In this document: positions 1 through 64,000 of the stretch, piece by piece
How positions within the stretch are numbered: position 1 is the stretch's first letter
How the letters are laid out: the number at the start of each line of letters is the position of its first letter
Source: Nitrospirales bacterium
GTDB lineage: Bacteria; Nitrospirota; Nitrospiria; Nitrospirales; UBA8639
Length of the DNA stretch: 64,000 nucleotides
Assembly (NCBI GenBank): GCA_041737015.1
Contig: JBGSSO010000381.1
Location: 1,304 to 65,303, forward strand
Direction: 5' to 3'
Notes under the pieces: generated by a model
Database searches by the model: none
What the model was told of the DNA's origin: nothing
Seen by the model: only the letters and a program-made list of their open reading frames with translations
Position numbers and translations under genes: made by a program

Positions 1-68
1 CCATTTTTTTTGCTTTTCGGAACAAAAACTTTCACTCACACAATCATCTTTCAACTTCCCTTTTTAAT

Positions 69-563
69 ATGACCATGGAGATATTGGATCCAATCACGGA
101 TACTCAATTCATGCGCATGGCCTTGGACTTGGCGCATCAAGCCTTTCGTGCGGAAGAAGTCCCGGTCGGAGCAGTTCTGGTCCAGAATGGAAAGATCCTC
201 GCGACAGGCTTCAACCAACGGGAGAGCACACAAGATCCGACCGCCCATGCCGAACTCATGGCCATTCGATCCGCTTCCATCGCACTGGGATCCTGGCGTC
301 TTACCGACACCACCCTCTATGTCACATTGGAACCCTGCGCCATGTGTGCCGGAGCCATCATTCAGGCCAGAATTGCCCGTGTCGTGTTTGGCACATGGGA
401 TCCGAAGGCCGGCGCATGTGGATCAATCTGCAATCTCACAGCAGAGACCAGATTTAATCACCGGGTGAGAGTAGGCTCAGATATCCTGGCAGATGATTGT
501 CGAGCGATCTTACAGAATTTTTTTCAGCAACTACGGAGTATCCAACCAGTTCCTACCGCATAA
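69..563 (+). CDS. tadA: tRNA adenosine(34) deaminase
   Basis: HAE and PCxxC zinc motifs (AHAELMAI, TLEPCAMCAGA); followed by a tRNA gene. Confidence 0.95.
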   Translation: MTMEILDPITDTQFMRMALDLAHQAFRAEEVPVGAVLVQNGKILATGFNQRESTQDPTAHAELMAIRSASIALGSWRLTDTTLYVTLEPCAMCAGAIIQARIARVVFGTWDPKAGACGSICNLTAETRFNHRVRVGSDILADDCRAILQNFFQQLRSIQPVPTA

Positions 564-576
564 CATAGACGAACAC

Positions 577-665
577 GGAGAGGTGCGAGAGTGGCCGATT
601 CGGACGGTCTCGAAAACCGTTGTCCTCACAAGGGACCGTGGGTTCAAATCCCACCCTCTCCGCCA
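577..665 (+). tRNA. tRNA-Ser(CGA)
   Basis: Acceptor GGAGAGG/CCTCTCC with GCCA end; anticodon arm ACGGT-CTCGAAA-ACCGT; long variable arm GTCCT-CACA-AGGGAC; T-loop GGTTCAAATCC. Confidence 0.97.
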
Positions 666-799
666 GCCAGTCTACAGCAAAATCAGCTTCTCTCCGCAAT
701 TCGGAAATACTCCTAACAAGTCCGCGAGGTAGGCTCCCTTTCGGGCACGATTGACGCTCTCTCCAACGATTATTGCCCTCAGATGCCCCGAAAATAGAG

Positions 800-1072
800 G
801 CGTTGGCCCAACTGGGACCATGCTGAAAGCCAGGAAGAAAAAATTTGGGGACGAAAGGCATCGGAAACAGTCTGGTTCCTAAAGAGAACGGCACTCTCAC
901 ACTTTCTGAACTGGGGCTTGATAAGAAAACTTCTATGGTCGGACAGCAATTATCGGCCATGCCAGATGATGTGCGGGAGGAGATTGCCACCCGGGAAAAG
1001 ACCTCCAACGAGCCGCAGCGGGAACAACAACAGGCGAAGGTATCAGAAACTCTACTTTCATTACCTATTTGA
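800..1072 (+). pseudogene. Degenerate fragment of a phage-type protein, resembling the N-terminal region found on phage MT-A70 methylases
   Basis: Removing one A from the run at ~835-843 joins MLKARKK to NLGTKGIG...TLTLSELGLDKKTS..QQLSAMPDD. This resembles the phage motif LGEMLK...TLxDLGIxKKxSxxxQxLAxIP (pattern recall only). Confidence 0.45.
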
Positions 1073-1171
1073 TGAATTGCCTTTATTTGTGAATCTTGCC
1101 ACGCTACCCCCTGATCCAAATGATCGGCCATTTGGGAACATCTTTTTCCCCATTTACAGGAGGGCTACCGC

Positions 1172-1492
1172 ATGCGAGCAATAATATTCTTTGGATGTTT
1201 CCTGGGTATGGCAGGAAGTACCTGGGCCCAATTTGGCGAAGATCCCTGGCGACCGGCTTCACAGCTTCACCCGACTCCTCCAAGGTCCTACTATGACCAA
1301 ACCCCTATCCCTTCTTCCCCAGCGTCGTTGCAAAACTTCGATACGTGGTACCAACAACAGCGTGTACAACAACGGCAACAACACGAGCGTTACCGGCAGG
1401 AGGCTCTACAACATGACTTAAACCAAATGAACCGGCTGCGGACGTATGATCGACTGCATTGGGGACCGCTGCAACCCTATTCACCCTATTAA
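1172..1492 (+). CDS. Small secreted Gln-rich hypothetical protein
   Basis: Signal-peptide-like N-terminus (MRAIIFFGCFLGMAGSTWA); 106 aa ORF. Confidence 0.6.
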   Translation: MRAIIFFGCFLGMAGSTWAQFGEDPWRPASQLHPTPPRSYYDQTPIPSSPASLQNFDTWYQQQRVQQRQQHERYRQEALQHDLNQMNRLRTYDRLHWGPLQPYSPY

Positions 1493-1574
1493 GTTGTGGC
1501 GGACGGACTCTTTCGCAACCCTATATCTCCCCTCTACCTGTAAAAACCGATTGGGGCTACCATCTTCTTGCTAC

Positions 1575-2136
1575 AGTGCTTAAGGTGGAAGTAGTGCGTG
1601 AGTCCCACTCGTAGCGCTGCAGGGGCCTCATGCGCCCGCAAGTAGACATCCTCGTACTTCACGCTACGCCACAGCCGTTCGACCAACACATTTTCGACCC
1701 ATCGCCATTTGCCGTCCATGTGGTACAGCCAACACATCACATTGGCGGATAACCGAGGGCTCTGCCGTGGCCTTGATCATGGCTTTGCGCTCAGTCATCG
1801 ACCGGATCCAAGCGCGGTAGCTGAAAATTCCTTCTCCATCGTCAACGGCCCAATCCTGGCATGCAGCTTCTGCTGAATCTGTTCATGGTCGGCAGCAGCC
1901 GCCACACAGGCTCCAAACACATTCTCTGCCTTGCCGATCAGTTGCTTCTTCAATTCTGAATCTGATTGGGATCTGCGGCAAACTGTTCAGCTAATTCAGC
2001 CAACGTGCAATCCACGTGGATAATGGCCAAGACCGCTTCAACCTTGAAGGCGGGAGAGTGATTCCGTCGTGTGCATGTTGCCATCTTCTGCTTCTTTCAT
2101 TAAAAAAATATAGCTCAGAAGATTATGTGAGGAACA
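1575..2136 (-). mobile_element. IS3-family remnant with internal deletion
   Basis: OrfA start at 2084 (MATCTRRNHSPAFKVEAVLA..TLAELAEQF). OrfB start (ERKAMI..SVIRQC) joins directly to its C-terminal MDGKxRWVxNVxVERLWRSVKYEDVYL, so most of the integrase core is missing. Left end begins TG at 2136. Confidence 0.85.
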
Positions 2137-2261
2137 CTTGATTTTTAAACTGAGGTAAGTAAAGTAGGGGAGGTTTAATTGTTGGAGTTGAATGCCTCAG
2201 TTCCCCTGATGAGGTCGTCATTATGAATTCGAGTTCGGGAATAGAAAAGGAGTTGTGAAAT

Positions 2262-3434
2262 ATGGCCATACCAAAATACTTGATGAAGGCTGTCTTCTTA
2301 CTTAGCATGATATTGATGGATTTCGGTTACGAATTTTCAATGGCAGAAGGTTTTACACCACGCGAAGTATGTTCTCCGGACCAATCGGAGTCATTGAAAC
2401 CTGTGCCCTGTACCGTTCGGTTTCTGTCTTACAATGTTCACGGAATTTCTCCGATCCTGAATTCCATGTATGTCGGGGTAGATGTGAGGAATGATGATAC
2501 CCGAAGTGGCCTGATGGCCTGGTTGCTCATGGATTATGATTTCGTATTATTACAAGAGGATTTTGAATTTCACCGGCAAATTGTCCATGAATTCACCTAT
2601 GAGCTCATAGAACAGGGGAACGGGCCACGGATAGCGCTGGCCCCATTATGGCTGGTAACCCTTCCCATTAAAATCGTCAATGTTGGGTTTCATTTATTTA
2701 ATAGTCCCGGCATTCCTTTCCGTGTCCCCTATGGGTCGGGGCTGACCATCGCTTCACCCTACTATAAAGCTGTGGAAGGGGGAGTCACACAGGTACCGCT
2801 TCCAGATTGTGAAGGATGGTTAAGTAGGAAAAATGATTGCTGGTCGACCAAGGGGCTTCTTCGCGTGCCGGTTCGTCTTCCAAATGGCGCAGAATTTGAC
2901 GTATACAATACGCACCTGGATGCCGGGAGAGATGAGGAAGACCGAATTGTTCGAAAAAAGCAGATTAAATTTCTTGCAAAATGTATCAAGAAATTATCGA
3001 AAGATCGGGCCTTCATTCTCGGGGGTGATTTCAACTCACAATATGACCATGGGGGAACTGAGGCCTCAGGAGAAGACTACCGAATTTTAAAACACTATCT
3101 CCTTGATGAGTTGGCTCTCAATGACAGCAATGCACGTCCAGAACCCAATGGTTATTGGAAAAATCGAGTGGACTACATTTTCTATCGAGAAGGTCAAGGG
3201 GCGAGGATAGAGTTAATCAGCCCTGGATCGGAAGATCAACGTTTCCGGCATCCTGTTAACCGAGGCAGACAATCTCCTAATGAAAAGTACGAAGATCTTC
3301 TTAGCGACCACCCTGCCATCCGCGCGGAATTCAAAATATTACCGTCGCCAGTCTCCGCTCCTAGTTCACGGGAGGGGGAAAGAGATTCGTGTGCAGAAGA
3401 ACCTGTGAAGGAGAAGATGGAGATAGTTTGGTAA
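2262..3434 (+). CDS. Endonuclease/exonuclease/phosphatase (EEP) family protein, sphingomyelinase-like, possibly exported
   Basis: Motifs SYNVHG, LLQEDF, YNTHLDAG, GGDFN, VDYIFY, SDHPAI; start may be the Met at 2283. Confidence 0.85.
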   Translation: MAIPKYLMKAVFLLSMILMDFGYEFSMAEGFTPREVCSPDQSESLKPVPCTVRFLSYNVHGISPILNSMYVGVDVRNDDTRSGLMAWLLMDYDFVLLQEDFEFHRQIVHEFTYELIEQGNGPRIALAPLWLVTLPIKIVNVGFHLFNSPGIPFRVPYGSGLTIASPYYKAVEGGVTQVPLPDCEGWLSRKNDCWSTKGLLRVPVRLPNGAEFDVYNTHLDAGRDEEDRIVRKKQIKFLAKCIKKLSKDRAFILGGDFNSQYDHGGTEASGEDYRILKHYLLDELALNDSNARPEPNGYWKNRVDYIFYREGQGARIELISPGSEDQRFRHPVNRGRQSPNEKYEDLLSDHPAIRAEFKILPSPVSAPSSREGERDSCAEEPVKEKMEIVW

Positions 3435-3833
3435 AACAAGCTGTAGTCGACTTTTTCAGCTCGTTCATAATACCTGCTGGAATCGCAATATACTGTCTCG
3501 CCAATTTGCCCAAAGACACCTAGGGTGAACCTTCCTGTTTCCTTTATCCGGCTACATTCATTCTCTGGCCAATAGGACAAATCCTGGCTATATTAAATTG
3601 TATCGCTGTTAAGGCCTGGTTACTGCTCACCTTACATTAGATAGATTTGGTGGGCTGGCATAGAACGTCCATACTTTGATCAAACCCAAATCTGCCAGAA
3701 GCCGGCTTAAAAAAAAGATTTCAAGGAAATACGTGAGAGCATAAGCAGAGATGGGAAAAGCTTTCATATCGATTTTTTTTCTTCATGAATCTCCTGGTAT
3801 TGGAAATCTACTCCTTACGCGTCGAGGTTTTGT

Positions 3834-4586
3834 ATGGGGTTGTTAAAAAAACTACGGGGGATGTTCATTCGCAGAAAAACAATACCCCCCAACCCACTTT
3901 ATGAAATTGTCCTGACTCATTTACAAAAAGATATCAATGAATCACCCCATGAGTGTATTCAAAAACTTTCTAAAGCATCGAAGGAAAAGATCGTTCAGGA
4001 AATTTGTAATGTTACAGAAACCCTATGGCAGGCTCCCGATAGAGTATTGGCCAACCGCGAAGGGTTGCTTGAGTCCATGTTGCACCAGGTGGATTGTGAA
4101 ATATTCATGATTGAGCCTGGCCATAAGCTATCCGGTTTCAATGGTATTTCTGGCGAATTAAAAGACTTCCTGCCTGAATTTGCCCAAAAACACATAGACA
4201 CTGGAGAATTGGACTGGAAGCAAAAAACGAGACCGACAAAAGATGAGGCCTATATGTTAGTGTGGGGCAAATGGTTGAGGGCCAATCAATATTGCAAAAT
4301 ATTTAATGAAATACGGCTTTATTTAAAGGATTACCATACCAATCAGGAGCGAGACTGGTTCTTTCCCCTTCAATGTGCCTCGGCAGCTTTTACAGAATAT
4401 AATTTTCGCAAAGAATATGGCCTAAAACAGATCATTGATGGTGTTCGAGCCCTACAATATGGCTCCTTTCTTGAAATCGTTTCAAAAGGCCACAAAGACC
4501 CCCTAGCAGAATGGGAAAAGACCTATAAAGAATTATTCCCTCTACAATCCCAATCCTATGCGGGGTCTAGGAATGGGAAAAATTAG
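3834..4586 (+). CDS. Hypothetical protein (AT-rich)
   Basis: 250 aa ORF with protein-like composition and no recognised motif. Confidence 0.7.
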   Translation: MGLLKKLRGMFIRRKTIPPNPLYEIVLTHLQKDINESPHECIQKLSKASKEKIVQEICNVTETLWQAPDRVLANREGLLESMLHQVDCEIFMIEPGHKLSGFNGISGELKDFLPEFAQKHIDTGELDWKQKTRPTKDEAYMLVWGKWLRANQYCKIFNEIRLYLKDYHTNQERDWFFPLQCASAAFTEYNFRKEYGLKQIIDGVRALQYGSFLEIVSKGHKDPLAEWEKTYKELFPLQSQSYAGSRNGKN

Positions 4587-4749
4587 ACCAATAAACAAAT
4601 ACCTTTTGTTCCCCTAAAAATCCAATCACCAGCAGACCAACAGATATCCCTCTGTCCACCCATGAATAACTGAAGCCACCGGCTCCACCTCAAATCTTTC
4701 GAGACTTTTCAGATGGTGATTCTATGTTTTTGTTTAATAAATGGGTGGC

Positions 4750-5487
4750 CTAACTACCACGTCGTGAAGGAGGGATTAGTTGACGGCGGGGGGCAGGTCG
4801 CGAAGGGAAGCGTTGAGGATCGGAGGTCACAATAATGTCACCGATAGAAAACTTTCCATTGACCCCATCATCATTCGTCATATCCCCAAAGCCGATTCTG
4901 GGTATCCCCACCCAGTCATTTCGTTTCAAAGCTGGCTTTCCATCAACGTACACCTTGGCAAATCTTCCACCCTCAACCTTTAAAGTGTAGGTGTGAAAGG
5001 TATCAGTCGTATCAATTTTAAACGTCCCTTTCTCGTCTCCCCATCCAATGGCATCCTCATCAAAAAAGATCATATGACTTCGTGGTCCTTCTGCAAAACT
5101 ACCGTCAGAGGTGTCGATAGAACCGTGAAACATAATGCCCGAATCAAGAAAATTATGCGGTTGCTCTACTTTGTGCACTTGTAAAGTAAACTCAATGGAG
5201 AACCCTGTCTCGAAGTCAAAAGGAACCTCTTTATAAAACCACATGAACGCTTTCCCTGGAAGTTGGTCGATGGCTCTTAAGACTCCAATCGTGTTGAGCG
5301 TTAAATGACTCCCATTGGTCACCACGTCCAATGGGCGAACAGCGTTGGTGGAAACCTCCCAACCTTGCTCTCCTGGCAACTGGGAACCTTTCAATGCAGT
5401 AGTTTGTCCGGACTGCACTCCTCCACATCCGGCAAGGAGGAACAACGTGACGAGCGTAAATTGCATAGTGACTTTCCCAATCCGCAT
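4750..5487 (-). CDS. Lipoprotein with a predicted ConA/LamG-like beta-sandwich
   Basis: Likely start ATG 5487 or 5466; lipobox LAGC; beta-rich with FHTYTLKV..AKVYVDG; the ORF-track extension to 5832 is unlikely to be coding. Confidence 0.65.
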   Translation of the reverse strand: MRIGKVTMQFTLVTLFLLAGCGGVQSGQTTALKGSQLPGEQGWEVSTNAVRPLDVVTNGSHLTLNTIGVLRAIDQLPGKAFMWFYKEVPFDFETGFSIEFTLQVHKVEQPHNFLDSGIMFHGSIDTSDGSFAEGPRSHMIFFDEDAIGWGDEKGTFKIDTTDTFHTYTLKVEGGRFAKVYVDGKPALKRNDWVGIPRIGFGDMTNDDGVNGKFSIGDIIVTSDPQRFPSRPAPRRQLIPPSRRGS

Positions 5488-6150
5488 GACAGACCCCTTT
5501 GCAAGAAGGCTCACGAAGAAGGCAAACCTACCCGAGATAGCCTTATGGTTCTTCCTGGATTTTAAATCACGACAGCGATGTATATGCCCTGATAGGCGTC
5601 CACTTACCACATTTCCCATAGATGGCCCCAATTCCCTAACTATTATAGATTGAAGGTACACATATACAAAAATCTCCCCATTCACTCTTGGCTTATGAAA
5701 AAGGATTCTACTATAGATCGCGCAGATTAAAAATGAACAATTTCCTCTGGAGACGGACATAGAAATATCCGAGGCTCCTCCCAATCCATCACCCGTTTTC
5801 TGACCCGAAGTCGGCCCATTGCCAATCAGCAAAAAACAATGCCCTCTCGATTCTCCCTGAAATAAAGGAATCAGGATTAGGAAAGGGTATTGATTGAATC
5901 GTCGTTGGAAAAGGAATGTTGGAACGGTATTCTAGAATGGACAGGAGCAGTTTGGATTCTCGGCGGAATACATGGCAGGACGATTGAATAATTAAAAGAT
6001 GTTACACCAACAGGCAAAACATGCAACCACTGTCTGGTTAACTGATCATACGGAATTGCTTCGCGTCATACGCAAGGGCACCCTCGATGGCGCGCGCAAG
6101 TACCGGGACAAAGACACCCCGTGGTCGGATAGGATGAAACATCGGCTTTC

Positions 6151-8652
6151 CTACTGATTCGGAAGTTCGGCTTGGTTCTGGATGACAAAATAGTCCAATT
6201 CCAATGCGCCGGTATCCGATAGCACCTCCAATTTGATCGTATGGGAACCGGCGGAGAGCGCCTGTGATAATCGCATCTCTTGCGTCACCTCATAATCCCC
6301 CAAGACGCCCCGATCGTCCAACTCGATCGTCGACTGGCGCCGGCCATCAACAGAGATCGTAACCTTATCATCAGCACTTTTGCCCTTTGTATATCTCAGA
6401 CGAATACTCGGGTTCGGAATGTTCTCGGTCAGGTGTAACACATAATTCGCTTCTCCCGTCCCTCGTATCGTGTGTCCCGCGGACGCCGTCTTGCGGGGCG
6501 ATTTCAGCAGGGTACCCGAGCGGTAGTCCTCAGCCTGCTGGGTCACAAGGTAGCCTATTGGTCCCAGCACTTCGATTTTGAAATCCGGGCACGAGGTATT
6601 GTGCCGCGAATAGGTAGGCCGGTCAAAACTCCAGGAATCGCCTGGGATCGTTGTCCATTCCTCATGGTTCGGATCGATCGGGTACGTCTGCACGACACCG
6701 GACGAGGATGCGGCCTGAATACGGGAGATATCGCTATTATCATTGGCCACCCACATGGAACGCATGGTAACAAACGGCGCGGTGAGGGTGTCATACGTCA
6801 CATCCGTCACGCGCACCGTCGTCTTGCCCGGTTCGGCCTGGAGCTGCAATACCGCGGACGATCCGTTTTTATATCGCACCTTGATGGTCATCGTGTGCGG
6901 ATCGATATCCAGCCTCTCGATCGGAATGAACGGAAACAAGGGGTCCTCTGCCGCCGGCCCAATAATCATCGAGGATCCGAAACAGACCCGCTCCTCCCGT
7001 CCCACCGGGGGTTGCGTAATAATCCGCGCGTATCCATTGGCATAGAGCACAAATATTTGCGGGGGGGCATGATCGTCGTCCGTCCGTTTGAGAAGCTGGA
7101 TAAAATCGTGGTCCGGCTCCGATGGTCCACCCACGATATTGACGGCCATCCCCGATTCATAGGGCCACCCGGACACATCCATGACGCGAACCGCCACATC
7201 ACCGTCGTTGTAGATGTCCTTACCGTCGAGATCCGCGATGTCCACAAAACCCGAGGTCACCAAACTCGCATACTGACCGGCGGCACCGGATGCGAGGACC
7301 TGAGGGGTATCCCACTGCGGTGCGGTCATTTTCGTCTTCGCCAGAAATTTTAAGCTCTGATTGTCTGCATCGTAATAGGCAATATTCGGATACCCTCTTG
7401 CCGTCACTCCCAGCGAGGCAAACCGTCCAACATCCCCCACCGCATCAAGAACGATCCCCACCGGCCATTGTGCTACGGCGGCGTCTTTGTAAAGGTATTT
7501 TAAATCCTTATTCGTGGCATCATAATACGCCACATGCAGAGCCCCATCCGGACCAAACGCCGTCGACGTATATTGACCGACATCTCCTGCCGCATCCAAC
7601 ACCAGCGGGATCGACCACCCCTGTTCATCCTGATAGATGTATTTTAAATTTCCGTTGCTCGCATCGTAATACGTGATATGCGGATAATGCCCTTCATACG
7701 CCCCGTTCATTTTCTCTGTCCAACCCTCATAGTACAGGCTCATTGAGGCGTAGGTCCCGACATCCCCGACGGCATCCAGGACCACGGGCGCCGACCATCC
7801 ATGCGTGTCGTCATTCATGACATATTTCAAATCCTTCGTGTCCGCATCGTAATACACCACATGCAGGCTGCCCGTGGGACCTATCGCCATGGCCGCCTGC
7901 TGCCCGACATCGCCGTTTGCGTCCAGGATCGTTGGGGTTGCCCATCCGCCCACTGCATCCGGATTGCTCTTGTAGGTATATTTTAAATTCCCGTGATCCG
8001 CATCGTAATAGACCACGTGATGCCGCCTATCCCGACTAATGCGCAGCGAGACGTATTTTCCGACATCGCCGGTAGCATCGACAATCTCCGGCTCGCGCCA
8101 CTTCCCATTTTCATCCCGGATAATATACATGAGGTTTTGTTTGACCGCGTCATAATAAGCCATAGCCGGTGGCGCGCCTAAGCCCACCCAATACCGGTCA
8201 GTCGGCGGATACGCCAGCGACACATATTGTCCGACATCCGCATTGACCGCATCCGGCGTTTCAATCGGATACCAATAGAAGCCAGGCGACTGCCAGACAA
8301 ATTTCAACTTCTGTTGCGCCGCATCGTAATAGGCAATCTGCGCCGTTGGCCGCATATCCCACGCCCGTTCGCAGTTGGTGAGATCTCCAATACAGAGATC
8401 CTTCTGCCCGCGTTGGAGTGGATAATAGGTCGGAAAGGTCGCAGTAATTTGATAGTCGGACACATAACCGCCATAGATCGGAATATTCACATTGTCCTCT
8501 TCCGCACACTGTGACGGAAAGCTCATATTCTTGGCGTAGCGCACCGTGGTTGCTCCCGCAGCATTAACGCTTTGCAGGCCCACCACCACACACAGCATCC
8601 CGATGATCGCCAGATTCTTTGTCTTACACATACGCCAAGCCATAACCATCAA
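6151..8652 (-). CDS. Secreted protein with 7 beta-propeller repeats and a C-terminal CBM6/35-like module
   Basis: Signal peptide; seven ~48-aa repeats (HxxYYDAxxxxLKY...W...LDAxGDVGxYxS); C-terminal QAEDY...HTIKLE...LELDYF. Confidence 0.8.
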   Translation of the reverse strand: MMVMAWRMCKTKNLAIIGMLCVVVGLQSVNAAGATTVRYAKNMSFPSQCAEEDNVNIPIYGGYVSDYQITATFPTYYPLQRGQKDLCIGDLTNCERAWDMRPTAQIAYYDAAQQKLKFVWQSPGFYWYPIETPDAVNADVGQYVSLAYPPTDRYWVGLGAPPAMAYYDAVKQNLMYIIRDENGKWREPEIVDATGDVGKYVSLRISRDRRHHVVYYDADHGNLKYTYKSNPDAVGGWATPTILDANGDVGQQAAMAIGPTGSLHVVYYDADTKDLKYVMNDDTHGWSAPVVLDAVGDVGTYASMSLYYEGWTEKMNGAYEGHYPHITYYDASNGNLKYIYQDEQGWSIPLVLDAAGDVGQYTSTAFGPDGALHVAYYDATNKDLKYLYKDAAVAQWPVGIVLDAVGDVGRFASLGVTARGYPNIAYYDADNQSLKFLAKTKMTAPQWDTPQVLASGAAGQYASLVTSGFVDIADLDGKDIYNDGDVAVRVMDVSGWPYESGMAVNIVGGPSEPDHDFIQLLKRTDDDHAPPQIFVLYANGYARIITQPPVGREERVCFGSSMIIGPAAEDPLFPFIPIERLDIDPHTMTIKVRYKNGSSAVLQLQAEPGKTTVRVTDVTYDTLTAPFVTMRSMWVANDNSDISRIQAASSSGVVQTYPIDPNHEEWTTIPGDSWSFDRPTYSRHNTSCPDFKIEVLGPIGYLVTQQAEDYRSGTLLKSPRKTASAGHTIRGTGEANYVLHLTENIPNPSIRLRYTKGKSADDKVTISVDGRRQSTIELDDRGVLGDYEVTQEMRLSQALSAGSHTIKLEVLSDTGALELDYFVIQNQAELPNQ

Positions 8653-8676
8653 GCGATCTCCTCACGTCTCAGTAGT

Positions 8677-8694
8677 AATGTGAATGTTCACGTT
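8677..8694. promoter_or_regulatory. Palindromic operator-like site
   Basis: AATGTGAATGTTCACGTT, 14/18 self-complementary, about 25 bp upstream of the 833-aa gene. Confidence 0.35.
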
Positions 8695-8903
8695 GACCGG
8701 GTTTTGAGAGCCGGGTGTGATCCATACCCACATGCCCGCCTTCCGCCCTTGTCGTGTTTCATCTCAAATCATCAATCACGCCCAAAGGTCGCCTGAGTAA
8801 CACGCGGCACCTCGATGAGGTGTTCGTCCCCATGCAAGGACCACGGCAGTATCTCTGGCATACGGTTGATCCGGGCAGGCCGCCACGTTGAGAATCCGAC
8901 AAT

Positions 8904-11900
8904 TTACCATTTGGCCATCAACGTGAACTTGTTGCCTGAGAACCAGATACCGTGATCATCCACACGGTAGCTGTCATCGCCCTCAACGGCCACCTGCTTA
9001 GGCTTACCCTCCATGTGGATTGGCCAGCGCACATAAATTTTTCTATCCGTGTCTTTTGGCATATCCACATCCAGATTCAGTCTCTGATCGGTGTCATCCC
9101 ACTTCGCCTGCATCATCAGGTTTCCGAAATGCGTGGGAAAATTCGAAAGCGCAATTCCATCGCCCACAAGCCATTCGCGTGGGGTACCAAACAGCAGATT
9201 CAAGGTTTTGCTTTTATCCTCTTCCATCACGATAAGGCCACGGACAGAATTCACATAACCTGCCCCGACCCACGTATGTGGCATATCACCAATATACACA
9301 CCCTTGCGGCTGTCGGACAGAACCACCTCGGCAAACTCATTCCAATTGGCCGGACGCCTGCCCTTGAACAGAATTTCATGCAGGTCGAAGGCTTCCTTGC
9401 GATACCCTAGGGTTGCAAGAGCCAGAATATTCCGCACCTCGTAAGGCGTATAGGAATAGGGCGTAGAACCGGCATCCCGTTCTTTCACCATCCGGTAATA
9501 GTTCCGGAACGTCCGGTCCAGGATATCTGCAGGCAGAACGTGCCAGGCTTCCGTGGGAAACATGGCAATGGCAATGGAGGTCGGATCAGGAGTACCTTTG
9601 TCCGCATCCACAGGGATATAGTCGAGAGACTTCCAGGCGATAGTCTTTTCAATGGACTCCCTGACGCTTGTGGTGAAATTTTTCGACTCAGTCCTCGCCC
9701 AGTCAGCTAAAAACTTTCGACCCAGGATTTCCGCCATTTCAATCCCGTCCGCCCAACCGCGAATGGCCCAGAAATCATCCCAATAACTGTGCATCGGGGT
9801 AATGAACCCTTCATGACTGATGGACGGAGGTAAGATGCCCTTCAGGCGCTCACCGGCCTCAAGATGTTCATAATATTTCGGATCAAGTGTACGCTCCCGC
9901 AACGTGACAATGTACTTCATCGCCCGGTGCACAGCATCAAAATGCTTTTCCAGGAAATCTCTGTCACCGGTAAAACGATAGTACTCCATGATCGCATAGA
10001 TAAACTGACCCTGGCTGTCCCATTCAATATTCCTCCCCCAGCCGTCATACACCTCACCACTGGTGAAGAGAATGGGAGGCACGAGGCCATCGGGTTCCAC
10101 GCGTTCGGCATACCAATTCAGAAATGCCCTGACCTCCTCGAAAAAACCAAGCCGCATGAGCGTGGCGGAAATGATCGCGCCATCCCGCATCCAGGTCCGG
10201 TTGTAGCTGCGCGCGCCTGGCTGGATGACCACGCCATCGTTGTTCAACAGGATATAGGCTATCTGCGATTTCACGGTATTGACGACGGCCTTGTTGGCAA
10301 GCTCGAATCCCACACGGTTAAGCTTGTCGGTCCAGAAGGTTACATACTCCCGCCGCAACGTCTCGAAGTCCTCGGCAGTTTTCAGATTGGTCAGGGTCTC
10401 ATGCAGGGGAGCCGCAAACACCACCTCCTTGGATTCACCAGGTTTCAATTCAAAGGCATAGGTCCAGGCTGCCGAGAGAAGACCGGTCCCGGTCTGGTCC
10501 TCAATAGATTTGGCATCGCCCTTGCGGTCTGCACCGGCGCCCAGCACGACCCTGCCTCGCAGGTGGTTGGCAATATCACCATGAGCATATGGCGAGGCCA
10601 GGAAACTGTCGGCAGGCGAAAGGGCCAGGTAGGTGTTCTTGTCGTTGATCATCACCAGTTTCCCGGTTTCCCCCACGTACCTGATCGATTTGATAGGCGA
10701 CAATCCGCCATGTTGCCACTTGGGATTGATCTGAGCGGGCCTGACCGTGACGATGAGTTCCCCCTTCCGTACAGTATCGGAGCGATTTTCAAGCGTATGT
10801 CGCACATAGGTCATGCTGGCATCGACAGGCCCGCTGGTAATGGCCTCGGACCTGAAATAAAGTCCATTCCCGGTCTCCCATTTCACGATAGGAACCGGCA
10901 GATACCCGTCCTGCAATTCCTGTCGTATGTTCGCCGCGACGGCAGCCGAATACAGATTGTCACCCTCTTTGACATAAGGCATCAGCATGGGGCCGTCGCG
11001 CCGGGATTCCAGATTGCCATACTCATCGAATAGACTTTCCTCGCTATCCATGGGAAGACCCACCAGAGTCCAGTAGGTCTGATAGCCCCTGACATGTGGG
11101 GGATAATCGCCGAACGGCGCTCTCCGGGCATCAAACTGATAACGAACAAAAGGGGAGAACACTTCCTTGGGACCACGCAACGAAATATCGCTAATCCCAA
11201 AACCGCCCCCGGCTTTCATAGGGTTAGTCAGCACAAGCCTGATGTAGCGGACCTCTGATGGATCATGCGGAACAAAATCGGATTGCCCCTGTGATCCCGC
11301 CGAGACGGAGATGGAGGAGACCTCCTTCCATTCCTTTCCATCCATCGAAATGGCCATATCGACCGAACCGGCATATTGATCTCCCCAGTCGATACGCAAT
11401 CCGGAAATCGTTCTGGACTTGCGCAGGTCCAGAAGCAATTCTGCCCGGTCAACCGCCTCGCTTTTCCAGACGGTATCCTTGCGGCCATCCATCAGAGCCG
11501 GGGTATTCGCACCACCACCCGCGACCACGGAGATATCGACAATGTCGTCAGTCCCTTTGATATCAAATTCCCAGAGGGAATTCCCCCAGCTTGTCGCTCT
11601 CTCCCGTGTATCCAGCCGGACATATCTCGCGGAAACGGGTTGGATGTAAATATCATCCATCTGCCCGTCACCGTCGTCGTTCACATACACCGTCGTCCAC
11701 ACCTTGGCATCGGTCGAAACCAGGAGGTTGTATTTGTTCGAATACCCGTTCTCCCAATGCAGGGTAAAGCCGGTGATCTCAACGACCGTTCCAAGATCGA
11801 CGAGAGCCCATTCCTCATCCTTTGCCTGACTGGACCAGCGGGTCGTCATGTCACTATCCGCCAGGTAACCCGGCAAAAATTCATCGCTCTGAATCGAGGA

Positions 11901-12023
11901 AGCGGTCACCCGCCATGTGTCCTTTGCCGGTATATTGGATGCTGCCAACGCGGCTCTCACGGGCAACATCAGCAGGATCAGGATAGAAAACAATGTCAAC
12001 AAACTGCTCTTGTAAAAGGTCAT
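8904..12023 (-). CDS. Secreted discoidin (F5/8 type C) x2 plus six-hairpin (alpha/alpha)6 glycosidase-like protein, paralogue A
   Basis: Start ATG 12023 overlaps the upstream stop (TGATG); signal peptide; two discoidin modules (DSDMTTRWSS, DGRKDTVWKS); catalytic-domain motifs YNRTWMRDG, GILPPSISHEG, SYWDDFW, YTPYE, IGDMPHTWVG. Confidence 0.85.
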   Translation of the reverse strand: MTFYKSSLLTLFSILILLMLPVRAALAASNIPAKDTWRVTASSIQSDEFLPGYLADSDMTTRWSSQAKDEEWALVDLGTVVEITGFTLHWENGYSNKYNLLVSTDAKVWTTVYVNDDGDGQMDDIYIQPVSARYVRLDTRERATSWGNSLWEFDIKGTDDIVDISVVAGGGANTPALMDGRKDTVWKSEAVDRAELLLDLRKSRTISGLRIDWGDQYAGSVDMAISMDGKEWKEVSSISVSAGSQGQSDFVPHDPSEVRYIRLVLTNPMKAGGGFGISDISLRGPKEVFSPFVRYQFDARRAPFGDYPPHVRGYQTYWTLVGLPMDSEESLFDEYGNLESRRDGPMLMPYVKEGDNLYSAAVAANIRQELQDGYLPVPIVKWETGNGLYFRSEAITSGPVDASMTYVRHTLENRSDTVRKGELIVTVRPAQINPKWQHGGLSPIKSIRYVGETGKLVMINDKNTYLALSPADSFLASPYAHGDIANHLRGRVVLGAGADRKGDAKSIEDQTGTGLLSAAWTYAFELKPGESKEVVFAAPLHETLTNLKTAEDFETLRREYVTFWTDKLNRVGFELANKAVVNTVKSQIAYILLNNDGVVIQPGARSYNRTWMRDGAIISATLMRLGFFEEVRAFLNWYAERVEPDGLVPPILFTSGEVYDGWGRNIEWDSQGQFIYAIMEYYRFTGDRDFLEKHFDAVHRAMKYIVTLRERTLDPKYYEHLEAGERLKGILPPSISHEGFITPMHSYWDDFWAIRGWADGIEMAEILGRKFLADWARTESKNFTTSVRESIEKTIAWKSLDYIPVDADKGTPDPTSIAIAMFPTEAWHVLPADILDRTFRNYYRMVKERDAGSTPYSYTPYEVRNILALATLGYRKEAFDLHEILFKGRRPANWNEFAEVVLSDSRKGVYIGDMPHTWVGAGYVNSVRGLIVMEEDKSKTLNLLFGTPREWLVGDGIALSNFPTHFGNLMMQAKWDDTDQRLNLDVDMPKDTDRKIYVRWPIHMEGKPKQVAVEGDDSYRVDDHGIWFSGNKFTLMAKW

Positions 12024-13147
12024 CAGTGATCTCCCTGACTTGTCGTGAGGTTTCCGGAAGGTTTGTGTCGAAGCTCCTTTCCGTCTTTCCCGAAAAGATG
12101 GCAGTGGTCTGCCGCAATACACACCGTCAGCTTGTCTCCCTTCGCGAAACCGAAATCGCCGGATGCACGACATATCAGCAGGTCATCGGCATCCGGCGTT
12201 TCCAGATAGACATAGGAATGGCTACCCAGTGGTTCCACCAGCTTGATCTCTGTCTCGACGAAGTTGTGCTTACCCCCCGTCGCCAGATGCTCCGGACGAA
12301 TGCCAAGCGTGACCGGAGTATCCGGGGGCAGCTCTCCGGCAACGCCATTCACCTGGATCGTCGTTCCGCTTTGAAGTCGTACCGTTGTGGTATCCCGGCG
12401 GCTCTCGACCACGAACCCGGCCAGGAAATTCATGGCCGGCGAACCGATAAAGCCGGCAACAAAGCGGTTGGTAGGATACTTGTACAGTTCATTGGGGGAA
12501 CCAGTCTGTTCAATGCATCCATCTCTGAGAACCACGATCCGATCCGCCAGTGTCATGGCCTCGACCTGGTCATGCGTGACATAGATCATCGTGGTCTCAA
12601 GCGTCTCGTGCAGTCGTGCAATCTCATGACGCATCTTCACACGAAGAGAGGCATCCAGATTGGAAAGCGGTTCATCAAAGAGGAAGATTCGCGGACGCCT
12701 GACGATCGCCCGGCCAATAGCCGTGCGCTGGCGCTGCCCACCGGAAAGCTCTTTCGGTTTCCGCTCAAGCAGCGCGGTCAGGCCGAGTGTTTCGGCAGCC
12801 GCGCGCACCGCCTGGTCAATTTCTGCCGCAGAAGCTCCGGCAATTTTCATCCCGAAGCTCATGTTGTCATAGACGGTCATATGCGGATACAGCGCATAGG
12901 ACTGGAACACCATCGCAATCCCGCGCTCGGAAGGCGAAAGCCTCGAGACATCGGTCTCACCGATTTTGATGGTTCCCTTATCGATCTCTTCGAGGCCCGC
13001 AATCGTACGCAACAGGGTTGACTTGCCGCAACCCGAAGGGCCGACAATCACCGCAAACTCCCCATCGGGCACATCAAGATCAACCGCAGACAACACGGCC
13101 GTCTTGCCAAAACTCTTGTGAATATTTCGCAGGGTCAGACTAGCCAT
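12023..13147 (-). CDS. Sugar ABC transporter ATP-binding subunit (MalK/UgpC family)
   Basis: Start MASLTLRNIHKSFG at 13147; Walker A GPSGCGKST; signature LSGGQRQR; DEPLSNLD; C-terminal TOBE region. Confidence 0.95.
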   Translation of the reverse strand: MASLTLRNIHKSFGKTAVLSAVDLDVPDGEFAVIVGPSGCGKSTLLRTIAGLEEIDKGTIKIGETDVSRLSPSERGIAMVFQSYALYPHMTVYDNMSFGMKIAGASAAEIDQAVRAAAETLGLTALLERKPKELSGGQRQRTAIGRAIVRRPRIFLFDEPLSNLDASLRVKMRHEIARLHETLETTMIYVTHDQVEAMTLADRIVVLRDGCIEQTGSPNELYKYPTNRFVAGFIGSPAMNFLAGFVVESRRDTTTVRLQSGTTIQVNGVAGELPPDTPVTLGIRPEHLATGGKHNFVETEIKLVEPLGSHSYVYLETPDADDLLICRASGDFGFAKGDKLTVCIAADHCHLFGKDGKELRHKPSGNLTTSQGDH

Positions 13148-14528
13148 GACGCGTATGCACGGAAAGAGGCAGGAAGGGTTCGTCCAGAACCGCACCATTG
13201 GATTCGATAATTTTCGAATAATAACGGGCCGTATCCTTCGGCGTGCGCTCAAGAGTCTCAAAATCGACATGAACAATGCCGAATCGCTTGGCATAACCAA
13301 AGGACCATTCATAGTTGTCCATCAGGGACCAGGCCATATATCCCCGCACATCAACGCCTTTCTCAATCGCGGTCCGGACCGCGCAAAGATGCTGGTTCAG
13401 GTACTGCATCCGCACCGGATCAATGACCCGGCCATGAATCGCTTTCGGCGGATCAAAGAAGGCCGAGCCATTCTCGGTGATATAGAGCGGCATCTCACCA
13501 TAACGACTCTTGAGCCAGAGCAGCGTATCGGAAAGCCCGTCCGGATAGACCTCCCACCCTGTTTCCGTGTAGGTCTTGTGGGGCTGGCGAACGGTCTTGG
13601 CCCTGACAGGCAGACAGTCCGGGCCATCACATGTCACAGCACGCGTGTAATAATTCAGCCCGACAAAATCGATCTTCTGACAAATAAGATCGAAGTCCTT
13701 GGCAGGCCATTCAGGCCAGGCGTCACCGAATATCTCCTTCATTTCCTCCGGATAGGATCCCAGGAGAGCGGGATCAAGAAACTGCCGGTTCATATATGCA
13801 TCGGCGCGATTGGTAGCCGCCAGATCTTTCGGATCATCTGACGCCGGATATTTCGGCTCGATATTCACCACCAGGCCGATTGCATGGGCCCCGACAGCGC
13901 GATAGGCCTGAACGGCCGCACCATGGGCGCGCATCAGATGATGCGCGGCAACCGGCGCTTCATAGTGACAGGAATGTCCAGGGGCCAGTGCCCCATGCAA
14001 ATAGCCGCCATCCGTGACCACCCAGGGTTCATTGAGTGTCGTCCATTTTGTAACCCGGCCATCCAACCGCCGGTACATCGCGTCCCCATAGTCGGCAAAC
14101 CAATGCGCAATGTCCGGATTCAGCCATCCGCCAAGATCGTCCAGCGCTGCCGGTAAATCCCAGTGATACAATGTCAGGAGCGGTTCAATCCCGGCTTCCA
14201 AAAGTCCATCAACAAGTCGTTCGTAGAAATCCAAGCCTTTCTCATTCAGGCTTCCTTTGCCTTCAGGAAAAATACGCGCCCAGGCCACCGAAAACCGATA
14301 GGCTTGCAATCCCAGCTCCTTCATGAGGGCGATATCCTCGCGCCAGCGATGATAATGATCACAGGCGATGTCGCCGGTATCGCCATTCAGGATATTTCCC
14401 GGCGTGTGGGCAAAACGCTGCCAGATGCTCGGGCCTGCACCATCGGCCAGCGGTGCCCCCTCAATCTGGTAGGCCGATGTGGCAGCACCCCAGAGAAACC
14501 CCTCGGGAAACGTCGCGTTTTTTTTCAT
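13140..14528 (-). CDS. GH1 beta-glucosidase (cytoplasmic)
   Basis: FPEGFLWGAATSAYQIEG; acid/base TLNEP; nucleophile ITENG; no signal peptide. Confidence 0.95.
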   Translation of the reverse strand: MKKNATFPEGFLWGAATSAYQIEGAPLADGAGPSIWQRFAHTPGNILNGDTGDIACDHYHRWREDIALMKELGLQAYRFSVAWARIFPEGKGSLNEKGLDFYERLVDGLLEAGIEPLLTLYHWDLPAALDDLGGWLNPDIAHWFADYGDAMYRRLDGRVTKWTTLNEPWVVTDGGYLHGALAPGHSCHYEAPVAAHHLMRAHGAAVQAYRAVGAHAIGLVVNIEPKYPASDDPKDLAATNRADAYMNRQFLDPALLGSYPEEMKEIFGDAWPEWPAKDFDLICQKIDFVGLNYYTRAVTCDGPDCLPVRAKTVRQPHKTYTETGWEVYPDGLSDTLLWLKSRYGEMPLYITENGSAFFDPPKAIHGRVIDPVRMQYLNQHLCAVRTAIEKGVDVRGYMAWSLMDNYEWSFGYAKRFGIVHVDFETLERTPKDTARYYSKIIESNGAVLDEPFLPLSVHTRHG

Positions 14529-14585
14529 CTACCCTTATCCTTTTTGATTAATGGTCTACAACAATCATGTTCGCAGCAGGTGGTT

Positions 14586-17500
14586 TTATGGGGATGCCTC
14601 AAGGACCTCCATAGGGATTCCATTGAATGTCAGCCTGACATCGCCTTTCAGCGAGGGCGGCAGGACATAGCCGCCCGGTGGCATGGTCGATCCTTCCAGA
14701 TCAACACGCACCTGCCCGCCCTCATCACGTGCCGCATAGGACACTTCGCCGTGCGGGGTTCTCAGTCCATGCACCCGGACACCTTCACCCTGTAACCAAT
14801 TTCGCGGCAGACCCGCGCCGATGACCAGTGAGCCGGTTTCTGTATCGGCATAAACAAACAGATCAAGCACCGCCCGGATGAAATCCGATCCCACCCATGT
14901 ATGGGGCATATCACCAATGAAACGCGGTTCCCGTACAAGCCGGCCGATCACCTCGGCCCATTGATTCCACGCTGCCGGGCGGCGATCCCGCATATAAAAA
15001 TCAAGCAGGGCATGGGCACGTTCCAGCTCTCCCAAGCGCACAAACGCGCTCACCTGACGGAATTCATAGGGGGTATAAACATTCCACGCCTTGGTGCCAT
15101 CGCGCCGCGCCACAAACTCGGACCAGGCTTTTTCAAACGTGGCAATCAGCAGCTCCCTCGGCAAGGATGCTGCTGCCCCGGTAGGTGAAAGCGCGATCGT
15201 CGTGGATGTCGGGTCAAAATCTTTTCGGTCCGCGGCCCCCGGCACGTGCCCGAGTTCTTCGCCCAACAATCTGACAGACGCGCTAATATCTGCGGCAAAT
15301 TCGGCGGCATCTGCCCTGATGTCGGCTGCGCGATCTCGGTGCCCAAGTTCCTCAGCAAGAAACGCCGCATCATTCAATCCTTTCAGACCCCAGAAATTAT
15401 CCCAGAAGGAATAGGCAGGACGGTCCAAATAGCCTTCATGGCTCACCGATGGCGGTAACAGACCATAGAAGGCCTTGCGATCACCTTGACGGTTATGCTC
15501 CGTTCGTTCCAACAGCCTCAAATCATCCAGCGCGGCCGCGGCCTTGTCCACATAGGGCCACATGACCTCGGCAAAAGCACGATCCCCGGTGTACCGGTAA
15601 ATATCCACAATCAGAAAAATCAGTTCTCCATGGCTATCATTTTCCACAACCGGATCCGCGCCACGCTTGTCCACACAACAGGGAACTTTGCCACTGGAGA
15701 ACTGGTGCGGTGCGTACCAGCGCGCATACTCAACAGCAGGTTCGTTCTGCCCGAGACGCAGGAAACTTTCACCCATCATCGCTCCGTCACGTATCCACGA
15801 ACGGGCATAGGTTCGTGGCCCCGGACGCAGTGCCGGCCCGTCGCGCGTGATCATCATATGAGCCAACGCGGTTTTCAGACTATTGAGCATCGGCATGGAT
15901 TCAGGCGGGCCCGAAATTTCCACCTGATTGAGGATGTGCCGCCATTCATCGGCTGCCGCCTTTTCACCGGCATCGATGGCCTCGCGGTCCAGGTCGGGCG
16001 TCCGTCCGTCATCAGAACCGAGCACCGTGACGACAGAAACTTCGCGAACCTCACCCGGCTTCAAATCAACATGAAAATACATGGCGCCGGAACCGAAGCC
16101 TCCCGGAGCTACGAGGCTTTGCGAATCCATGCTTGCCCCGGCATCCTGCACATGCGGGAAACCGGCCCGTTCAAATCCCGCGAGCGACACATGGTCCGGC
16201 TTCAGGTCAGGCCACACAGACCAGTTACCATTCACCTGAAACGCTTTGCCATCCCAACCGATCTGCTCAATTTTGCTGGCACCACCCACAAGGTTCAAAA
16301 TCTGCGTGGGCGGATTGACCTGCATGGGGCGGATGGCAAGAGCCAGGGTGAGCGTTCGATGGATCGTGCCGGTATTGACCACACGATATCTGGTCACCAC
16401 ATCACGGGCATTGCCGTCCATCCCGCCTTCTCTTCCAGCGGGAACAGGCGGACGATGTGCACTGATCTCCAATGATAGCCCCTCATGGGTCCGACGCACG
16501 CGCGGCATGGGCAGATAATCATCCCTCAGGCTGTGGTTAAGCCCGGCATCGGCCCAGCCCTGTATGGACCCATTCGCAATCACAAACGGTTCAATCGAGA
16601 ACGCCCCGGGGCCGGGTTCTATGGCGCCATCTTCCGACAGCATGGCCGACCGGCCACCCTGGGGAGCGCCAACAACGGTCCAATAAATTTGTTCACCAAC
16701 GAAGCTGCGCGGATAAGATCCTTTTTTGGTTGCCTGTGCGAGGGACAGCAGAAACTCATTATCACTCTGCCCGAATTCCGGTGGTTCGACCGTCGCGTCT
16801 ATCAAACCAACCTGGCCTCCAGAGGCCGGTTTCACTGAAAGACGAACATAACGCCCGAACGCGTCTGCCATTCGCACATAACCGGTAGTTCCTGGGGGGG
16901 AAGGCCCAATATACAGTTGCCAGTCCGGCACCGTCCACCCTTTTCCATCCTCGGAAAGGGCCATATCAATCGCCTCCGGCATCTGACCTTCGGCCCATCG
17001 TAAGGTCAGACCGCCAAGATCGCGCAAATAGCCCAGATCAAATATCAGGCCCGTGGGTGTGTCGTCAGTCCAGATTGTCTTCGGATTGCCGTCAACGGCG
17101 GCAGGGGCAGGGATATCACCGGCTGTTGCCACGATAGGAGGAACAAAGGCAGGCTGTTCAGGCAAGGTCCGCAGTTCAAGGGTATCGAACTCGACCGTAC
17201 CCTGGTCACCGGTTTCGCCAAGAATCACAAACTCTATTTTGGCGATGGTTTTCAAATTATGGTCCTTTATCGGACCCCATGCAAAGTGTATATCGCTGCG
17301 CCGGATACGGATGGTTGTCCAGTCATCAGGAAACTCGTAATCACGAAACTGCTTCCACCAGACATTCGCGCCACTGTCATCAACCAGCCTCACCTCAAAG
17401 GTCGACTGTGGGGCATGACCCCTGAGCGTGAATGCGATCTCGAAATTGTTTGATAGATCAAGCGGGAGTGCCCGATGTGCATTGGCGGTACCGGCGGTTC

Positions 17501-17741
17501 GGAGTTCATACGACAGTTGAAGCGCATGGCCTCTCACGCCTCCTGTCGTCCTGACAGAGGCCTCACTGTATTCCGTGGCGATTGTCCGCCATTCCCCGAC
17601 ATTCTCAAACCCGTCAATTAACCGAAAATTATTGGCGGCGGTATTCTCACCATACGCGCACACGGCCACTGACAACCAGGCCATCCCGGCAAACAGGCAG
17701 CAGGATGTCCACCATGAATGTCTCATGTATGAACATCTCAT
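14586..17741 (-). CDS. Secreted CIA30/CBM-like plus discoidin plus six-hairpin glycosidase-like protein, paralogue B
   Basis: ATGA overlap with the permease stop; signal peptide; AAVDGNPKTIW discoidin; motifs YARSWIRDG, GLLPPSVSHEG, SFWDNFW, YTPYE, IGDMPHTWVG shared with paralogue A. Confidence 0.85.
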   Translation of the reverse strand: MRCSYMRHSWWTSCCLFAGMAWLSVAVCAYGENTAANNFRLIDGFENVGEWRTIATEYSEASVRTTGGVRGHALQLSYELRTAGTANAHRALPLDLSNNFEIAFTLRGHAPQSTFEVRLVDDSGANVWWKQFRDYEFPDDWTTIRIRRSDIHFAWGPIKDHNLKTIAKIEFVILGETGDQGTVEFDTLELRTLPEQPAFVPPIVATAGDIPAPAAVDGNPKTIWTDDTPTGLIFDLGYLRDLGGLTLRWAEGQMPEAIDMALSEDGKGWTVPDWQLYIGPSPPGTTGYVRMADAFGRYVRLSVKPASGGQVGLIDATVEPPEFGQSDNEFLLSLAQATKKGSYPRSFVGEQIYWTVVGAPQGGRSAMLSEDGAIEPGPGAFSIEPFVIANGSIQGWADAGLNHSLRDDYLPMPRVRRTHEGLSLEISAHRPPVPAGREGGMDGNARDVVTRYRVVNTGTIHRTLTLALAIRPMQVNPPTQILNLVGGASKIEQIGWDGKAFQVNGNWSVWPDLKPDHVSLAGFERAGFPHVQDAGASMDSQSLVAPGGFGSGAMYFHVDLKPGEVREVSVVTVLGSDDGRTPDLDREAIDAGEKAAADEWRHILNQVEISGPPESMPMLNSLKTALAHMMITRDGPALRPGPRTYARSWIRDGAMMGESFLRLGQNEPAVEYARWYAPHQFSSGKVPCCVDKRGADPVVENDSHGELIFLIVDIYRYTGDRAFAEVMWPYVDKAAAALDDLRLLERTEHNRQGDRKAFYGLLPPSVSHEGYLDRPAYSFWDNFWGLKGLNDAAFLAEELGHRDRAADIRADAAEFAADISASVRLLGEELGHVPGAADRKDFDPTSTTIALSPTGAAASLPRELLIATFEKAWSEFVARRDGTKAWNVYTPYEFRQVSAFVRLGELERAHALLDFYMRDRRPAAWNQWAEVIGRLVREPRFIGDMPHTWVGSDFIRAVLDLFVYADTETGSLVIGAGLPRNWLQGEGVRVHGLRTPHGEVSYAARDEGGQVRVDLEGSTMPPGGYVLPPSLKGDVRLTFNGIPMEVLEASP

Positions 17742-18574
17742 CCTTTGACACTTCCCGCAAGGTTTCCGCTCATATAAAAACGCTGAAGCGCCAGAAAAAG
17801 AACCAGGACCGGTGTCACGGTGATCACCGCCCCGGCCATCATCAGCTCAACATCCTGCACATGCTCCCGTGACAAAGATGCCAGCGCAATTGGCAGGGTA
17901 TATTTGTCACTGTCGGTCAGGACGATCAGCGGCCACAAAAAATCATTCCATGCAGCCATAAAGGTAAACAGCCCCAGGGTAATCAGAATGGGTGTCAGTA
18001 ACGGCACCACGACCGACCGGAAAATGCGTAGTTCACTGGCCCCTTCAATCCGTGCCGACTCGATCAGTTCCGTCGGAATGGACAAGGCATACTGCCGTAC
18101 GAGAAATATACCAAATATGCTGGCCACAAAAGGGATCAGCACACCGATCCAGCTATTCACCAGCCCCATCCCTTTCAACATCAGGAACAGCGGAATCATG
18201 GACACCTGGGCCGGAATGACCAGAGCGCTTAGAAGCCCGCGGAACAGCAATTGCCTCCCCTTAAATTCCAATTTGGCAAACGCATAACCGGCAGCCACAT
18301 TAAACGTGAGGGACAACAATGTAGCCGCCGATGCGACAAACAGGGAATTCAAGAAGTTTCTTCCCATGCTGGAATATTCAAAGAGCTTGATATAATTGGC
18401 GAGCGTCGGATGCTCCGGCAACAGCGGCGGCGGAAAATTGCTGGCCTCTCCCGGAGCCATAAAGGACACACTCAGCATCCACAGCAACGGGAACAAAGCA
18501 AACACGGAAAGGAACGACAGCCCAATATTCGTCCCGGATCCTCTCCACATATTTCTCATCGGCTTACCGATCAT
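17738..18574 (-). CDS. Carbohydrate ABC transporter permease (MalG/UgpE type)
   Basis: Six TM segments; EAA-type motif ELIESARIEGAS; WNDFLWPL. Confidence 0.95.
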   Translation of the reverse strand: MIGKPMRNMWRGSGTNIGLSFLSVFALFPLLWMLSVSFMAPGEASNFPPPLLPEHPTLANYIKLFEYSSMGRNFLNSLFVASAATLLSLTFNVAAGYAFAKLEFKGRQLLFRGLLSALVIPAQVSMIPLFLMLKGMGLVNSWIGVLIPFVASIFGIFLVRQYALSIPTELIESARIEGASELRIFRSVVVPLLTPILITLGLFTFMAAWNDFLWPLIVLTDSDKYTLPIALASLSREHVQDVELMMAGAVITVTPVLVLFLALQRFYMSGNLAGSVKG

Positions 18575-18611
18575 ACAGAATGTATAGCTCCCCCCTCTTC
18601 ATGTGCATTCC

Positions 18612-19079
18612 GTCTCCCATAGTCCGACGCCTGCCGTCTGCCCCAAGAAAGGACGTTCTCATCACAACACATTCTTACTATAGTTATTCCAATTAATTTC
18701 AAAAGTCCTCTTTATCTGTGTGCTATCCTCGCCGCTGCATGACGCCTGCCGGCTGGCCAAAGGGAGGACGCTCTCATTCCCCGGCGGACCTTGTTTGAGT
18801 CCTACGACAAAGCTCAGGACAGGCTCCGCGAGTTGGTCCGCTTTCCCCAAGTTTGCGTCCGTCCCCTCTGATGAGGCCAGACGGGGCGTCCATGGTTTTG
18901 GGTCCTTTTGCCGAAACAAAAGGACCTCGCCAGCCGGGGCGAAACCCGGCAACATAGAAAAACCCCTCGATACGAAAGTTAATTGCACAAGTTCGAAGTG
19001 CGAATTAGCCATCGTTTTTCCTCGCCAACTCCAAGATGGACTCCCGATTATCATTAAACCTGTAAGCCCAGAACCAAAC
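18612..19079 (+). repeat. ~460-bp structured dispersed repeat, copy 1 (MITE/REP-like)
   Basis: Aligns along its length with 21318-21770; internal inverted motif CAATTAATTTC (18690) / GAAAGTTAATTG (18974); hairpins at 18901-18926 and 18933-18950. Confidence 0.9.
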
Positions 19080-19961
19080 TCACACTCCACTCCCATACCG
19101 GCGCATCACCACAAGCTGGCCGATTGCCGCCACAATCATAAATACAAAGAGAATAAAGGCCACGGCGGATGCCGATCCCAGGCTCCACCATTTAAAGCCT
19201 TCTTCATACATCAGATAAATAATGCTGAGCGTACTCTGGACGGGTCCTCCCTGTGTCATCACATAGGGTTCGGCAAAAAGCTGGAAGTATCCGGCCATGG
19301 TTAGCACCCCGACGAGAAACAGTGAGGGAATCAGAGAAGGCAGAGTGACATTGAAAAAACGCTGTCGGGCATTGGCCCCGTCAATCCGCGCAGCCTCATA
19401 CAAATCGCCGGGTATCGCCTGGAGGCCCGCCAGAAGAATGATCATATTGTAGCCAAAATTTTTCCAGACCGCGAAAAGGATGATGGACGGCATGGAAAAA
19501 TGCGGATCACCCAGCCAGTCCACAACGGGGAGACCCAACCAGTCGAGGGAATAATTGATCAAGCCATAACGGGTATGCAGGAGATATCGCCAGATCACCG
19601 CCACGGCCACAATCGTCGTCACGACGGGCGCAAACAGTGCCGTCCTGAAAAATCCTTTGAACCGAACCATCTGCCCATTCAGCAACAGAGCCCCCGCCAG
19701 TGACACGAACACCGAAAGGGGCGCACCGACGAGCACGAAATACAGCGTATTACCCAGGGCCTGCCAGAACAGCGGCCGTTGCAACAGCTCAATATAGTTT
19801 TGGAAACCCACAAACCGGAGGTTGCTAAGGTCGGCCAGAGCATAGATATCAAAGTCCGTCAGACTGAGGGCCAAGGCAGCCAGCACCGGCAGAAAGAAAA
19901 AGACGGCAATGATCGCCAGCGCCGGCCCGGCAAACAGCCAACCTGCCACAGAGGATCTCAC
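19080..19961 (-). CDS. Carbohydrate ABC transporter permease (MalF/UgpA type)
   Basis: FVGFQNY; EAA motif LYEAARIDGAN; multiple TM segments. Confidence 0.95.
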   Translation of the reverse strand: MRSSVAGWLFAGPALAIIAVFFFLPVLAALALSLTDFDIYALADLSNLRFVGFQNYIELLQRPLFWQALGNTLYFVLVGAPLSVFVSLAGALLLNGQMVRFKGFFRTALFAPVVTTIVAVAVIWRYLLHTRYGLINYSLDWLGLPVVDWLGDPHFSMPSIILFAVWKNFGYNMIILLAGLQAIPGDLYEAARIDGANARQRFFNVTLPSLIPSLFLVGVLTMAGYFQLFAEPYVMTQGGPVQSTLSIIYLMYEEGFKWWSLGSASAVAFILFVFMIVAAIGQLVVMRRYGSGV

Positions 19962-21268
19962 GACTCTGCTCCCTCTTCCCGCGCCAGCATCCAGCGACGC
20001 TTTTCAAGAATGCGATCGATCCGGCCATCCAATTCACGCGCCGCCTCGGCAGCCGTCCATTTCTCATGCACCGCACGCTCCGTCACCATGCGCAATTCCT
20101 GCACGATACGTTCCCACTCAGGGATTTTCGGTGCCGGAAGCGCGCGCTCAAGCTGCTCCCTGAAGGCCACAAGATACGGATCTGATTCAAGCCGGTCTCC
20201 GCGCCAGCTTGACCGCCGAGGCGGCAGATTGCCACTGATCTCGTAAAACTGTTGCTGGATGGTTGGACGGGACAGGAATTCAACAAGCCGGAATGCCGCA
20301 TCTTTATGCGCTGAATGTTTAAACACCACCAGGCTGGAACCGCCTGCTGTCGAGGCACCCGGACCCGAAGGCCCCGGCAGGATGGCCGTCATCCAATCAT
20401 CCTGCAGATCGGTAGGCAACCGGCGACGGAATTCACCAATATTCCACGGCCCGGTCAAATAGAAGGTAAAGTGGCCGCGTGCAAATTCATCCCACACATT
20501 GGCAATGTCGGTTTCACTGGAAGGCGGTGCCAGTCCCTTGCGGAAAAAGTCGAGATAAAAATCAAGGGCGGCTACCAGCTCAGGGCTGGAAAAATTGCCA
20601 TACCGGTCACCGTCCCGCAGCAAGGGTACCCCTTGTTGAAGAGCAAGAGACACCTGCATCTCATATTCATTCAGTGGCACGTAAAAGGCAAAGTTGTCTT
20701 TTCCAACATGGTGCTTCACGGCCGTAGCGGCCTGAATCCATTCAGCCCAGTCACGTGGAGGGCGAACAATCCCGGCAGCCCTGAGAATATCCTGCCGGTA
20801 AAAGAGGAGCCGCGTATCCACATACCAGGGCACCCCGTACAGTGTCTCGCCAACCCTGTTCGTCGCCCAAATACCCGGGAAATAATCCTCTTCCTTAATC
20901 ACGGAAGAAGCACCTGCCATCTCGTCCAGCCCGGCAACGGCATCAAGCGCCGCAAACTCCGCTATCCAGGTATTGCCCATCTGGGCCACATCAGGCAGGG
21001 CGTCTCCGGCAAAGGCCGTCAGCAGTTTTTCATGGGCCGAGGTCCAGGGAATCTGCTGGACTACGACACGAACCCCAGGATTCTCGCGTTCAAATTCTTT
21101 GAGCACCTCAGGAACAATCTCCCCTTCACGGCCCATAGCCCAGAACTTAATTTCCAGAATATCATCCTGCCCGCTCCCACTTGTGCATGCGGCAAACATG
21201 GCCGCCAGCAGAATGAAGGCAACTACAAACATCCCCGCTGTTTTTTTTGACGATATTTTTTTGGTCAT
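19958..21268 (-). CDS. Sugar ABC transporter substrate-binding lipoprotein
   Basis: Likely start ATG 21268 or 21298; lipobox FAAC; family-1 SBP motifs (LPDVAQMG, YGVPWYVDTRLLFYR); the ORF-track 5' extension runs into the repeat. Confidence 0.92.
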   Translation of the reverse strand: MTKKISSKKTAGMFVVAFILLAAMFAACTSGSGQDDILEIKFWAMGREGEIVPEVLKEFERENPGVRVVVQQIPWTSAHEKLLTAFAGDALPDVAQMGNTWIAEFAALDAVAGLDEMAGASSVIKEEDYFPGIWATNRVGETLYGVPWYVDTRLLFYRQDILRAAGIVRPPRDWAEWIQAATAVKHHVGKDNFAFYVPLNEYEMQVSLALQQGVPLLRDGDRYGNFSSPELVAALDFYLDFFRKGLAPPSSETDIANVWDEFARGHFTFYLTGPWNIGEFRRRLPTDLQDDWMTAILPGPSGPGASTAGGSSLVVFKHSAHKDAAFRLVEFLSRPTIQQQFYEISGNLPPRRSSWRGDRLESDPYLVAFREQLERALPAPKIPEWERIVQELRMVTERAVHEKWTAAEAARELDGRIDRILEKRRWMLAREEGAES

Positions 21269-21317
21269 ACAGAAATATAGGGGTCCCGGTTCATTCATGT
21301 GTGTCTCTGAAAGATTT

Positions 21318-21770
21318 GTCTCCCCTGCTCCGACGCCTGCCGGCTGGCCCAAGGGAGGGACGCTCTCATCACAACTCGTTTTCCCTAAAGTGATTCCAAT
21401 TAATTTCCAAAGCCATCTTTATCCGTGTGTCCCCCTCGCCGCTGCGGTGACGCCTGCCGGCTGGCCCAAGGGAGGGACGCTCTCATCCGCAGGCGGACCT
21501 TGTTTGAGCCCGGCGAGTTGGGCCGCCCTCCGCAAGTTTGCGTCCGTCCCCTCTTATGAGGCCAGACGGGGCGTCAATGGTTTTGGCCACTTTTGCCGAA
21601 ACAAAAGTGGCTCGACCGCCGGGGCGAAACCCGGCAACACAGAAAATCACGTTGCTACGAAAGTTAATTGCACAAGTGCGATGTGCGAATCAGCCACCGT
21701 TTTTTTTCTAGCCAAATCCAAGATGGACTCCCGATACACATCCTCAAGCTGTAAGGCCAGAAACATACAT
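21318..21770 (+). repeat. ~450-bp structured dispersed repeat, copy 2
   Basis: Direct-orientation homologue of 18612-19079; inverted motif at 21397 and 21659; hairpins at 21586-21611 and 21618-21635. Confidence 0.9.
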
Positions 21771-22435
21771 TCTGAATGATCCTATTTTTCCCAACCTGTT
21801 GTCATGCTTTTCAGTATGCTTTCTGAATGAATGATCGGCTTTGGCATCAGACGGTAATCCGAAGATTGTCCGGATATGAGGTAGCCTTACAAATGGCACG
21901 GCATTGTCAAGACGACCGGGGATTGACTGGCTGGAGCGTTGAATATGAAACCGTCCGGTAATATTTGTTCCAAGGGAATACCGACCATTTCTCCCGGTCT
22001 CAGGCGTTTCAGGTCTGGAGGGAGGTAGCATACGCAAAAAAGATAAAGTAACGATTCTGGGATGGAGCCTTATTTCCTTTGCACCCCTAGGGGCTCGCCG
22101 CTCAGACGCACAAGATAAAAATCTTCCGCGACTTCAATTTCCATTTTCCTCGCCAGCCCTCCCGCTCGCCGCTGAAGCCAGTTTTGGGGGAAATCGGCTG
22201 AAGTTACGACTGACAGACAAGGGAAACCCTACAAAAGCTTAGTCTCTGACCGAAAATTTGTCCGAAGATAAATGCTGTCCGCCGAAGCGCCTGGCGAAAG
22301 TCGTTATAGATGTATTGTGTGCGAAAACCGCCGAGTTCCCCTGCCAGGTCCTCACATGATGGGCTTGAGTAGCAGTTAGCCGGAATGAGTGGTAGATTGG
22401 TCGCACAAGAAAAATTAACGACTCCGGCCAACTTT

Positions 22436-23704
22436 TTATTTTTCCAGCCCCTTTAAATCCTTCAAGAATTTCTCCAATGCTTTCCTATATTGAACTGGAT
22501 TGTCCCATTCACGGAAATCCCCAATTGTTTTTTCCACCACATCCGCTTTGCGGTAATGATTCCACCTTTGTAAAACGAAATCATCTATTCGAATAGGAAC
22601 TAAAACATCAGGGTCATTGCCAGTTCTTCTATGGGAATCTTCCTTCTGAAGAGCCCGTTCAATTTCACGAATCACCGCAGGTGAGTTAAGAGATTTTTCG
22701 CTACAAATCACAATCAGCTTATCGTAAACTCGAATAGCTTCATCAATTTCTTTCATTAGGGGACGCCCAATAGTCGCATCTTCTTTCCATCGCCAACATC
22801 GAACCCCTTCCCCTTGCAGATCATTGTACAAGCGTTGTGCAAATAGATCATCGGACTCGGAAAAGGAAATAAAACACTCATAGAACTGGACAGGATTTTC
22901 CTGTGAGGCTCGTATCAGGGAAGGGAGAAACTCAATGAGAACTTCAGGAAGTCCGCAACCAAGTAAAAAAGTTAGAGGTAAAGAGCCAGACTTTTGAAGA
23001 GTGCGGTGATCGATTGTACACGGCCCCAAAAATCGGCAATTAGAAAGCTTCGCATCCTTTAAATTAGCACCACCAAAAATAACTTCTTTTAAGGTAGATT
23101 TTTCAAGGTCAGCCTCGCTCAAATTGACCCCACAAAAATTTACATCGACAAGCATTGTTTGTCTCAGATCGGCACGATAAAGATTTCCCCCAGAAAAGTC
23201 TGCATTATGAAAGTCCGCATGAGAAAGGTTAGCTCCTGAAAAATTTGCTCTACGAAAGCGTCCCTGACCACCGTTCACCCCTTGCAAATTGGCTTGAGAT
23301 AGGTTGGCATCAAATAAAACCGTTAAACTCAAATTTGCGTTAGTTAAATCTGATTCCTGAAGTTCTGTGTTGCCAAAATTGGCCAAGGGAAGACGTGCTC
23401 CGGATAGTATAGAATTACGGAGGAGTGATCCAGCAACGTCTGTCTCCTGAAGATCTGCCCCAGCAAGATTTGCTCCACAGAGACGCACCACAGAAAGATC
23501 GTATCCACGAAGATTTCGCTGAGACAGGTTTGCTTCGGTTAAATCAGGGATGGAGGAATCTGTTTCAATGAAATTTAGGCGTCCACCATCTGTCCAAGAG
23601 GGGTCGTTCATGCTTTCGGGCCAACGGATAGGATGATCCTTCCTCCACGCATTCCAGGCTTCCCTTCCCTGATCTAAAATCTTTAGATGCTCCGCATTAG
23701 CCAC
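22436..23704 (-). CDS. Pentapeptide-repeat plus C-terminal TIR-domain protein
   Basis: GTG start at 23704 with GAGG RBS; A(N/D)Lxx repeats; TIR motifs CFISFS, DLQxxGVRCW, DKLIVICS, REIERAL. Confidence 0.9.
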   Translation of the reverse strand: MANAEHLKILDQGREAWNAWRKDHPIRWPESMNDPSWTDGGRLNFIETDSSIPDLTEANLSQRNLRGYDLSVVRLCGANLAGADLQETDVAGSLLRNSILSGARLPLANFGNTELQESDLTNANLSLTVLFDANLSQANLQGVNGGQGRFRRANFSGANLSHADFHNADFSGGNLYRADLRQTMLVDVNFCGVNLSEADLEKSTLKEVIFGGANLKDAKLSNCRFLGPCTIDHRTLQKSGSLPLTFLLGCGLPEVLIEFLPSLIRASQENPVQFYECFISFSESDDLFAQRLYNDLQGEGVRCWRWKEDATIGRPLMKEIDEAIRVYDKLIVICSEKSLNSPAVIREIERALQKEDSHRRTGNDPDVLVPIRIDDFVLQRWNHYRKADVVEKTIGDFREWDNPVQYRKALEKFLKDLKGLEK

Positions 23705-24395
23705 GAATTTTCCCTCATGAAGTGCAAGATTTCGTTTGTGGGATACCAATAGTCACCATACTAAATTGGATCAATAAATGGAATGCGTGGCAATAACAAT
23801 AAATTTAAGAGAAGGATCTCCCTAAATACTCTTCACAGTTTTCATTCATCAAGTTTGTATAGTCATTTTTGCCATTGAAAGAAATCAGATCTGGTTATCC
23901 CACATGAGCCACCTACACTCTCGCTATGGCTCATCCGTTGCGGCTTGAATCTCTGGGGCCATCTATCTCATGTCACATTTTGGGGCAATGCTCGACAGGA
24001 CATCCTCCCCGATGATCGAAACCGCACCCACTTTCCTTGAACTGCTGGGCAAACGGTGAGAGACTGATGGACTTCTTTTTCCAAGGGGTAGATAGTCCCA
24101 TCCAAAATTCACTACCAATCCACGCATTGGCATTCGAACGTGAATGCCCGGGTGCAGAGTCTTTCCTGGGTTACACCTTCGAAAGCCTTTTTTTGGGAAA
24201 CAACCCATGATGCTTCCTTCACGCTAAAGAAGTGTAAGGCTCGAGGGGTCTGTCAACACGGAAGCACGCACCTCTGGCCTTTATCACAAAAATTGTGAAA
24301 ATCCCATGATCATTATTGCGGCCTTCATCGGTGCATTGGCGGGAGAAAACAGGAATAGAATAAGGCCAAATACTGGATGAGAGAACCGTGAGGAA

Positions 24396-24779
24396 TTACG
24401 GGGTCAAGAGGCAAGCGTTCCCAGCGTATTCAAAGGTCTTCTCGAATTCATTTCTTGCCTGTAAATAGTCTTCTTCGGCTTCAATCAATTCCTTCGTTCG
24501 CGTTGGGGCCTTCCAGGAGGCCTGGTTGCAGGCTACGGCTCTTCCTACGCTAAAGATTCCGCCTCGTGCACACACCGCTAAATCCGCATAGGCTAAGCGC
24601 TCCCGGCTCCTGGCTAATTGTAATGTCCGTTGATACGCGGTGAGATTCTTTCGAGCCTTGATCACTTTTTCTACGGCGAGGCCACATGAGGGAGAATACG
24701 GTTCGCTGCCGGCAGGACACGTCCAGGCGAGGAGAAGCACAAGCGGGAGACCTATACCAAACAAGAATCTGACCATCAC
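24396..24779 (-). CDS. Small secreted 4-Cys helical protein, paralogue 1
   Basis: Signal peptide; PYSPSC...C..C...CLL pattern shared with the neighbouring gene. Confidence 0.8.
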   Translation of the reverse strand: MMVRFLFGIGLPLVLLLAWTCPAGSEPYSPSCGLAVEKVIKARKNLTAYQRTLQLARSRERLAYADLAVCARGGIFSVGRAVACNQASWKAPTRTKELIEAEEDYLQARNEFEKTFEYAGNACLLTP

Positions 24780-24820
24780 CGATTGATTCCCGATAGAACG
24801 TTCACGCCCATCATGCGTGG

Positions 24821-25198
24821 TTATGGCTCAAGCAGACAGATCTGCTTGGCCTGTTGGAACAATTCCTCAAACGTTTGTCTCTCCTGCCGGTATTGGTCTA
24901 TGGCCGCCAACGCAAACTTGTCGGGTTTTGGGCTGTGCCATTGCGACTTGGAACAATAGACGGGTTTGTCCACACCATCACGCCTCCTGGCAACACAGGC
25001 CTCTGCTTCCCCATACGCGCCAGATTGATGGGCTCTTGCCATTTCCATGGTCCGACGAAATGGCACGAGCGCTTTCCGGGCTGTATTCATCCTTTCTAAC
25101 GCGATCTCACAGGATGGAGAATAGGGTTGGGCGAACGTCAGGGTAGAAAACACAACCGCAAGGCCAAGGATGGCGAGAGGAGAGAGAAGCTTCATCAT
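24821..25198 (-). CDS. Small secreted 4-Cys helical protein, paralogue 2
   Basis: Signal peptide; PYSPSC...C..C...CLL pattern shared with the neighbouring gene. Confidence 0.8.
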   Translation of the reverse strand: MMKLLSPLAILGLAVVFSTLTFAQPYSPSCEIALERMNTARKALVPFRRTMEMARAHQSGAYGEAEACVARRRDGVDKPVYCSKSQWHSPKPDKFALAAIDQYRQERQTFEELFQQAKQICLLEP

Positions 25199-25668
25199 CA
25201 GTCCCGTTCAAGGAAGAGTCGAAGAAGCCTCATATTATCACTGCTTTGACGGGGAAGGACAATACCTGAGTAAAAGGAGGATGTTTAGCCGTGGCTGTTA
25301 GAAACGGTAGGACTATTACCTATAATCAGGGATTGGCATGTACACATTTCAAATTCCGTCTTATAGAAACAAAAAATCATTTAAAGACCCTGAGTCGAAT
25401 TAAGAGCGGTCAGGCAATTGGTGGTGAAGAAAGATGTCCAGATTTATCCGGGCTTCGAGGAGTGCATGACGCGGCATCAGCCCAAACGGGCAATTCAAAA
25501 CATGCCTCATCATCCTCTACACCTCATGGTGATTGCCAGATCCCCGTCATTGCTGAATCATTTCACCGCCAGGCAATACCCATCCCCTAAGCCTTACGGC
25601 CCATGAAATTCCGTTGAGCGCCGCGCTCAACTCGTCAAGCCTATACTCGCGCCCGGTACAGCAAGTGT

Positions 25669-26295
25669 CTACGCCTTCACGACCAGTGCGGGATAGCGAG
25701 CCTGCACGGTGTACCAGTTCCATTGCCCGCCCGCCGTCTGCGTGATGGCTCCCCAGACCTGTGCCGATGGCGGGACATTCCTGAGCACCAGCGACACCGT
25801 CGTCTGGCCACTGAGCGTCCGCGAGCCACTGTTCGCTACCGTGCCGCCCCCGGCATACCCGGATAGGTTAAACGTCGATGTCTGTCCAAAGACCTCGATC
25901 GTGAACACCATGACGTAGGTCGAGACGGCCGTAATCCCGTAGGCTTTCGGCTCAAAGTGCATGGACACGGCAGGATCCCGAGTGGGCGACTCCCGACGAT
26001 CGAATCCGGCATACGGCTTGGCCCCACTTGGCGTATCCGCATCCACCTGAACGATGGTCGGTCTGATGAGAGTCAGATTTGTGCGGCCACGACCGACGGT
26101 CTTGGCGGGGCTCAAGATCTCTATCGGAAAAACAAAAAAGCCGACATTGCGCCAGCCGCTGACCGGTTCGAACATCACTTTGAGATCCTTCAATGGCAGG
26201 TCTGATGGAAATTTGGCGGGATTCACCTTGCGTTTGTTGGATGGTTCAGGTTCGGTCGGCTTTGCAGGTCTCTTGGATGGTTTTTTCTTTGTCAT
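25669..26295 (-). CDS. Hypothetical beta-rich protein with a Lys/Pro-rich N-terminal tail
   Basis: Likely start MTKKKPSK at 26295; GC-rich codon usage unlike its neighbours. Confidence 0.7.
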   Translation of the reverse strand: MTKKKPSKRPAKPTEPEPSNKRKVNPAKFPSDLPLKDLKVMFEPVSGWRNVGFFVFPIEILSPAKTVGRGRTNLTLIRPTIVQVDADTPSGAKPYAGFDRRESPTRDPAVSMHFEPKAYGITAVSTYVMVFTIEVFGQTSTFNLSGYAGGGTVANSGSRTLSGQTTVSLVLRNVPPSAQVWGAITQTAGGQWNWYTVQARYPALVVKA

Positions 26296-26562
26296 GATGA
26301 CTCTCTTTGTGGTGGGTGAAGTCCGTTCGCCTCCCATTTCCTGACCGGGAGATTGCGCTACTCTACTCTTTCCATCTTAAAAATCAACTATCCAACAATC
26401 GAGAGCAATCGTGTTTGAGATGCCCACGAACAGTTTCAGAAGCAGGAGAAACCTGAGCAGGAATCCCCTAGAGTCTTCGTGGCTGAAAGTCATGACGGAC
26501 CTAAGCCAAGAGACCATCTCAAAGGCCGGATCGATCTGGAATTCGGTGAGTTTTTTATTGTG

Positions 26563-28878
26563 CTACACCAATTCGGTCCCGTGCATGCGAGCGAACAGTT
26601 CCCAATCAAATGGTTTGGGTGCCACGGCGTGCAGGGGGATGGGCTGAATGGTTCCGGGATCGCGGTAGGCTAACATGCATCCAATAATCTGTTCGGGTTG
26701 TTCGATCAACCGACGGATGGCCTCGTACGCAAAGAGTTGCGCCATGGTTTTGTCCACCGGAGTCGGGAAGGCGCCTCGCAGGGTATGGCCAAGAATGGTG
26801 GCCTTGGTCGCCACCGAGAGAGGATAATGCCCGGATCGGGTTTGTAGATGCGTCCACTGGGAAATCCTACTGCCGAAATATTCTACCAGGCCATGGACCC
26901 CGCCTTCAGGATGATACTGGTGCGGGGTGCGTTCGGCCACGATAATAATATGGCTTTTGTTCCGGACGCCCAACGTTTGCTTCAGAGTACCCAGAACCAC
27001 CTCCTCGATATAGGCATCCGGATCAGGATGTTCATTGACCAACAGGCCTTCAGCTCGTGCCTGGTACGCACACATGAGCGCCAGGTGACCGGACCCTGCT
27101 CCCATGACTTCCACAAAAAACACACTGCCCATGGCCGCACTGGTGGCTTTCAATGACTCGATGGATTGGTTGGCCAGGGCGACAGCCGATTGAACCCCGA
27201 GTGAGGTGGTCCCGGCGATATTGTCGTCGATCGAACCGGGGATCCCCACGACCTGTATGCCGAACCGTTCATAGATGGCGCGAGCCCCACGCATGCTTCC
27301 GTCACCTCCCATCACGATGAGCGCCCCATCCTTCATGAATGGTTTGAGATGATGAATGGCGGCCAGTTGGACCTCCTCATCCTTGAAATCTTCAAACCGG
27401 CTGCTGCCAATCGGGCTGCTGGCGTGATTGCTCATGCCACGTGTGTCCTGTTCCGTTACCAACTCAATCCAATTATTTGCCAAACCCAGAAATCCGTGTT
27501 GCACGAAATAGACTTCCAGGCCTAATCGATTCCCTGTCACACGGAGTTCCTTCAATGCCGCACCGGCTCCGGCAAAATCCCCACCGGAGACGAGGGCGAC
27601 AATTCGCCGAATTTGGCGTGGCTTCAGAGTGACCTTCTCCCGGCGGCCCTGTTCCACGGTCATCCAGGCCTCGCGGACGGCCCGTTCCCGTTCTGAAAGA
27701 CCGACGGCCGTGGAGTAGCCCGACAACTGCCCATGCTCATAGGTGAGGAGAACGACGTTGTCCTGTCCTTCCTTATAGGCTCCAAATTCTGAAAACGCCT
27801 CACTGAACGGACGAGGGTCGAGAAAAATTAAGAGCGCTCGCAGAGTTGAGCTGTGCGTATACAAACACAACACTTTTCCCTGGTGGCTCTGGCCTAATTG
27901 ATGGAACCCATCCACCAACTCCACATAGAGTTCAAAGAAGGAGTGGCCTCCCGGATAACTGTACAGCGGGTGTTTAATCAGACGCTGGGCCGTCTTCGTA
28001 TCGACCCCAAAGGCCTTAGCGGCTTCTTCGATTTCAATCGTTTTCTCAATACCGGTGGCCCATCCAAAGTCTTGTGATTCTAACGCCCATTCCGTGATGG
28101 GCTCGGTGGTTTCACCTGTCTCGGGAGACAGGATGGAGACGACCCGTTCAAAGAGCTGTCGGGTATTGGGGCTCTGACTCACCATGTGGACAAACGATTT
28201 CGAATCCAGGTAGTTATCGAGCTGAAGGAAATCCAGTTGTTTTCCGACCAGCCCTAAGGTCCGGACAAGGGCGGTTCCGATGGCGTCAGCCTTGGGAATT
28301 CCCCGCTCGGCGTCAAGGACGTTCCTCAACCGGCGCCCCACACGGAACTTTTTACTATCCATCTGAGAGACGCCGTGCCGCATCGTGAAAAACAACGTGC
28401 GAGCACTTAAATCACGGGGCATCAACCAATAGCGATCGTCGCCAATATCAAGGACGATCCGACCCTCAGCCAGATTGGGCGTCATATGCTCACGTGGGAC
28501 GATCGCCACGGGTCGACGTCGTATGGGTTTATTCGTGGCCCCGATCGGTGCGCGAAATAAGGAAGAAAGCTCGCCCTGAGCGAGAAGTTGATTCCAGGCA
28601 ACGAAGAACACCAACTCATCTCCACCGCAGGCTTGCTGAATCAGCGCCTGTCTTGCGTCTCTGTAAGCCGCGGCATTGGCAAACCCTTTTTGGGCCTCCT
28701 GGACAAACAGTCGTATGGCGGCCATGGCCTCCAACACCCGCTGCGGGCGACCTTCCAAGGACGCTAACGGGGGATGAGGCTCCGCTCCCTCTACCGGCGG
28801 GCGCCTGGCAATGGCCTCGCCATAGGTTAATAGCCCATTAATTGTCACAAATTCCAGATTCTCTGCTTCGGCCTTCAT
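26563..28878 (-). CDS. pfkA: Histidine-phosphatase (PGM-like) domain fused to a C-terminal PfkA-family 6-phosphofructokinase domain
   Basis: RHG (TMRHGVS) and LYTHSS in the middle domain; GGDF, GGDGS, PGSIDDN, EVMG and LGHTLRG in the C-terminal domain. Confidence 0.85.
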   Translation of the reverse strand: MKAEAENLEFVTINGLLTYGEAIARRPPVEGAEPHPPLASLEGRPQRVLEAMAAIRLFVQEAQKGFANAAAYRDARQALIQQACGGDELVFFVAWNQLLAQGELSSLFRAPIGATNKPIRRRPVAIVPREHMTPNLAEGRIVLDIGDDRYWLMPRDLSARTLFFTMRHGVSQMDSKKFRVGRRLRNVLDAERGIPKADAIGTALVRTLGLVGKQLDFLQLDNYLDSKSFVHMVSQSPNTRQLFERVVSILSPETGETTEPITEWALESQDFGWATGIEKTIEIEEAAKAFGVDTKTAQRLIKHPLYSYPGGHSFFELYVELVDGFHQLGQSHQGKVLCLYTHSSTLRALLIFLDPRPFSEAFSEFGAYKEGQDNVVLLTYEHGQLSGYSTAVGLSERERAVREAWMTVEQGRREKVTLKPRQIRRIVALVSGGDFAGAGAALKELRVTGNRLGLEVYFVQHGFLGLANNWIELVTEQDTRGMSNHASSPIGSSRFEDFKDEEVQLAAIHHLKPFMKDGALIVMGGDGSMRGARAIYERFGIQVVGIPGSIDDNIAGTTSLGVQSAVALANQSIESLKATSAAMGSVFFVEVMGAGSGHLALMCAYQARAEGLLVNEHPDPDAYIEEVVLGTLKQTLGVRNKSHIIIVAERTPHQYHPEGGVHGLVEYFGSRISQWTHLQTRSGHYPLSVATKATILGHTLRGAFPTPVDKTMAQLFAYEAIRRLIEQPEQIIGCMLAYRDPGTIQPIPLHAVAPKPFDWELFARMHGTELV

Positions 28879-28927
28879 TTATTCACCTCATCAAATCCTT
28901 CACCTATTCTTGGATTAATCTTGCCTT

Positions 28928-28956
28928 ATCATAATATTTTCCGGCCTCATCGACAA
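28928..28956 (-). promoter_or_regulatory. Sigma70-like promoter for the pfk fusion gene
   Basis: TTGTCG-17 bp-TATGAT on the minus strand, 50 bp upstream of the ATG. Confidence 0.5.
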
Positions 28957-29015
28957 CACAAGTCCTCGCCATGACCATCTGATTCATCTCCTGCCGATAC
29001 GATCATTCTGTGCAT

Positions 29016-29321
29016 AAGGTTCTCGCGTTCCGTGGAAAAGACCCTTCTTGTCTCACTCACCAGGTGAGAGAAACCACCCCAACCGACCCTGGTCAGTGAT
29101 AGACCATGCTAGAGTTTGACCGTGTAGTGGGCTACACTTCATGAGAACCCACAGGGAGGTGGGATATCTTCTGCGCCAAACAACACTCCAGTAACACGAG
29201 TACCTCCAATCCTATGAACCTCAAACGGGAGTTGGCCCTCCCAATCTCCTTGGACTCCTGCGTCTGATGCCGCTCTCACCGTATGCACCGGTGGCATAGG
29301 GTTCAACTGACGTATTAAAGG
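29016..29321 (-). other. Highly structured non-coding segment, possibly a non-autonomous IS110-like element
   Basis: Nested stems at 29215-29305; hairpin at 29122-29137; CCTT at both ends; the IS110 assignment is inference only. Confidence 0.35.
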
Positions 29322-29376
29322 ATGATGGGATCGTTTTCACCATTGACGATTATTAAAAACTGATAGGGAAACATTC

Positions 29377-30777
29377 ATGCAAAAGACCAAAATCATCTGC
29401 ACAATCGGACCGGTGACCGAATCTTATGAGATGTTGCGCAAAATGTATGACGCCGGCATGAACATCGTGCGGTTGAATATGTCCCATGGCACCCACGACT
29501 CCCATGCCAAAGTGATCAAACACATTAAGACGCTCAATACCAAGGTCCCATTTCCCATTCCGATTCTTTTAGATACGCAAGGCCCTGAAATCCGGACCGG
29601 AGATTTATCGATTGACCTCAATCTCAAGGAAGGCACGATCGTCTCTATATCTGCGCGTGGGCCGATGGATGTGGAAGAAAGCTCTATTCACATCAACTAT
29701 GCCGATTTAATGGAATCCGTAAATGTCGGAGATAAGATTACCGTGGATAATGGGTTGATCAATTTTGAGGTCCTTGAAAAACAGGATCGCCTCATGCAGT
29801 GCCGGGTCCTTGACGGGGGGGTCTTGAAAAGCAAACGCCATGTCAATTTACCGGGGATCCGCGTCAATCTCCCTGCGATTACGCAAAAGGACGAAAAAGA
29901 TATTGCCTTTGGTTTAGCCGCCGATGTGGATTTCATTGCTCTGTCCTTTGTTCGAGAAGCGAACGATATCCGACAATTAAGACAGCTTATGGGCCACAAG
30001 GTTGGTCGGGTGAAAATTATTGCCAAGATTGAAGATCAGGAAGGGGTTCGCAATCTGGAAGATATTATCCGGGAATCGGACGGCATTATGGTGGCTCGCG
30101 GAGATTTGGGTGCAGAAATCAACCTGGAGGATCTGCCGAATGTGCAGCGCAGAATTGTGCGACTCTGCGCGGAATCCGGCAAACGCGTGATTGTGGCCAC
30201 CCATCTCCTGGAATCGATGATCCATAATCCCATCCCCACGCGTGCCGAGGTCACTGACGTGGCCAATGCCATTTATGAGGAAGTCGATGGGGTGATGTTA
30301 TCCGGAGAAACCACGGTCGGAAAATACCCGCTGAAATGCATCGAGTATCTGCGAAAAATCTCCATCAAAACCGAAGCCATTCCAGGTTTGCAGTTTGCGA
30401 AACAGTTAAAGCTGACGACAGACAAACAGCAATTGGCCACCGCCGCAGTCCAACTCGCGGAAGGATTGCACGCCAAAGGAATTGTCGTGATCACCCGAAG
30501 AGGCATCATGGCGGATTTGGTCTCGAATTGTCGTCCATTTTCCACGAACATTTATGCTTTCACGAACGGGAGTCAATCCCGTCGAACGATGACGCTCAAT
30601 CGAGGCGTCTATCCCTTCCGGATCGACTTTAGTTCAGACCCCGAGAAAACGCTACAAACCGCATTTCGAATTTTAAAAACCCGTGAACATTTCCAAATAG
30701 GAGACAAGGTCGTGATTATCTCTGACGTGTTGGCTCAAGAGCGGGTCGATGGGATTCAAATACGAGCCATTCCCTAA
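29377..30777 (+). CDS. pyk: Pyruvate kinase
   Basis: KTKIICTIGP, RLNMSHG, IIAKIE, DGIMVARGDLG, VMLSGET. Confidence 0.97.
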   Translation: MQKTKIICTIGPVTESYEMLRKMYDAGMNIVRLNMSHGTHDSHAKVIKHIKTLNTKVPFPIPILLDTQGPEIRTGDLSIDLNLKEGTIVSISARGPMDVEESSIHINYADLMESVNVGDKITVDNGLINFEVLEKQDRLMQCRVLDGGVLKSKRHVNLPGIRVNLPAITQKDEKDIAFGLAADVDFIALSFVREANDIRQLRQLMGHKVGRVKIIAKIEDQEGVRNLEDIIRESDGIMVARGDLGAEINLEDLPNVQRRIVRLCAESGKRVIVATHLLESMIHNPIPTRAEVTDVANAIYEEVDGVMLSGETTVGKYPLKCIEYLRKISIKTEAIPGLQFAKQLKLTTDKQQLATAAVQLAEGLHAKGIVVITRRGIMADLVSNCRPFSTNIYAFTNGSQSRRTMTLNRGVYPFRIDFSSDPEKTLQTAFRILKTREHFQIGDKVVIISDVLAQERVDGIQIRAIP

Positions 30778-31206
30778 GGCAGGCCATTTGGGCCACCCAT
30801 CCAACCGACAGGAATACAGGTTCATGGGGCGCCCTTCCCTGACACGTTTCTATTGGGAAGGCTTCCAAGAGGAGCCAATGCTTTTTTTCTGAACAGGGGT
30901 GGGGGGAGAGGAGTTAGATTCTTCGGATTGCCAGAAGAACCATGGAAATGATCCAGGCAAAAAAGACGATATTGATGAAAAATCCTTCCATCCTATTCTT
31001 ATCGGCTTATCAGCTCCTAAAGTTAAGTTTTTTCTAGTTCTCTGAGATTCTTGCTTCATTTTTCACTCATTATCGCTATCCTCGCCCAAAAAACCATTTC
31101 GACCCTTGGCCATCCTTCATATCACAAAGGATGCCCGTCGGCTTTGGAGACGTTGTTCCATCTAAATGGACAAGGGTGAGGAGACACCCAAACAGGTGAG
31201 CACAAA

Positions 31207-32445
31207 CTAAGACGTCGGTGAAGAGAGGGTCTTTTGCCTTGAAGGCTGAACCGGAAGCGACACGATGCGGTCTAAGAGCGTATCCGCGAGTTGTCGTTTG
31301 GACATTCGCGGGATGTGATGCGGGGCAGCACCGGGCGTGAGGACATACACCTCATTGGTATCATTACCAAAGGCAGATTGCTCTCCGCCGATGTGATTCA
31401 CAATCAGCATATCCAGATGTTTGCTGGCAAGCTTGGCCTGTCCATGCTCAATAAGATGATCTGTTTCAGCCGCAAAGCCAATCAGGCGTTGGTGTGTACG
31501 CTGGGCAGAAAGTGCCATTAAAATATCCGGCGTCCGTTCCAAATCCAACCCTTCTCCCTGCCATTGGTCTTTTTTTACTTTCTGTGCATGGGCCTGTTTG
31601 GGGCGAAAATCTCCAACTGCGGCCGTCATCAGGAGCGTGGTTGCCCATTCAAAACGCGCCGTGAGCGCCTGTAACATGTCTTCTGCTGTGACCACCGGAA
31701 TCACGGTCACGTTCTTTGGTGCCATTAACTGGGTGGGACCCGTCACTAAGACGACCTCGGCCCCACGTGCGGCCGCTGCCTCGGCCAAGGCAAATCCCAT
31801 TTTGCCTGATGACCCGTTACTGATGAATCGCACAGGGTCAATGGGTTCCTGGGTGGGACCCGCCGATATCAAAACACGCTCCGCTTGCCAATCCGTTCGG
31901 CGACGCAACAGGTCAACCGCTGTCGACATGATGATCTCCTCCGCAGCCAAACGCCCCTGTCCCCATTCTCCAGAGGCCAACGCCCCAACTTCCGGCTCGA
32001 CCAGGACGACCCCTCGATGGCGGAGGGTCTGAGCGTGGGCTTGGACCGCCGGATGGGCCCACATTTCCCCATCCATCGCTGGACAGATCATCACCGGACA
32101 TCGAACGGTGAGCGAAAGGGTTCCGAGCAAATTGTCGGCTAACCCCAGAGCCAATTTGGCTAACGTGTTCGCGGTACAGGGGGCCACGACCAACAAATCG
32201 GCTTGTTCCGTTAAGGATAAGTGTTTCATGTCCTGATGGCTGGCAAAGACATCACTCGCCACCGGATTCCCTGACAGCACTTCAAACGTCAGGGGGGCAA
32301 TGAACCGGATAGCTGACTCCGTCATGACCACATGAACGCTGGCACCGGCTTGTGTCAACAGACGTACAAGTCCCACCGCCTTATAGGCCGCAATACTTCC
32401 CGTCACCCCCAGGACAATTCGCTTGCCTGCTAACCCGGTGCTCAT
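31207..32445 (-). CDS. coaBC: Bifunctional phosphopantothenoylcysteine decarboxylase/ligase
   Basis: GVTGSIAAYK, APCTAN, PAMDGEMW, SAGPTQEPIDPVRFISNGSSGKMG. Confidence 0.97.
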   Translation of the reverse strand: MSTGLAGKRIVLGVTGSIAAYKAVGLVRLLTQAGASVHVVMTESAIRFIAPLTFEVLSGNPVASDVFASHQDMKHLSLTEQADLLVVAPCTANTLAKLALGLADNLLGTLSLTVRCPVMICPAMDGEMWAHPAVQAHAQTLRHRGVVLVEPEVGALASGEWGQGRLAAEEIIMSTAVDLLRRRTDWQAERVLISAGPTQEPIDPVRFISNGSSGKMGFALAEAAAARGAEVVLVTGPTQLMAPKNVTVIPVVTAEDMLQALTARFEWATTLLMTAAVGDFRPKQAHAQKVKKDQWQGEGLDLERTPDILMALSAQRTHQRLIGFAAETDHLIEHGQAKLASKHLDMLIVNHIGGEQSAFGNDTNEVYVLTPGAAPHHIPRMSKRQLADTLLDRIVSLPVQPSRQKTLSSPTS

Positions 32446-32475
32446 CTTCTGTATGCTCTCGCCAAGTGATTTCAG

Positions 32476-32844
32476 CTAGGCTTCTTCAGGTTCGACCACC
32501 GTGCCAAGATGTTGAGCCGTGTCATCGATATACACACTCAATTCTTTTTTGATCTCTTGAGCATTCTCATCCGGCTGTGCATAGAGAGCCGGATCAATGG
32601 GCCGTTCATTCGCGCGTTTGGCATTTTTAATGGCGTCTTTGGCTTCCTGGCCAATTAAATACGGAACCTGCTTGTTGAGCACTTCTTCCAAGGCTCGGGA
32701 GGTGTCTTTCGAAAATTTACTGGTTCCGTAGGGCTCTCCACCCCGAACCAATTGCTTGGCTCGCTGGGCAGCAATCAGCACAATCCGATACCGCGAATCA
32801 AATTCTTTTTGGTGATGTTGGGGCAATAACGATAAGGCATCCAT
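32476..32844 (-). CDS. rpoZ: RNA polymerase omega subunit
   Basis: DSRYRIVLIAAQRAKQL; sits in the gmk-rpoZ-coaBC order. Confidence 0.92.
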   Translation of the reverse strand: MDALSLLPQHHQKEFDSRYRIVLIAAQRAKQLVRGGEPYGTSKFSKDTSRALEEVLNKQVPYLIGQEAKDAIKNAKRANERPIDPALYAQPDENAQEIKKELSVYIDDTAQHLGTVVEPEEA

Positions 32845-32923
32845 TGAAAATCCTCTTTCCTTTCTGTGAAAAACACCCGTTTAGATGATTAGTCTACACA
32901 AAACAATCCCATCAATGCAGCAT

Positions 32924-33529
32924 TTATCGGAACACATGCGCGGCATCGACATGGGTGGTTCGAACGCGTTCAGCCATAATGACGGCCTGGAGTTCCTCGA
33001 TGGCCTGCTCCAAGGTTTCATTGCGAATCGTATATTGGTATTCCGAATAGCTCCGCATCTCATCCTGGGATTTCTGAAACCGACGCTCCTGCTCGTCCTT
33101 TGTATCCGTCGCCCGTCCAACCAGACGGGTCCGAAGCACCTCTAATGAAGGAGGCAGAATAAACACCGTCACGGCTTTTTGAAGAGTTTTCATGACCTGC
33201 CGCGCGCCCTGCACATCAATGTCCAACAAGATATCCGTGTTCGAACCGGACTCCTGCTCCAACTCTTTCCAGGGTGTTCCGTATAATCGCCCGTAGACTT
33301 CAGCATATTCAGCAAACGCATGCTCGGAAATTTTTGTATTAAACTCAGTTTCCGAAATAAACCTGTACTCCTTGCCATCCGTTTCCCCGGACCGTGGCTT
33401 CCGCGTGGTGTACGAAACTGAAAGGCGAATGTCGGGAATCGTCTTCAAAATATGCCGGGAGAGCGTCGACTTCCCCACTCCAGAAGGACCTGATACGACA
33501 AATAACAATTTTTTCCCCGTTACCCCCAC
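32924..33529 (-). CDS. gmk: Guanylate kinase
   Basis: SGPSGVGKST, SYTTRKPRSGE, ILLDIDVQGA. Confidence 0.97.
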   Translation of the reverse strand: MGVTGKKLLFVVSGPSGVGKSTLSRHILKTIPDIRLSVSYTTRKPRSGETDGKEYRFISETEFNTKISEHAFAEYAEVYGRLYGTPWKELEQESGSNTDILLDIDVQGARQVMKTLQKAVTVFILPPSLEVLRTRLVGRATDTKDEQERRFQKSQDEMRSYSEYQYTIRNETLEQAIEELQAVIMAERVRTTHVDAAHVFR

Positions 33530-33562
33530 CGCTCCTCCGACGGTATGACATGGATTGATCGG

Positions 33563-34441
33563 TTATTCAATATTTTGGACCTGTTCACGGATTTTTTCTA
33601 ATTCACTCTTTAACTCCACAACCTGTCCGGAGATCTCGGAATCGCTCGCCTTTGATCCAATGGTATTGACTTCCCTGCCCATTTCTTGGAGAAGAAAATC
33701 AAGCCGCTTTCCAACCGGGCCTTTGGATTTGAGTGTGGAACGAAATTGTGTCACATGACTTTGCAACCGTGTTAATTCTTCCGTCACGTCCGATCGTTCT
33801 GCCAACATGGCTATCTCTTGAGCAATTCGATCGTCGTTTACCCGATCCCCTTCTAATAACTTGGCGACACGAGCTTTCAAACGATCAGCGGACACCTGTA
33901 GTGCAGAAGGAATGCGTTGCTGAACCACATGAAGCCGTTCTTCGACTATCTGAACCCGCTGTAAGAGATCTTTTTGTAAGGCCGTGCCTTCTTCCTTGCG
34001 CATTTTTTCTAAATCGGTCAAGGCACGCTGTACTAACCCCTCAACGACCTTCGGCACATCCTTGATCACCGTGGGCTCCTCACTTGTGGAAAATAGATCC
34101 CGAAACCCTGCCACCACATTCACATCCACCGTCCCACTCAGCTTGAATTCCCGTTGCAATTCCCGCAACCCTTGAATATACCGCTTCGCCATGGCGCGAT
34201 CGAGTTGGACAGTTTTATTGGCTCCAGACCCTCCACCATTCATGGTCACGGTCAATTCAATGCGACCACGCTCGCACATACGCTTGACTTGCTCTTTGAG
34301 TTCCAACTCCATATGAGAAAGAGACTTCGGCAGACGCACCATCATCTCGCAAAACCGATGATTCACGGATCGAACTTCAACCCCAACCATGGTTTCGTGA
34401 CACAGCGATTCTCGTTTTCCAAAACCTGTCATACTTTTCAT
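33563..34441 (-). CDS. yicC: YicC/YloC family endoribonuclease
   Basis: Start MKSMTGFG at 34441 (ATGA overlap with nth); SVNHRF; GKRLDFLLQEMGREVNTIGSK. Confidence 0.93.
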   Translation of the reverse strand: MKSMTGFGKRESLCHETMVGVEVRSVNHRFCEMMVRLPKSLSHMELELKEQVKRMCERGRIELTVTMNGGGSGANKTVQLDRAMAKRYIQGLRELQREFKLSGTVDVNVVAGFRDLFSTSEEPTVIKDVPKVVEGLVQRALTDLEKMRKEEGTALQKDLLQRVQIVEERLHVVQQRIPSALQVSADRLKARVAKLLEGDRVNDDRIAQEIAMLAERSDVTEELTRLQSHVTQFRSTLKSKGPVGKRLDFLLQEMGREVNTIGSKASDSEISGQVVELKSELEKIREQVQNIE

Positions 34442-35142
34442 GTTGGCTTTCGCTTTCCTTCCCATCCACAGTCTGAATCGAGCACACAATGAGCACACTT
34501 TGGCGTTCTGGCCAGACACACATATCGCCCATGAAGCAGGAGGCGTTGCGCTCCCTTTGTCCATTGCGCTTTGGGCAGGAGGCGTTGAAGATCCTCTTCA
34601 ATTTTGGTCGGGTCTTGGCTTCTCGTCAACCCGAGCCGATTGGCTACCCGCTTCACATGGGTATCCACCACAATGGCAGGCTCTCCCACAGAGCTTCCCA
34701 AAATAACATTGGCTGTTTTTCGCCCTACGCCGGGTAGGGAAGTCAAGTCCTCCATCGTTCCTGGCACCAATCCATTAAAACGTTCCACCAGAGCTTGGCC
34801 ACACCCAATAAGATGACGCGCTTTATTTTTATAAAATCCCGTTGTCCGAATGAGCGCTTCTAATTCCGCTGGATCCGCATTGGCATAATCTTGTGCCGTG
34901 CGATAGCGGGCAAAGACGTTCGGGGTCACCTGGTTGACTCTCTGGTCTGTACATTGGGCCGAAAGAATTGTGGCCACCAACAGCTCAAGCCGGTTGGCGG
35001 AATCTAACTCCACTCTCACGTCAGGAACAGATTGATTCAATGCGGCAAGGATCCGGCCTACCCGTTTTTTCGTTTCTACCGGCGATTCAATCGGACCTCG
35101 TAATGCTCTGAGACGACTCATCGGTGAAGCAAGACCCCTCAT
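34438..35142 (-). CDS. nth: Endonuclease III
   Basis: LLVATILSAQCTD; HhH LPGVGRKTAN; VDTHV; CX6CX2CX5C iron-sulfur motif. Confidence 0.97.
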   Translation of the reverse strand: MRGLASPMSRLRALRGPIESPVETKKRVGRILAALNQSVPDVRVELDSANRLELLVATILSAQCTDQRVNQVTPNVFARYRTAQDYANADPAELEALIRTTGFYKNKARHLIGCGQALVERFNGLVPGTMEDLTSLPGVGRKTANVILGSSVGEPAIVVDTHVKRVANRLGLTRSQDPTKIEEDLQRLLPKAQWTKGAQRLLLHGRYVCLARTPKCAHCVLDSDCGWEGKRKPT

Positions 35143-36788
35143 GGAAAGGTCTCGGCCGGAGCCGGAAGAGGATAGAGAGGCATTTCCTGAGACTTTCCCG
35201 TCCTGCCACCTTCCGCCTGAAGGCCACGAAGCAGGGACGTGAGTTCCTGTTGAATCATAAGAAGTGACGCATTTTGTAACGCGGATCCCCCCATCCCCCC
35301 GTATCGCTGACAGAGAAGTTGCACGTCTTCTTCACCCATCAGATCCGCTTTATTAAAAAAACGCAGGCATGGAATGGTTTCAAGTCCCAATTCCTTCAAT
35401 ATATTGTCTACTGCGATGATGTGCTGCCCGGGATCAGGCACGTGGGCATCTATCACGTGAAGTAACACATCGGCCTCTTGCAATTCCAGCAAGGTGGTCT
35501 GAAATGCCGCCATGAGGTCTTTAGGCAAATCTCGGATGAATCCTACGGTATCCGTCAGAATGACGTCGCCTAATCCAGGTAGATACCATCGCCGATTGAC
35601 CGTATCAAGTGTCTCAAAAACACGATCTTTTACAGAGACTTGGCTCTTCGTCAACGCATTTAACAGAGTCGACTTCCCCACATTGGTATAGCCAATAATG
35701 GAAATGATGGGAAGTCCTCGCTTCATGCGCATTTTTCGTTGTTCCTGACGACCATGCGCCATAGACTCCAAGTCTCGCTCCAATCGTTGAATACGCTCGC
35801 GGGCTCGACGTCGATCCGTTTCCAGCTTGGTTTCTCCCGGCCCTCGGGTCCCAATTCCCCCCGCTAACCGGGAAAGAGCCGTACTGGACTGAGCAAGCCG
35901 TGGTAGCAGATACCGCAGTTGGGCTAGTTCAACTTGAATTTTCCCAATGGAGGAATGCGCCCGCTGTGCAAAAATATCGAGAATCACTTGTGATCGGTCC
36001 AGGACCCGCAGGTCTGTAATTTCCGAAATACCCCGTACCTGAGCTGGGGTTAAATCTTGATCAAAAATCAAGGTATCCGCACCGGATTGGAGCGCACGAA
36101 TCGCCAACTCTTTCATCTTTCCCGAACCAACCACAAACTTCGGATGAATCGCCCCTAACCGTTGAGTAATACACCCTAAGACTTCCACGTCCTGGGCACG
36201 CACCAATTCTTGTAATTCCTGAAGACGACCTTCTTCCGACGCGGCATTCCCTGTGCTGACACTGACCAGGAGCGCCCTCCCCTCCCGAACACCTTCTCGT
36301 AAGCCTGGATTCGAGCGAACAATTTCTTGCTCCAATGATTGAATAAATTGCTGGCAATCCAACTGAAACGAGTGAAAGGCACAAGCCGGCAACTCCACCG
36401 TGGTTCGCCCCTGAATGGGGTTCGATAGAATGTGCGCCACATAGACGTCACGAAGGCTGCCATCTTTTCCCACACCAAGGGCAATCATTAAATCCAACCG
36501 AAGAAGAGCCAAGTCGGTCAGATCATCTTGGGTCAGCGGTTGATTATTGAGGTGGGTATGGACTAAACGAACCCCTCGCAATAACCGAAGGCCTGAACGG
36601 GTCCGCGAAAGATGGGGGATGACCAATTCGTGGTGGTCACCGATCAAGACCGATTCAATTTGGCCTTGTCGATTGACCAAAAGCCCGATTTGCCGTCTCG
36701 TCTCATAGGTAAGTTCGGCACATTCCCGAGCCACCTCTGGGGTCACAACTTTTTCTGGAGGGATCCGTCGACGGTAGAGACGCTCCAT
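35139..36788 (-). CDS. hflX: GTPase HflX
   Basis: GYTNVGKST, DTVGFI, FNKAD, GIGTRGPGETKLE. Confidence 0.96.
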   Translation of the reverse strand: MERLYRRRIPPEKVVTPEVARECAELTYETRRQIGLLVNRQGQIESVLIGDHHELVIPHLSRTRSGLRLLRGVRLVHTHLNNQPLTQDDLTDLALLRLDLMIALGVGKDGSLRDVYVAHILSNPIQGRTTVELPACAFHSFQLDCQQFIQSLEQEIVRSNPGLREGVREGRALLVSVSTGNAASEEGRLQELQELVRAQDVEVLGCITQRLGAIHPKFVVGSGKMKELAIRALQSGADTLIFDQDLTPAQVRGISEITDLRVLDRSQVILDIFAQRAHSSIGKIQVELAQLRYLLPRLAQSSTALSRLAGGIGTRGPGETKLETDRRRARERIQRLERDLESMAHGRQEQRKMRMKRGLPIISIIGYTNVGKSTLLNALTKSQVSVKDRVFETLDTVNRRWYLPGLGDVILTDTVGFIRDLPKDLMAAFQTTLLELQEADVLLHVIDAHVPDPGQHIIAVDNILKELGLETIPCLRFFNKADLMGEEDVQLLCQRYGGMGGSALQNASLLMIQQELTSLLRGLQAEGGRTGKSQEMPLYPLPAPAETFP

Positions 36789-36872
36789 TCGGCTAATATG
36801 ATTAGCCTTTAGCCCATGAAGATTACCTAGAACAACAGGAATGACTCTTCTCCTTTTGCCAAATCATATGAG

Positions 36873-37913
36873 TCATTGAGAAGGAACTCCAGCCATCGCG
36901 GACCCATCGTATTTACATTGTAACGTAGAGACCGCATCCACATCCCATGCTGCTCTCTCCTTGCGCTTAAGTTTTTCCAACCCCGCAGCGGCAATCATGG
37001 CACCATTGTCCGTGCAGAGCGCGCGTGGAGGTAGAGTCACATGCAGCCCTAATGTGCGAGCACGCTCCTCAAGCCTCAACCGAAGGCGAGAGTTTGCAGC
37101 CACTCCTCCCACGACCGAAACCCCTTTCACATCATATTGACGGGCAGCCCGACAAAGTTTTTCCACCAACACATCCACAATAGCTTCCTGGTAACTGGCC
37201 GCTATATCAGCTACGGGCAATGGAGAATTCCCCTTTTGTTGTTCATCCCGCACAAAATATCGAAGTGCGGTTTTCAGCCCACTGAAACTGAAATTGAAAT
37301 TTTGACTTTGAAGAGTTGGGCGGGGGAATGATACATATTGAGCATTCCCCTGTTCGGCAAGCCGGTCAATGGCCGGACCACCCGGATAAGGAAGTCCAAG
37401 CATTTTGGCGCCTTTATCGAACGCTTCTCCCGCTGCATCATCCATCGTCCATCCAATGAACTGATATTCTCCACGATGAGGAACCAATGCCAAATGCGTG
37501 TGCCCACCAGACGCAATCAAGACCATGGTTGGGGTTGGCAAATTTGGATCAGATAACCATGCGGACGCCAAATGCCCCTCCAAATGGTTCACTGTCACCC
37601 ATGGTATTTTGGTGGCATAAGCCAGAGCTTTGGCAAAATTTACTCCAACGAGTAAGGCCCCTACCAATCCTGGACGATTGGTGACCGCTATCCCCGTTAA
37701 TTGGGAAAGAGAAACCTTGGCCAGACCCAAGGCTTCTCTTGTCAGAAGTTCCAGGCACTCCATATGACGACGGGAAGCCAATTCCGGGACCACTCCCCCG
37801 TAACGGGCATGCACCTCAACCTGCGAATCCAAAATATTCGAAAGGATGTGACCCTCGCCATCCAACACGGCTACAGCCGTTTCATCACATGAAGTTTCAA
37901 TTCCTAAAATCAC
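36873..37913 (-). CDS. tsaD: tRNA N6-threonylcarbamoyladenosine transferase
   Basis: LGIETSCDET, HLEGH, SGGHT, DDAAGEAFDK, CTDNGAMIA. Confidence 0.97.
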   Translation of the reverse strand: MILGIETSCDETAVAVLDGEGHILSNILDSQVEVHARYGGVVPELASRRHMECLELLTREALGLAKVSLSQLTGIAVTNRPGLVGALLVGVNFAKALAYATKIPWVTVNHLEGHLASAWLSDPNLPTPTMVLIASGGHTHLALVPHRGEYQFIGWTMDDAAGEAFDKGAKMLGLPYPGGPAIDRLAEQGNAQYVSFPRPTLQSQNFNFSFSGLKTALRYFVRDEQQKGNSPLPVADIAASYQEAIVDVLVEKLCRAARQYDVKGVSVVGGVAANSRLRLRLEERARTLGLHVTLPPRALCTDNGAMIAAAGLEKLKRKERAAWDVDAVSTLQCKYDGSAMAGVPSQ

Positions 37914-37957
37914 TTAAGAGTCCTTTTCAACACCAAGATTCATTTGGCAAAAAACAA

Positions 37958-37990
37958 CAAAACCCTCAGGACTTGGGGTCCTGAGGGTTT
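37958..37990 (-). terminator. Intrinsic terminator downstream of clpC
   Basis: AAACCCTCAGGAC-ttggg-GTCCTGAGGGTTT 13-bp stem followed by a T-rich tract on the minus strand. Confidence 0.75.
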
Positions 37991-38020
37991 CATCTAGGAT
38001 TTGACCATCCCTATATCCAA

Positions 38021-40450
38021 TCACACACTCGCTAACACCTCTTCTTCAATGAAATTTGGAGTCTGATCGGTCAGGACAACCTTAATCTTTTTGGCATCCT
38101 TAAACCGACCCTTAATCAGTTCTTCGGAGAGAGGATCCCCCAGTCGGCGTTGAATAGTTCGGCGAAGGGGACGGGCACCGTATTGTTGTTCAAACCCTTC
38201 GTCAATCAACCACTGCTTCACCTCGTCGGTGACATCTAAATACACTCCTCTTTCCACAAGACGAGCATTGAGTTCTCCAATGAGAATATCAACGATACTC
38301 ACCAAATGTTCTTTCGCGAGTTGGTGGAAGACAACCAATTCATCGATACGATTTAAGAACTCAGGACTAAAATGACGCTTCAACTCGGCCAGGACTTCAC
38401 CTCGCATACGTGAAGAATGCTCAGCCTCTACATCACGTTGGAACCCAAGGGATACACCCTTTTGAATAAATCGAGTTCCCAAGTTTGAGGTCATCACCAA
38501 AATGGTATTTTTAAAGTCCACCTTCCTGCCTAAACTGTCCGTCAATACTCCATCATCAAGGACTTGCAGCAACACATTAAAAATATCTGGATGCGCTTTT
38601 TCAATTTCATCAAATAACACAACTGAATAGGGACGGCGCCTTACTTTCTCCGTCAATTGTCCACCTTCCTCATAACCCACATACCCAGGAGGAGCACCAA
38701 ACAGGCGTGAACTGGTGAATTTTTCCTGGTACTCTGACATGTCTACCCGAATTAACGCATCATCAGTATTGAACAAGAATTCCGCTAATGCGCGAGCCAA
38801 CTCGGTCTTACCAACCCCGGTCGGTCCAAGGAAAATAAACGACCCAATGGGCTTCTTGGCATCTTTCAAACCAGCCCGCGACCGACGAATTGACCGACAG
38901 ACCGCAGAAATAGCTTCTTCCTGTCCTATAATACGCTTGTGAAGATAATCCTCCATATGTAGCAGCTTTTCAGATTCTTCTTCTTCAAGTTTAAAGAGAG
39001 GAATCCCCGTCATTTTCGAAATGACATACGCCACATCCTCACCGGATATAACCGGTCGGTTTTTCTCTTGTTTTTTCTTCCAATCACGCTTTGAATCATC
39101 TAATAATTTTCGGAATCGCTCTTCCTCTTCACGAAATTTTACGGCCTCCTCAAAATTCTGAAGCCCGATTGCCACTTCTTTTTCACGGGCGACTCTTTTG
39201 AGTTCCTGTTCCAGGGACTTCAACTCAGGAGGGAGTGCATACGTCAGCAACTTTGCTCGCGAACCGGTTTCATCAATAAGGTCAATGGCCTTATCAGGCA
39301 AAAACCTGTCGGTGATATACCGTTCACTCAGCTTCACAGCCTCTTCAACCGCCTCATCCGTAATTTCAACTCCATGATGTTCTTCGTATCGATCACGAAG
39401 CCCCTGAATGATTTGAACAGTCTCTTCTACTGAAGGAGGCTGAACATAAATTGGCTGAAACCGCCGCTTGAGTGCCCCATCCTTTTCAATATGTTTTCGA
39501 TATTCATCCAGGGTCGTTGCACCAATGCATTGAATTTCCCCACGAGACAAAGCCGGCTTTAACATATTCGCGGCATCAATGGACCCTTCGGCAGCCCCTG
39601 CACCGACTAACGTGTGAAGTTCATCAATAAAGAGAATGATATTCCCTGCTTGGGAAATTTCTTTCATCACCACCTTGAGACGTTCTTCAAATTGTCCCCG
39701 ATATTTGGTACCTGCTACCAATGAACCAAGATCCAAGGCAATGACTCTACGATTCAATAAATTGTCTGGAACATCCAGGCCAATGATCCTCTGAGCCAGC
39801 CCTTCCACAATAGCTGTTTTCCCCACTCCGGATTCACCAATTAACGCCGGGTTATTTTTCGTTCGACGGCTGAGAATTTGAAGAACTCTTTGGATTTCAT
39901 CTGAACGTCCAATAACAGGGTCTAGCGTTCCCTCCTGAGCCAACTGCGTCAAATCCCTACCGAATTCGTCTAACGCAGGTGTGCTACTTTTTTTATCTCG
40001 CTCCCTGGTTCCTGATTTTCGAAGGAATGTGACTGTCAATTGACGAGCCGTTAAAAGATTGGCCCCTAAACTACGAAGGACCTTCCCCCCTATTCCTTCT
40101 TCCTCACGAAGAAGACCAAGGAGCAGATGTTCACTCCCGATGTGGTTGTGGCCCAGAAGCCTGGCCTCCTCAACGCCATATTCAATCACTTTTTTCACTC
40201 TGGGACTAAATGGGATTTCGCCGAAGGTTACCGTTGTTCCACCTCCGGGTAAATTCCGTTCTATTTCAAGTCGGATTTGTTCCGGCGAGAGACCCATTTT
40301 TTTGATGATCATCAAGGCTATGCCGTCAGACTCTCGAAGAATCGCAAGCACCAAATGCTCGGTACCAAGATAATCGTTTTGGTGCCGTTCCGCTTCTTCT
40401 CTGGCAAGGATGATGATTTTTCTACCACGATCCGTGAATCGTTCGAACAT
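38021..40450 (-). CDS. clpC: ATP-dependent Clp protease ATP-binding subunit
   Basis: Clp_N repeats; GESGVGKT and GPTGVGKT Walker A motifs; short UVR-like middle domain. Confidence 0.96.
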   Translation of the reverse strand: MFERFTDRGRKIIILAREEAERHQNDYLGTEHLVLAILRESDGIALMIIKKMGLSPEQIRLEIERNLPGGGTTVTFGEIPFSPRVKKVIEYGVEEARLLGHNHIGSEHLLLGLLREEEGIGGKVLRSLGANLLTARQLTVTFLRKSGTRERDKKSSTPALDEFGRDLTQLAQEGTLDPVIGRSDEIQRVLQILSRRTKNNPALIGESGVGKTAIVEGLAQRIIGLDVPDNLLNRRVIALDLGSLVAGTKYRGQFEERLKVVMKEISQAGNIILFIDELHTLVGAGAAEGSIDAANMLKPALSRGEIQCIGATTLDEYRKHIEKDGALKRRFQPIYVQPPSVEETVQIIQGLRDRYEEHHGVEITDEAVEEAVKLSERYITDRFLPDKAIDLIDETGSRAKLLTYALPPELKSLEQELKRVAREKEVAIGLQNFEEAVKFREEEERFRKLLDDSKRDWKKKQEKNRPVISGEDVAYVISKMTGIPLFKLEEEESEKLLHMEDYLHKRIIGQEEAISAVCRSIRRSRAGLKDAKKPIGSFIFLGPTGVGKTELARALAEFLFNTDDALIRVDMSEYQEKFTSSRLFGAPPGYVGYEEGGQLTEKVRRRPYSVVLFDEIEKAHPDIFNVLLQVLDDGVLTDSLGRKVDFKNTILVMTSNLGTRFIQKGVSLGFQRDVEAEHSSRMRGEVLAELKRHFSPEFLNRIDELVVFHQLAKEHLVSIVDILIGELNARLVERGVYLDVTDEVKQWLIDEGFEQQYGARPLRRTIQRRLGDPLSEELIKGRFKDAKKIKVVLTDQTPNFIEEEVLASV

Positions 40451-40763
40451 TGGACCTCCTCTAGCCGATTATTCGCGAAACTTTTCGCTCACACATTCGT
40501 CTATTATCCACAAAAAAATTCGATAAAAATTCACAATTTCAGTCTATCCGTGAACCCTCAAAACTGTCAAGTTCAGAAGCTGGAGATGAAAGACCCCAAC
40601 AATGTGAATGATGATTTACTGTACCAATCAAAATACGCTAAGAAAAGCCTCATGCCACGCACGGATAAAATTGCCTACGCAATGAAAAACTCCTCGCTTG
40701 CTATCAGATCAAGGAAGACACTACCATCCTGACGCCTGATAACACCATTCCTTATCTAAGCAC

Positions 40764-41618
40764 ATGTCTACCTTTCAGACCATCGGGATCATCACCAAAC
40801 CTAACGCCCCCAACATTCTGCAGGAGATTTCCTATCTCCGTGATTGGTTGTTGGCACATCACAAAACTGTGATTCTTGATTCCACCCAAGGATTTCCTAC
40901 CTCGGATAGTCCCACCCGCATTCAGATTGCCAAGGAAGCCGACCTCCTCATTGTATTGGGTGGCGATGGCACAATGTTAAGCGGCGCAAGGCTTGTTGAA
41001 CAACGAGGGATTCCCATCCTTGGAGTCAATATGGGAGGTCTGGGTTTCCTCACTGAAATCAACTTCGACGATCTCCCCACAGCCTTAGGCAAAGTATTCG
41101 CAGGGGAATGGCAACTGGATAAACGCTTGATGTTAAAAGTCCAGCTACAACGGGGTGACCAAATCCTCTGCACCTACTCAGCCTTAAATGACGTAGTAAT
41201 AAGTAAAGGACATTTGGCGAGAATGATCGCCACCAAAATATGGGTAAATCACGCATTTATGACAAACTTGCGTGGTGATGGACTGATCGTCGCTACCCCG
41301 ACAGGGTCGACCGCCTACTCCCTTTCGGCAAAGGGTCCGATTTTAGATCCAAGGCTGGAAGTGTTGCTGATAAATCCAATTTGCCCGCACACCTTTTCCC
41401 ACCGTCCCTTCCTGGCCCCTGGTGATGTGCCGATCACCATTGAGCTGACAAGTCAAGAACCAGCCATGGCTACCATTGATGGCCAAGTGGGAGTGGAAAT
41501 GCTGACTGGTGATCTTGTGCAGGTTCGAGCCTCAGACCACCGCACACACCTCATTCGTTTTCCAGAGCGAAGCTACTTTGAGGTGTTACGCACAAAATTA
41601 AAGTGGGGGGATGGGTAA
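40764..41618 (+). CDS. nadK: NAD(+) kinase
   Basis: GGDGT, GGLGFL, ALND, GDGLIVATPTGSTAYSLS. Confidence 0.96.
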   Translation: MSTFQTIGIITKPNAPNILQEISYLRDWLLAHHKTVILDSTQGFPTSDSPTRIQIAKEADLLIVLGGDGTMLSGARLVEQRGIPILGVNMGGLGFLTEINFDDLPTALGKVFAGEWQLDKRLMLKVQLQRGDQILCTYSALNDVVISKGHLARMIATKIWVNHAFMTNLRGDGLIVATPTGSTAYSLSAKGPILDPRLEVLLINPICPHTFSHRPFLAPGDVPITIELTSQEPAMATIDGQVGVEMLTGDLVQVRASDHRTHLIRFPERSYFEVLRTKLKWGDG

Positions 41619-41849
41619 TTCCCATCTTCAAGACTCTCCACAAACCGACTCGACCAATTTCATTTACTATCCCATTAGCTTCATAGCCTGGCAAATCGAG
41701 GATTTCACTTACTTATTCGCCAAGATGGTCCGCCCATTTTCTCAATGAGAAATCGACGCTTGGATTCAAAAAAAGGAAGAAAAAAGAAAAGAAAACGGAG
41801 AGTGCACAGCCAAGCAGCTTGTAGGAAAGGCTCTTATTTCAAAAGAGAC

Positions 41850-42212
41850 TTAGGGGGCGCACTCGGGACATTCTTTCCGCTCAGCAGGAGCATGAAACTC
41901 CGATGAGGTGAGAGGAAAGACTTGATCGCATGTTTCGCAATAGCGAATTTCAAAAAAAGGCACGCCGTCCTCGTTGATCTCACTCGGTAACAATAAATCG
42001 ATTGGGTCAAACCCTAGCGTTTTTTCATCGGGAAACTTGACCACTGCGAGCCGAACGTTAAAAAACTCAAATACCCCCTCCTTGCCCTTATACCGATCTT
42101 CATGACCCATCACATATACGGGCTGGCCTTTACGTTTAAGCCGAAGATCCTTTAAGGTTCGCTCGGTCTCAGATGCACAAAAAAAGTCTTGAGCTGGGTT
42201 TGGCTCGCTCAT
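41850..42212 (-). CDS. Hypothetical protein with a C-terminal double CxxC zinc ribbon
   Basis: CETC...CPEC; likely start MSEPNP at 42212. Confidence 0.7.
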   Translation of the reverse strand: MSEPNPAQDFFCASETERTLKDLRLKRKGQPVYVMGHEDRYKGKEGVFEFFNVRLAVVKFPDEKTLGFDPIDLLLPSEINEDGVPFFEIRYCETCDQVFPLTSSEFHAPAERKECPECAP

Positions 42213-42345
42213 CCTGGCAAAACCCCTATGTCGTATGTCATCAGACTGATCCTTCCGCAAATAGCTGGACCAGCTTGTAGCATGGCCTCAAAAAGGAGGT
42301 CAAGGCGGATGGAGTTGACAGACCTTTTACCAAGGAGGCGTATTT

Positions 42346-42696
42346 ATGGCTGACATCCTCATTTATCACAAACCTACCTGCTCAACCTGCCGACAGGTCA
42401 TCAAATTAGTGGAGGAAAGCGGACAACCCTTTACGACCATTAACTATTACGAAAAAACTTTTTCCAAATCCACGCTGAAAGGGCTACTCAAAAAGGCGGG
42501 GATCAAATCGTCAGAAATCATCCGTAAAAAGGAAGAAATATACAAGAAGCTGAACTTACAAGACTCACAATTCACCGATGATGAATTATTAGACATCCTC
42601 ATCAAACACCCAGATCTCATCCAGCGTCCCCTGGTCCAAAAAGGGGACCAAGTGATCCTCGCCCGCCCTCCGGAAACAGTCAGCAAGATTCTTTAA
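42346..42696 (+). CDS. ArsC/Spx/MgsR family protein
   Basis: YHKPTCSTCR, HPDLIQRP; AAGGAGG RBS. Confidence 0.9.
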   Translation: MADILIYHKPTCSTCRQVIKLVEESGQPFTTINYYEKTFSKSTLKGLLKKAGIKSSEIIRKKEEIYKKLNLQDSQFTDDELLDILIKHPDLIQRPLVQKGDQVILARPPETVSKIL

Positions 42697-42732
42697 CAAA
42701 ATTTTCGCGTGAGAAAAGAGCCAGGCCAATAG

Positions 42733-43353
42733 TCAAAATGGCCGCTGGATTGAATCTGAGGCCGTACTGCCGAAATAGTCGGTTTTGAGAAATTGGTAGG
42801 CTTCGATAATTCGCCGCAGTTCCGGCTCGGAACTGCGGTCCCCTTGCCGAATATCAGGATGTATCTTCTTCGCCCGCTCTCGAAAGGCTCGAGTCACCAC
42901 TGGCAAAGGACTTCCAAATTCAACACCTAGCACTTCATAGGCGTGGACAGACGAGCGAATTTCCCCACGAACAGAAGTGGGCTCTCCCTCCCCTCCTCCG
43001 CCCCCAGCAGCCTTGAAAAAATTAAAGAGATTAATCTTGTGCCGTCGACGACGAGGACGCTGCCTGATCTCGCTTTCAAACTCTTCAAACCGGTCCTCAA
43101 TAAATTCCAAGCGCGATTCCAATCGCTGGGCGGTAGTCAATTCGGTAATATCCTCCAACTCCCCCTCAACCAGCCCCAACATCCGATCAACCTCGATCAA
43201 CCCCTGCTCAACATGCAAATAGGCCTCTGTCCGCTCTTGAAACATCGTTTCAAGAGCAAAGTCCAAGCTTTGTTCAGATTGATCGCGAAGCTTAGCAATC
43301 CGCCGACTCATGCCAGACACAAATTTCCGTCGATTGTGCTCATTTAACGCCAT
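42733..43353 (-). CDS. Coiled-coil protein with a C-terminal J domain
   Basis: AYEVLGV...AKKIHPD; likely start MALNE at 43353. Confidence 0.8.
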   Translation of the reverse strand: MALNEHNRRKFVSGMSRRIAKLRDQSEQSLDFALETMFQERTEAYLHVEQGLIEVDRMLGLVEGELEDITELTTAQRLESRLEFIEDRFEEFESEIRQRPRRRRHKINLFNFFKAAGGGGGEGEPTSVRGEIRSSVHAYEVLGVEFGSPLPVVTRAFRERAKKIHPDIRQGDRSSEPELRRIIEAYQFLKTDYFGSTASDSIQRPF

Positions 43354-43614
43354 AATGCCAATACTCAAGGAAAATTTGGGTCCAATTCTAACACAACTGC
43401 CCACAATGCAAGGAGGTTTGTTATGACATGAAGGGAGGCTACCGATTGCAAATAGGTAACAAATAGCTGAGATTGCCCCCCAGCTTGATGATTGGTATCC
43501 TGCTTACCTTTGTGCGCATAACCCTAGAAGATCATAAGATGTAGGGAACGCGAGTTATCTCCCAAATATTATGCTTCTTTCTGCCTTTCCCAAATTTTAT
43601 TGAAGGAGGGTTTC

Positions 43615-44115
43615 ATGAATCACTACCTACTTATTTTGGGAAGTAGCTTTATTCTCTCCATCATCCTTGCGCCACCAGCCTGGTCAGTTAACCCTGCCGG
43701 CTATGGCAGCGCAGGTGGTGAATTCAACATCAAAATCTCCCGGGTCCCCTCGAATGAGATCGCCAAAGCCAAATCGGCGAAACCTCCCATTGAGCCCACT
43801 CCCGAAATCCTTGCCGAGGGAAAAGAAATCTTTCTGGGGCGGGGAGGCTGTATTAGTTGTCATGGGGCCGAGGGAAAAGGGGATGGGCCAGCCGCAAAAA
43901 ACCTTCCTATTCAACCGAGAAATTTCACTAACCCTAAGTTTAACACCTACCGAACACCTGGTGAAATGATGTGAGTCCTCAAAAACGGCAGCATGGGACA
44001 GACGGGCCGGGTCCCTGGAACAGGGATGCTTCCAGTTGTCCAGCCCAATGGTTTCATTTCGGAAGAAGATGGATGGAAGGTGTTGCTGTATGAACGAAGC
44101 CTCGGAGAACAATAA
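43615..44115 (+). pseudogene. Exported monoheme cytochrome c interrupted by an in-frame TGA (43972-43974)
   Basis: AAGGAGG RBS; signal peptide; CISCH; the frame continues after TGA as VLKNGS..GTGMLP..WKVLLYERSL to TAA 44115. Confidence 0.8.
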
Positions 44116-44206
44116 CAATAGTACTTATTTTTCTAACGTATTCATTATTCCCGAGTACATCCCCTCTATTATTTATTATCCTGATCACGTTGAGTAAAAA
44201 TCCTTT

Positions 44207-46399
44207 ATGTCTGAATCCACAACAGGGCGCCAACCCAATCGGCTGAGTCACGAAACCAGCCCTTATCTCCTTCAACATGCCTTCAATCCGGTCGATTGGT
44301 TCCCCTGGGGAGAGGAGGCGCTGAATCTGGCAAAAAAAGATAATAAGCCAATCTTGCTCTCCATCGGCTATTCAGCCTGCCATTGGTGCCACGTAATGGA
44401 ACGGGAATCGTTTGAGAATCCGGCCATCGCGGATCTCATGAACCAGTACTTTGTGAACATTAAAGTGGACAGGGAAGAACGTCCGGATTTGGATGAAATC
44501 TATATGCAGGCCACGACTGCCATGAACCAGGGGCACGGCGGATGGCCTATGACCGTATTTCTCACCCCTGATCAGGAACCCATTTTTGCGGGAACCTATT
44601 TCCCTCCCACCGACCGCTATGGTCGTCCGGGATTCGGATCAATCCTGACAAACATTGGGGAGGGGTGGAAGAAAGATCAATCCAACATCGCCCAACAAGC
44701 CAGTCGATTCACCGCACGCCTGCGAAACGCCCTGCAACCCGCATCTCCCCTTGCCGTTGGTTCTGCCGAGATTGAAGATGCCGTCAAGCAATATGCCCGT
44801 GATTTCGACGCACGTTACGGAGGATTTGGACGTGCACCCAAATTCCCACCTGCCACCGGCCTCTCCTTTCTCCTGCGCCAATATCACTGGAGTCGAGAGA
44901 AAAAAAATCTCGCCATGGTCACCAAAACCCTGGATGGGATGGCCGAAGGGGGACTGTATGATCATATCGGTGGAGGATTTGCTCGCTATTCCACCGATGA
45001 CGAATGGTTAGCCCCGCACTTTGAAAAAATGTTGTATGACAACGCCCTCCTTGCACGGACATACGTTGAGGCGTTTCAAGTCACAGGGGAGAATCGATAC
45101 CGCCAGGTCGCAACGGAGACCTTAGATTACATTTTACGTGAAATGACCGCACCGGAAGGAGGGTTTTATTCGGCGACTGATGCGGATAGCGAAGGTGTAG
45201 AAGGCAAGTTTTTCGTGTGGACGCCGGAACAGATCCGTGAAATTCTGACAAACGAACAAGACGCCACTCGCTTCTGCGCATATTACGACATCACGGATGA
45301 AGGCAATTGGGAGCACACCAACATCCCACGCACCAAAAAATCACTAGAAACCGTAGCGGAGGAATTAGGCTGTTCCCCTGGAGACTTACGCGAGACAATC
45401 ATGCGTACAAAATCCACCGTGTATCAGTCTCGCCTGAAACGTGTACCGCCGGGACTCGATGATAAAATCATTACCGCCTGGAATGGCATGATGATCGGAA
45501 CGATGGCGGAAGCCGGTCGAGTTTTCAACCACCAACCGTATCTGGATGGTGCCATCCGGGCCGCCGATTTCCTGCTGACCACGCTTTCACGGCCTGAAAG
45601 CCGGCTCTGGCGTACCTATCGGGCAGGACATGCTCACCTCAATGCCTGCTTGGAAGATTATGCCTATGCGACCGAGGCGATGATCGATGTCTATGAAGCC
45701 ACGGGGTATGAACGGTATCTCCATGAGGGGGTCTCATTAGCTGAACGCCTCCTGGAAGACTTTGAAGATCGTGACCATGGAGGATTCTTTACCACAGCCG
45801 CCGATCATGAAGCCTTAATTATCCGGGGGCGAGAAGGCGCCGATGGGGCAACTCCCAGTGGAAATGCGGTGGCCGCGTCGGCTTTAGCCCGCTTATCATT
45901 TCACGGTGATCGCGAAGACTTTCGGAAAGCCGCGACCAAGGCTATTCGTGCCTATGGACAACAAATCGGGCAGGTGCCAAGAGGGTTTCCCAAAAGTCTG
46001 ATGGTCGTAGATCTTTTATTACGAGGTCCGGTGGAATTGGCTCTAGTCGGAACTCCCGGAGACAAGGGATACGCCCAACTCCGCACAGCGGTCAATGCGT
46101 GTTTTGTACCGTATCGCATTTTGGCCTATCGGCAAGAACTAGAGACTGAAACTCCTCATCCCCTGCTAACTGGGAAAACCCTGTTCAATGGGAAAGCTGC
46201 GCTCTATGTCTGTAAGAACTTTGCCTGCCAGGCTCCGATTACCGATCCTCAAGAGGCAATTGACACATTGAGCCATCCTCAGGGAACCATCACCTCACCA
46301 GAACCACCCCTGCAAGCACTGACCAGCCAGGGGCTTTCCGGACATGCCACTCCTCAAGGGACGGGACAGTATGTGGCCAGAATCCTGGCCAGCCCCTAG
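44207..46399 (+). CDS. Thioredoxin-domain/six-hairpin protein (YyaL/DUF255/SPATA20 family)
   Basis: [47 protein letters not shown]. Confidence 0.93.
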
Positions 46400-47917
46400 G
46401 ATTCGCGCCCTTCCTCTCATGGATACACCACGTTGGGTTCAACCGGATTGACGACTTCTCGCATAGGCTTTGGTGGCTACCGGATCGACCTTGGAGTGGA
46501 AGACCACCGAAAGTCACTTGAAAAGTCTTTACAAGGCGGGTGCAACCTTATCGATACGTCCACCAATTATGCCGACGGTGGCAGCGAACGGTTGGTTGGT
46601 GTTGTGCTCAAGGATCTTATTGCTAAACAGGTTGTCTCTCGTGATGAAGTCATCGTGGTTTCAAAAATCGGCTATGTGCAGGGAAATAATCTTACGCGCG
46701 CTGAGGCCAGGGAACAAGCCGGCAAACCGTTTCCCGAGATGGTCAAATATGGCGAGGGTATCTGGCATTGTCTCCATCCTTCGTTTCTAGAAGAACAACT
46801 CATTCTGTCTCTTGACCGTCTGGGACTGGAAACCCTGGATATCTGCCTTCTGCACAATCCAGAATATTTTCTGTCCGATGCCAAGAACCGGAACTTGTCG
46901 ATTGATCCCATCAGACTTGAAGATCTCCGGCAGGAGTTTTATCGGCGCCTGCAACAGGCTTTTGCTTATCTGGAGACACAAATCGCCGACGGCCGGTTGC
47001 AATACTATGGAGTCTCCTCCAATACCTGCACGGCCAAACCCGATAATCCCGAAGGCACCTCACTCTCTCGCATGCTCAATGCCGCTGAAGCCGCCGCGAA
47101 GCATGCCGGCATTCCTCACCATCATTTTCGTATACTGCAACTCCCGATGAATGTGTTTGAGGCGGGAGCTCTGCTCACGCCCAATACCGGCCACGAACAG
47201 TCGCAAACGGTCCTGGCATTCGCCCAGGAAGCCAACATTGCTATCTTGGTGAACCGACCCCTGAATGCCATTCCGGGAAAAGGCGGAGGCATGATCCGCC
47301 TCGCAGACCCCCAGGTGGAAATTTCCAATACAAACTTTGATGCCCAACAGCCAAAAGTCGCCGCGCTGGAGCACGACTACAAACAGGTGTTAGCACCCCA
47401 GATCCCCAAACCGGAAAAAGGGGCTGCTCCGCTGGACTATTTCAACTGGGCCGAAGAACTGAAACGAATTCGTCCGTCCATCCAAAATCTCGAGCACTGG
47501 GACCAAATCGAATCACAAACGATTGCTCCACATGCCAATCAGGTCTTCCAACTGCTCACCCGACATTTCGCAGGCAAAAAGGAAGAAGAACAAATATGGG
47601 AATCGTGGCGGGATCGCTATGTCCCTGAACTCGTCGCCCTCCTCAAGGTCATGCGCATGGAGGCCGCACAAAAAAGTGCGAAGAAACTCTCTGAAATTCG
47701 TATGCTCATTGACCCCCTAATACCAGAATCCAAAAGGGAAGAACCCTTTGCCCGTAAAGCCCTCTGGGCGGTTGCCAGTATCCCCGGTGTAACCTGTGTG
47801 CTCAATGGCATGCGACACCCTGTCTATGTCGATGACTCCCTGACCATCCTGACATGGGAACCGCTCTCTCAACCCAGACCACTATTCGAGACCATTCATA
47901 CATCCGAGATTCCCTGA
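46400..47917 (+). CDS. Aldo/keto reductase domain, in frame with the upstream gene across a single TAG
   Basis: IGFGGYR, NLIDTSTNY, VVSKIGY, LDICLLHNPE; no ATG or RBS of its own (ORF-track start is TTG 46433). Confidence 0.85.
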   Translation, partial: DSRPSSHGYTTLGSTGLTTSRIGFGGYRIDLGVEDHRKSLEKSLQGGCNLIDTSTNYADGGSERLVGVVLKDLIAKQVVSRDEVIVVSKIGYVQGNNLTRAEAREQAGKPFPEMVKYGEGIWHCLHPSFLEEQLILSLDRLGLETLDICLLHNPEYFLSDAKNRNLSIDPIRLEDLRQEFYRRLQQAFAYLETQIADGRLQYYGVSSNTCTAKPDNPEGTSLSRMLNAAEAAAKHAGIPHHHFRILQLPMNVFEAGALLTPNTGHEQSQTVLAFAQEANIAILVNRPLNAIPGKGGGMIRLADPQVEISNTNFDAQQPKVAALEHDYKQVLAPQIPKPEKGAAPLDYFNWAEELKRIRPSIQNLEHWDQIESQTIAPHANQVFQLLTRHFAGKKEEEQIWESWRDRYVPELVALLKVMRMEAAQKSAKKLSEIRMLIDPLIPESKREEPFARKALWAVASIPGVTCVLNGMRHPVYVDDSLTILTWEPLSQPRPLFETIHTSEIP

Positions 47918-48003
47918 TGCTCCATCCTGTATTATTTATAATTTGAAAATGAAACCAAGTTTCATTATTGCCAACAAACTCTAATATTTGATAAGTTTGT
48001 TTT

Positions 48004-48765
48004 ATGGAAACAATTGGACCATTAATCGGGCTTGGCGCGATTGCGGGAGTTTTCCCGATTTATCTTGGCATCGCCTTGGCCTTGATAGTTGCAAAGGCCA
48101 TGAGCAGGTCTTGGGAAGGCTATTTAACCGGAATTGCCACCGGTGTACTTGTCTATCTCTTTTTTGACCTCATGCACGAAGCCGTGGAATTCACGGGCGC
48201 GACAGATGTGCTTTCGTGGGTCGCCTTTCTCGGAAGCTTGTTGATCGGGTTTGTGGGACTGGTGCTCATTGAACAACGCCAGCAGGGTCGGAACCGGACA
48301 GAGCCATCCAAGCTATTCCTCCCCTACATGATTGCCTTAGGAATGGGCCTACATAATTTGGGCGAAGGTCTGGCGATCGGTGCCGCCTACATGCAGGGCG
48401 AATGGGTATTAAGTGGGGTCCTCATTATGGGGTTCGCTTTACACAATGGGACGGAAGGATTTGCCATCATCGGCTCGGCTGGAAAATCAAGACCGAGTCT
48501 TAAAGATATCATCTTAATGGGATTGCTGGCAGGTCTGCCAACTTGTCTGGGGACTTTAATCAGCGGATTCGCGGTGTCTCATTACTTTACCATCATGTTT
48601 TTTGCGTTAGCTGCGGGCTCGCTGTTATATGTGATCTTTTCCTTAACCACGATTTTCTATACCGCCACCCGCCGGGTCCAATCGGCCTATGGAGTCTTCA
48701 CTGGTATCAGTCTCATGTTCCTCACGGCCATGGTTCTGCAGATCGTCAGCGGCATCCGCACGTAA
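48004..48765 (+). CDS. ZIP family metal (Zn/Fe/Mn) transporter
   Basis: HNLGEGLAIG and HNGTEG motifs; about 8 TM segments. Confidence 0.9.
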   Translation: METIGPLIGLGAIAGVFPIYLGIALALIVAKAMSRSWEGYLTGIATGVLVYLFFDLMHEAVEFTGATDVLSWVAFLGSLLIGFVGLVLIEQRQQGRNRTEPSKLFLPYMIALGMGLHNLGEGLAIGAAYMQGEWVLSGVLIMGFALHNGTEGFAIIGSAGKSRPSLKDIILMGLLAGLPTCLGTLISGFAVSHYFTIMFFALAAGSLLYVIFSLTTIFYTATRRVQSAYGVFTGISLMFLTAMVLQIVSGIRT

Positions 48766-49000
48766 GAAGGCGACTGGCTGAAGCCTAGCCCACCTGGAAA
48801 TTCCGGCGGCTTCCAAGTTCGCTGCAAGTCCTTCTTGACGACTACCCTCTTTCTTTTTACACAAGAAAAAACGCCTAGTCTCTTCCTCTTAGATTGGGAT
48901 CGAAAATCACGTTTCCAATATTGGCCTGATCTTTCTGATCCCCCATCGTGAATTCTCCATCACGGGTAAAGATTTCTTGATATCCCCCAAGGCTTCTTAA

Positions 49001-49729
49001 CTAATCCTGGTCACATACATGAGGATACTCCCTTGCCAACTGTTCATAGATTGGCGGGTCTAGTCGAGCCTGCCGCAAGGATCTGGCTTTTGACAATTGG
49101 AGGAGAGTCATGTTGTAAAGAGCCTGAAGATTGGCCTCCTGCAAATTCACCTGAATCAGTGAAGCCTGTTCAACATTTGCACCCCCTAGATTCGCTTGCT
49201 TGAGATTGGCCTGCGCCAGGTCAGCACGACCAAGATTGGCGTCAGCGAGATCTGCCTGGCCCAGATTTGCCTCTCGAAGCTTACATCCCAGCAAATTGGC
49301 CTCAATGAGTTTTGCACCTTGCAAATTGGCCAAGTGAAGATTCGCTTCAGTCAGATTCGCTTTTGTAAGATTTGCCCCTGTCAAATCCGTTTTGGCTAGG
49401 TGTGCACGCTCAAGATTCGCCCGTATGAGTATGACCCGGAGAAGATCAGCGTCACTCACATTCGCATTTTCCAAGTTCGCGCCGGTCAAATTCGCTTCCA
49501 ACAAACTGGACTCCGTCAAATTAGCCCCTGACAATATGGCACCTGAAAGATCCGCGTGATTAAAATTGACATCTTGCAGGTTGGCACCAGCCAAATCGAC
49601 ACAGGACAATTCCAGTTTTGAAAAATTCCCACCACTCAAATCTATGCGAATGGAAGGATTCGCCTTTCTCCATGCATTCCATACGGCCACACCCCCCTTG
49701 ATGAGCTTCAATTGCTCTTGATTCGCCAT
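49001..49729 (-). CDS. Pentapeptide-repeat protein
   Basis: Long A(N/D)Lxx array; N-terminal MANxExLK..GxxxWNAWRK cap. Confidence 0.92.
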   Translation of the reverse strand: MANQEQLKLIKGGVAVWNAWRKANPSIRIDLSGGNFSKLELSCVDLAGANLQDVNFNHADLSGAILSGANLTESSLLEANLTGANLENANVSDADLLRVILIRANLERAHLAKTDLTGANLTKANLTEANLHLANLQGAKLIEANLLGCKLREANLGQADLADANLGRADLAQANLKQANLGGANVEQASLIQVNLQEANLQALYNMTLLQLSKARSLRQARLDPPIYEQLAREYPHVCDQD

Positions 49730-49992
49730 GAGACTCCTTTTATGCCAACAACCCGTCTTGATAAAATCATTTATCTGTGGCTTAACCGTATATCCTCAAC
49801 GATGGCCTAAAACGTTAATACACTATTCTATACCCTTCTCTTCCAGACATGGGGGAATAGATCAAACTCCTCAGCAGTTGCGGATACGGGAATTCTATCG
49901 TAAAACGTCCCAGATGGCTTCACGAAGTGCCTAAAGGGCCAATCATGAGGGAGATCCTGAAGTCCACATAGCAGGTTGTAGGAAAACCCTGT

Positions 49993-52554
49993 TTATCGAT
50001 TCCATATCCGAGTCCAATTGGCCCATTCCTCCCTCCACATACCCGGGCCAGCTTGAACCTGGTGCAGGTTTCCCTCCCTCGCTGTTCTCACCGTCATGGC
50101 GCCTGAACCGGGAGTGGCGGTAAACCAGACCGCCCCATCGCGATCCGTCCGGTATAAAGGAAGGCCTCGCTGTTCATACGCATCCAGCACCTCAGGAGCC
50201 GGATGTCCATACCGGTTGTGGGCACCCACCGAAACAACCATCGCTTCAGCTTGAAGCCGATTCACCCATTCACGATGCAGAGAACTTTTCGCTCCATGAT
50301 GCGGCACTTTCACGATGCGAGCAGAAAAACCATTGGATACGTGTAGTAATTCATCAAGAGATTGCTGTTCCGCATCTGCCGTGAACAAAAATGAATGCGT
50401 CCCGCACTCGAGCCTGGTGACAAGCGATCGATTATTGAGATCCTTTCCCCTAGACATTGTCCAGGCAATATTCCCCTCCGTCCCTTGACTGACGAAAGGA
50501 CTCAGCACAGTCAGAGAACAAGGTCCCGGGCTGACAATGACAGTTCCTGCTGTACTCGTCTGTTCCTGAAGTCCGGCAGATTTTACCGCCAAGTGGAGCC
50601 GAGAAAAAAATCGTTCAGGCCGAGAGGCGCCATTATCCCAATACTGTCCCACTTCAAACGTGTCCAATACCCACGGCAATCCGCCGACATGATCCCATTG
50701 CGGGTGCGTCGCGACCACATGATCCAGCCGCCGGATACCCTGATTCCAGAGATACGGCCCGATGACCGCACGTCCCATATCCAATCGTCGATAAGATGGT
50801 CCGCCATCGATTAACACGGTTTGACCGTCGGGTAATTCAATGAGGGTGGCATCACCTTGTCCCACATCCAGGAACGTGACTCGTAGGGTTCCCGGATCCC
50901 ATCCTGTACGTGGCGACCATCCCCACCACAGCAGAATCACGAGCAGGATTGTGCCACACCCCCATCGGATCAAATGCCAATGCCACATGACCACAACCCC
51001 GGCCAGCATTCCCCAAAAGACGATCATCGAACTCAAGCTCGGCGATGCGACATACCAGGCCGCTCCAGGAACATGTGAGAGCATCATCACGACCTGCGCA
51101 AGCCAATCAAAGACCCATTGATTCACACTGGGCAGAGGAAGAGTTACTCCTCCCCCCACTAAGACGATTATCCCGGACAACAAACCCAGAGGAATCATCA
51201 TCGCGCCAACCAAGGGCACAATCACCATATTAGCCAATAACCCCAGCCACGGTATTTGATGAAAGTCATGGGCGACCAAAGGCAAAGTGGTCAAGGTGAC
51301 TGCGAGGGTGATCAGCCAGGCTAGGACGGCCTTATGCCAGAGACCCAAGAGCCCTGTCGGTTTTGCTGGTGGGAAGGCTGCATCTAATCCGGATAGGTTG
51401 GATTCCTTCTCTTTTCGGACCAGGACCACGAGGGCAATGGCAGCAACTGAGAGATATGATAACTGGAAAGAAATATCCTGAATGGCCTCAGGATGCGGCA
51501 ATACCATAAGAAGCGCAGCTAGAGCTAACGCGGTCAACAGATTGCGTTCCCTTCCCAACCATATGCCGACACAACACACCACGATCATGATCCATGAGCG
51601 GACCGTCGCCATTTCCGCCCCCGCCAGCAAGGTATAAAAGGAGACGGCCGGCACTGTGATGAGGACCGCAAACCGTGTGGCGGTGAGTCGCAACGAAAGT
51701 TGTTCCAACCAGAATGTCGGTAACTGGCGCAGACTCCATCGCGCTCCAGCAAAAATCAACAAGGCCAATAACCCTAAATGAGATCCAGAGATCGAGAGAA
51801 TATGCACGGTTCCGCTGGCCATAAATGCGTCTCGAATGTCCGGCTCAATATAACTTTGCTCTCCCAATACCATCCCTAGGAATAATCCCAATGCAGGATT
51901 TGTGAGACTGGAGACCGCCGCATGATGAATCGTTTGGCGCCAGCGATCGACAACACCTAAGATGAACTCACGTGTGGTCCCCTCTTGGGTGCGCTGAGCC
52001 CTGAGGGCTTCCGGGCCTTGCACGGTCGCGACAGCATGAATTCCTTGCCGTTTCAGGTATTGCCCATAATGAAACCCGCCAGGGTTCATAGTTCCATAGG
52101 GCTCGCGTACTCGGGCCATAAAGGCGACATGATCCCCATAGATCAATGTAGAATCACCAGGTTCCCGCCAGGTGAGACGGATTCGCCCATGAGCCACCTG
52201 GTTCTCTCCCTGCTTCACCATTCTGGTCGCGTCCACCAGCAAAACTAGCCCATCCGGAGTCTGTCGGACCGGTGCCACAATGGTTCCTTCAAGAAAGATG
52301 GGCTGTTCCTCCGCCTCGACAACCAAATTCGAATCCCACTGCGCGGTCGACGCCCAATAAGCATGGCCGATTCCTCCCACCACAAGGGCAAACAGGATGA
52401 ACCCCGTCTGTCGAGTCACACGCCTCTGTTGTTCAAACCAGGTGAGGATGCAGCCAAAAATAAGAAGAGCCCCCAAAAGTGACAGGGGGAACGGGGTAAG
52501 AAACGGGCCAAACCACAGCCCGATGAGGTAGGACACCACTCCAAGGAGTATCAC
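49993..52554 (-). CDS. comEC: DNA internalisation competence protein ComEC/Rec2
   Basis: HILSISGSHLG; SFQLSY; metallo-beta-lactamase domain (FLDVGQGDA, THPQWDHVGG, KVPHHG). Confidence 0.95.
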   Translation of the reverse strand: MILLGVVSYLIGLWFGPFLTPFPLSLLGALLIFGCILTWFEQQRRVTRQTGFILFALVVGGIGHAYWASTAQWDSNLVVEAEEQPIFLEGTIVAPVRQTPDGLVLLVDATRMVKQGENQVAHGRIRLTWREPGDSTLIYGDHVAFMARVREPYGTMNPGGFHYGQYLKRQGIHAVATVQGPEALRAQRTQEGTTREFILGVVDRWRQTIHHAAVSSLTNPALGLFLGMVLGEQSYIEPDIRDAFMASGTVHILSISGSHLGLLALLIFAGARWSLRQLPTFWLEQLSLRLTATRFAVLITVPAVSFYTLLAGAEMATVRSWIMIVVCCVGIWLGRERNLLTALALAALLMVLPHPEAIQDISFQLSYLSVAAIALVVLVRKEKESNLSGLDAAFPPAKPTGLLGLWHKAVLAWLITLAVTLTTLPLVAHDFHQIPWLGLLANMVIVPLVGAMMIPLGLLSGIIVLVGGGVTLPLPSVNQWVFDWLAQVVMMLSHVPGAAWYVASPSLSSMIVFWGMLAGVVVMWHWHLIRWGCGTILLVILLWWGWSPRTGWDPGTLRVTFLDVGQGDATLIELPDGQTVLIDGGPSYRRLDMGRAVIGPYLWNQGIRRLDHVVATHPQWDHVGGLPWVLDTFEVGQYWDNGASRPERFFSRLHLAVKSAGLQEQTSTAGTVIVSPGPCSLTVLSPFVSQGTEGNIAWTMSRGKDLNNRSLVTRLECGTHSFLFTADAEQQSLDELLHVSNGFSARIVKVPHHGAKSSLHREWVNRLQAEAMVVSVGAHNRYGHPAPEVLDAYEQRGLPLYRTDRDGAVWFTATPGSGAMTVRTAREGNLHQVQAGPGMWREEWANWTRIWNR

Positions 52555-52818
52555 ATAGGACAGCGCATATGGTTAATGAAACTCTTCATCAAGACCGACG
52601 GCAACGGCTTCCATTTCCACAGCCCCCATAACAAGATGCAGGTTATGGTAATCCACTGCCCCTGATGGCCTTGCCCGTAAAAGAAACCTGTACTCAACGC
52701 AAATCTTCATGAAGCTGGTGAGCAAAGAGACCTGATCAACCACTGTTTCTGCTTCTGACTAAATGACAAATCGTTCAGTGGAGCGAACAGCCGAACGAAG
52801 GGAGAGACCTCATGGTCC

Positions 52819-54168
52819 CTACTGAATGCAGGACTTCACCACCGTGATTAAATCTTCCGCAATCTCCTGAATGACTTGGCTATCTTGCCCTTCGACCATC
52901 ACTCGCAGCAACGGTTCCGTACCGGAATAGCGTACAAGAATCCGTCCGGTTCCATTCAGCACCCGCTCTTTGTCTTGAATAGCCTCCTGTAACCGTGGAA
53001 GGGTCTGCAGGTCAGGCTTGCGGGGAACGGTGACCCCCACCAACACTTGAGGTGTAGAATGCATACACATGGCAATTTCCGACAGTGGTTTTTGAGCCCG
53101 CTTCATCAGCTTCAGCATTTGTAAGCCGGAGATCATTCCATCACCGCTCGTATGATAATCCATAAAGATCATATGGCCGGATTGTTCTCCACCCAGATTA
53201 TAATCTTCTGCCACCATTCGCTCCAAGATGTATCGATCCCCTACAGCCGTTCGTATCAAATTAATACCCGCCTCTCGCATGCAGACCTCAAACCCAAAAT
53301 TACTCATTACGGTTCCGACCACCGTATTGTGTCGTAATCGGCCTAGCCGTTTGAGGTCAAGAGCAAACGCCGCCAGGGCATGATCTCCATCGACCACCTG
53401 TCCCTGCTCACAGACAAACAAGGCCCGATCCGCGTCTCCGTCCAAGGCAATACCGAGGTCTGCCTTCCGGTCTCGAACCATCTGCTGTAATCGTTCCGGA
53501 TGCACCGCACCACACCCGTCATTAATATTGAGACCGTCAGGTTCATTGCCCATCACCCAGACCTTCGCGCCTAGTTCATGAATGACCTTTGGGAAAACGT
53601 GATAAGCTGCTCCATGGGCACAATCCAAGACAATTCGCATATTCTGAAAATCCATTTCACGGGGAAGCGAACGCTTGACGAACTCAATATATCGTCCTTC
53701 GGCATCATCAATGCGATAGGCTTTCCCGATGGCCTCGGCGGTCGGTCGAATATGCTCAATTTCATTGGAAAGAATAAGATCCTCAATACGATGTTCCAGT
53801 TCATCCGGCAACTTCATCCCGTCATTCGAAAAAAATTTTATGCCATTATCCTGATAGGGATTGTGAGAAGCAGAAATCATCACCCCGGCATCGGCTCTCA
53901 GGCTACGGGTCATGAATGCAATTGCTGGGGTCGGTAAGGGTCCGACTAATAAGACATCTACACCCATTGAGCACAATCCGGCAGTTAAGGCCGACTCCAG
54001 CATATACCCGGACACACGAGTATCTTTGCCAATGATGATTTTAAGTCGTCCATCACGTTTACGAAAAACATGGGCCGCCGCCCGTCCTAATTTCATGGCC
54101 ATTTCGCTAGTCATCGGATCCAGGTTCGCGACCCCGCGCACCCCATCCGTACCGAATAGTTTCCCCAT
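52819..54168 (-). CDS. glmM: Phosphoglucosamine mutase
   Basis: KLFGTDGVRG, ISASHNP, DGDADR, GGEQSGH, RYSGTEP. Confidence 0.97.
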   Translation of the reverse strand: MGKLFGTDGVRGVANLDPMTSEMAMKLGRAAAHVFRKRDGRLKIIIGKDTRVSGYMLESALTAGLCSMGVDVLLVGPLPTPAIAFMTRSLRADAGVMISASHNPYQDNGIKFFSNDGMKLPDELEHRIEDLILSNEIEHIRPTAEAIGKAYRIDDAEGRYIEFVKRSLPREMDFQNMRIVLDCAHGAAYHVFPKVIHELGAKVWVMGNEPDGLNINDGCGAVHPERLQQMVRDRKADLGIALDGDADRALFVCEQGQVVDGDHALAAFALDLKRLGRLRHNTVVGTVMSNFGFEVCMREAGINLIRTAVGDRYILERMVAEDYNLGGEQSGHMIFMDYHTSGDGMISGLQMLKLMKRAQKPLSEIAMCMHSTPQVLVGVTVPRKPDLQTLPRLQEAIQDKERVLNGTGRILVRYSGTEPLLRVMVEGQDSQVIQEIAEDLITVVKSCIQ

Positions 54169-54420
54169 GTGGTTTCCTTTTCTTTCTTAGTAATGAGCGC
54201 TGGACTTAAAACAATGTGAGTAGCGGAGAATTTGTCCTGTCTCTCCACTCATAAGCGCATCAACGGCTTGGGAGGAAAATTCAAAAATTTCATTCCAATC
54301 AAGGACATTCATTGTTTGCGGCCCCACCCAGGTGCGACCTTTGGGCATAGGCGCATCACGACGGTTATAAGCAGAACAAAGCGGCGGATACGCCGCTGGG
54401 AGAGATCTTACCACCCTATA

Positions 54421-55302
54421 TTACTTGTCGCACGAATTTTGTAAAGCTTGAGCCACCTTAATAGCATCGTGCATGGCGCCCACCTCATGGACTCGTACAA
54501 TATGTGCCCCCTGCCAGACAGCCGCCGCCACAGCAACGGCATTCCCGAATTCTCGTTCACCAACCGGCTTTCCAGTTAACGTGCCGATAAAGGCTTTCCG
54601 TGATACCCCAATTAAAATAGGCTGTCCCAAGGTAAGCAACTCCCCAATGTTACAAAGAATCTCCAAATTATGATTAAGGGTTTTCCCAAACCCGATTCCC
54701 GGATCAACCATAATATGATCTGCCGGAATTCCCATAGACTTGGCCATGGAGACCCGTTCAGACAAAAAGTCCTTTATCTCACCCACGACATCTTTATATT
54801 GCGGGGCATGCTGCATATTTACGCTATGGCCTTGCCGATGCATGAGGACAACCCCCGCTCCGGATTCTTGAATTAATTGAGCCATCCGAGGATCATCTTG
54901 AAGAGCGCTCACATCATTGATGATATCGGCCCCGAGATCCAACGCCCTCCGAGCCACGCCAGCTTTCCGTGTATCAATAGAAAGTGCGATATTGGTGAGT
55001 TTTCTCAACACCGTCAGAATGGGAGAAATTCTTTTTATTTCCTCATTCTCGTCCACATATGACGCTCCAGGCCTCGTCGATTCTCCCCCGATATCAATCA
55101 AGTCCGCTCCCTCGGCAATCATCTGTTGTGCTCGTTCAATCGCCGCCTCAGAGTTGAGGCAGCGTCCACCATCAGAAAATGAATCCGGGGTCACGTTCAA
55201 AATACCCATGATTAACACATTTGACCCAATGGGGATCGTCTTTTCCCGGCATCGGATTGCAGGAAAAGCGGACTTTGGGACAGCCACGGATTTCATGCCC
55301 AT
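54421..55302 (-). CDS. folP: Dihydropteroate synthase
   Basis: MGILNVTPDSFSDGG, DIGGESTRPG, DPGIGFGK, SRKAF. Confidence 0.97.
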   Translation of the reverse strand: MGMKSVAVPKSAFPAIRCREKTIPIGSNVLIMGILNVTPDSFSDGGRCLNSEAAIERAQQMIAEGADLIDIGGESTRPGASYVDENEEIKRISPILTVLRKLTNIALSIDTRKAGVARRALDLGADIINDVSALQDDPRMAQLIQESGAGVVLMHRQGHSVNMQHAPQYKDVVGEIKDFLSERVSMAKSMGIPADHIMVDPGIGFGKTLNHNLEILCNIGELLTLGQPILIGVSRKAFIGTLTGKPVGEREFGNAVAVAAAVWQGAHIVRVHEVGAMHDAIKVAQALQNSCDK

Positions 55303-55648
55303 ATGCCGTCAACCAACTCATTGTCATGATGGATTTTAAAAATCAAATAGGGCATTCTGCCTTATAAATCCCAACGATTTGAATGGTGAGAGAAGCCTCG
55401 AACGGACAAAGAATAGAGGGGTAAAGTTTGGTAGATAAGTTCTCTAGGGAAAACCCCCACAATGGTGGTGGGCCCAATTAACATGCTCTAAACCTACGGT
55501 GGATAGAGAAACATGATCTCAAGGGGAACAAGGGGTTCCACCTTTTGAGGTTTCCATAACAAAAGGGGATGGGGGGAAAATAAACCAGCTCAGCCTGGAA
55601 CTAAAATTACCTGGCTATTCTGAATAAGAAAAATATTTGGAAATCTCG

Positions 55649-57466
55649 TTACACTGCCGCAGCTTGCTCAAGGGAAGATGACTGTTGAACAATTTTTTCA
55701 ATTTCTATGCCGTCTAACACCTCTTTCTCCAACAACGCTTCAGCGATGGCCCGTAATGTATGAATGTGCTCGGTTAGCATCCTGGTCGTTCGTTCATAAG
55801 ATTCAACCACAAGCCGTTTGACTTCCTTGTCAATCTCTAAAGCGACTTGATCACTAAAATCTCGACGTGAGCCAAAATCACGCCCCAAGAAAACTTCCTC
55901 GTCTTTTTTTCCAAATGTCAATGGACCTAATTTTTCACTCATACCCCATTCGCAAACCATTTTTCTAGCTAAATCAGTGGCCCGCTCAATATCGTTCCCA
56001 GCTCCAGTTGTCACACTTTTAAAGATCAATTCTTCTGCAACGCGCCCACCAAACAGAATAGAGAGTGTATTGTACAAAAAGTCCTTCGAGTAACTATGTC
56101 GGTCATCGATGGGCAATTGCATTGTCATGCCCAACGCCCGTCCACGAGGGATAATGGTGACCTTATGAACAGGATCCGTTCCTGGTAAGAGTTTCGCCAT
56201 CAAAGCGTGGCCAGCCTCATGAAACGCCGTCGTGCGTTTTTCTTCCTCAGTTAGAACCATGCTCTTACGTTCAACACCCATTAAGACCTTATCTTTGGCG
56301 TTTTCGAAATCAATCTGGTCAACAGATTTTTTATCCAGGCGAGCGGCCCACAAGGCCGCTTCGTTAACCAGATTTTCCAAATCAGCCCCTGAAAAGCCTG
56401 GAGTTCCTCTGGCAATTTGCTCCAGATCCACATCTGACGAGACGGGGACTTTTTTAGTATGAACCTTGAGAATTTCCCCTCTCCCACGAACATCAGGACG
56501 ATTCACCACAACTTGCCGATCAAACCGGCCTGGTCGTAACAAGGCAGGATCCAGCACATCAGGTCTGTTGGTGGCCGCAATAAGGATCACGCCTTCCGTA
56601 GTATCAAATCCATCCATTTCAACTAATAATTGATTGAGTGTTTGCTCCCGTTCATCATGCCCTCCACCAAGACCTGCGCCACGCAATCGGCCTACGGCAT
56701 CAATTTCATCAATAAAGATGATACAGGGCGCATGCTTTTTCCCCTGTTCAAAGAGATCTCGAACCCGGGAAGCCCCAACTCCGACAAACATTTCTACAAA
56801 ATCTGATCCACTAATGCTGAAAAACGGCACACCAGCCTCACCGGCAATCGCTTTGGCCAACAAGGTTTTTCCAGTCCCTGGAGGCCCCACAATCAAGACT
56901 CCCTTAGGAATACGCCCACCTAATTTTTGGAATTTTGCAGGATCCTTTAAAAAGTCGATGATTTCCACCACTTCTTCTTTAGCCTCATCCACCCCCGCCA
57001 CATCCGCAAACGTGATTTTTTTCTTCTCTTCGGTTAGGAGGCGCGCGCGGCTTTTCCCAAAGGACATAGCCCGGTTGCCGCCCATCTGCATTTGACGCAT
57101 CAGGAAAAACCACAATCCCAAAAAGAGCACAAATGGTCCCCAAGAGAGCAGGAAGGTGATATACCAGGGATTATCTTCAGGTGGCTTAGCTTCAATTTGT
57201 ACGGATTTTTCCTGCAAAACTTTAACCAGATCTGGATACTCAACCGAATAGGTTTGGATCCTGGTACCATCTTTCAAAATCGCGCTGATATTATTGTTCT
57301 TGATGATAACTCGTTCAACATCCCCTTTTTCCAAGTGAGCCATAAAATCACTGAATATGACCGGATCTTCCGGGTGCTGATTGGGCACCGTGAAGAGGTT
57401 GAATAACAAAATCATGAATAAACACACAAATACCCAAAACAGTAAGTTTTTCACCCGAGAATTCAT
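55649..57466 (-). CDS. ftsH: ATP-dependent zinc metalloprotease FtsH
   Basis: Two TM segments; GPPGTGKT; HEAGH. Confidence 0.98.
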
Positions 57467-57574
57467 ACCGAGGGTAACCCCCTTAGCAATTCAAATGTCA
57501 TAAAGAACCATACCGTCCAGCCATTAGCTTAACCAATTGATTCTATCACGCACTTTTTAGAACTGACAACCGCA

Positions 57575-58138
57575 TCAAGACTGCGAGTCTTCTCGAACCA
57601 ACTTTGGATCGAGTTTGGCCAGGTAGGGAAGATTTCGATATTTTTGCTTAAAATCCAGCCCATATCCCACAACATAGGTCGATGGCACTTCAAACCCCAC
57701 ATACCGCAAATCAACCTCCACCTTGCGATTAGCCGGCTTACTAATCAACGCGCAGACAGCCACAGAGGCTGGCTTCTTCTTCATCAAGGTTTTGACTAAA
57801 AACTGAGCGGTCACTCCAGAATCCACGATATCTTCTACCAGCAACACATGGCGGTTATTGATCTTTTCGGTCAACTCTGACCACACTTTCACCTTTTTGG
57901 CCGAACTCCCGATTGTTTTGTGACTTTTGGCAATCAGAAAATCAATCTGAATCGGCAATCGGATGACACGAACCAGGTCAGCAAAAAACACATAGGCTCC
58001 CTTGAGGACCCCAACAACCAAAAGATCCTTATCTTGATAATCCTGAGAAATTTGCTTTCCCAAGTCCTTAATGCGAGCCCTCATGGCTTCTTGTGTAACG
58101 AGTGGTTTTCCAAAAATTTGATCCATAGAGACTTCCAT
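57575..58138 (-). CDS. hpt: Hypoxanthine phosphoribosyltransferase
   Basis: LLVEDIVDSGVT, YVVGYGLD; tilS-hpt-ftsH order. Confidence 0.93.
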   Translation of the reverse strand: MEVSMDQIFGKPLVTQEAMRARIKDLGKQISQDYQDKDLLVVGVLKGAYVFFADLVRVIRLPIQIDFLIAKSHKTIGSSAKKVKVWSELTEKINNRHVLLVEDIVDSGVTAQFLVKTLMKKKPASVAVCALISKPANRKVEVDLRYVGFEVPSTYVVGYGLDFKQKYRNLPYLAKLDPKLVREDSQS

Positions 58139-58139
58139 A

Positions 58140-59567
58140 TTACATGATCATCTTGGCCATAACGACCGAGGTCGTGGATGATGAAACCTGGAACCGTTCA
58201 TCTGCTCGTAACCCACCAACCCAGACAATTCCCTCAGGCGCAACCAATAAAGGCACCTTGGTCCGCTGGGAACGGGGTAATTTAAGATCCGAAAAAAAAT
58301 CCTGCAGTTTTTTTTGTCGCCCACCAAGCCCCTTGGGGCAAAAAATATCTCCAGGCATCCAACTTCGTAACATTAATTCAGGAGTAAATCTCGCCGGGTC
58401 AAGATAAATCTCTGAAGGGTGCGCATGGCCATCATTTACTGGATATGATTTTCTTGAAATCGAAAAACGGTGCCCTGTGGGAAGCCACACCACCTCACCA
58501 GGGATGGATAAGGGCATCACGCTCATCCCGGAATAATCCGTTCCAGGTTGATGCATTTCCTCACTGGAGCTCATCACCAGACGATCATATTCCTGGCCAA
58601 CCCGCACTCCGTCATATGTGATCGTCCAACCCGACTGCCCATGCTCTAACCGATCTAATACCCGTTCCACAAAGTCGAACCTCGGACTCTGCTGGTGTCC
58701 TGCAATGATCTGAAGACTCTGGCGAACCACCCTCCGACGAATTGGTAAAGGTACGTTTAAAAGCGCCATACGGTCAAATTGCCGTTCTCCCATGCCGTCT
58801 GACACACATGTGCGCTGAAACGCTTCATCCGCTAATGTCTCCAGATATGTATGATCATCCCGAAGTATATGTGCCTGCCGGGTCAACACATTCACAATCC
58901 CCGGCGAATACTGTTTCAATTGAGGAATCAGGTGCTGACGAATGCGATTCCGGAGGTACACCGGTTGAACATTGGTGGAATCCACCCTGAATTCCTCTTG
59001 CCTTTCCTCCAGATACGCCACAATCTCACTCCGATGGATATCAAGCAAGGGACGAACAACATGCATTCCTCGCTTGGGAGGAATACCTCCTAACCCACCG
59101 GTTCCACACCCGCGTAACATCCACATAAGAACCGTCTCGGCTTGATCGTCTGCCGTATGCCCAAGCACTAACTTTGTCGCCTTGCGGTCAAGGACCATTT
59201 GTTCTAATGCCTGATACCTCGCTCTTCTGGCATATTCCTGGAGTGATTCCTTCTTCATTTTTGCATCGTATTTATTCAGATGGAGCCGGCGCACCATGAC
59301 GGGCACTCCAAATCTCTCGCCTAAAGCCTCCACGAACTTCGCATCCCCCTCACTTTCAGCTCCGCGAAATCCATGGTCCACATGACCAATCCAGATGTCC
59401 CAATGCCAGCGGGTTCGCAACTCCACCAAGCACCTAAAAAGGGCCACAGAATCCGGACCGCCAGAAACCGCCGCCACGATCCGATCTCCCGACGCCAATA
59501 ACCCCTTAACCCGAATAGCCTGGTCAACTTTTCGTTCCATTCCAACCACAGGGACTAGACGATTCAT
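58140..59567 (-). CDS. tilS: tRNA(Ile)-lysidine synthetase
   Basis: AVSGGPDS, GHTADDQAET, RPLL, RNRIR. Confidence 0.96.
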   Translation of the reverse strand: MNRLVPVVGMERKVDQAIRVKGLLASGDRIVAAVSGGPDSVALFRCLVELRTRWHWDIWIGHVDHGFRGAESEGDAKFVEALGERFGVPVMVRRLHLNKYDAKMKKESLQEYARRARYQALEQMVLDRKATKLVLGHTADDQAETVLMWMLRGCGTGGLGGIPPKRGMHVVRPLLDIHRSEIVAYLEERQEEFRVDSTNVQPVYLRNRIRQHLIPQLKQYSPGIVNVLTRQAHILRDDHTYLETLADEAFQRTCVSDGMGERQFDRMALLNVPLPIRRRVVRQSLQIIAGHQQSPRFDFVERVLDRLEHGQSGWTITYDGVRVGQEYDRLVMSSSEEMHQPGTDYSGMSVMPLSIPGEVVWLPTGHRFSISRKSYPVNDGHAHPSEIYLDPARFTPELMLRSWMPGDIFCPKGLGGRQKKLQDFFSDLKLPRSQRTKVPLLVAPEGIVWVGGLRADERFQVSSSTTSVVMAKMIM

Positions 59568-61230
<1,663 letters not shown>

Positions 61231-61238
61231 ACTCGTCC

Positions 61239-61631
61239 TTATTTTCGAGGAAGATTCGTTAAAAAGACAACTAGATCCCGCACAGAGATCATCCCCACCA
61301 TGGTCCCAGACTGGGTAACCCCCAGGTGCCGAATATGTTCTTTAGCCATTAAATCATTGGCATCCAACAGGGTTCGATCTGCCTCGATACTGACAATCGG
61401 AGCGGACATAATTTTTTCGACCGTCGTCCGCATCGGATCCGCACCCGCAGCGACCACCCGTCGAACCAAATCCGTATCGGTTAAAATGCCGATGATTTCC
61501 TCTCCACTGGTCACAATCACACTCCCGATTCCATTATCCCGCATCATTTCTGCAGCGGTCTTGACCAAAATATCCCGATCAACTTTAACAATTTTGTCTA
61601 CCGGGACCATACACGATTTTACAGGAACCAT
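61239..61631 (-). CDS. CBS-domain protein
   Basis: Two CBS repeats ([16 protein letters not shown]). Confidence 0.9.
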
Positions 61632-61698
61632 GACGCTACTCCTCCCATCAATCGGTTAACAAAACGTGGTGTCCGGAACTTCCTCCACCATAGAATAA

Positions 61699-63270
61699 TT
61701 ATGAAGACGATACCAATCGCGTATCCTTCGGAGCTTGCTGCGCATGAATGATCATGGCATCGACCAACGCCGGAACCGTATTTTCCAACGCCATGACATC
61801 CACCGACATTCCTTCTTCCTGAACGGTTTGAGCTGTAATCGGGCCAATGACCGCCACGATCAAATGCCGGGTTAATTCCTGCAATTCTTGGCGACTCTCA
61901 AACAACTGACAAAAATTTTTCACTGTTGAAGAACTGGTAAAGGTCACATACTGAATTTCCCGGTTGCGAAGTCGGTCACGAAGAGGGCCAATCTCGACGG
62001 TAGGAGGAAGAGCTTGATACGCATGAACCACATGAACGGTGGCACCCATGGCTTTCAACTGGTCAGGGAGAATCTCGCGTGCCACTTTGGCGCGAGGAAT
62101 CAAAATCCGTTGACCGGCGATCCCTAACCCGCCGAGGGCCTGCAAAATCCCCTCTGCCTGAAAATCTTGAGGAACCAGATCGGAGGCGATCCCCCAACGA
62201 GCAGCCTCTTCCCGGGTCCGAGGACCAATACAACACACACGGATTCCGCCCAGACTCCGCACATCTTTGTGATGAAACCAGAGACGTTCCATGAAGGATT
62301 GCACGCCATTCACACTCGTGAAAATCAACCAGTCATATGTTGAAATCGCAGCAATCGCCTCATCCACAGGGGTCCAGCTATCAGGAGGATGAATCTCCAA
62401 CGTAGGACATTCCACGGGTTCCGCACCCTGCGCAGCCAGCAAATTTGAAAGAGCCGGCGCCTGGGCACGAGGTCTGGTCACTAAGACCCCTTGTCCAAAC
62501 AGGGGCCGTGATTCATGCCAGTTCAGTCGCTCACGTAACCGAACGACTTCACCCACCACAATCACTGACGGCGGACTCATATCTGCCTGAGAGACTAATC
62601 CCACAATGTCTGATAATGTTCCCACCACCGTTCGTTGACGAGCATAGGTCCCCCATTGGATCACCGCCACCGGAGTCGTCGCTGGCTTGCCTTCCTGAAT
62701 GAGCCGGTTCACAATCTGCGGAAGGTTTTTCATGCCCATCAAAAAAACCAGTGTCCCTTCAGCCGAAGCGAGACGCGGCCATTCCATCGCACTCGATGGT
62801 TTCGTCGGATCTTCATGGCCGGTCACAAATGCGACCGTCGAGGCGAGAGTCCGGTGCGTCACGGGAATACCTGCATAAGCCGGCACGGCCACGGCAGCCG
62901 TTACTCCGGGCACGACTTCGAATGGGATCCCTGCGTCAGCGACCACTTCGGCCTCTTCACCTCCACGACCAAACACAAAGGGATCCCCTCCTTTGAGTCG
63001 CACAATACATTTGCCTTCTTGAGCTTTGGTGACCAACAAGGCATGAATCTCTGCCTGATCCCGGTAAGCCCCACGCCCTTTTCGCCCGACATAAATACAC
63101 TCGGCATGAGAAGGGGCAAATTTCAACAACTCTGGGTTGGCCAAGTGATCGTAAAGCACCACGTCAGCCTGCTCGAGACATTCTTTCCCTCGTAAGGTCA
63201 GCAGCTTGGCATCTCCGGGACCGGCTCCAACCAAAAAGACCCGACCATGATTTGCAACTGACCTGGTCAT
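61699..63270 (-). CDS. cobA: Uroporphyrinogen-III C-methyltransferase/uroporphyrinogen-III synthase fusion
   Basis: LVGAGPGD, RLKGGDPFVFGRGGEE; C-terminal HemD domain (LVTRP, FTSVNGV, FTSSSTV). Confidence 0.95.
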   Translation of the reverse strand: MTRSVANHGRVFLVGAGPGDAKLLTLRGKECLEQADVVLYDHLANPELLKFAPSHAECIYVGRKGRGAYRDQAEIHALLVTKAQEGKCIVRLKGGDPFVFGRGGEEAEVVADAGIPFEVVPGVTAAVAVPAYAGIPVTHRTLASTVAFVTGHEDPTKPSSAMEWPRLASAEGTLVFLMGMKNLPQIVNRLIQEGKPATTPVAVIQWGTYARQRTVVGTLSDIVGLVSQADMSPPSVIVVGEVVRLRERLNWHESRPLFGQGVLVTRPRAQAPALSNLLAAQGAEPVECPTLEIHPPDSWTPVDEAIAAISTYDWLIFTSVNGVQSFMERLWFHHKDVRSLGGIRVCCIGPRTREEAARWGIASDLVPQDFQAEGILQALGGLGIAGQRILIPRAKVAREILPDQLKAMGATVHVVHAYQALPPTVEIGPLRDRLRNREIQYVTFTSSSTVKNFCQLFESRQELQELTRHLIVAVIGPITAQTVQEEGMSVDVMALENTVPALVDAMIIHAQQAPKDTRLVSSS

Positions 63271-64000
63271 GCCATCCCATAAATTTCCTGGAGAATGGGC
63301 TGCGCCCCACCCTCCAACAATTGTTCAGCCACCCTCATGCCAATTGATTCGGCCTCCCCCGCTGGGCCCGATACCACCTGACGGATATATCGCTTCCCGT
63401 CAAGGCTCGTGACTAATCCATCCAGAGTCAGGGTGTCCCCTTGAAGAGTCGCATACCCTGCAATGGGAACCTGACATCCGCCTTCCAACCCTGCAAGCAA
63501 CGCGCGTTCGGCAGTGACCGCAATCCGGGTTGACCGATGTTCAAACTGAGCGACCAGACCTCGAATCCACGAATCATCTTTCCGTCCTTCCAGACCTAAC
63601 GAACCTTGCCCAATTGCCGGCAGACTCACATCCACGGTCAAATACTCCGTCACTTCCTGATCCCATCCCAAGCGTTTGAGACCGGAGGCGGCCAGAATAA
63701 TGGCATCATAATGACCCTCGCGAACCTTGCGAAGTCGTGTATCAACATTCCCACGTAACATCGCAATCTCAAGATCGGGACGAGCATGTAACAACTGCGC
63801 CTGTCTTCGCAAACTACTGGTTCCGACTCGTGCACCGACCGGCAAGGTCGCCAGGGTATGGCCTTCACGGGCAATCAACGCATCCCTGGGATCCTCCCGC
63901 TCGGGAACACAAACAATCTCCAGTCCTTCAGGTAATTCTGAAGGGACGTCTTTCATGCTGTGCACGGCCAGATCAATATCTCGTCGGAGGAGCGCTTCTT
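63267..64000 (-). CDS. hemC: Hydroxymethylbilane synthase (5' end lies beyond the window)
   Basis: AVHSMKDVP, GTSSLRR, LRGNVDTRL, LEGGCQVPI. Confidence 0.96.
   Translation of the reverse strand, partial: EALLRRDIDLAVHSMKDVPSELPEGLEIVCVPEREDPRDALIAREGHTLATLPVGARVGTSSLRRQAQLLHARPDLEIAMLRGNVDTRLRKVREGHYDAIILAASGLKRLGWDQEVTEYLTVDVSLPAIGQGSLGLEGRKDDSWIRGLVAQFEHRSTRIAVTAERALLAGLEGGCQVPIAGYATLQGDTLTLDGLVTSLDGKRYIRQVVSGPAGEAESIGMRVAEQLLEGGAQPILQEIYGMA

Follow-up and report, generated by a model that had tools for sequence, protein, structure and literature searches.

A putative beta-1,2-glucan salvage operon in marine Nitrospira

Gene content, host and conservation of the operon

The window analysed here, a stretch of DNA of 64,000 nucleotides, carries an eight-gene sugar operon on its minus strand (6151-21268). 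All eight genes of the preliminary description were found again at the same positions, their reading frames are intact, and profile and homology searches bore out the roles assigned to them. In gene order, a solute-binding protein (SBP; 19958-21268; SBP_bac_1) with a lipobox-like N-terminus (FILLAAMFAAC) is followed by two permeases that match BPD_transp_1, permease 1 (MalF/UgpA-like; 19080-19961) and permease 2 (MalG/UgpE-like; 17738-18574). Next come protein B (1051 aa; 14586-17741), with a signal peptide and one F5/8-type-C (CBM32) domain, a cytoplasmic GH1 beta-glucosidase (13140-14528), a MalK/UgpC-type ATPase (12023-13147) and protein A (1039 aa; 8904-12023), with a signal peptide and two CBM32 domains. 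The last gene (6151-8652) encodes an 833-aa propeller protein with a signal peptide, seven repeats of about 50 aa and a weakly CBM35/6-like C-terminus.

The operon was originally said to be largely translationally coupled, and most junctions do overlap (-4, +505, -4, +57, -8, -1 and +251 nt in gene order). Permease 1 has a GTG start that shares 4 nt with the SBP stop; likewise, 4 nt are shared by the stop of permease 2 and the start of B, and the ATPase gene has 8 nt in common with GH1 and 1 nt with A. The exception, which the preliminary description lacked, lies between the permease genes, which are 505 nt apart. This gap holds a copy (18613-19079, in direct repeat with 21319-21704) of an element of about 460 nt that is dispersed throughout the genome, with at least 88 blastn matches, and that here includes a terminator-like hairpin on the operon strand (18947-18922). 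The permease junction is free of the repeat in loci L004, L096 and L097. A second copy (21319-21780) lies in the 5' region of the operon, directly upstream of the SBP gene; in metatranscriptomes the summed contig depth is very high at this copy (21319..21780), as expected of a multicopy element.

The cluster is more GC-rich (54.8%) than the rest of the window (49.8%) and the genome (50.2%), but single housekeeping genes in the window reach 56%, so that the initial claim of a GC content above that of the core genes holds only in part. The start of the pfk fusion is 5.3 kb from the SBP gene, close to the earlier estimate of 5 kb. Among the window ORFs scanned there is neither a regulator nor a TonB-dependent receptor, in agreement with the first reading, and no outer-membrane uptake component was found. 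The suspected nitrifier host is a true Nitrospira, marine and nitrite-oxidising: the named genomes closest to it belong to Nitrospira sp. Ecomares 2.1 and to Nitrospira/Nitrospirales MAGs, and its own genome contains three NxrA-like frames of about 1050 aa.

A binning or assembly chimera, an early concern, is ruled out by the recurrence of the same gene order and chromosomal position in closed congener genomes. The order is shared by at least seven other Nitrospirales assemblies, and the distance between operon and clpC is 20-45 kb in six congener assemblies (G037, G043, G047, G057, G061, G069), three of which are single-contig. Across many species the genes are 73-98% identical and their chromosomal position is conserved. 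In estuary and groundwater metatranscriptomes, contigs 90-95% identical to the operon span all eight genes. The proteome of N. marina grown in nitrite-only medium included A, B, GH1, MalK and an 832-aa counterpart of the propeller protein, while the SBP and permeases were undetected (Bayer et al. 2021, PMC8115632). The A orthologue was the most abundant protein of the operon and the B orthologue gave 9-19 spectral counts (PMC8115632); in N. marina, all the proteins detected are made constitutively, without substrate.

Some observations would fit a relic, a locus gained by horizontal transfer that is now in decay and without present function. In Ecomares 2.1 all that remains is MalK, A, the 833-aa gene and a 63-aa piece of GH1, with an IS transposase alongside, and the operon of G041 is without B. 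The SBP of N. marina was undetected and its gene lies apart from the permeases; in the window, the repeat with its hairpin splits the permease genes and GC content is slightly raised. Nevertheless, such a relic is highly improbable given the eight intact frames, the conservation of sequence and position among species, the proteins made by N. marina and the transcripts of close relatives in the environment.

Transporter, beta-glucosidase and exported proteins

Judged from its sequence, the SBP is the solute-binding lipoprotein of a CUT1-type ABC importer (Pfam SBP_bac_1, E 5.6e-42) and belongs to the orthogroup of LiSO-BP (Lin1841) and X. citri 3UOR. Its best PDB matches are 3UOR (485 bits), Lin1841 (5YSB, 227 bits) and 9XF5 (132 bits). 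Lin1841 is the closest characterised relative; any other characterised SBP scores at most 132 bits, and binders of cellodextrins and other beta-glucosides at most 124. Lin1841 binds the sophoro-oligosaccharides Sop3-5 (PMC13731917). When four LiSO-BP ligand residues were mapped onto the SBP, E45 and W268 were found to be kept, and D193 and Q197, the pair said to set chain-length recognition, to be replaced by Pro and Tyr. The ATPase matches the MalK model NF008233 (473 bits), has the domains ABC_tran, OB_MalK and TOBE_2, and ends in a regulatory OB/TOBE domain. The GH1 enzyme has no signal peptide, carries the NEP and ITENG motifs, and matches TIGR03356 (600 bits, cut-off 478.5) and Pfam GH1 (E 1e-161). 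Its best PDB match is 6JFP (727 bits); both 6JFP and 5GNX are nearer to it than SGR_2426 is.

Proteins A and B, 30% identical across 847 aa (E 2e-98), are paralogues of each other. In A, two CBM32 modules precede a beta-sandwich, an (alpha/alpha)6 domain and a C-terminal beta-sandwich; B consists of an unassigned N-terminal module, one CBM32, a beta-sandwich and an (alpha/alpha)6 domain, has no sequence match in the PDB and keeps every invariant carboxylate of the family. The AF2 model of A (pLDDT 90, pTM 0.91) has its best Foldseek matches in GH94, GH116, cyclic glucan synthase (CGS) and GH15, at TM of about 0.6 and 12% identity. A contains a W-x-R-D-G motif and a partial TIGR01577 match (E 1e-12); the best PDB match of its barrel profile is isomaltose glucohydrolase (E 0.06), and Pfam GH15 and GH94 gave no match. 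Sequence kinship of A and B extends only to GH15-type enzymes (TIGR01577, the archaeal trehalase TreH1, isomaltose glucohydrolase), which act on alpha-glucosides. Neither protein is a member of the beta-1,2-glucanase families GH144, 162, 186 or 192-194. A and B thus form a distantly GH15-like family without a characterised member, and the name "glycosidases" used initially, which fold and motifs suggest, is too strong for proteins that lie outside every characterised glycosidase family. A is unlikely to be a phosphorylase, since it is exported.

The CBM32 domains of A and B are closest to chitosan-binding modules. Outside Nitrospira, the closest homologues of A occur in marine polysaccharide degraders (Verrucomicrobiota, Kiritimatiellae, Flavobacteriia). 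The A family is also conserved throughout Xanthomonadales, and in Stenotrophomonas the A homologue stands alone in most loci. The 833-aa protein, with seven direct repeats and a weak CBM_35_2 match, is modelled as an exported, seven-bladed, lectin-like beta-propeller with beta-rich flanks and a CBM6/35-like C-terminus (AF2 pLDDT 74; TMt 0.77-0.81 for the propeller against Photorhabdus PLL/PHL lectins). Its gene is a neighbour of A not only in Nitrospirales but in Kiritimatiellae (L016) and Verrucomicrobiota (L014) as well.

The likely substrate and its source

The preliminary description placed GH144 beta-1,2-glucanases beside similar cassettes and named beta-1,2-glucan as a candidate substrate, and genomic context supports this well, both in orthologous loci and in A-family neighbourhoods. 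Xanthomonadales orthologues are 49-58% (SBP), 61-69% (permeases; 68-69% for permease 1), 70-72% (GH1), 49% (MalK) and 39-41% (B) identical, and these loci have a GH144 gene directly beside that of the SBP. The GH144 scores 572 bits against XCC2207, which hydrolysed beta-1,2-glucan (PMC12102758), and 172 bits against CpSGL, the endo-beta-1,2-glucanase of C. pinensis. Amongst 70 A-family loci outside Nitrospirales, 15 have GH144 or SOGP-type GH94 within 10 kb, and these come from at least six lineages (Bacteroidota, Kiritimatiellae, Verrucomicrobiota, Xanthomonadales, Polyangiales, Alphaproteobacteria); the SOGP of Snuella, for example, scores 596 bits against 5H3Z. Both GH144 and SOGP are specific for beta-1,2-glucan, and GH144 is rare (1 of 14 control genomes). 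A recognisable laminarinase or cellulase was noted at none of the 70 loci.

On balance, the operon probably serves its marine Nitrospira host in the salvage of beta-1,2-glucan and sophoro-oligosaccharides. The exported paralogues A and B, putative hydrolases of the periplasm or cell surface with CBM32 modules on a GH15-like (alpha/alpha)6 core, would cut beta-1,2-linked glucan outside the cytoplasm, assisted by the lectin-like propeller/CBM protein. The Lin1841-type lipoprotein would bind the resulting short beta-1,2-gluco-oligosaccharides, the CUT1 transporter (two permeases and MalK-type ATPase) would import them, and the cytoplasmic GH1 would split them to glucose, which can enter glycolysis. 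Besides the SBP relatives and the neighbourhoods, the parallel with the S. griseus cluster, the glucan-synthesis genes of the host and the expression data speak in favour of this reading. Against it count the replaced D193 and Q197 in the SBP, the kinship of A and B to alpha-acting GH15-type enzymes and to none of the known beta-1,2-glucanase families, the similarity of the CBM32 domains to chitosan-binding modules, the solitary A homologues of Stenotrophomonas, the SBP and permeases undetected in N. marina, and the repeat with its hairpin between the permease genes. A and B must also have another task wherever GH144 is present, so that context does not fix their exact bond specificity.

A and B might instead cut an alpha-glucosidic or unusual bond, opening or trimming molecules that GH144 and beta-glucosidases cannot finish. 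Speculatively, the target could be the single alpha-1,6 link of alpha-1,6-cyclised beta-1,2-glucans, or a substituted unit. Beta-glucosidase and GH144 leave an undegradable glucopentaose from such cyclised glucans (bioRxiv 10.1101/2025.04.21.649730), and the A family is kept throughout Xanthomonadales, which are known makers of them (PMC11228985). The GH15-type kinship points the same way, and A and B accompany GH144 in the same loci rather than replace it. We regard an alpha-bond target as quite unlikely: no stand-alone GH144 was found in Nitrospira, and if A and B left beta-1,2 bonds uncut, no exported product of the operon would yield importable oligomers, Foldseek ranks the beta-acting GH94 and GH116 as highly as GH15, and fold does not fix anomeric specificity.

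Alternatively, as the preliminary description held in general terms, the operon might scavenge abundant environmental beta-glucans (laminarin, cellodextrins, mixed-linkage glucan) by means of extracellular A and B, permitting mixotrophic growth. The GH1 clade includes general beta-glucosidases (6JFP, 5GNX), CBM32 and lectin/CBM proteins are typical of secreted polysaccharide degraders, the nearest homologues of A outside Nitrospira come from such organisms in the sea, and more distant SBP relatives bind cellodextrins and other beta-glucosides. This seems rather unlikely, as the recurrent partners in the 70 loci are GH144 and SOGP, the SBP is far nearer to Lin1841 than to those binders, the window has neither an outer-membrane uptake component nor a regulator, and the orthologues are expressed without substrate.

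Under the favoured beta-1,2-glucan salvage, the glucan may be the host's own. The host genome encodes a Cgs of 2876 aa (1988 bits to A. tumefaciens Cgs, full length), opgG-opgH and a second OpgG/D, and the host itself thus seems able to make beta-1,2-glucan, as far as gene content can tell. Since Cgs, OpgG/D and OpgH are encoded, the substrate may be periplasmic glucan of the cell and not an environmental polysaccharide. In G041 and G039, opgGH lies immediately beside the operon. Within the genus, OpgG/D is present in 8/8 genomes with A and 0/13 without, a co-occurrence that largely reflects one clade and few independent events; five genomes with A have no Cgs. Salvage of self-made periplasmic glucan is as plausible as mixotrophy, and recycling of the cell's own glucans is about as likely as scavenging of those released by neighbours.

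The same observations could be read as glucan biosynthesis or remodelling in the periplasm, with the exported proteins transglycosylating glucan or trimming its size in the manner of OpgD/OpgG, and the transporter and GH1 only loosely associated. The adjacency of opgGH in two lineages (G041 and G039) would fit this, co-occurrence with OpgG/D is perfect within the genus, and the orthologues are constitutively expressed; OPG enzymes with other folds are known that both hydrolyse and transglycosylate (PMC10514313, PMC11228985). However, B is tightly coupled to permease 2, as A is to MalK and GH1, which speaks for a single catabolic unit. Heterotrophs also have the module in a setting that looks catabolic, in Snuella for instance together with GH3, SOGP and an MFS transporter, and genus g8 has OpgG/D without A. 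A remodelling role is distinctly improbable.

Comparison with known systems

The operon itself is not new, having been reported in N. marina Nb-295 (NMARINA_v1_3346-3357) as a "putative carbohydrate degradation operon" (PMC8115632); the present analysis adds beta-1,2-glucan as its likely substrate. The N. marina genes are orthologous, in the same order and from the same host genus, and are named as a sugar ABC module, BglA, a secreted "GH15" (A), an F5/8-type-C protein (B) and the 832-aa carbohydrate-binding protein. Judging by gene ids, about five genes lie between the SBP gene and the permeases there, whereas the operon studied here couples SBP to permease 1 and has the repeat between its two permeases. 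In PMC8115632 a substrate was not proposed and sugars were not tried.

Outside Nitrospirales, the search for relatives of SBP, permeases, GH1 and B came closest with the Xanthomonadales GH144 loci (XCC2207 type, with a 3UOR-type SBP), such as those of Solilutibacter (L063/L069), Ahniellaceae (L049), Chiayiivirga (L034) and Pseudoxanthomonas (L040). They hold the same modules, including MalK and a more distant A homologue (33-35%). In addition they have GH144, often GH3, and a LacI regulator, all missing from the Nitrospira version, and these extras make them look like regulated scavenging loci. L040 and L068 also carry a tryptophan-halogenase-like gene that Nitrospira lacks; the L069 member of this gene group was scanned as Trp_halogenase.

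The (alpha/alpha)6 barrel of A, between N- and C-terminal beta-sandwiches, resembles GH15 enzymes of the glucoamylase/trehalase type and GH94, but identity is about 12% and TM about 0.6, and the genomic partners of A act on beta-glucans. L. innocua lin1839-1843 (SOGP, GH3 BGL and LiSO-BP ABC transporter) likewise pairs an ABC importer with an intracellular beta-glucosidase, and the SBPs are homologous over about 356 residues, with D193 and Q197 replaced. In contrast to L. innocua, the Nitrospira operon has no phosphorylase, uses GH1 instead of GH3, and encodes exported enzymes. S. griseus SGR_2422-2427 (PMC12369401) unites a Lin1841-like SBP, two permeases, a Sop-specific GH1 and an endo-glucanase in one cluster, and the proposed logic is the same: depolymerisation, import and splitting to glucose. 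There the glucanase is GH193 of clan GH-S, whereas the operon described here has an unrelated GH15-like family with CBM32 modules, and its host, unlike S. griseus, is a diderm chemolithoautotroph.

Gene order and genomic setting of the operon

ORF listing and domain scans place eight co-oriented genes on the minus strand at 6151-21268, in agreement with the preliminary description. Starting from the solute-binding protein gene, they encode an SBP_bac_1 protein with a lipobox-like N-terminus (SBP, 19958-21268), two BPD_transp_1 permeases (permease 1, 19080-19961; permease 2, 17738-18574), protein B (14586-17741; 1051 aa, with a signal peptide and one F5/8-type-C/CBM32 domain), a GH1 beta-glucosidase of the TIGR03356 type without signal peptide (13140-14528), a MalK-type ATPase with OB/TOBE domains (12023-13147), protein A (8904-12023; 1039 aa, with a signal peptide and two CBM32 domains), and an 833-aa exported repeat protein with a weakly CBM35/6-like C-terminus (6151-8652). 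The successive junctions measure -4, +505, -4, +57, -8, -1 and +251 nt.

The 505-nt gap between the permease genes is filled by a copy (18613-19079) of a dispersed repeat of about 460 nt, which gives at least 88 blastn matches across the host genome; a further copy (21319-21780) is found just upstream of the SBP gene. In the copy inside the operon, a terminator-like hairpin with a T-run (18947-18922) is found on the operon strand. The repeat bins had 10-30 times the summed contig depth of neighbouring genes in two metatranscriptomes. The permease junction is free of an insert in three orthologous operons (L004, L096 and L097), and a gap of similar size is present in a fourth (L010).

The remainder of the window contains housekeeping genes (pfk, pyk, dfp, hflX, tsaD, clpC-like, nadK, comEC, glmM, ftsH and tilS). 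The ORFs that were scanned across the 64-kb window include neither a regulator nor a TonB-dependent receptor, as had been stated before, and the same scan gave no Gram-negative polysaccharide utilisation locus of the SusC/D or TonB type. The AT-rich stretch that separates the operon from the pfk fusion includes a gene for a pentapeptide-repeat protein with a C-terminal TIR domain (22436-23749, minus strand). The fusion itself (26563-28878, minus strand) encodes a 771-aa protein with a PFK domain confined to residues 425-722; its N-terminal 420 residues have no Pfam match at E <= 1e-4.

The host genome (4.64 Mb in 405 contigs, 50.2% GC, 95.6% complete, 4.5% contaminated) contains three frames of about 1050 aa for type-II DMSO-reductase alpha subunits, as expected of periplasmic NxrA paralogues. 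The nearest named homologue of protein A is that of Nitrospira sp. Ecomares 2.1 (87% identity), and Nitrospira or Nitrospirales MAGs reach 94%. An identical order of all eight genes is found in seven Nitrospirales assemblies. In six congener assemblies, three of which are single-contig, A and B are spaced by about 6 kb, the clpC-like gene is at a distance of 20-45 kb from them, and the relative order matches that of the host. Recurrence of both gene order and chromosomal position excludes a binning or assembly chimera. The immediate flanks of the operon differ between species, synteny there being common only to one assembly (L008). One public MAG contig labelled Hyphomicrobiaceae (L006, JBFWVC010000025.1) carries a full operon of the Nitrospirales type, its genes lying at almost the same positions as in a Nitrospirales locus (L009), and is probably mis-binned.

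GC content is 54.8% in the operon and 49.8% in the remainder of the window. This difference is modest, and single housekeeping genes are as GC-rich, so that a horizontal origin cannot be argued from GC alone and the case for one rests instead on identities across phyla. In some relatives the operon has decayed. Nitrospira sp. Ecomares 2.1 retains a remnant (OZ224219.1:855013-878132) consisting of a 63-aa GH1 fragment, MalK, A and the 833-aa gene, and one further congener (G041) has an operon without B. Upstream of the Ecomares remnant are an IS (rve) transposase and a 2716-aa protein with SpvB/TcdB-type domains.

Predicted roles of the encoded proteins

The transport genes encode a complete CUT1-type importer. 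The SBP is of the Cluster-B/SBP_bac_1 type (PF01547, E 5.6e-42), both permeases match PF00528 with UgpA/UgpE- and MalF/MalG-like matches, and the ATPase combines ABC_tran, OB_MalK and TOBE_2 domains. On NF008233 the ATPase scores 473 bits against an equivalog cut-off of 568, and is thus better described as MalK-like than as MalK itself.

When compared with all PDB sequences, the SBP is closest to an uncharacterised Xanthomonas citri protein (3UOR, 485 bits). Its best characterised match is Lin1841 (5YSB; 227 bits, E 2.6e-66, query residues 36-391), the Listeria innocua binder of beta-1,2-gluco-oligosaccharides of DP 3-5 (PMC13731917), and homology to this LiSO-BP type of sophoro-oligosaccharide binder extends over the whole fold. 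Matches to 9XF5 (132 bits) and to maltotriose-, cellodextrin- and beta-glucoside-binding proteins (124 bits or less) are weaker. Contact positions were mapped from four residues named in PMC13731917, using the printed alignment and a numbering offset checked at three of the four: E45 and W268 are kept, while D193 is replaced by Pro and Q197 by Tyr, a pattern that 3UOR shares. Judged by its sequence, the SBP is rightly placed in the fold family of Lin1841, and its specificity is a prediction.

The GH1 protein scores 600.4 bits on TIGR03356 (curated cut-off 478.5), has the catalytic Glu motifs NEP and ITENG in its translation (as TLNEPW and YITENG), and is closest to 6JFP and 5GNX. The beta-1,2-specific GH1 type represented by SGR_2426 is defined by equivalents of Gln229 and Trp291 at subsite +1 and by a preference for sophorose.

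Proteins A and B are paralogues with 30% identity over 847 aa, and nine invariant carboxylates are common to both and to 30 homologues; about 3000 relatives were returned by the first protein search. In a confident AlphaFold (AF2) model of the C-terminal 709 residues of A (pLDDT 90.4, pTM 0.91), an (alpha/alpha)6 barrel is preceded by one beta-sandwich and followed by another at the C-terminus, which is a GH15-like fold. Foldseek matched the model to GH94 cellobiose phosphorylases, GH116, the GH94 part of cyclic glucan synthase and GH15, with TM values of about 0.5-0.6 at ~12% identity; on the GH15 side the matches were glucoamylase 1LF6 and dextran dextrinase 9JU0 (TM 0.56-0.58).

Membership of GH15, as annotated in N. 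marina, is rejected at family thresholds. Pfam Glyco_hydro_15 is not among the domain matches, and the match to TIGR01577 is partial (E 1e-12, 47 bits against a cut-off of 820). A profile of the barrel alone gave nothing under E 0.05 in the PDB, the best match being a GH15-related isomaltose glucohydrolase at E 0.06 through a single motif (W-x-R-D-G). A GH94 phosphorylase, including a 1,2-beta-oligoglucan phosphorylase (SOGP), is likewise rejected for A, which has a signal peptide and lacks PF17167 and PF06165; the resemblance is one of fold (TM 0.60). Single-sequence and profile searches of the PDB with A and B returned CBM32 matches and no relative of the catalytic domain. The endo-beta-1,2-glucanase families listed in PMC12102758 are GH144, GH162, GH186 and GH192-194; A and B fall in none of these, PF10091 and MdoG are unmatched, and there is no PDB sequence match to 5GZH, 8XUL or 8XUK. 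No paper characterising the family was found in a literature search. Since sequence kinship is limited and the known beta-1,2-glucanase families are unmatched, A and B are assigned to an uncharacterised family of likely hydrolases, as suggested by export, the modelled six-hairpin barrel and the conserved acids.

The model of the 833-aa protein is less confident (pLDDT 74) and includes a seven-bladed propeller similar to the Photorhabdus PLL/PHL sugar-binding lectins (TMt 0.77-0.81). Full-length relatives are found in Nitrospirales only, and weaker ones lie beside A homologues in Kiritimatiellae and Verrucomicrobiota. The protein is most simply read as a glycan-binding helper.

Genes linked to beta-1,2-glucan in related loci and in the host

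An orthologous module is present in Xanthomonadales (loci of Solilutibacter, Ahniellaceae, Chiayiivirga, Pseudoxanthomonas and Luteimonas were compared), with identities of 49-58% for the SBP, 61-69% for the permeases, 70-72% for GH1, 49% for MalK, 39-41% for B and 33-35% for A. These counterparts have a LacI regulator, whereas none was found in the Nitrospira window. The Xanthomonadales module adjoins a PF10091 gene, and one of the encoded proteins matches XCC2207 (8XUL) at 572 bits and the Chitinophaga endo-beta-1,2-glucanase 5GZH at 172 bits. XCC2207 is a GH144 enzyme shown to hydrolyse beta-1,2-glucan (PMC12102758).

Across a wider sample, GH144 or SOGP-type GH94 lies within 10 kb of an A-family gene in 15 of 70 non-Nitrospirales loci, the locus set including one Snuella locus twice (as L011 and L081); among control genomes, GH144 was found in 1 of 14. 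The 15 loci belong to Bacteroidota, Kiritimatiellae, Verrucomicrobiota, Xanthomonadales, Polyangiales and Alphaproteobacteria. The Snuella lapsa locus (L081, BAABCY010000032.1) has the order GH3, Por_Secre_tail protein, Laminin_G_3 protein, MFS transporter, SOGP-type GH94, A homologue and CBM6/35 protein, the last of which also carries a Por_Secre_tail (type IX secretion signal) domain. Its SOGP matches the 1,2-beta-oligoglucan phosphorylase 5H3Z (596 bits) and nothing else, and no SusC/D genes occur within the 16.7 kb seen. We regard this locus as a candidate flavobacterial beta-1,2-glucan locus.

The earlier statement that similar cassettes sit beside GH144 genes is well supported, both by the Xanthomonadales modules and by the A-family loci. 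As A and B occur alongside GH144 in many loci rather than in its place, their activity is possibly complementary to that of GH144. The earlier proposal of beta-1,2-glucan as a candidate substrate is well supported by association only, namely by the relatives of the SBP, the orthologous loci, the A-family neighbourhoods and the gene architecture. On balance, we consider it fairly probable that the operon is a beta-1,2-glucan salvage system.

The glucan might also be made by the host. The sole PF10091 match in the host genome lies inside a gene for a 2876-aa protein similar to the synthase of cyclic beta-1,2-glucan (Cgs; C193:2970-11600, locus L093), flanked by genes for a copper P-type ATPase and a GH65 phosphorylase. 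Seven other sampled congeners have an orthologue, as do two genomes of another genus (83-94% identity). All eight Cgs-containing congeners have an A-family gene, which in one of them (G073) is distant (35% identity). Five genomes with A lack Cgs, and the idea of Cgs as a strict partner of A was dropped.

Genes for osmoregulated periplasmic glucans are also present. The host has opgG-opgH at the edge of a contig (C149:1-3763) and a second OpgG/D paralogue (C363:636-2063). The opgGH pair adjoins the operon in two other Nitrospiraceae. In G041, opgGH lies 1 kb downstream of the propeller gene (L096:15654-19701), and its OpgH scores 864 bits on the MdoH model (cut-off 419); in a genome of a different genus (G039), opgGH is divergent and 1.4 kb upstream of the SBP gene (L097:3-3411). 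Within the genus, OpgG/D is present in 8/8 sampled genomes with A and 0/13 without (Fisher 5e-6), a p-value that is to be discounted because the co-occurrence is largely that of one clade. The genomes with A form essentially one clade plus G041, and another genus has OpgG/D without A, so that few independent events are represented.

Salvage of self-made periplasmic beta-1,2-glucan is about as likely as scavenging from neighbours, given the two arrangements in which opgGH adjoins the operon, constitutive expression of the orthologues without added sugar, export signals that are of the Sec type only, and the lack of an outer-membrane transporter or regulator. Of the utilisation system first proposed, the gene observation stands and the interpretation does so in part, while the label "mixotrophy" is premature under either source of the glucan.

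Expression, significance and comparison with known clusters

The operon is already known and expressed in a close relative, having been published without an assigned substrate, and the gene cluster itself is not new. Orthologues appear in the N. marina proteome tables (Bayer et al. 2021, PMC8115632) for cultures grown on nitrite in mineral medium, where the amendments included no sugar. Protein A was detected at about 40-57 units, BglA (GH1) at 10-22, B at 9-19 counts, the 832-aa protein at 4-13 and MalK at 1-7; both permeases and the SBP were at 0 (PMC8115632). Judging from the IMG gene ids in Data Set 1 of that paper, about five genes lie between the N. marina SBP gene (2597409712) and permease 2597409706. 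Cgs was not found by name or length in the proteome tables. In estuary and groundwater metatranscriptomes, contigs were 90-95% identical over all eight genes; these represent relatives, and none of the RNA runs was close to the host organism itself. Depth of contigs in metatranscriptomes does not measure expression.

New here are the proposed substrate, the connection with Cgs and OpgGH, and the finding that A and B form a widespread, uncharacterised family associated with beta-1,2-glucan loci. Nitrospira are regarded as CO2-fixing nitrite oxidisers, and which organic compounds they take up is of importance when nitrification in oceans, sediments and aquaculture biofilters is modelled. Should beta-1,2-glucan be its substrate, the operon would provide a concrete sugar for marine Nitrospira and a tie to their own glucan synthesis through Cgs and OpgGH, with a bearing on osmoadaptation. 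Should it prove to import beta-glucosides in general, the result would be an ordinary one that is already in print. The A/B family, which is large, GH15-like and found beside GH144 or SOGP in many phyla, makes a good candidate for an activity that is missing in the breakdown of beta-1,2-glucan.

A bolder combination of these points is tentative and, in our judgement, rather doubtful: A and B would found a new GH family (GH15-like fold, CBM32 domains, at least six lineages) acting on beta-1,2-glucans, and a chemolithoautotrophic nitrite oxidiser would recycle its own periplasmic or cyclic glucans via an ABC importer. To our knowledge, this would be the first salvage route to be described for osmoregulated periplasmic glucans, and one that travels with opgGH.

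When the operon is set against the utilisation clusters for beta-1,2-glucan or sophoro-oligosaccharides in L. innocua, S. griseus and C. aurantiacus, the place of the depolymerase (SGL or SOGP) would be taken by the uncharacterised A/B family, which is tied to beta-1,2-glucan only through gene neighbourhood. The SBP homologue and the beta-glucosidase of those clusters are both present here, and the layout runs parallel to that of the S. griseus cluster, which combines a Lin1841-like SBP, a sophorose-specific GH1 and a GH193 glucanase (PMC12369401).

Follow-up and report, generated by a model that had tools for sequence, protein, structure and literature searches.

Results

Genes and features of the locus

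The DNA analysed here, referred to as the window, is a stretch of 64,000 nucleotides from a Nitrospirales bacterium. Its minus strand carries an 833-codon gene, P0001, and upstream of it a co-oriented run of genes that spans 8907..21352 (-). The assignments below are followed in brackets by what they rest on.

19961-21352, minus: binding protein (Pfam; Lin1841 match)
19083-19961, minus: permease (Pfam)
17741-18574, minus: permease (Pfam)
14589-17741, minus: exported 1051-aa protein (Pfam)
13143-14528, minus: GH1 (Pfam)
12026-13312, minus: MalK-type ATPase (Pfam)
8907-12173, minus: exported 1089-aa F5/8-C protein (Pfam)
6151..8652, minus: P0001, whole gene of 833 codons plus stop (open reading frame)
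8560..8652, minus: putative signal peptide, residues 1-31, ending …GLQSVNA before AG (hydrophobic core, then an AxA-type site; place kept in orthologue alignment)
8356..8547, minus: N half of the host domain, residues ~36-99 (contiguous-homologue profile, N-flank HMM)
7252..8355, minus: inserted seven-bladed YYD beta-propeller, residues 100-467 (repeats, AlphaFold2 (AF2), Foldseek)
6556..7251, minus: C half of the host domain, residues 468-699 (contiguous-homologue profile, HMMER, all-beta in AF2)
6154..6555, minus: CBM35/CBM6-like beta-sandwich, residues 700-833 (Pfam below cut-off, profile matches, AF2)

The reading frame opens with a TTG codon at 8652, followed directly by ATG at 8649. Because the ATG abuts the TTG and the orthologues open with MVxxW, the true start of P0001 is probably codon 2, the ATG at 8649. 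The first 31 residues resemble a Sec signal peptide. A promoter and terminator scan near the gene gave scores no higher than those of shuffled sequence. We found ~47 orthologue clusters at 57-91% identity, and all the organism-named orthologue matches come from Nitrospirales/Nitrospirota.

The two flanks of the propeller are halves of one domain

A preliminary description of this DNA had quoted two segments on either side of the propeller, and both are present: CAEEDNVNIP…ATFPTY…DLTNC at residues 49-94 and FIQL…IFVLYANGYAR…FGSSMIIGP at about 517-566. With the C segment as query, an exhaustive HMMER search recovered 431 representative proteins at E<=1e-3. An N-flank HMM matched 130 of the 146 best C-flank proteins, in every case upstream of the C flank. 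In 98 of these 130 proteins the two flanks were directly adjacent, with a gap of 3-54 aa, forming a ~288-aa domain. We then used a profile built solely from 27 proteins with an unbroken domain. It matched P0001 in two pieces, model 16-106 at window 8326-8598 (E 1.5e-15) and model 105-311 at window 6565-7224 (E 4.8e-59), which abut at model 105/106. With the propeller removed, P0001 aligned end to end with the 288-position domain model.

The 98 contiguous proteins and the abutting profile pieces bear out the earlier proposal that the flanks are halves of a domain that is contiguous elsewhere, and the single-domain homologues looked for with the joined flanks do exist. When the joined flanks were searched by word index, the matches were limited to pieces of the same orthologue (at least 79% identical), each of them spanning a single flank; such a search is too insensitive for this question, and its outcome could have been mistaken for a refutation. 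By these sequence comparisons, we show here that the N and C flanks are one evolutionary unit, unbroken elsewhere. P0001 is an insertion variant of the ~288-aa domain, with its halves ~368 residues apart.

The N half of P0001 reads YAKNMS…C49AEEDNVN…ATFPTY…C87…C94, and the family signature N-x-S…C-A-E-E-D-N-[VI]-N…A-T-H-P-x-Y…D-x-C-x-x-D-F-x-N-C is found at residues 42-94, with ATFP for ATHP. The C half, IYNDGD…GW…VLYANGYAR…VC557FGSS…PFVTMRSM…SRHNTSCPD, carries the signature DDG…WW…VLY-x-DGN-x-RL-x-P-x-PP…VCFGSS…RP…PFATFRSM…N-A-D…S-x-HNTSAPD, from which it departs by WW→WP, Asp→Asn539, and Arg→Phe573. The host domain had no match in Pfam, NCBIfam, PDB sequences or PDB profiles. In the full-length AF2 model, the N half is mostly at pLDDT <50. 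Modelled alone, the C half is all-beta, with a pLDDT of 66.7 and a pTM of 0.68, and the Foldseek matches to this moderate-quality model did not go beyond E 0.012 or TM 0.31. Because the C-half model is only moderate, we make no claim of a new fold for the host domain.

Four cysteines of the family co-vary as two pairs, first with third and second with fourth, and P0001 has all of them (C49, C87, C94 and C557). Their codons and the partners suggested by co-variation are as follows.

8506-8508, minus: Cys49 codon, candidate partner Cys94
8392..8394, minus: Cys87 codon, candidate partner Cys557
8371-8373, minus: Cys94 codon, candidate partner Cys49
6982-6984, minus: Cys557 codon, candidate partner Cys87

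Among 196 family members, the pattern is CCCC in 178, CxCx in 13, xCxC in 2, and mixed in 3 (Fisher p 2e-17, a value that ignores the kinship of the sequences). We infer two disulfides, C87-C557, which would bridge both halves, and C49-C94.

The insert is a seven-bladed propeller, and the loop that holds it is a recurrent insertion site

The insert consists of seven blades, as follows.

8182-8355, minus: propeller blade 1, residues 100-157
8035-8181, minus: propeller blade 2, residues 158-206
7879-8034, minus: propeller blade 3, residues 207-258
7696-7878, minus: propeller blade 4, residues 259-319
7552-7695, minus: propeller blade 5, residues 320-367
7402-7551, minus: propeller blade 6, residues 368-417
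7252-7401, minus: propeller blade 7, residues 418-467

The YYD motif starts at residues 108, 166, 215, 267, 328, 376, and 426, and each copy is followed by LKY or LKF, a Trp, and D-x-x-GDVG-x-[YF]-x-S. Our count thus agrees with the seven repeats of this form noted before. In the full-length AlphaFold2 model, residues 104-466 form regular four-stranded blades, with pLDDT mostly 80-95. Foldseek matched the propeller to the seven-bladed PLL/PHL lectins at E 2e-14 to 1e-12 and TM(target) 0.76-0.82; for the best-fitting of these entries, the rmsd was about 3.1-3.8 Å and the identity 15-17%. A phmmer search of P0001 against all PDB sequences gave no match at E<=1, and hence no sequence homology to PLL/PHL was detected. 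PF15892 (BNR_4) was likewise absent from P0001 at E<=1 in the Pfam search, though it is annotated on many propeller-only relatives. In one relative, P0050, the PF15892 match lies at residues 560-608, outside the shared propeller region. The propeller alone is common to hundreds of proteins with other architectures, and in a set of 72 propeller-only relatives no N flank was present without a C flank.

Across the family, 37 of 38 insertions fall within one ~14-residue loop, at model positions about 59-74, just past the N-terminal Cys motif …D-x-C-x-x-D-F-x-N-C. The loop holds several types of insert, including the propeller and sandwiches resembling PL4 domain III; two family members match PF14683 in Pfam. 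In the tree, the propeller-bearing members form one clade (support 0.989), and inserts of 150-230 aa are spread over at least 4 clades. We show here that the loop after the Cys motif is a recurrent insertion site.

The C-terminal module

The C-terminus does carry the CBM6/35-like module that had been proposed for it. Pfam CBM_35_2 scored P0001 at E 5.8e-4 and 20.3 bits, under the 23-bit cut-off; two orthologues carry a precomputed PF03422 (CBM_6) annotation; and a profile of residues 696-833 matched the PDB chains 5X7O (E 4e-9) and 3WNL (E 1.5e-4, residues 433-509), in regions that we take to be CBM35 domains. In the relative P0049, CBM_6 scored 24.9 bits, under the Pfam cut-off of 28.9. Residues 700-828 of P0001 are modelled by AF2 as a beta-sandwich, with pLDDT mostly 65-86.

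Beta-1,2-glucan genes around P0001 and its relatives

The binding protein of the operon matches Lin1841 (5YSB) at E 3e-66, and Lin1841 is the protein that binds sophoro-oligosaccharides (Sopn; PMC13731917). The same gene order is found at P0010, an 81%-identical orthologue, which likewise lies after an F5/8-C glycosidase gene. The neighbours of another orthologue, P0043, are a GH94 SOGP, two MdoG/OpgG genes, PF10091, an OpgH-type GT2, and a GH3. In P0049 a Cgs-like glycosyltransferase (8rf9, E 1.1e-6) is fused to the host domain, and the PF10091 gene that follows P0049 matches the endo-beta-1,2-glucanase 5GZH at E 8e-46. In P0226 and P0213, PF10091 is itself fused to the host domain. The domain-only protein P0262 has a GT2_3 gene and then a PF10091 gene downstream, and a PF10091 gene lies two genes upstream of P0144. 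The genome from which the window comes also has two OpgG genes elsewhere, and it encodes a homologue of Cgs (8rf0, E 2e-226). No glucan genes were found in the neighbourhoods of P0193, P0171, P0176, P0346, P0367 and P0157. We show here that the propeller clade sits among beta-1,2-glucan genes or is fused to them.

In the window's phylum, 87 of 401 genomes have PF10091/Cgs, and 3 of the 401, all inside those 87, have the host domain. The phyletic association is weak. We estimate the chance of this overlap at ~0.01, and two of the three genomes are congeneric. In a second phylum, the host domain was present in 1 of 401 genomes.

Two possible kinships were considered and rejected. The glycosyltransferase beside P0262 and the one fused in P0049 gave BLAST E values of 3-7, with motif-level likeness alone (SHDF-x-EA and RW-x-x-G, motifs which we presume to be as in OpgH). 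Homology of the host domain to OpgG/MdoG (PF04349) received an hhalign probability of 0.5% and an E of 0.11.

Discussion

The best explanation of these observations, and one that we regard as reasonably probable, is that P0001 is exported, has a nested architecture and belongs to a beta-1,2-glucan system. Its likeliest role would be the capture or processing of beta-1,2-glucan. The multivalent glycan-binding or new catalytic architecture suggested in the preliminary description is plausible, and here the evidence from context is strong and points towards beta-1,2-glucan.

The core would be a ~290-residue, beta-rich, disulfide-stapled domain of a rare unnamed family, one variable surface loop of which took in a complete lectin-like propeller. 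Both halves would fold together, with C87 bonded to C557. Since closed propellers allow such a geometry, the chain of the propeller could exit and re-enter the host domain at neighbouring points. Beta-1,2-glucan, cyclic or linear, would be bound multivalently by the seven repeated sites of the propeller together with the CBM35-like module, and the bound glucan would be presented to the host domain and to the two exported glycosidases of the operon. Sophoro-oligosaccharides would then be imported by the Lin1841-like ABC importer and cleaved by the cytoplasmic GH1. For the host family as a whole, we lean towards an enzymatic function. The propeller clade may have shifted towards binding or altered specificity, because Asp→Asn539 and Arg→Phe573 fall at near-invariant sites.

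It is quite improbable that the N and C segments represent two small, independent domains which merely always travel together, with the propeller in the linker between them. The insertion region is poorly conserved and variable in length (model ~59-72), AF2 models the C half by itself with moderate confidence (pTM 0.68), and the N half has low confidence in the full model, all of which would suit such an arrangement. However, the N half's second Cys and the VCFGSS Cys of the C half are lost jointly in 13 proteins and kept jointly in 180, with only 3 mixed; none of the samples examined had the N segment without the C segment; and the N segment has just ~60 residues yet bears the most conserved motif of the family. 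It is possible, if rather doubtful, that the host domain is a new active enzyme on beta-1,2-glucan or its substituents, for instance a glycosidase, a transglycosylase or a de-acylating enzyme, and that the propeller and CBM35 merely target it. Polar residues are unusually conserved across phyla, namely E, D and N in CAEEDN, D and R in LY-x-DGN-x-R, S in CFGSS, RSM, and R…S-x-HN-x-x-x-PD. In addition, many members are stand-alone secreted proteins of ~300 aa, the fusion partners are typical of CAZymes (dockerin, CBM6, PA14, BACON, PKD, parallel beta-helix), and loop-nested binding modules are a known habit of CAZymes. Yet the near-invariant Asp (→N/S) and Arg (→F/Y/W) are replaced in all members of the propeller clade, the His of HNTS is also lost in P0049 and P0157, the domain has no likeness to catalytic families in Pfam, NCBIfam or PDB, and the operon already has three glycosidases.

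P0001 might instead be a general surface adhesin, or a binder of another polysaccharide, whose position at the end of the operon is incidental. The gap of 251 nt between P0001 and the upstream gene would fit this idea, as would the many contiguous family members in unrelated neighbourhoods and the FG-GAP, cadherin-like, and Big_9 partner domains, which suggest adhesins. We consider it unlikely, since the place after the F5/8-C glycosidase is kept in P0010, P0043 sits within a dense beta-1,2-glucan locus, and a Cgs-like glycosyltransferase and PF10091/GH144-type domains have each become fused to the domain in independent events.

Returning to a role in a beta-1,2-glucan system, a more far-reaching reading, which we offer tentatively, is that with the split domain begins a new family of carbohydrate-active proteins devoted to beta-1,2-glucans, either an enzyme or the first dedicated beta-1,2-glucan-binding module, and that its loop is a docking port which has independently taken in at least four kinds of binding module. 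On the same tentative footing, these kinds would be the seven-bladed propeller, single or double sandwiches resembling PL4 domain III, an unrelated domain of ~150 aa, and small repeats in tandem.

Beta-1,2-glucans are factors in symbiosis, virulence, and osmoregulation, and their enzymology has opened up only in the last decade (PMC12102758, PMC13731917). The domain defined here is rare, spans phyla, and lacks a match in Pfam, NCBIfam or PDB. Its recurrent fusion with, or placement next to, GH144-type glucanases and Cgs/OpgH-type synthases makes it a concrete candidate for an activity or binding function still missing from the beta-1,2-glucan pathway. Some genomes of this nitrite-oxidiser lineage hold glucan synthesis genes (Cgs, OpgG) together with an uptake and degradation operon. 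Finally, one loop accommodates the insertion of entire domains, from 130 to 900 residues long, and so provides a clean natural example of a permissive site, useful for understanding and borrowing insertion sites.

Comparison with known systems

OpgG/MdoG is the periplasmic partner of the glucosyltransferase OpgH. The host domain resembles it in being exported, beta-rich, and encoded beside an OpgH/Cgs-type membrane glycosyltransferase, as seen in the contexts of P0262 and P0049. A second parallel is PgSGL4 of the SGL clan, which is associated with beta-1,2-glucan and combines a signal peptide, a beta-propeller, and a pair of putative carbohydrate-binding domains; biochemical testing has not yet revealed its function (PMC12102758). 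However, the propeller of PgSGL4 is six-bladed and N-terminal, in series with an (alpha/alpha)6 barrel and with nothing nested, and PgSGL4 lacks a homologue of the split host domain.

In structure, residues ~100-467 are matched best by the Photorhabdus PLL/PHL and Chromobacterium CV39L lectins (5C9L, 5MXE, 6T96, 8Q82, 6GXS). Like the propeller of P0001, these have seven four-stranded blades with very regular repeats, suited to multivalent sugar binding. The resemblance to PLL/PHL is at the level of the fold only (15-17% identity), and the PLL/PHL/CV39L lectins are free-standing proteins of ~350 aa, whereas the P0001 propeller is nested within another domain. For such nesting, a parallel is cycloisomaltooligosaccharide glucanotransferase (CITase; 3WNK/3WNL), also a modular secreted glycan protein with one domain interrupted by a binding module. 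The CBM35 of CITase is an internal insertion. The guest in CITase is a ~130-residue sandwich, whereas in P0001 a host domain without a known fold match has taken in a propeller of 368 residues.

Architecture of the split protein

The preliminary description reported seven repeats between two segments, followed by a CBM6/35-like module, and this observation was confirmed in every element. The gene lies at the following position, and its repeats at the following residues of the product.

6151-8652, minus strand: open reading frame encoding 833 residues
Residues 108, 166, 215, 267, 328, 376 and 426: starts of the YYD motifs of the seven repeats

Because an ATG directly follows the listed TTG start and orthologues begin MVxxW, codon 2 is the likely start. 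The N-terminus carries a Sec-type signal peptide (…QSVNA/AG). All seven repeats have the form H-x-x-YYD-x(5)-LKY…W…D-x-x-GDVG-x-Y-x-S. In an AlphaFold2 model of the whole protein, made from an alignment of 31 full-length relatives (mean pLDDT 70.7), residues 104-466 form regular four-stranded blades with pLDDT mostly 80-95. The first ~100 residues have pLDDT <50, except for a single strand at 66-72; residues 476-700 are beta-rich with mixed confidence, and residues 700-828 form a beta-sandwich. This C-terminal module is CBM35/6-like, with a Pfam CBM_35_2 match under the cut-off (E 5.8e-4); a profile of residues 696-833 matched 5X7O (4e-9) and, less well, the CITase 3WNL (1.5e-4).

One domain split by the propeller

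Full-length relatives at 57-91% identity formed about 47 clusters, and those with an organism name were all Nitrospirales/Nitrospirota. The distant relative P0049 (1356 aa, 38% identity) has its parts in the same order. The propeller alone is common to hundreds of other proteins. A word-index search with the joined flanks, a method to which distant relatives are invisible, returned only fragments of the same orthologue, each spanning the C flank or the N flank. Contiguous single-domain homologues were found with profiles. In an exhaustive HMMER search of 1.84 billion representatives, a C-flank profile matched 431 proteins at E<=1e-3 (353 at E<=1e-10). An N-flank HMM (residues 36-101), run on the best 146 non-self matches, hit 130 of them, upstream of the C match in every case. 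Among these best matches, 98 proteins had an N-to-C gap of 3-54 residues and thus one contiguous domain (median 288 aa); larger gaps measured 146-221 residues in 27, 332-396 in 4 and 939 in 1. The 16 without an N match were mostly N-terminally truncated fragments.

Independently, we made a profile of 315 positions from nothing but 27 short, contiguous homologues and ran it on the genome that the window comes from. ORF 6151-8652 was its sole match, split into two pieces that share a frame, with positions 16-106 of the model at window 8326-8598 (E 1.5e-15) and 105-311 at 6565-7224 (E 4.8e-59). The pieces abut exactly in model coordinates and lie ~367 residues apart in the protein. With residues 99-468 excised, the remaining sequence aligned with the 288-position model end to end.

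Because the N half was modelled with low confidence, we used covariation to ask whether both halves fold together. The host family has four conserved cysteines: C49, C87 and C94 in the N half, and C557, within VCFGSS, in the C half (numbering of the ORF product). Of 196 members covering both halves, 178 keep all four; exactly the second and fourth are lost in 13, the first and third in 2, and a mixed set in 3. Cys1 and Cys3 are both missing from P0049 and P0157. The Cys2-Cys4 association had a Fisher p of 2e-17, uncorrected for phylogeny. Two disulfides, 1-3 and 2-4, would produce such a pattern, and the 2-4 disulfide would pin both halves to each other across the insert. The segments might instead be two obligate neighbouring domains, a reading that we consider very unlikely: among 72 propeller-only relatives, the N flank occurred in a single protein, which also had the C flank. 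Given this absence and the cysteine covariation, we treat the flanks as one fold, with high confidence. The proposal of the preliminary description that the propeller is a loop insertion into one domain contiguous elsewhere holds, given the 98 contiguous proteins, the abutting profile pieces and the cysteines.

A hot spot for insertions

When break points were mapped on the contiguous model, 37 of 38 insertion-bearing proteins were broken between positions ~59 and ~74, a variable loop that separates …DFSNC from …LYDDG; in the exception, P0147, the break falls a few residues earlier. The guests are:

YYD propeller: ORF 6151-8652 product, P0043, P0144, P0049 and P0157
Sandwich of ~170 aa with the motif LW-x-IG-x-x-DGS-x-EF, single or tandem: P0151 and P0169
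A different domain of ~150 aa
Tandem small repeats: P0279

In P0226, the 939-aa insert probably contains a YYD propeller too. For two mid-sized members, Pfam gave a match to 'polysaccharide lyase family 4 domain III / CBM-like' (PF14683), and we infer that these matches correspond to the ~170-aa insert. After excision of the inserts, a FastTree of the host domain placed the propeller-bearing members in one clade (support 0.989), within which the contiguous P0229, fused to a subtilase, was nested; inserts of 150-230 aa were spread over at least 4 separate clades. A single entry of the propeller is therefore probable, with repeated use of the loop.

The host family

Sequence and profile searches gave no Pfam, NCBIfam or PDB match for the host domain. 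Kinship with OpgG was considered and rejected, as no relation was found. Foldseek with a model of the C half (pLDDT 66.7, pTM 0.68, too weak to claim a new fold) returned no significant neighbour. The family is rare, occurring in 3 of 401 sampled genomes of the window's phylum and 1 of 401 of that of P0262. Named sources include Planctomycetaceae, Deltaproteobacteria, Marinimicrobia, Verrucomicrobiae, Lentisphaeria and Acidobacteriota MAGs, and nearly all annotations are hypothetical, one being named for its BACON domain. Several giant secreted proteins carry the domain deep inside: P0183 (4155 aa), P0161 (3296), P0188 (2788), P0144 (2820) and P0226 (4211). P0144 is the closest non-orthologue (C flank E 1.8e-85), with no Pfam match across its 2820 residues.

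Polar motifs are strongly conserved (CAEEDN, LY-x-DGN-x-R, CFGSS, FRSM and S-x-HNTSAPD), which would suit an active site or a ligand site better than a scaffold. All propeller-clade members have other residues at two near-invariant positions, an Asp (Asn539 in this protein) and an Arg (Phe573). The host domain may cleave, modify or simply bind; that it is an active new enzyme in this protein is possible but rather doubtful.

Gene neighbourhood and beta-1,2-glucan

ORF 6151-8652 is last in a co-oriented run with a binding protein, two permeases, an exported 1051-aa protein, a GH1, a MalK-type ATPase and an exported 1089-aa F5/8-C protein. The binding protein matched Lin1841 (5YSB) at 3e-66, the sophoro-oligosaccharide-binding protein of Listeria innocua (PMC13731917). 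Flanking gene order is the same around the orthologue P0010 (81% identity). Two further genes lie beside the operon:

4753-5478, minus strand: predicted 242-aa lipoprotein (…LLAGCGG…), directly downstream, GC 0.44 stretch; no Pfam match, not conserved beside P0010
22439-23749, minus strand: pentapeptide-repeat protein, TIR domain at its C-terminus (Pfam TIR_2, E 9e-18), just past the operon

GC is 0.52-0.57 in the sugar operon (6001-22000) and 0.44 in 2001-6000 and 22001-24000. This contrast, taken with the gene's restriction to 2 of 7 congeneric species, suggests an accessory, possibly acquired block.

Neighbours of the orthologue P0043 (68%) include an SOGP (GH94 1,2-beta-oligoglucan phosphorylase), two MdoG/OpgG, a PF10091 gene, an OpgH-type GT2, a GH3 and an F5/8-C glycosidase. 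A sulfatase, a sulfotransferase and an arylsulfotransferase-like gene (L016:4665-9679) lie between its GH144/OpgG/SOGP genes and the propeller gene, which may mean that glucans or oligosaccharides are sulfated in this lineage. In P0049 (L004:10001-14071, Logan ERR3281021), N half, propeller, C half and CBM module are fused to a multi-pass membrane glycosyltransferase, which had no match in a Pfam search and matched the GT region of cyclic beta-1,2-glucan synthase (8rf9/8rf0) at E 1.1e-6; the PF10091 gene that follows matched the GH144 endo-beta-1,2-glucanase 5GZH at 8e-46. P0049 could be a beta-glucan synthase of a new kind, one whose lectin-like head is extracytoplasmic. PF10091 is fused to the host domain in P0226 (E 6e-59) and weakly in P0213, follows a GT2_3 gene downstream of P0262, and lies two genes upstream of P0144. 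Several contiguous members, and the propeller-bearing P0157, have unrelated neighbourhoods.

Outside the window, its genome has a ~2920-aa open frame homologous to Cgs/NdvB (C193:6951-7571, locus L011; 8rf0, E 2e-226) and two MdoG/OpgG (C363:636-2063, E 1.6e-190; C149:4-1356, E 1.6e-168). The host-domain/propeller gene, OpgG and Cgs occur in the same two of the 7 species, and OpgG only in these. This phyletic signal is weak because PF10091-matching, Cgs-like frames of ~2900 aa are common in the phylum (87 of 401 genomes). We regard the link to beta-1,2-glucan as strong in the propeller clade and as suggestive in the family as a whole.

Proposed role and comparison with known lectins

The data show the architecture, the family, the hot spot and the gene associations; the steps of the role proposed below are inferred from them. 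The exported protein would hold beta-1,2-glucan through the repeated propeller sites and the CBM35-like module, and would present it to the host domain and two exported glycosidases. The Lin1841-like ABC system would then take up the sophoro-oligosaccharides released, for hydrolysis by GH1. Since cyclic glucan is also made by this genome, which has OpgG too, the protein may act on periplasmic glucan of the cell itself, in turnover, and also on glucan of foreign origin. The domain family to which it belongs is uncharacterised and linked to beta-1,2-glucan metabolism, and the protein represents a new insertion variant in that family. Its propeller resembles the seven-bladed PLL/PHL lectins of Photorhabdus and CV39L of Chromobacterium (Foldseek against PDB, E 2e-14 to ~1e-11), with TM(target) of 0.76-0.82 and 15-17% identity to PLL/PHL.

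Follow-up and report, generated by a model that had tools for sequence, protein, structure and literature searches.

Two paralogous multi-module enzymes, A and B, both exported, are encoded in the operon of an ABC importer within the 64,000-nucleotide stretch of DNA analyzed here (the window), which comes from a marine-type Nitrospira. β-1,2-Glucans are bacterial sugar polymers that act as symbiosis, virulence, and osmoprotection factors. On balance, A and B are probably Sec-exported, likely periplasmic, inverting hydrolases that trim such glucans before uptake and belong to a large uncharacterized six-hairpin family. The features of the window are as follows:

19958..21352, minus strand, solute-binding protein of the ABC importer (Pfam SBP_bac_1), with the start probably downstream of the listed TTG
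19080..19961, minus strand, ABC permease 1 (BPD_transp_1)
17738..18574, minus strand, ABC permease 2 (BPD_transp_1)
14586..17741, minus strand, enzyme B (P0002, 1051 aa), with a signal peptide, two N-terminal modules, and the catalytic region
about 17157-17639, minus strand, CIA30/CBM11-like module of B (weak profile signals)
16803-17111, minus strand, single F5/8-type-C module of B (Pfam)
14589-16757, minus strand, catalytic region of B
13140..14528, minus strand, cytoplasmic GH1 β-glucosidase lacking a signal peptide (Glyco_hydro_1, E 1e-161)
12023..13147, minus strand, ABC ATPase of the MalK/UgpC type (ABC_tran, OB_MalK, TOBE_2), with the likely start Met at 13147
8904..12023, minus strand, enzyme A (P0001 from Met51, 1039 aa), with a signal peptide, two F5/8-type-C modules, and the catalytic region
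11568-11909, minus strand, F5/8-type-C module 1 of A (CBM32-like, Pfam)
11175-11528, minus strand, F5/8-type-C module 2 of A (CBM32-like, Pfam)
8907-11168, minus strand, catalytic region of A, with the (α/α)6 barrel at about 9231-10376
6151..8652, minus strand, 833-aa exported repeat protein with a weak CBM35-like C-terminus (CBM_35_2, E 6e-4)

The listed open reading frame of A (8904-12173) is longer than the likely gene. Its true start is most likely the ATG at 12023, yielding a protein of 1039 aa, since a GGAG motif precedes it by 7 nt and it shares bases with the TGA stop of the preceding ATPase gene; the orthologues of A are also 1039 aa long and match the protein from this start. A and B, both of about 1,040 aa, are 30% identical across 847 aligned residues (E 2e-98), and both have a Sec signal peptide, as do distant B-type homologues. 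The two secreted paralogues reported in the preliminary description of the sequence were thus recovered, together with their different binding modules: A carries two F5/8-type-C modules and B a single one. For the first CBM32 module of A, discoidin modules of a Paenibacillus glucanase/chitosanase were the best PDB matches. The other N-terminal module of B had been called CIA30/CBM-like, a fair label for weak signals (CIA30, E 0.014; CBM11, E 0.11). The interval assigned to the pair, 8904-17741, contains both paralogues and also the GH1 gene (13140-14528) and the ABC ATPase gene (12023-13147) between them.

A and B are translationally coupled into the importer operon, the stop codon of permease 2 overlapping the start of B (ATGA, 17738-17741), and in the loci examined, B-type orthologues always follow permease 2. 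In PDB searches, the binding protein matched 3UOR of X. citri (E 2e-144), and its closest characterized homologue was the Listeria sophoro-oligosaccharide binder Lin1841 (5YSB, E 3e-66). Two residues of Lin1841 contacting glucose unit C, D193 and Q197 (PMC13731917), were the only ones compared and are not conserved in the protein of the window. The GH1 enzyme matched GH1 β-glucosidases (up to E 1e-217), including the sophorose-preferring Td2F2 (E 1e-130). The 833-aa protein encoded downstream of A had no sequence match in the PDB; copies with 75-88% identity occupy the same position in other Nitrospirales (loci L012-L023).

AlphaFold2 models were confident (pLDDT 90.7 for the full length and 93.1 for the catalytic region) and comprised carbohydrate-binding modules followed by a β-sandwich, an (α/α)6 barrel, and a C-terminal β-domain, in line with the N-terminal β-sandwich and six-hairpin barrel proposed earlier. 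The earlier statement that the family could not be assigned was essentially right: neither Pfam nor NCBIfam nor the sequences of the PDB matched the catalytic region at the level of a family. When the PDB was searched by sequence with A, B, and a profile of 47 sequences, all matches were of the CBM32 type and fell on the N-terminal modules. Foldseek neighbors were at the clan level (10-14% identity), and the closest solved structure, from GH94, had a TM-score of 0.62 at 12% identity. The nearest families by fold, GH94 and GH116, are both active on β-glucosides, while the nearest by profile is GH15.

Profile homology to GH15 shows that the family has remote kin and is not unrelated to known families. 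The hhalign comparison gave 95-96% probability (E 2e-9), with the strongest segment, some 140 columns long, lying around WxRD, and places the kinship at the clan level. Like the glucoamylases, glucodextranases, and trehalases of GH15 (clan GH-L), the family combines an N-terminal β-sandwich with an (α/α)6 barrel (Foldseek TM 0.55-0.61) and probably shares the inverting mechanism; the W-x-R-D-(G/A)-A helix motif and the Glu preceding the G-x-x-P-(H/Q) loop can be aligned. However, identity is 10-12%, and scores are below the cut-offs, with 15 bits versus 22 for A with PF00723 (E<0.1 in just 9 of 31 members, the best being 8e-4) and 47 bits versus 820 with TIGR01577. The family also lacks the W-E-E acid motif, carries additional CBM32 and CBM11-like modules and a C-terminal β-domain, and is found in a β-1,2-glucan rather than an α-glucan context.

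GH94, which includes cellobiose phosphorylase, 1,2-β-oligoglucan phosphorylase (SOGP), and the C-terminal domain of the cyclic β-1,2-glucan synthase Cgs, offered the best overall fold (TM 0.58-0.63), the same four-part layout, and a common β-1,2-glucan metabolic neighborhood. Nevertheless, identity is 12%, there is no PF17167 match, and membership in GH94/SOGP was rejected, hhalign against an alignment of seven SOGPs giving just 7% probability. Unlike these enzymes, the A/B family is exported, so phosphorolysis, implausible outside the cytoplasm, is unlikely. Membership in GH133 was also rejected: the match to GDE_C, at 25 bits narrowly over the cut-off of 21, extends only over model positions 13-115 of 367 (28%) and recurs in 14 of 31 members, and since SOGP also matches this model, it picks up generic six-hairpin features. 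Sequence similarity was detectable to GH15, GDE_C, GH78, GH63, GH95, and GH125, families whose known activities are on axial (α-D or α-L) bonds and not on β-glucosides, a point against β-glucan cleavage by A and B. The founders of GH144, GH162, GH189, and GH192-194 (5GZK, 6IMU, 8WY1, 8XUJ, 8XUK, 8XUL) were absent both from the PDB sequence matches, single and profile, and from the top 50 fold matches, and PF10091 was not matched. The endo-β-1,2-glucanases of GH144, GH162, and GH192-194 share with A and B the presumed substrate and, in the case of GH144 and GH194, gene loci, but are single-domain (α/α)6 proteins of about 430-540 aa, judging from PDB chain lengths and the enzymes covered by Nakajima et al. 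(PMC12102758).

All seven motifs pointed out in the preliminary description are present in both A and B, at positions 663/651 (RDGA), 786/767 (SHEG), 798/780 (WD(D/N)FW), 863/843 (DPTS), 908/889 (YTPYE), 948/929 (AEV), and 962/943 (GDMPHTW). The acidic residues are conserved across 31-47 diverse family members, Glu788 (SHEG) and Asp799 (WDD) of A being invariant in the family alignment. By alignment and motif spacing relative to distant relatives, the general acid in A may be Glu788 or Asp799 and the general base Glu949 (AEV), in the numbering of the printed open reading frame; the same relatives suggest an inverting reaction. Glu949 lies at most two columns from the Y-A-E-E base motif of GH15 in a colinear but weak hhalign segment (6.7% alone), and, in our reading, may be the counterpart of the GH15 base if a two-residue shift is allowed. 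The GH15 acid region did not align with A.

The family comprises about 2,300 clusters at 50% identity in at least eight phyla. A and B represent two ancient subfamilies, B falling into the B clade of the tree. Both subfamilies co-occur in Nitrospirales and Lysobacteraceae, and in Kiritimatiellae and Verrucomicrobiota A-type genes are paired with a third subfamily, which supports the proposed complementary pair indirectly. Family members representing three subfamilies adjoin β-1,2-glucan-specific genes (SOGP, GH144, or GH194) in six phyla. SOGP is adjacent or within 10 kb in Polaribacter, Snuella, Kiritimatiellae, two Verrucomicrobiota, Polyangiales, a second Nitrospira species, and contig L131. 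A PgSGL3-like GH194 endo-glucanase gene adjoins the family member in Polaribacter and Snuella, with weaker homologues (27-33% identity) in loci L027, L063/L070, and L075, and GH144 is located directly upstream of an orthologous cassette (binding protein, two permeases, B-type enzyme) in L129 and L130. Permease 1 of the window is 64-73% identical to the permeases of the L129-L131 cassettes. By co-localization and co-occurrence, the family belongs to the β-1,2-glucan utilization grouping. Most copies in Xanthomonadales, where the family is abundant, are orphans in uninformative contexts, as are some copies in Verrucomicrobia. The Stenotrophomonas copy is surrounded by genes for an EAL protein, short-chain dehydrogenases, an amino-acid ABC transporter, and luciferase-like oxygenases, and two Verrucomicrobia contexts were similarly uninformative.

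Among 61 Nitrospirales genomes, 10 contained both the family and SOGP, 4 the family only, 1 SOGP only, and 46 neither (Fisher p = 1e-7, or 3e-5 inside the genus, shared ancestry being uncorrected), SOGP being unlinked to the family genes. The genome of the window encodes SOGP and Cgs, while stand-alone GH144 was not found in it. Recycling of the cell's own periplasmic cyclic glucan was considered as the role of the operon and down-weighted, since Cgs is missing from 8 of the 14 family-bearing genomes and the family from five genomes of other genera that carry Cgs.

With β-1,2-glucan proposed as the substrate from gene association, the glucan would be bound through the CBM32-like and CBM11-like modules and hydrolyzed by A and B to short oligosaccharides. 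These could then enter the cell through the Lin1841-type binding protein with its two permeases and be converted to glucose and glucose 1-phosphate by the cytoplasmic GH1 β-glucosidase and the unlinked SOGP. Exo action appears more likely than endo action because families combining a β-sandwich with this barrel are mostly exo-acting and, in other lineages, the family is accompanied by true endo-β-1,2-glucanases (GH144, GH194). As ancient subfamilies with different binding modules, A and B probably differ in mode of attack or preferred glucan form. Since an endo-β-1,2-glucanase is already present at many of the loci, the family may have a role other than cleavage of β-1,2 bonds. There is a modest chance that it constitutes a new GH family for a β-1,2-glucan catabolic step with no known enzyme, for instance the opening or trimming of periplasmic glucans that are cyclic, branched, or closed by an α-1,6 bond, A and B being specialized for different forms.

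The leading alternative, although improbable, is that the family cleaves linkages of other types by which natural β-1,2-glucans are decorated or closed, such as the α-1,6 bond of α-1,6-cyclized glucans or the β-1,6 branches of OPG-type glucans, clearing the way for endo-glucanases, β-glucosidases, and SOGP. The only profile-level kin, GH15 and GDE-type enzymes, are α-glucoside-specific and inverting, co-occurring bona fide endo-β-1,2-glucanases suggest a non-redundant job, and Xanthomonadales, in which the family abounds, are described as makers of α-1,6-cyclized β-1,2-glucans (PMC11228985). On the other hand, no other candidate depolymerase was found in the Nitrospirales loci, the Nitrospirales synthase is of the Cgs type (GH94 and GH189-like domains), producing all-β rings, and the nearest folds are β-glucoside-active, anomeric specificity being unreadable at 10-14% identity. 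Next in rank, and also improbable, is a different glucan (β-1,3, β-1,6, or mixed-linkage), the nearby β-1,2 markers being part of general β-glucan loci. The β-glucosidases of GH1 and GH3 are generic, CBM4_9, Laminin_G, and CBM6/35 proteins are also encoded in the flavobacterial loci, and the first CBM32 module of A resembles glucanase/chitosanase modules, as noted above. However, SOGP, GH144, and GH194 are β-1,2-glucan-specific as characterized so far in PMC12102758 and PMC3960220, GH16, GH17, GH30, and GH5 Pfam domains were not annotated on the gene-called contigs, and the association recurs across phyla and subfamilies.

Classical α-glucan activity of a divergent GH15, as a glucoamylase, glucodextranase, or trehalase, is very unlikely: the hhalign match around WxRD, the TIGR01577 score, and the published GH15 label of an orthologue speak for it, but scores fall short of the cut-offs, the acid motif is absent, the genome already holds three ordinary GH15 genes, and the loci examined contained no α-glucan genes. 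Equally doubtful is the remodeling of periplasmic β-1,2-glucans by transglycosylation or cyclization, for which members of GH189 and GH186 provide precedents (PMC10834661, PMC11228985) and which fits the GH94-like fold (TM 0.59 to the GH94 domain of Cgs) and a genome making cyclic glucan, since the genes lie in import/catabolic operons, not with Cgs, which most family-bearing genomes lack.

The hydrolytic, β-1,2-glucan-trimming reading gives new content to an operon already reported in Nitrospira marina as a "putative carbohydrate degradation operon" by Bayer et al. 2021 (PMC8115632). Proteomics of that species recovered the orthologues of A, GH1, and MalK (PMC8115632, Data Set 1). However, no substrate was proposed, the operon was not tied to β-1,2-glucan, SOGP, or Cgs, and the enzyme loosely labeled "secreted GH15" was not recognized as a distinct family with two paralogues. 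New here are the organization of the ABC importer and GH1 operon and the β-1,2-glucan gene context of the family. The description of the family as uncharacterized holds in that literature searches, including one on XAC2310/3UOR, found no paper characterizing a member, although the GH15 label was already in print.

Enzymes degrading β-1,2-glucan have already founded GH144, 162, 186, 189, and 192-194, as described in PMC12102758, PMC10514313, and PMC10834661. A large family with no characterized member or solved structure that is wired into β-1,2-glucan loci is therefore a candidate for both a new GH family and a missing pathway step. For the "carbohydrate operon" of marine Nitrospira, some of which also make cyclic β-1,2-glucan, the specific hypothesis is the uptake of β-1,2-gluco-oligosaccharides by nitrifiers, testable with substrates and assays in current use in the field. 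If a new catabolic step is indeed involved, the family would be the first case in which a relative of the α-specific GH15 lineage works in β-1,2-glucan metabolism, and chemolithoautotrophic nitrite oxidizers would have a dedicated pathway for scavenging or recycling such glucans.

The interval 8904-17741 comprises four co-directional genes on the minus strand, part of a longer operon that encodes enzymes A and B, two exported paralogs of an uncharacterized glycosidase family. The genes of the operon, with the one downstream of enzyme A, are as follows:

19958-21352, minus strand: solute-binding protein (SBP)
19080-19961, minus strand: permease 1
17738-18574, minus strand: permease 2
14586-17741, minus strand: enzyme B
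13140-14528, minus strand: GH1 β-glucosidase
12023-13147, minus strand: MalK-type ATPase
8904-12023, minus strand: enzyme A
6151-8652, minus strand: repeat protein (833 aa) with a weak CBM35-like end, after a 250-nt gap downstream of enzyme A

The ATG of enzyme B overlaps the stop codon of permease 2 (ATGA), and the ATG of enzyme A at 12023 overlaps the ATPase stop codon (TGATG) and is preceded by GGAG 7 nt upstream. Therefore, the longer ORF listed for enzyme A (start 12173) is probably not used; orthologs of enzyme A are 1,039 aa long. The 833-aa protein is exported and carries YYDA...LKY...DVG repeats; its position immediately after enzyme A is conserved among Nitrospirales, with copies 75%–88% identical. 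It had no PDB match and no firm Pfam match, and probably corresponds to the "carbohydrate-binding protein" of the orthologous operon of N. marina. Bayer et al. called that operon a "putative carbohydrate degradation operon," listed a "secreted GH15" in it, and detected the latter protein, BglA, and MalK in six of six proteomes (PMC8115632).

A repeat of about 400 nt is present at 18613-19019, between the permease genes, and at 21319-21704, upstream of the SBP gene; the copies share collinear blocks of 80%–87% identity and a weaker end block (63%). Four Nitrospirales loci hold both permease genes, which abut in L016, L018, and L019, while L021 shows a gap of its own (about 500 nt); the window's copy between these genes therefore appears to have been inserted into the operon. 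Of the pair L018 and L019, one contig is labeled "Hyphomicrobiaceae bacterium" and is probably mis-binned; tblastn identities and coordinates of its operon are nearly equal to those of the other, a Nitrospirales MAG contig. Just upstream of the operon, a lower-GC stretch (0.446) encodes a pentapeptide-repeat protein with a C-terminal TIR domain (22436-23749, minus strand). Further on, the C-terminal half of a 771-aa protein (26563-28878, minus strand) is a phosphofructokinase domain; Pfam matched nothing in the 420 residues at its N-terminus.

Over 847 residues, enzymes A and B share 30% identity (E = 2e-98), and they contain all the motifs listed in the preliminary description, which had correctly recognized them as paralogs. 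The predicted secretion of both is consistent with their N-terminal signal peptides; none was found in the GH1 protein. Pfam also agreed on the discoidin modules, with two F5/8-type-C matches in A and one in B. The first module of A resembles CBM32 discoidin domains of Paenibacillus glucanase/chitosanase (E = 2e-20). The CIA30/CBM-like module proposed for B is present at the N-terminus and kept in distant B-type homologs, but its CIA30 and CBM11 signals are only weak (E = 0.014 and 0.11). AlphaFold2 models of A, built with 47- and 31-sequence alignments, were confident for the full-length protein (pLDDT 90.7, pTM 0.87) and the catalytic region (pLDDT 93.1, pTM 0.93). They placed the binding modules first, followed by a β-sandwich, a helical barrel, and a C-terminal β-domain. 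In a close relative, the enzyme B ortholog is divided between overlapping frames, one of 831 aa and one of 310 aa (G021:C2:992413-994459), which is a frameshift or sequencing error.

No family-level match for the catalytic region of A and B was found in Pfam, NCBIfam, or PDB, so the view that the family could not be assigned was largely right. The Pfam model GDE_C was matched partially (24–25 bits, positions 13–115 of 367) and is also matched by 1,2-β-oligoglucan phosphorylase (SOGP, GH94). Sub-threshold Pfam matches were to GH78, GH15, GH63-like, GH95, and GH125 models, and NCBIfam TIGR01577 scored 47 bits versus a cut-off of 820. PDB sequence searches, one of them with a profile, yielded only CBM32-type matches. 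In Foldseek searches, the nearest overall shapes were GH94 phosphorylases (TM 0.58–0.63), followed by GH15 dextran dextrinase and glucoamylase (TM 0.55–0.61) and GH116 (TM ~0.50), all at 10%–14% identity. In profile-profile comparisons, a GH15 alignment built from sequences of the window's genome and its relatives was matched with 96% probability (E = 2e-9), over about 140 columns around W-x-R-D-G-A; the comparison with seven SOGPs gave 7%. In a weaker colinear GH15 segment, the A-E-V glutamate lies within two columns of the base motif, and G-D-M-P-H lies beside G-N-F-P-Q. Together, these searches indicate that A and B belong to a six-hairpin family of their own, with GH15 as a remote relative and GH94 as the nearest in overall shape.

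The family numbers 2,309 representatives at 50% identity (E < 1e-3), 748 of them with E < 1e-30. They occur in Nitrospirota, Pseudomonadota (many Xanthomonadales), Myxococcota, Bacteroidota, Verrucomicrobiota, Kiritimatiellota, Lentisphaerota, Omnitrophota, and Auribacterota; the names that some sources give them are generic, mostly "discoidin domain-containing protein." In a maximum-likelihood tree built from 61 catalytic regions, three groups were seen: the A type and a third type, each with support of 100, and the less well supported B type (SH-aLRT 81; 96 for a 21-row core). Nitrospirales and Lysobacteraceae combine A and B types, and Kiritimatiellae and Verrucomicrobiota combine A and third types. 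Since the candidate catalytic residues are invariant in all three groups, both members of this old pair look active. The B type is also a constant member of the ABC cassette. All of this fits the complementary roles proposed earlier and is neutral on the heterodimer proposed alongside them.

A strong link of the family to β-1,2-glucan is an added finding. The best characterized PDB relative of the SBP is Lin1841, a sophoro-oligosaccharide binder of Listeria (E = 3e-66), ranking after the uncharacterized Xanthomonas protein 3UOR. In Polaribacter and Snuella, an A-type gene lies directly after an SOGP gene (SOGP_N, SOGP_2nd, and SOGP_4th domains) and directly before a match to PgSGL3 (8XUK, E = 1e-56), with GH3 nearby; PgSGL3 is described as a GH194 endo-β-1,2-glucanase (PMC12102758). 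In a survey of 80 genome loci, SOGP was found within 10 kb of a family member in Kiritimatiellae, two Verrucomicrobiota, and one Polyangiales MAG. Solilutibacter (Lysobacteraceae) contains an almost complete version of the Nitrospira cassette, in which the GH1/ATPase and A-type genes are divergent, along with one GH194-like and one GH3 gene. Three other loci encode B-type homologs 42%–48% identical to B and transporter proteins 48%–73% identical to those of the window, two of them with GH144, another endo-β-1,2-glucanase family:

L129: TonB-dependent receptor, GH3, GH1, LacI, GH144, SBP, permease, permease, B-type, ATPase
L130: GH144, SBP, permease, permease, B-type
L131: SBP, permease, permease, B-type, SOGP

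The genome that contains the window encodes SOGP (1,162 aa; contig C95, L093:3479-6967, minus strand) and cyclic β-1,2-glucan synthase (Cgs, 2,917 aa; contig C193, L092:2847-11600), both unlinked to the window; stand-alone GH144 was not found in it. Cgs comprises two GH94 supersandwich domains, one GH94 catalytic domain, and one GH144/189-like "Glycoamylase" domain. Among 61 Nitrospirales genomes, the family and SOGP are both present in 10, the family alone in 4, SOGP alone in 1, and neither in 46 (Fisher p = 1e-7, and 3e-5 inside the genus, uncorrected for phylogeny); for Cgs, the association is less strong (p = 0.02). A different species from the window's genus encodes a third-type member next to a second, fragmented SOGP paralog. 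This second paralog (L125, G003:C55, 5668-9048, minus strand) is split over three reading frames, representing either a pseudogene or assembly frameshifts. No paper connecting β-1,2-glucan with either Nitrospira or the family was found in the searchable literature.

The GH15 alignment and motif spacing suggest an inverting reaction, with Glu788 or Asp799 of A as the acid and Glu949 as the base. Exo action is tentatively favored by the architecture shared with mostly exo-acting families and by co-occurrence with dedicated endo-glucanases; endo activity is possible, since no other candidate depolymerase was found in Nitrospirales. In the main alternative, also set in β-1,2-glucan metabolism, the enzymes would instead cleave the α-1,6 closing bond or β-1,6 branches, which would suit the kinship to α-specific families. 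The preferred reading is that A and B are exported hydrolases of the β-1,2-glucan chains themselves and shorten them ahead of the importer; GH1 and SOGP would complete the degradation in the cytoplasm.

Follow-up and report, generated by a model that had tools for sequence, protein, structure and literature searches.

Two related stretches of the window (the whole segment of 64,000 nt from a Nitrospirales bacterium that was analyzed) lie in a transporter operon. Composite copy 1 (18569-19075, + strand) is located between two ABC-transporter permease genes, which were assigned by Pfam, and was delimited by pairwise alignment with copy 2 and by the repeat families D1-D6. It consists of a flank module, a core, a spacer, a partial second core end (18625-18664, + strand; families D3/D4) and a short stretch that reaches into the start codon of the second permease gene (18574, minus strand). 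Composite copy 2 (21265-21781, + strand) fills the gap upstream of a solute-binding-protein gene, whose ATG it adjoins (21268, minus strand), and likewise contains a partial second core end (21332-21372, + strand; nhmmer match to profile positions 160-200; families D3/D4). As the earlier note had stated, the two stretches are homologous: read on the minus strand, the similarity covers about 19075-18569 and 21781-21265, up to the ATG of the gene that follows. The internal duplicate of about 38 bp that it had described (18625-18664, 18740-18767, 21331-21372 and 21448-21475) turned out to be a repetition of the core end.

The conserved unit is a core of about 190-220 nt, around which the window composites of about 510 bp are built. 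The core of copy 1 comprises 222 nt (18741-18962, + strand; nhmmer match C165:20044-20265, profile positions 2-200; alignment A2), including a nested insert of about 24 nt in the P5 loop (approximately 18799-18823, + strand). The core of copy 2 comprises 199 nt (21449-21647, + strand; nhmmer match C165:22752-22950). Of 69 copies, just the two in the window have both of the inverted CAATTAA(C)TTTC motifs that had been proposed as borders. A 17-nt inverted end of the composites, GATCATWCAGAATGTAT, was dismissed as a general end, since it is found at four places only in the genome. The core itself has no terminal inverted repeats, and its ends are not inverted repeats of each other in alignment A2.

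The + strand fold of the core comprises five helices: P1 and P2, plus P3, P4 and P5, which together form a long arm. The arm comes first and is followed by a 3' head made up of AAUGGUUUUGG, P2, a linker and P1. In copy 1, the 5' strand of P3 (GACGCC-TG-CCGGCTGGCC, 18741-18758) pairs with GGCCAGACGG-GGCGTC (18875-18890). P4 (18762-18866; GGGAGGACGC with GCGTCCGTCCCC) encloses P5 (18783-18790 with 18835-18841; GGCGGACC with GGTCCGC), and the conserved P5 loop, UUGUUUGAG...GCGAGUUGG, lies inside the same interval. The P2 hairpin, GGTCCTTTTG-CCGAAA-CAAAAGGACC (18901-18926), is preceded by the invariant AATGGTTTTGG, and the P1 hairpin, GCCGGG-GCGAAA-CCCGGC (18933-18950), is the 3'-terminal helix of the core. 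The corresponding elements of copy 2, all on the + strand, are P3 (21449-21466 with 21560-21575), P4 (21470-21480 with 21540-21551), P5 (21492-21499 with 21520-21527), P2 (21586-21611) and P1 (21618-21635). The minimum-free-energy fold of the copy 2 core recovered P1, P2, P3 and P4.

This fold was evaluated in 53 genomic copies. RNAalifold on a MAFFT alignment yielded a partial structure only and was superseded by mutual information combined with a hand-defined structure. With the latter, 90.4% of the cells were paired, as compared to 34-46% in slid controls, and two-sided changes were present in 32 of 52 pairs. None of 500 shuffles matched the observed pairing or covariation. The + and - strands had folding z-scores of -4.5 and -3.6, respectively. 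The three compensated pairs that the earlier note had seen in the P2 hairpin were found exactly where it had placed them, and these lower three pairs also alternate across the 53 copies (GC:31/CG:19, CG:19/UA:19 and CG:33/AU:19). The second hairpin described there, P1, was correctly located and is invariant between the window copies, as claimed, but it co-varies elsewhere in the family (CG:40/GC:9). The window copies allow the third stem, CCGTC..CCTC/GAGG..GACGG, to be drawn, yet only 65.5% of its cells are paired across the family. It is outcompeted by the long-range helix P3, with 90.8% of cells paired and two-sided changes in 12 of 17 pairs. Hence, the repeat and the hairpin compensation reported initially were borne out, while the third stem and the CAATTAA borders were not.

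Conservation of the head extends across phyla. The UUUUG/CAAAA part of P2 and its loop are invariant across phyla, and the P1 loop is paired with the P1-P2 linker as well (P1'), either as a pseudoknot or as an alternative pairing. When P1' was included, 94.1% of the head structure was paired across phyla, and pair 21-37 varied as UA:32/CG:5. In gammaproteobacterial relatives, the P5 stems are wholly divergent, and the P5 loop is identical. Selection on an RNA or ssDNA structure, as postulated in the earlier note, is strongly supported by pairing and covariation, including those of the cross-phylum head, and by the G-U excess on one strand.

The structure also distinguishes the two strands. In + polarity, 136 unique copies contained 272 G-U versus 137 A-C mismatches, a ratio of about 2:1; in terms of positions, the numbers were 31 versus 11. 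The G-U excess held separately in this genome and in other genomes, and persisted in all four classes of neighbor-gene orientation. The strand asymmetry is intrinsic to the element. Rfam matches to the TwoAYGGAY motif (RF01731) on relatives have the same polarity as the strand favored by G-U pairs.

In this Nitrospirales genome of 4.6 Mb, nhmmer detected about 60 complete core copies (66 full or near-full) and about 20 fragments, all of them intergenic. At least 40 copies were found in each of four related genomes, distributed around complete chromosomes. A covariance model, R1, was built for the head. Overall, 8 of 151 Nitrospirota genomes, every one from the family of the window organism, and 33 of 201 gammaproteobacterial genomes, about one in six species sampled, were positive. 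The distribution across phyla is patchy. Copies were 88% identical to their closest paralogue in the median and 94% at most. By this divergence the copies are old, and therefore identity gives no sign of present-day activity. The suggestion that the structure might be undescribed agrees with the Rfam searches, since no family matched the whole window at the gathering threshold, and none matched 18400-22000 even at E<=5. Literature searches with the literal sequence of the element and for Nitrospira repetitive elements returned nothing pertinent. As a side observation, the repeat breaks up assemblies of nitrifier genomes and generates spurious ORFs.

Since each window copy is highly structured and ends at a start codon, a cis-regulatory leader or riboswitch for the ABC sugar-transporter genes was considered. 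Such a leader would be expected at a constant position and orientation upstream of coherent genes. However, the roughly 60 copies lie beside unrelated genes in every orientation, and among 103 copies analyzed for their neighbors, 30 were tandem and co-oriented, 27 tandem and anti-oriented, 31 convergent and 15 divergent, so that all four classes occur and 31 copies are situated between convergent gene ends. Moreover, the favored strand is antisense to the transporter operon, and copy 2 is absent from a relative with the same operon. Without a consistent gene association or orientation, the leader reading is contradicted and scarcely credible. A recurrent protein family beside the copies was looked for and none was found; copies were observed within operons and beside defense and toxin-antitoxin genes. 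The two copies in the transporter operon are probably passengers rather than a dedicated regulator. They would be transcribed antisense-wise inside the transporter mRNA, where they would still fold at about -98 kcal/mol, and because of this folding they may incidentally influence mRNA processing or polarity. REP elements in malEFG affect mRNA processing or polarity.

Mobility was assessed by comparing orthologous sites. Searches for empty sites at the loci of a pattern scan were mostly confounded by synteny breaks or flanking modules; only L072 and the congeners at the convergent site g2 gave clean cases. The g2 site is empty in G118, with a spacer of 9 nt, is occupied in G102 and G134 by 80-86 nt of unrelated sequence, and is filled in G126 and G154 as well as, in opposite orientation, in G077. 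In the filled site, P1 directly abuts the ancestral spacer sequence, which gives the element a sharp terminus. The copy 2 composite of the window is missing at the same site in L072 and present in L100, the copy 1 site contains three tandem cores in L033, and a unit of gene plus element is present in L085 and not in C48. The earlier note had suggested a search for target-site duplications along with empty sites: empty and filled sites were found, while no target-site duplication was recognizable at g2, and at the copy 2 site the signal was ambiguous only and lay in T-runs. Deletion or recombination, rather than insertion, could account in part for presence or absence at a given site.

No coding capacity was found in the element. 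Together with the dispersed copies in all orientations, the empty and filled sites and the absence of a linked enzyme, this supports the non-autonomous mobile element as the better fitting of the two readings offered by the earlier note. We therefore regard the two window stretches, with a probability of roughly two in three, as members of a large non-autonomous, modular, intergenic family of structured repeats of one Nitrospirales family. New copies would be seeded by source copies whose + strand, as RNA or ssDNA, has to fold in single-stranded form, and the head would serve as the handle for a trans-acting factor. After insertion, copies would drift and be reshuffled by recombination between copies, and composites like the pair in the window, as well as tandem arrays and cassettes of gene plus element, would be the outcome.

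With respect to the enzyme, no autonomous IS with the same ends, no recurrent neighbor protein and no link to TnpB, an integron integrase or a reverse transcriptase was found. One possibility is that the folded repeat is an ssDNA site for an HUH transposase or an integron-like tyrosine recombinase, which would account for the strand-specific fold and for arrays in which genes and elements alternate. The strand asymmetry is indeed independent of the direction of transcription, accessory genes (Fic, REase-ARP and a DUF433/DUF5615 pair) occur in same-orientation arrays, and a cassette-like unit was gained or lost between genomes. However, three Y1_Tnp loci (C31, C115 and C111) were detected, none on an element-bearing contig, and the sole intact Y1 transposase belongs to IS200. 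Its ends are unlike the repeat, the flanks at C31 being CCCCGCC..GGCGGGG hairpins, and TnpB (PF07282) is absent from the genome. The repeat thus does not qualify as an IS200/IS605 PATE or omega-RNA. With no RAYT gene flanked by the repeat, RAYT/IS200 was also rejected as the mobilizer. Similarly, the integron integrase TIGR02249 scored above the cut-off in G002 and G005 only, and not in G000, G001, G003, G004 and G006; the two core ends show no mutual pairing of the kind seen in attC R boxes (R''/R'), which also speaks against an attC/CALIN assignment. Moreover, copies are spread over the full length of chromosomes and over both strands, and a replichore bias is not obvious. An ssDNA site of this type is thus quite improbable.

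Alternatively, the repeat may be a SINE-like retroelement, in which a reverse transcriptase recognizing the shared 3' head would copy the + strand RNA, with varied 5' bodies (the Nitrospirales arm or TwoAYGGAY) carried on this head. The cross-phylum module is located at the 3' end of the favored strand, with its sharp terminus, and the head is common to lineages whose bodies differ. Term counts for a 2026 preprint (10.64898/2026.09.22.753630) were 52 for TwoAYGGAY, 14 for reverse transcriptase and 24 for cDNA. On the other hand, RVT_1 had no match in G001, G003, G126 and G154, despite 19 to at least 48 element copies, and the only reverse transcriptase in this genome is that of a DGR. Reverse transcriptases were not enriched with the head (14 of 37 head-positive versus 7 of 22 head-negative genomes), and none was located near a head copy in the genomes examined. 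Neither an A-tail nor a target-site duplication was seen, and ARAGORN found no tRNA-like cloverleaf in 18400-21900, as would mark a tRNA-derived SINE. Retroposition of this kind is very improbable.

It is also conceivable that the repeats are a multicopy family of functional RNAs, acting as trans-acting sRNAs or protein sponges, in which every copy would be a gene or an RNA derived from a 3' or 5' UTR, with the conserved head and P5 loop as binding sites for a cellular protein. The unpaired nucleotides that are invariant across phyla, the pseudoknot or alternative pairing and the favored strand all point in this direction. Hundreds of metatranscriptome contigs bear the element, with the summed depth peaking on P2, although these contigs lack strand information, may include DNA and do not cover this organism's own genes. 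The cross-phylum conservation of loops and junctions and the metatranscriptome abundance would likewise be compatible with a cellular RNA function. Furthermore, the gammaproteobacterial relatives bear the TwoAYGGAY body with the loops CAUGGAUG, which we take to resemble CsrA sites. Against this reading, inspection of A2 showed no GGA hairpin loops in the Nitrospirales core, no conserved promoter or terminator was seen on either side of the copies, orthologous sites are empty or filled as described above, and the element is missing from most Nitrospirota and also from some congeners whose sister genomes carry 19-28 copies. A family of functional RNAs is therefore considered unlikely.

Returning to the mobile repeat, a broader reading is tentatively put forward, in which an undescribed cross-phylum class of non-autonomous mobile elements might have the P1-P2 head as its shared end-piece. 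This head would comprise the U-tract, the CUUUUG-CCGAAA-CAAAAG hairpin, which is invariant, and P1, including the pairing between its loop and the linker. The body carried on it would be the P3-P5 rod in Nitrospirales, whereas Gammaproteobacteria and other lineages would have TwoAYGGAY instead. The folded single-stranded head would be recognized by a trans-acting enzyme other than a recognizable transposase, integron integrase or RVT_1 reverse transcriptase. If true, this would also account for the orphan TwoAYGGAY motif, which the repeat may tie to a mobile lifestyle. Bacterial interspersed repeats are usually simple palindromes linked to a known transposase. Here, an undescribed, non-autonomous, modular structured repeat has an RNA-like architecture of five co-varying helices, pseudoknot-type pairing and invariant loops, and its end module is common to Nitrospirota and about one in six of the sampled gammaproteobacterial species. 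Its partner protein, once identified, could uncover a new mobilization mechanism or RNA-protein system.

Like REP/BIME/REPIN and ERIC of enterobacteria and pseudomonads, the repeat is a high-copy, non-coding, intergenic (extragenic), hairpin-forming palindromic unit that is inserted in either orientation, often right after stop codons and within operons, and forms mosaic composites and tandem clusters. In contrast to these, it is much larger and multi-helical, keeps its loops and pseudoknot-type pairing across phyla, has an intrinsic strand preference and flanks no RAYT gene. With MITEs such as Correia/NEMIS, RUP and Nezha it shares the short, non-autonomous, multicopy character and insertion polymorphism among relatives, but its core lacks terminal inverted repeats, a target-site duplication and a parent IS with shared ends, and compensatory changes keep local helices beyond an end-to-end foldback. 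BOX of Streptococcus pneumoniae is comparably modular, with head, body and sub-modules of variable number, is co-transcribed with its neighbors and has no known mobilizing enzyme; its sequence and fold are unrelated, and unlike BOX the repeat is spread across phyla. TwoAYGGAY is listed as cis-reg 'n' (Weinberg et al. 2010, PMC2864571). Its Rfam model is devoid of the head module, and the Nitrospirales arm differs from it in being a single coaxial P3-P4-P5 rod: the closing helix P3 is present and contains the P4-P5 rod with UUGUUUGAG..GCGAGUUGG in place of a pair of hairpins with AYGGAY loops, of which A2 shows none. The window gave no match at the gathering threshold of 43 bits, which was reached by gammaproteobacterial relatives only (L043, 43.5 bits). 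Nevertheless, TwoAYGGAY and the repeat are alike in layout, with a long closing helix around inner hairpins, and both are dispersed and without an assigned function, and neither has a consistent position upstream of genes. In Gammaproteobacteria, elements that share the P1-P2 head have a body scoring as TwoAYGGAY in the same polarity (43.5 and 34.2 bits).

A repeat search and pairwise alignment confirmed that the window holds two homologous stretches, copy 1 (18569-19075) and copy 2 (21265-21781), with about 80% identity across about 510 nt. Two hairpins proposed in the earlier note lie where it had placed them, the first with its three compensated pairs, as does the ~38-bp duplicate inside each copy. 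Both copies are composites in which a core is combined with flank modules and a partial second core end. All neighbouring genes are on the minus strand: copy 2 occupies the gap upstream of a solute-binding protein gene (21268-19958), copy 1 the gap between two permease genes (19961-19080 and 18574-17738), and a protein of 1051 aa carrying a discoidin-type domain is also encoded beside the copies. The similarity between the copies reaches the next start codon in both. A gene just upstream of copy 2 (22436-23749, minus) encodes a protein that combines pentapeptide repeats with a C-terminal TIR domain. Copy 1 is traversed by ORFs of 144 aa (18662-19096, minus) and 194 aa (18720-19304, plus). In BLASTP, the corresponding ORFs of other copies group with one another. 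As artefacts of the repeat, these ORFs could be mistaken for a protein family in annotation.

Iterated nhmmer searches of the window's own assembly (4.64 Mb, 405 contigs, 50% G+C; ~90% nucleotide identity with Nitrospira sp. DJ and other Nitrospirales MAGs) yielded a sharply bounded core of ~190 nt, with 66 copies that are full or nearly so and about 20 fragments. Every one of them is intergenic, and many lie at contig ends. Each of four related genomes holds at least 40 copies, dispersed round the chromosome on both strands. The repeat is not a dedicated regulator of the sugar-transport operon. The CAATTAA motifs previously proposed as borders did not hold up, both being present in only 2 of 69 copies. 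With a best paralogue identity of 88% in the median and 94% at most, the copies are not young.

The fold of the + strand, the window's forward strand, was derived from mutual information, followed by an explicit pairing test on 53 copies. Helix P3 (GACGCC+CCGGCUGGCC paired with GGCCAGACGG+GGCGUC) encloses P4, which in turn encloses P5 with its nearly invariant loop UUGUUUGAG...GCGAGUUGG; the 3' part of the core consists of AAUGGUUUUGG, hairpin P2, a linker and hairpin P1. Pairing was observed in 90.4% of cells, compared with 34-46% when partners were slid by one to three columns, and two-sided changes occurred in 32 of the 52 pairs. None of 500 shuffles matched the observed pairing and covariation values. 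For a local third stem put forward in the earlier note, the share of paired cells was only 65.5%; this stem is a competitor of P3 and P4, not the conserved structure. The P1 loop (UCGx, minus-strand reading) is complementary to the P1-P2 linker (x'CGA), and this pairing co-varies within the genome as well as across phyla, where one pair is UA:32/CG:5 and another shows four pair types. Since the connecting segments are so short, the pairing may mark an alternative conformer and not a pseudoknot formed at the same time. Some copies carry a nested mini-insert of ~24-30 nt (CCTGTCCTGAGC..GTCGAAGG) in the P5 loop (copy 1, 18799-18823; contigs C315, C102, C316 and C392) or, in opposite orientation, on the P2 5' side (contigs C5 and C53); it looks like a smaller repeat inserted into a larger one.

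Both strands are predicted to fold well, with energies of -101.3 kcal/mol (z -4.5) for the + strand and -98.4 kcal/mol (z -3.6) for the - strand. Strand preference was assessed from helix mismatches in 136 unique copies, 57 from the window's genome and 79 from other genomes. On the + polarity, 272 G-U mismatches were counted versus 137 A-C (31 versus 11 by position). This 2:1 bias was present in the own-genome and other-genome subsets alike and in all four neighbour-gene orientation classes. Thus, the preference is intrinsic to the element and does not stem from read-through transcription. Rfam matches on relatives have the same polarity. Hundreds of core-matching contigs in estuary and groundwater metatranscriptome assemblies, with summed depth highest over P2, document family members in RNA libraries, though neither their strand nor their level: the contigs are directionless, DNA carry-over is possible and genes of the window's own organism had no coverage.

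The copies lie in 30 tandem co-oriented, 27 tandem anti-oriented, 31 convergent and 15 divergent contexts, and no recurrent protein family was found adjoining them. Neighbours are housekeeping genes (SecB, a JmjC ribosomal oxygenase, the window's ABC transporter) and accessory genes (Fic, REase-ARP, a DUF433/DUF5615 pair, an FRG-domain protein, Phd/YefM). Elements and genes alternate in a single orientation on contigs C102, C48, C131 and C204 and at the related locus L025. At L025 (Nitrospirales NPIRA03, 1-8000), an 8-kb stretch has seven cores, all oriented alike, interleaved with Fic/DOC, REase-ARP, an Lcl_C protein and a DUF433/DUF5615 toxin-antitoxin pair. This arrangement resembles cassettes, yet the NPIRA03 genome is without an integron integrase. 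On five contigs, two inverted copies with the head (the P1-P2 end module) outermost bracket single genes or gene pairs (C105:2661-4265, C397:13745-16417, C187:17378-19537, C72:9933-11619 and C222:15909-18614), mostly hypothetical, with one FRG-domain protein and a JmjC with SDR. In a congener, a tRNA gene directly adjoins an element copy (L152, 2040-2130).

Comparison of related loci points to gain and loss. On the related contig L072, the binding-protein gene has none of the copy-2 composite upstream of it, while L100 has the composite; L033 has three tandem cores at the position of copy 1, and L085 has one element-plus-gene unit more than C48. The cleanest case is a convergent gene pair compared in six congeners: the spacer is 9 nt in G118 and 80-86 unrelated nt in G102 and G134, the element is present in G126 and G154, and G077 has it inverted relative to these two. 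At every filled site, P1 lies immediately next to sequence homologous to the ancestral spacer. No target-site duplication was evident at the filled and empty sites compared. At the site empty in G118, locus L161 (G094:C1:1991220-1992321) has ~1.1 kb of other sequence.

A partner enzyme was also sought. TnpB was not found in the window's genome, and its only intact Y1 transposase (C31:10600-11130) is of IS200 type, with end hairpins (CCCCGCC..GGCGGGG) unrelated to the repeat; two further copies, on C115 and C111, are degraded. The genome's sole reverse transcriptase is part of a diversity-generating retroelement unrelated to the repeat (C129:~8700-12300, locus L119), together with an FGE-sulfatase-fold target and bAvd. 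RVT_1 had no match in genomes holding 19 to at least 48 copies. Reverse transcriptases were not enriched in head-positive genomes (14/37, versus 7/22 head-negative), and none was found near a head copy among the genomes compared. An integron integrase was absent in five of seven genomes tested.

The exact 21-base P2 pattern matched more than 117 loci, mostly in Nitrospirales, with others in Lysobacter, Rhodanobacteraceae, Acidiferrobacterales and Sedimenticola. The gammaproteobacterial elements share with the Nitrospirales core the head, the general layout and a P5 loop motif, AACUCG...CUCRAACA (read on the minus strand); their stem sequences are entirely different. Their body scores as TwoAYGGAY (RF01731) in one lineage. 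A 2026 preprint appears to link TwoAYGGAY to reverse transcriptase and cDNA, which is taken here as a lead only. A covariance model of the head (R1) detected it in Nitrospirota in 8 of 151 genomes sampled. These eight all belong to the family of the window's organism and have 3 to at least 32 copies each, and two congeners have none. Of 201 Gammaproteobacteria sampled, 33 were positive, with 1-15 copies that often form close inverted pairs. The distribution is patchy and multicopy, which speaks for horizontal spread.

The window locus belongs to a repeat family that is undescribed, strongly structured, modular and apparently mobile. In behaviour, the family is closest to REP/BIME, BOX and MITE-type elements, and its closest catalogued relative, though distant, is TwoAYGGAY.
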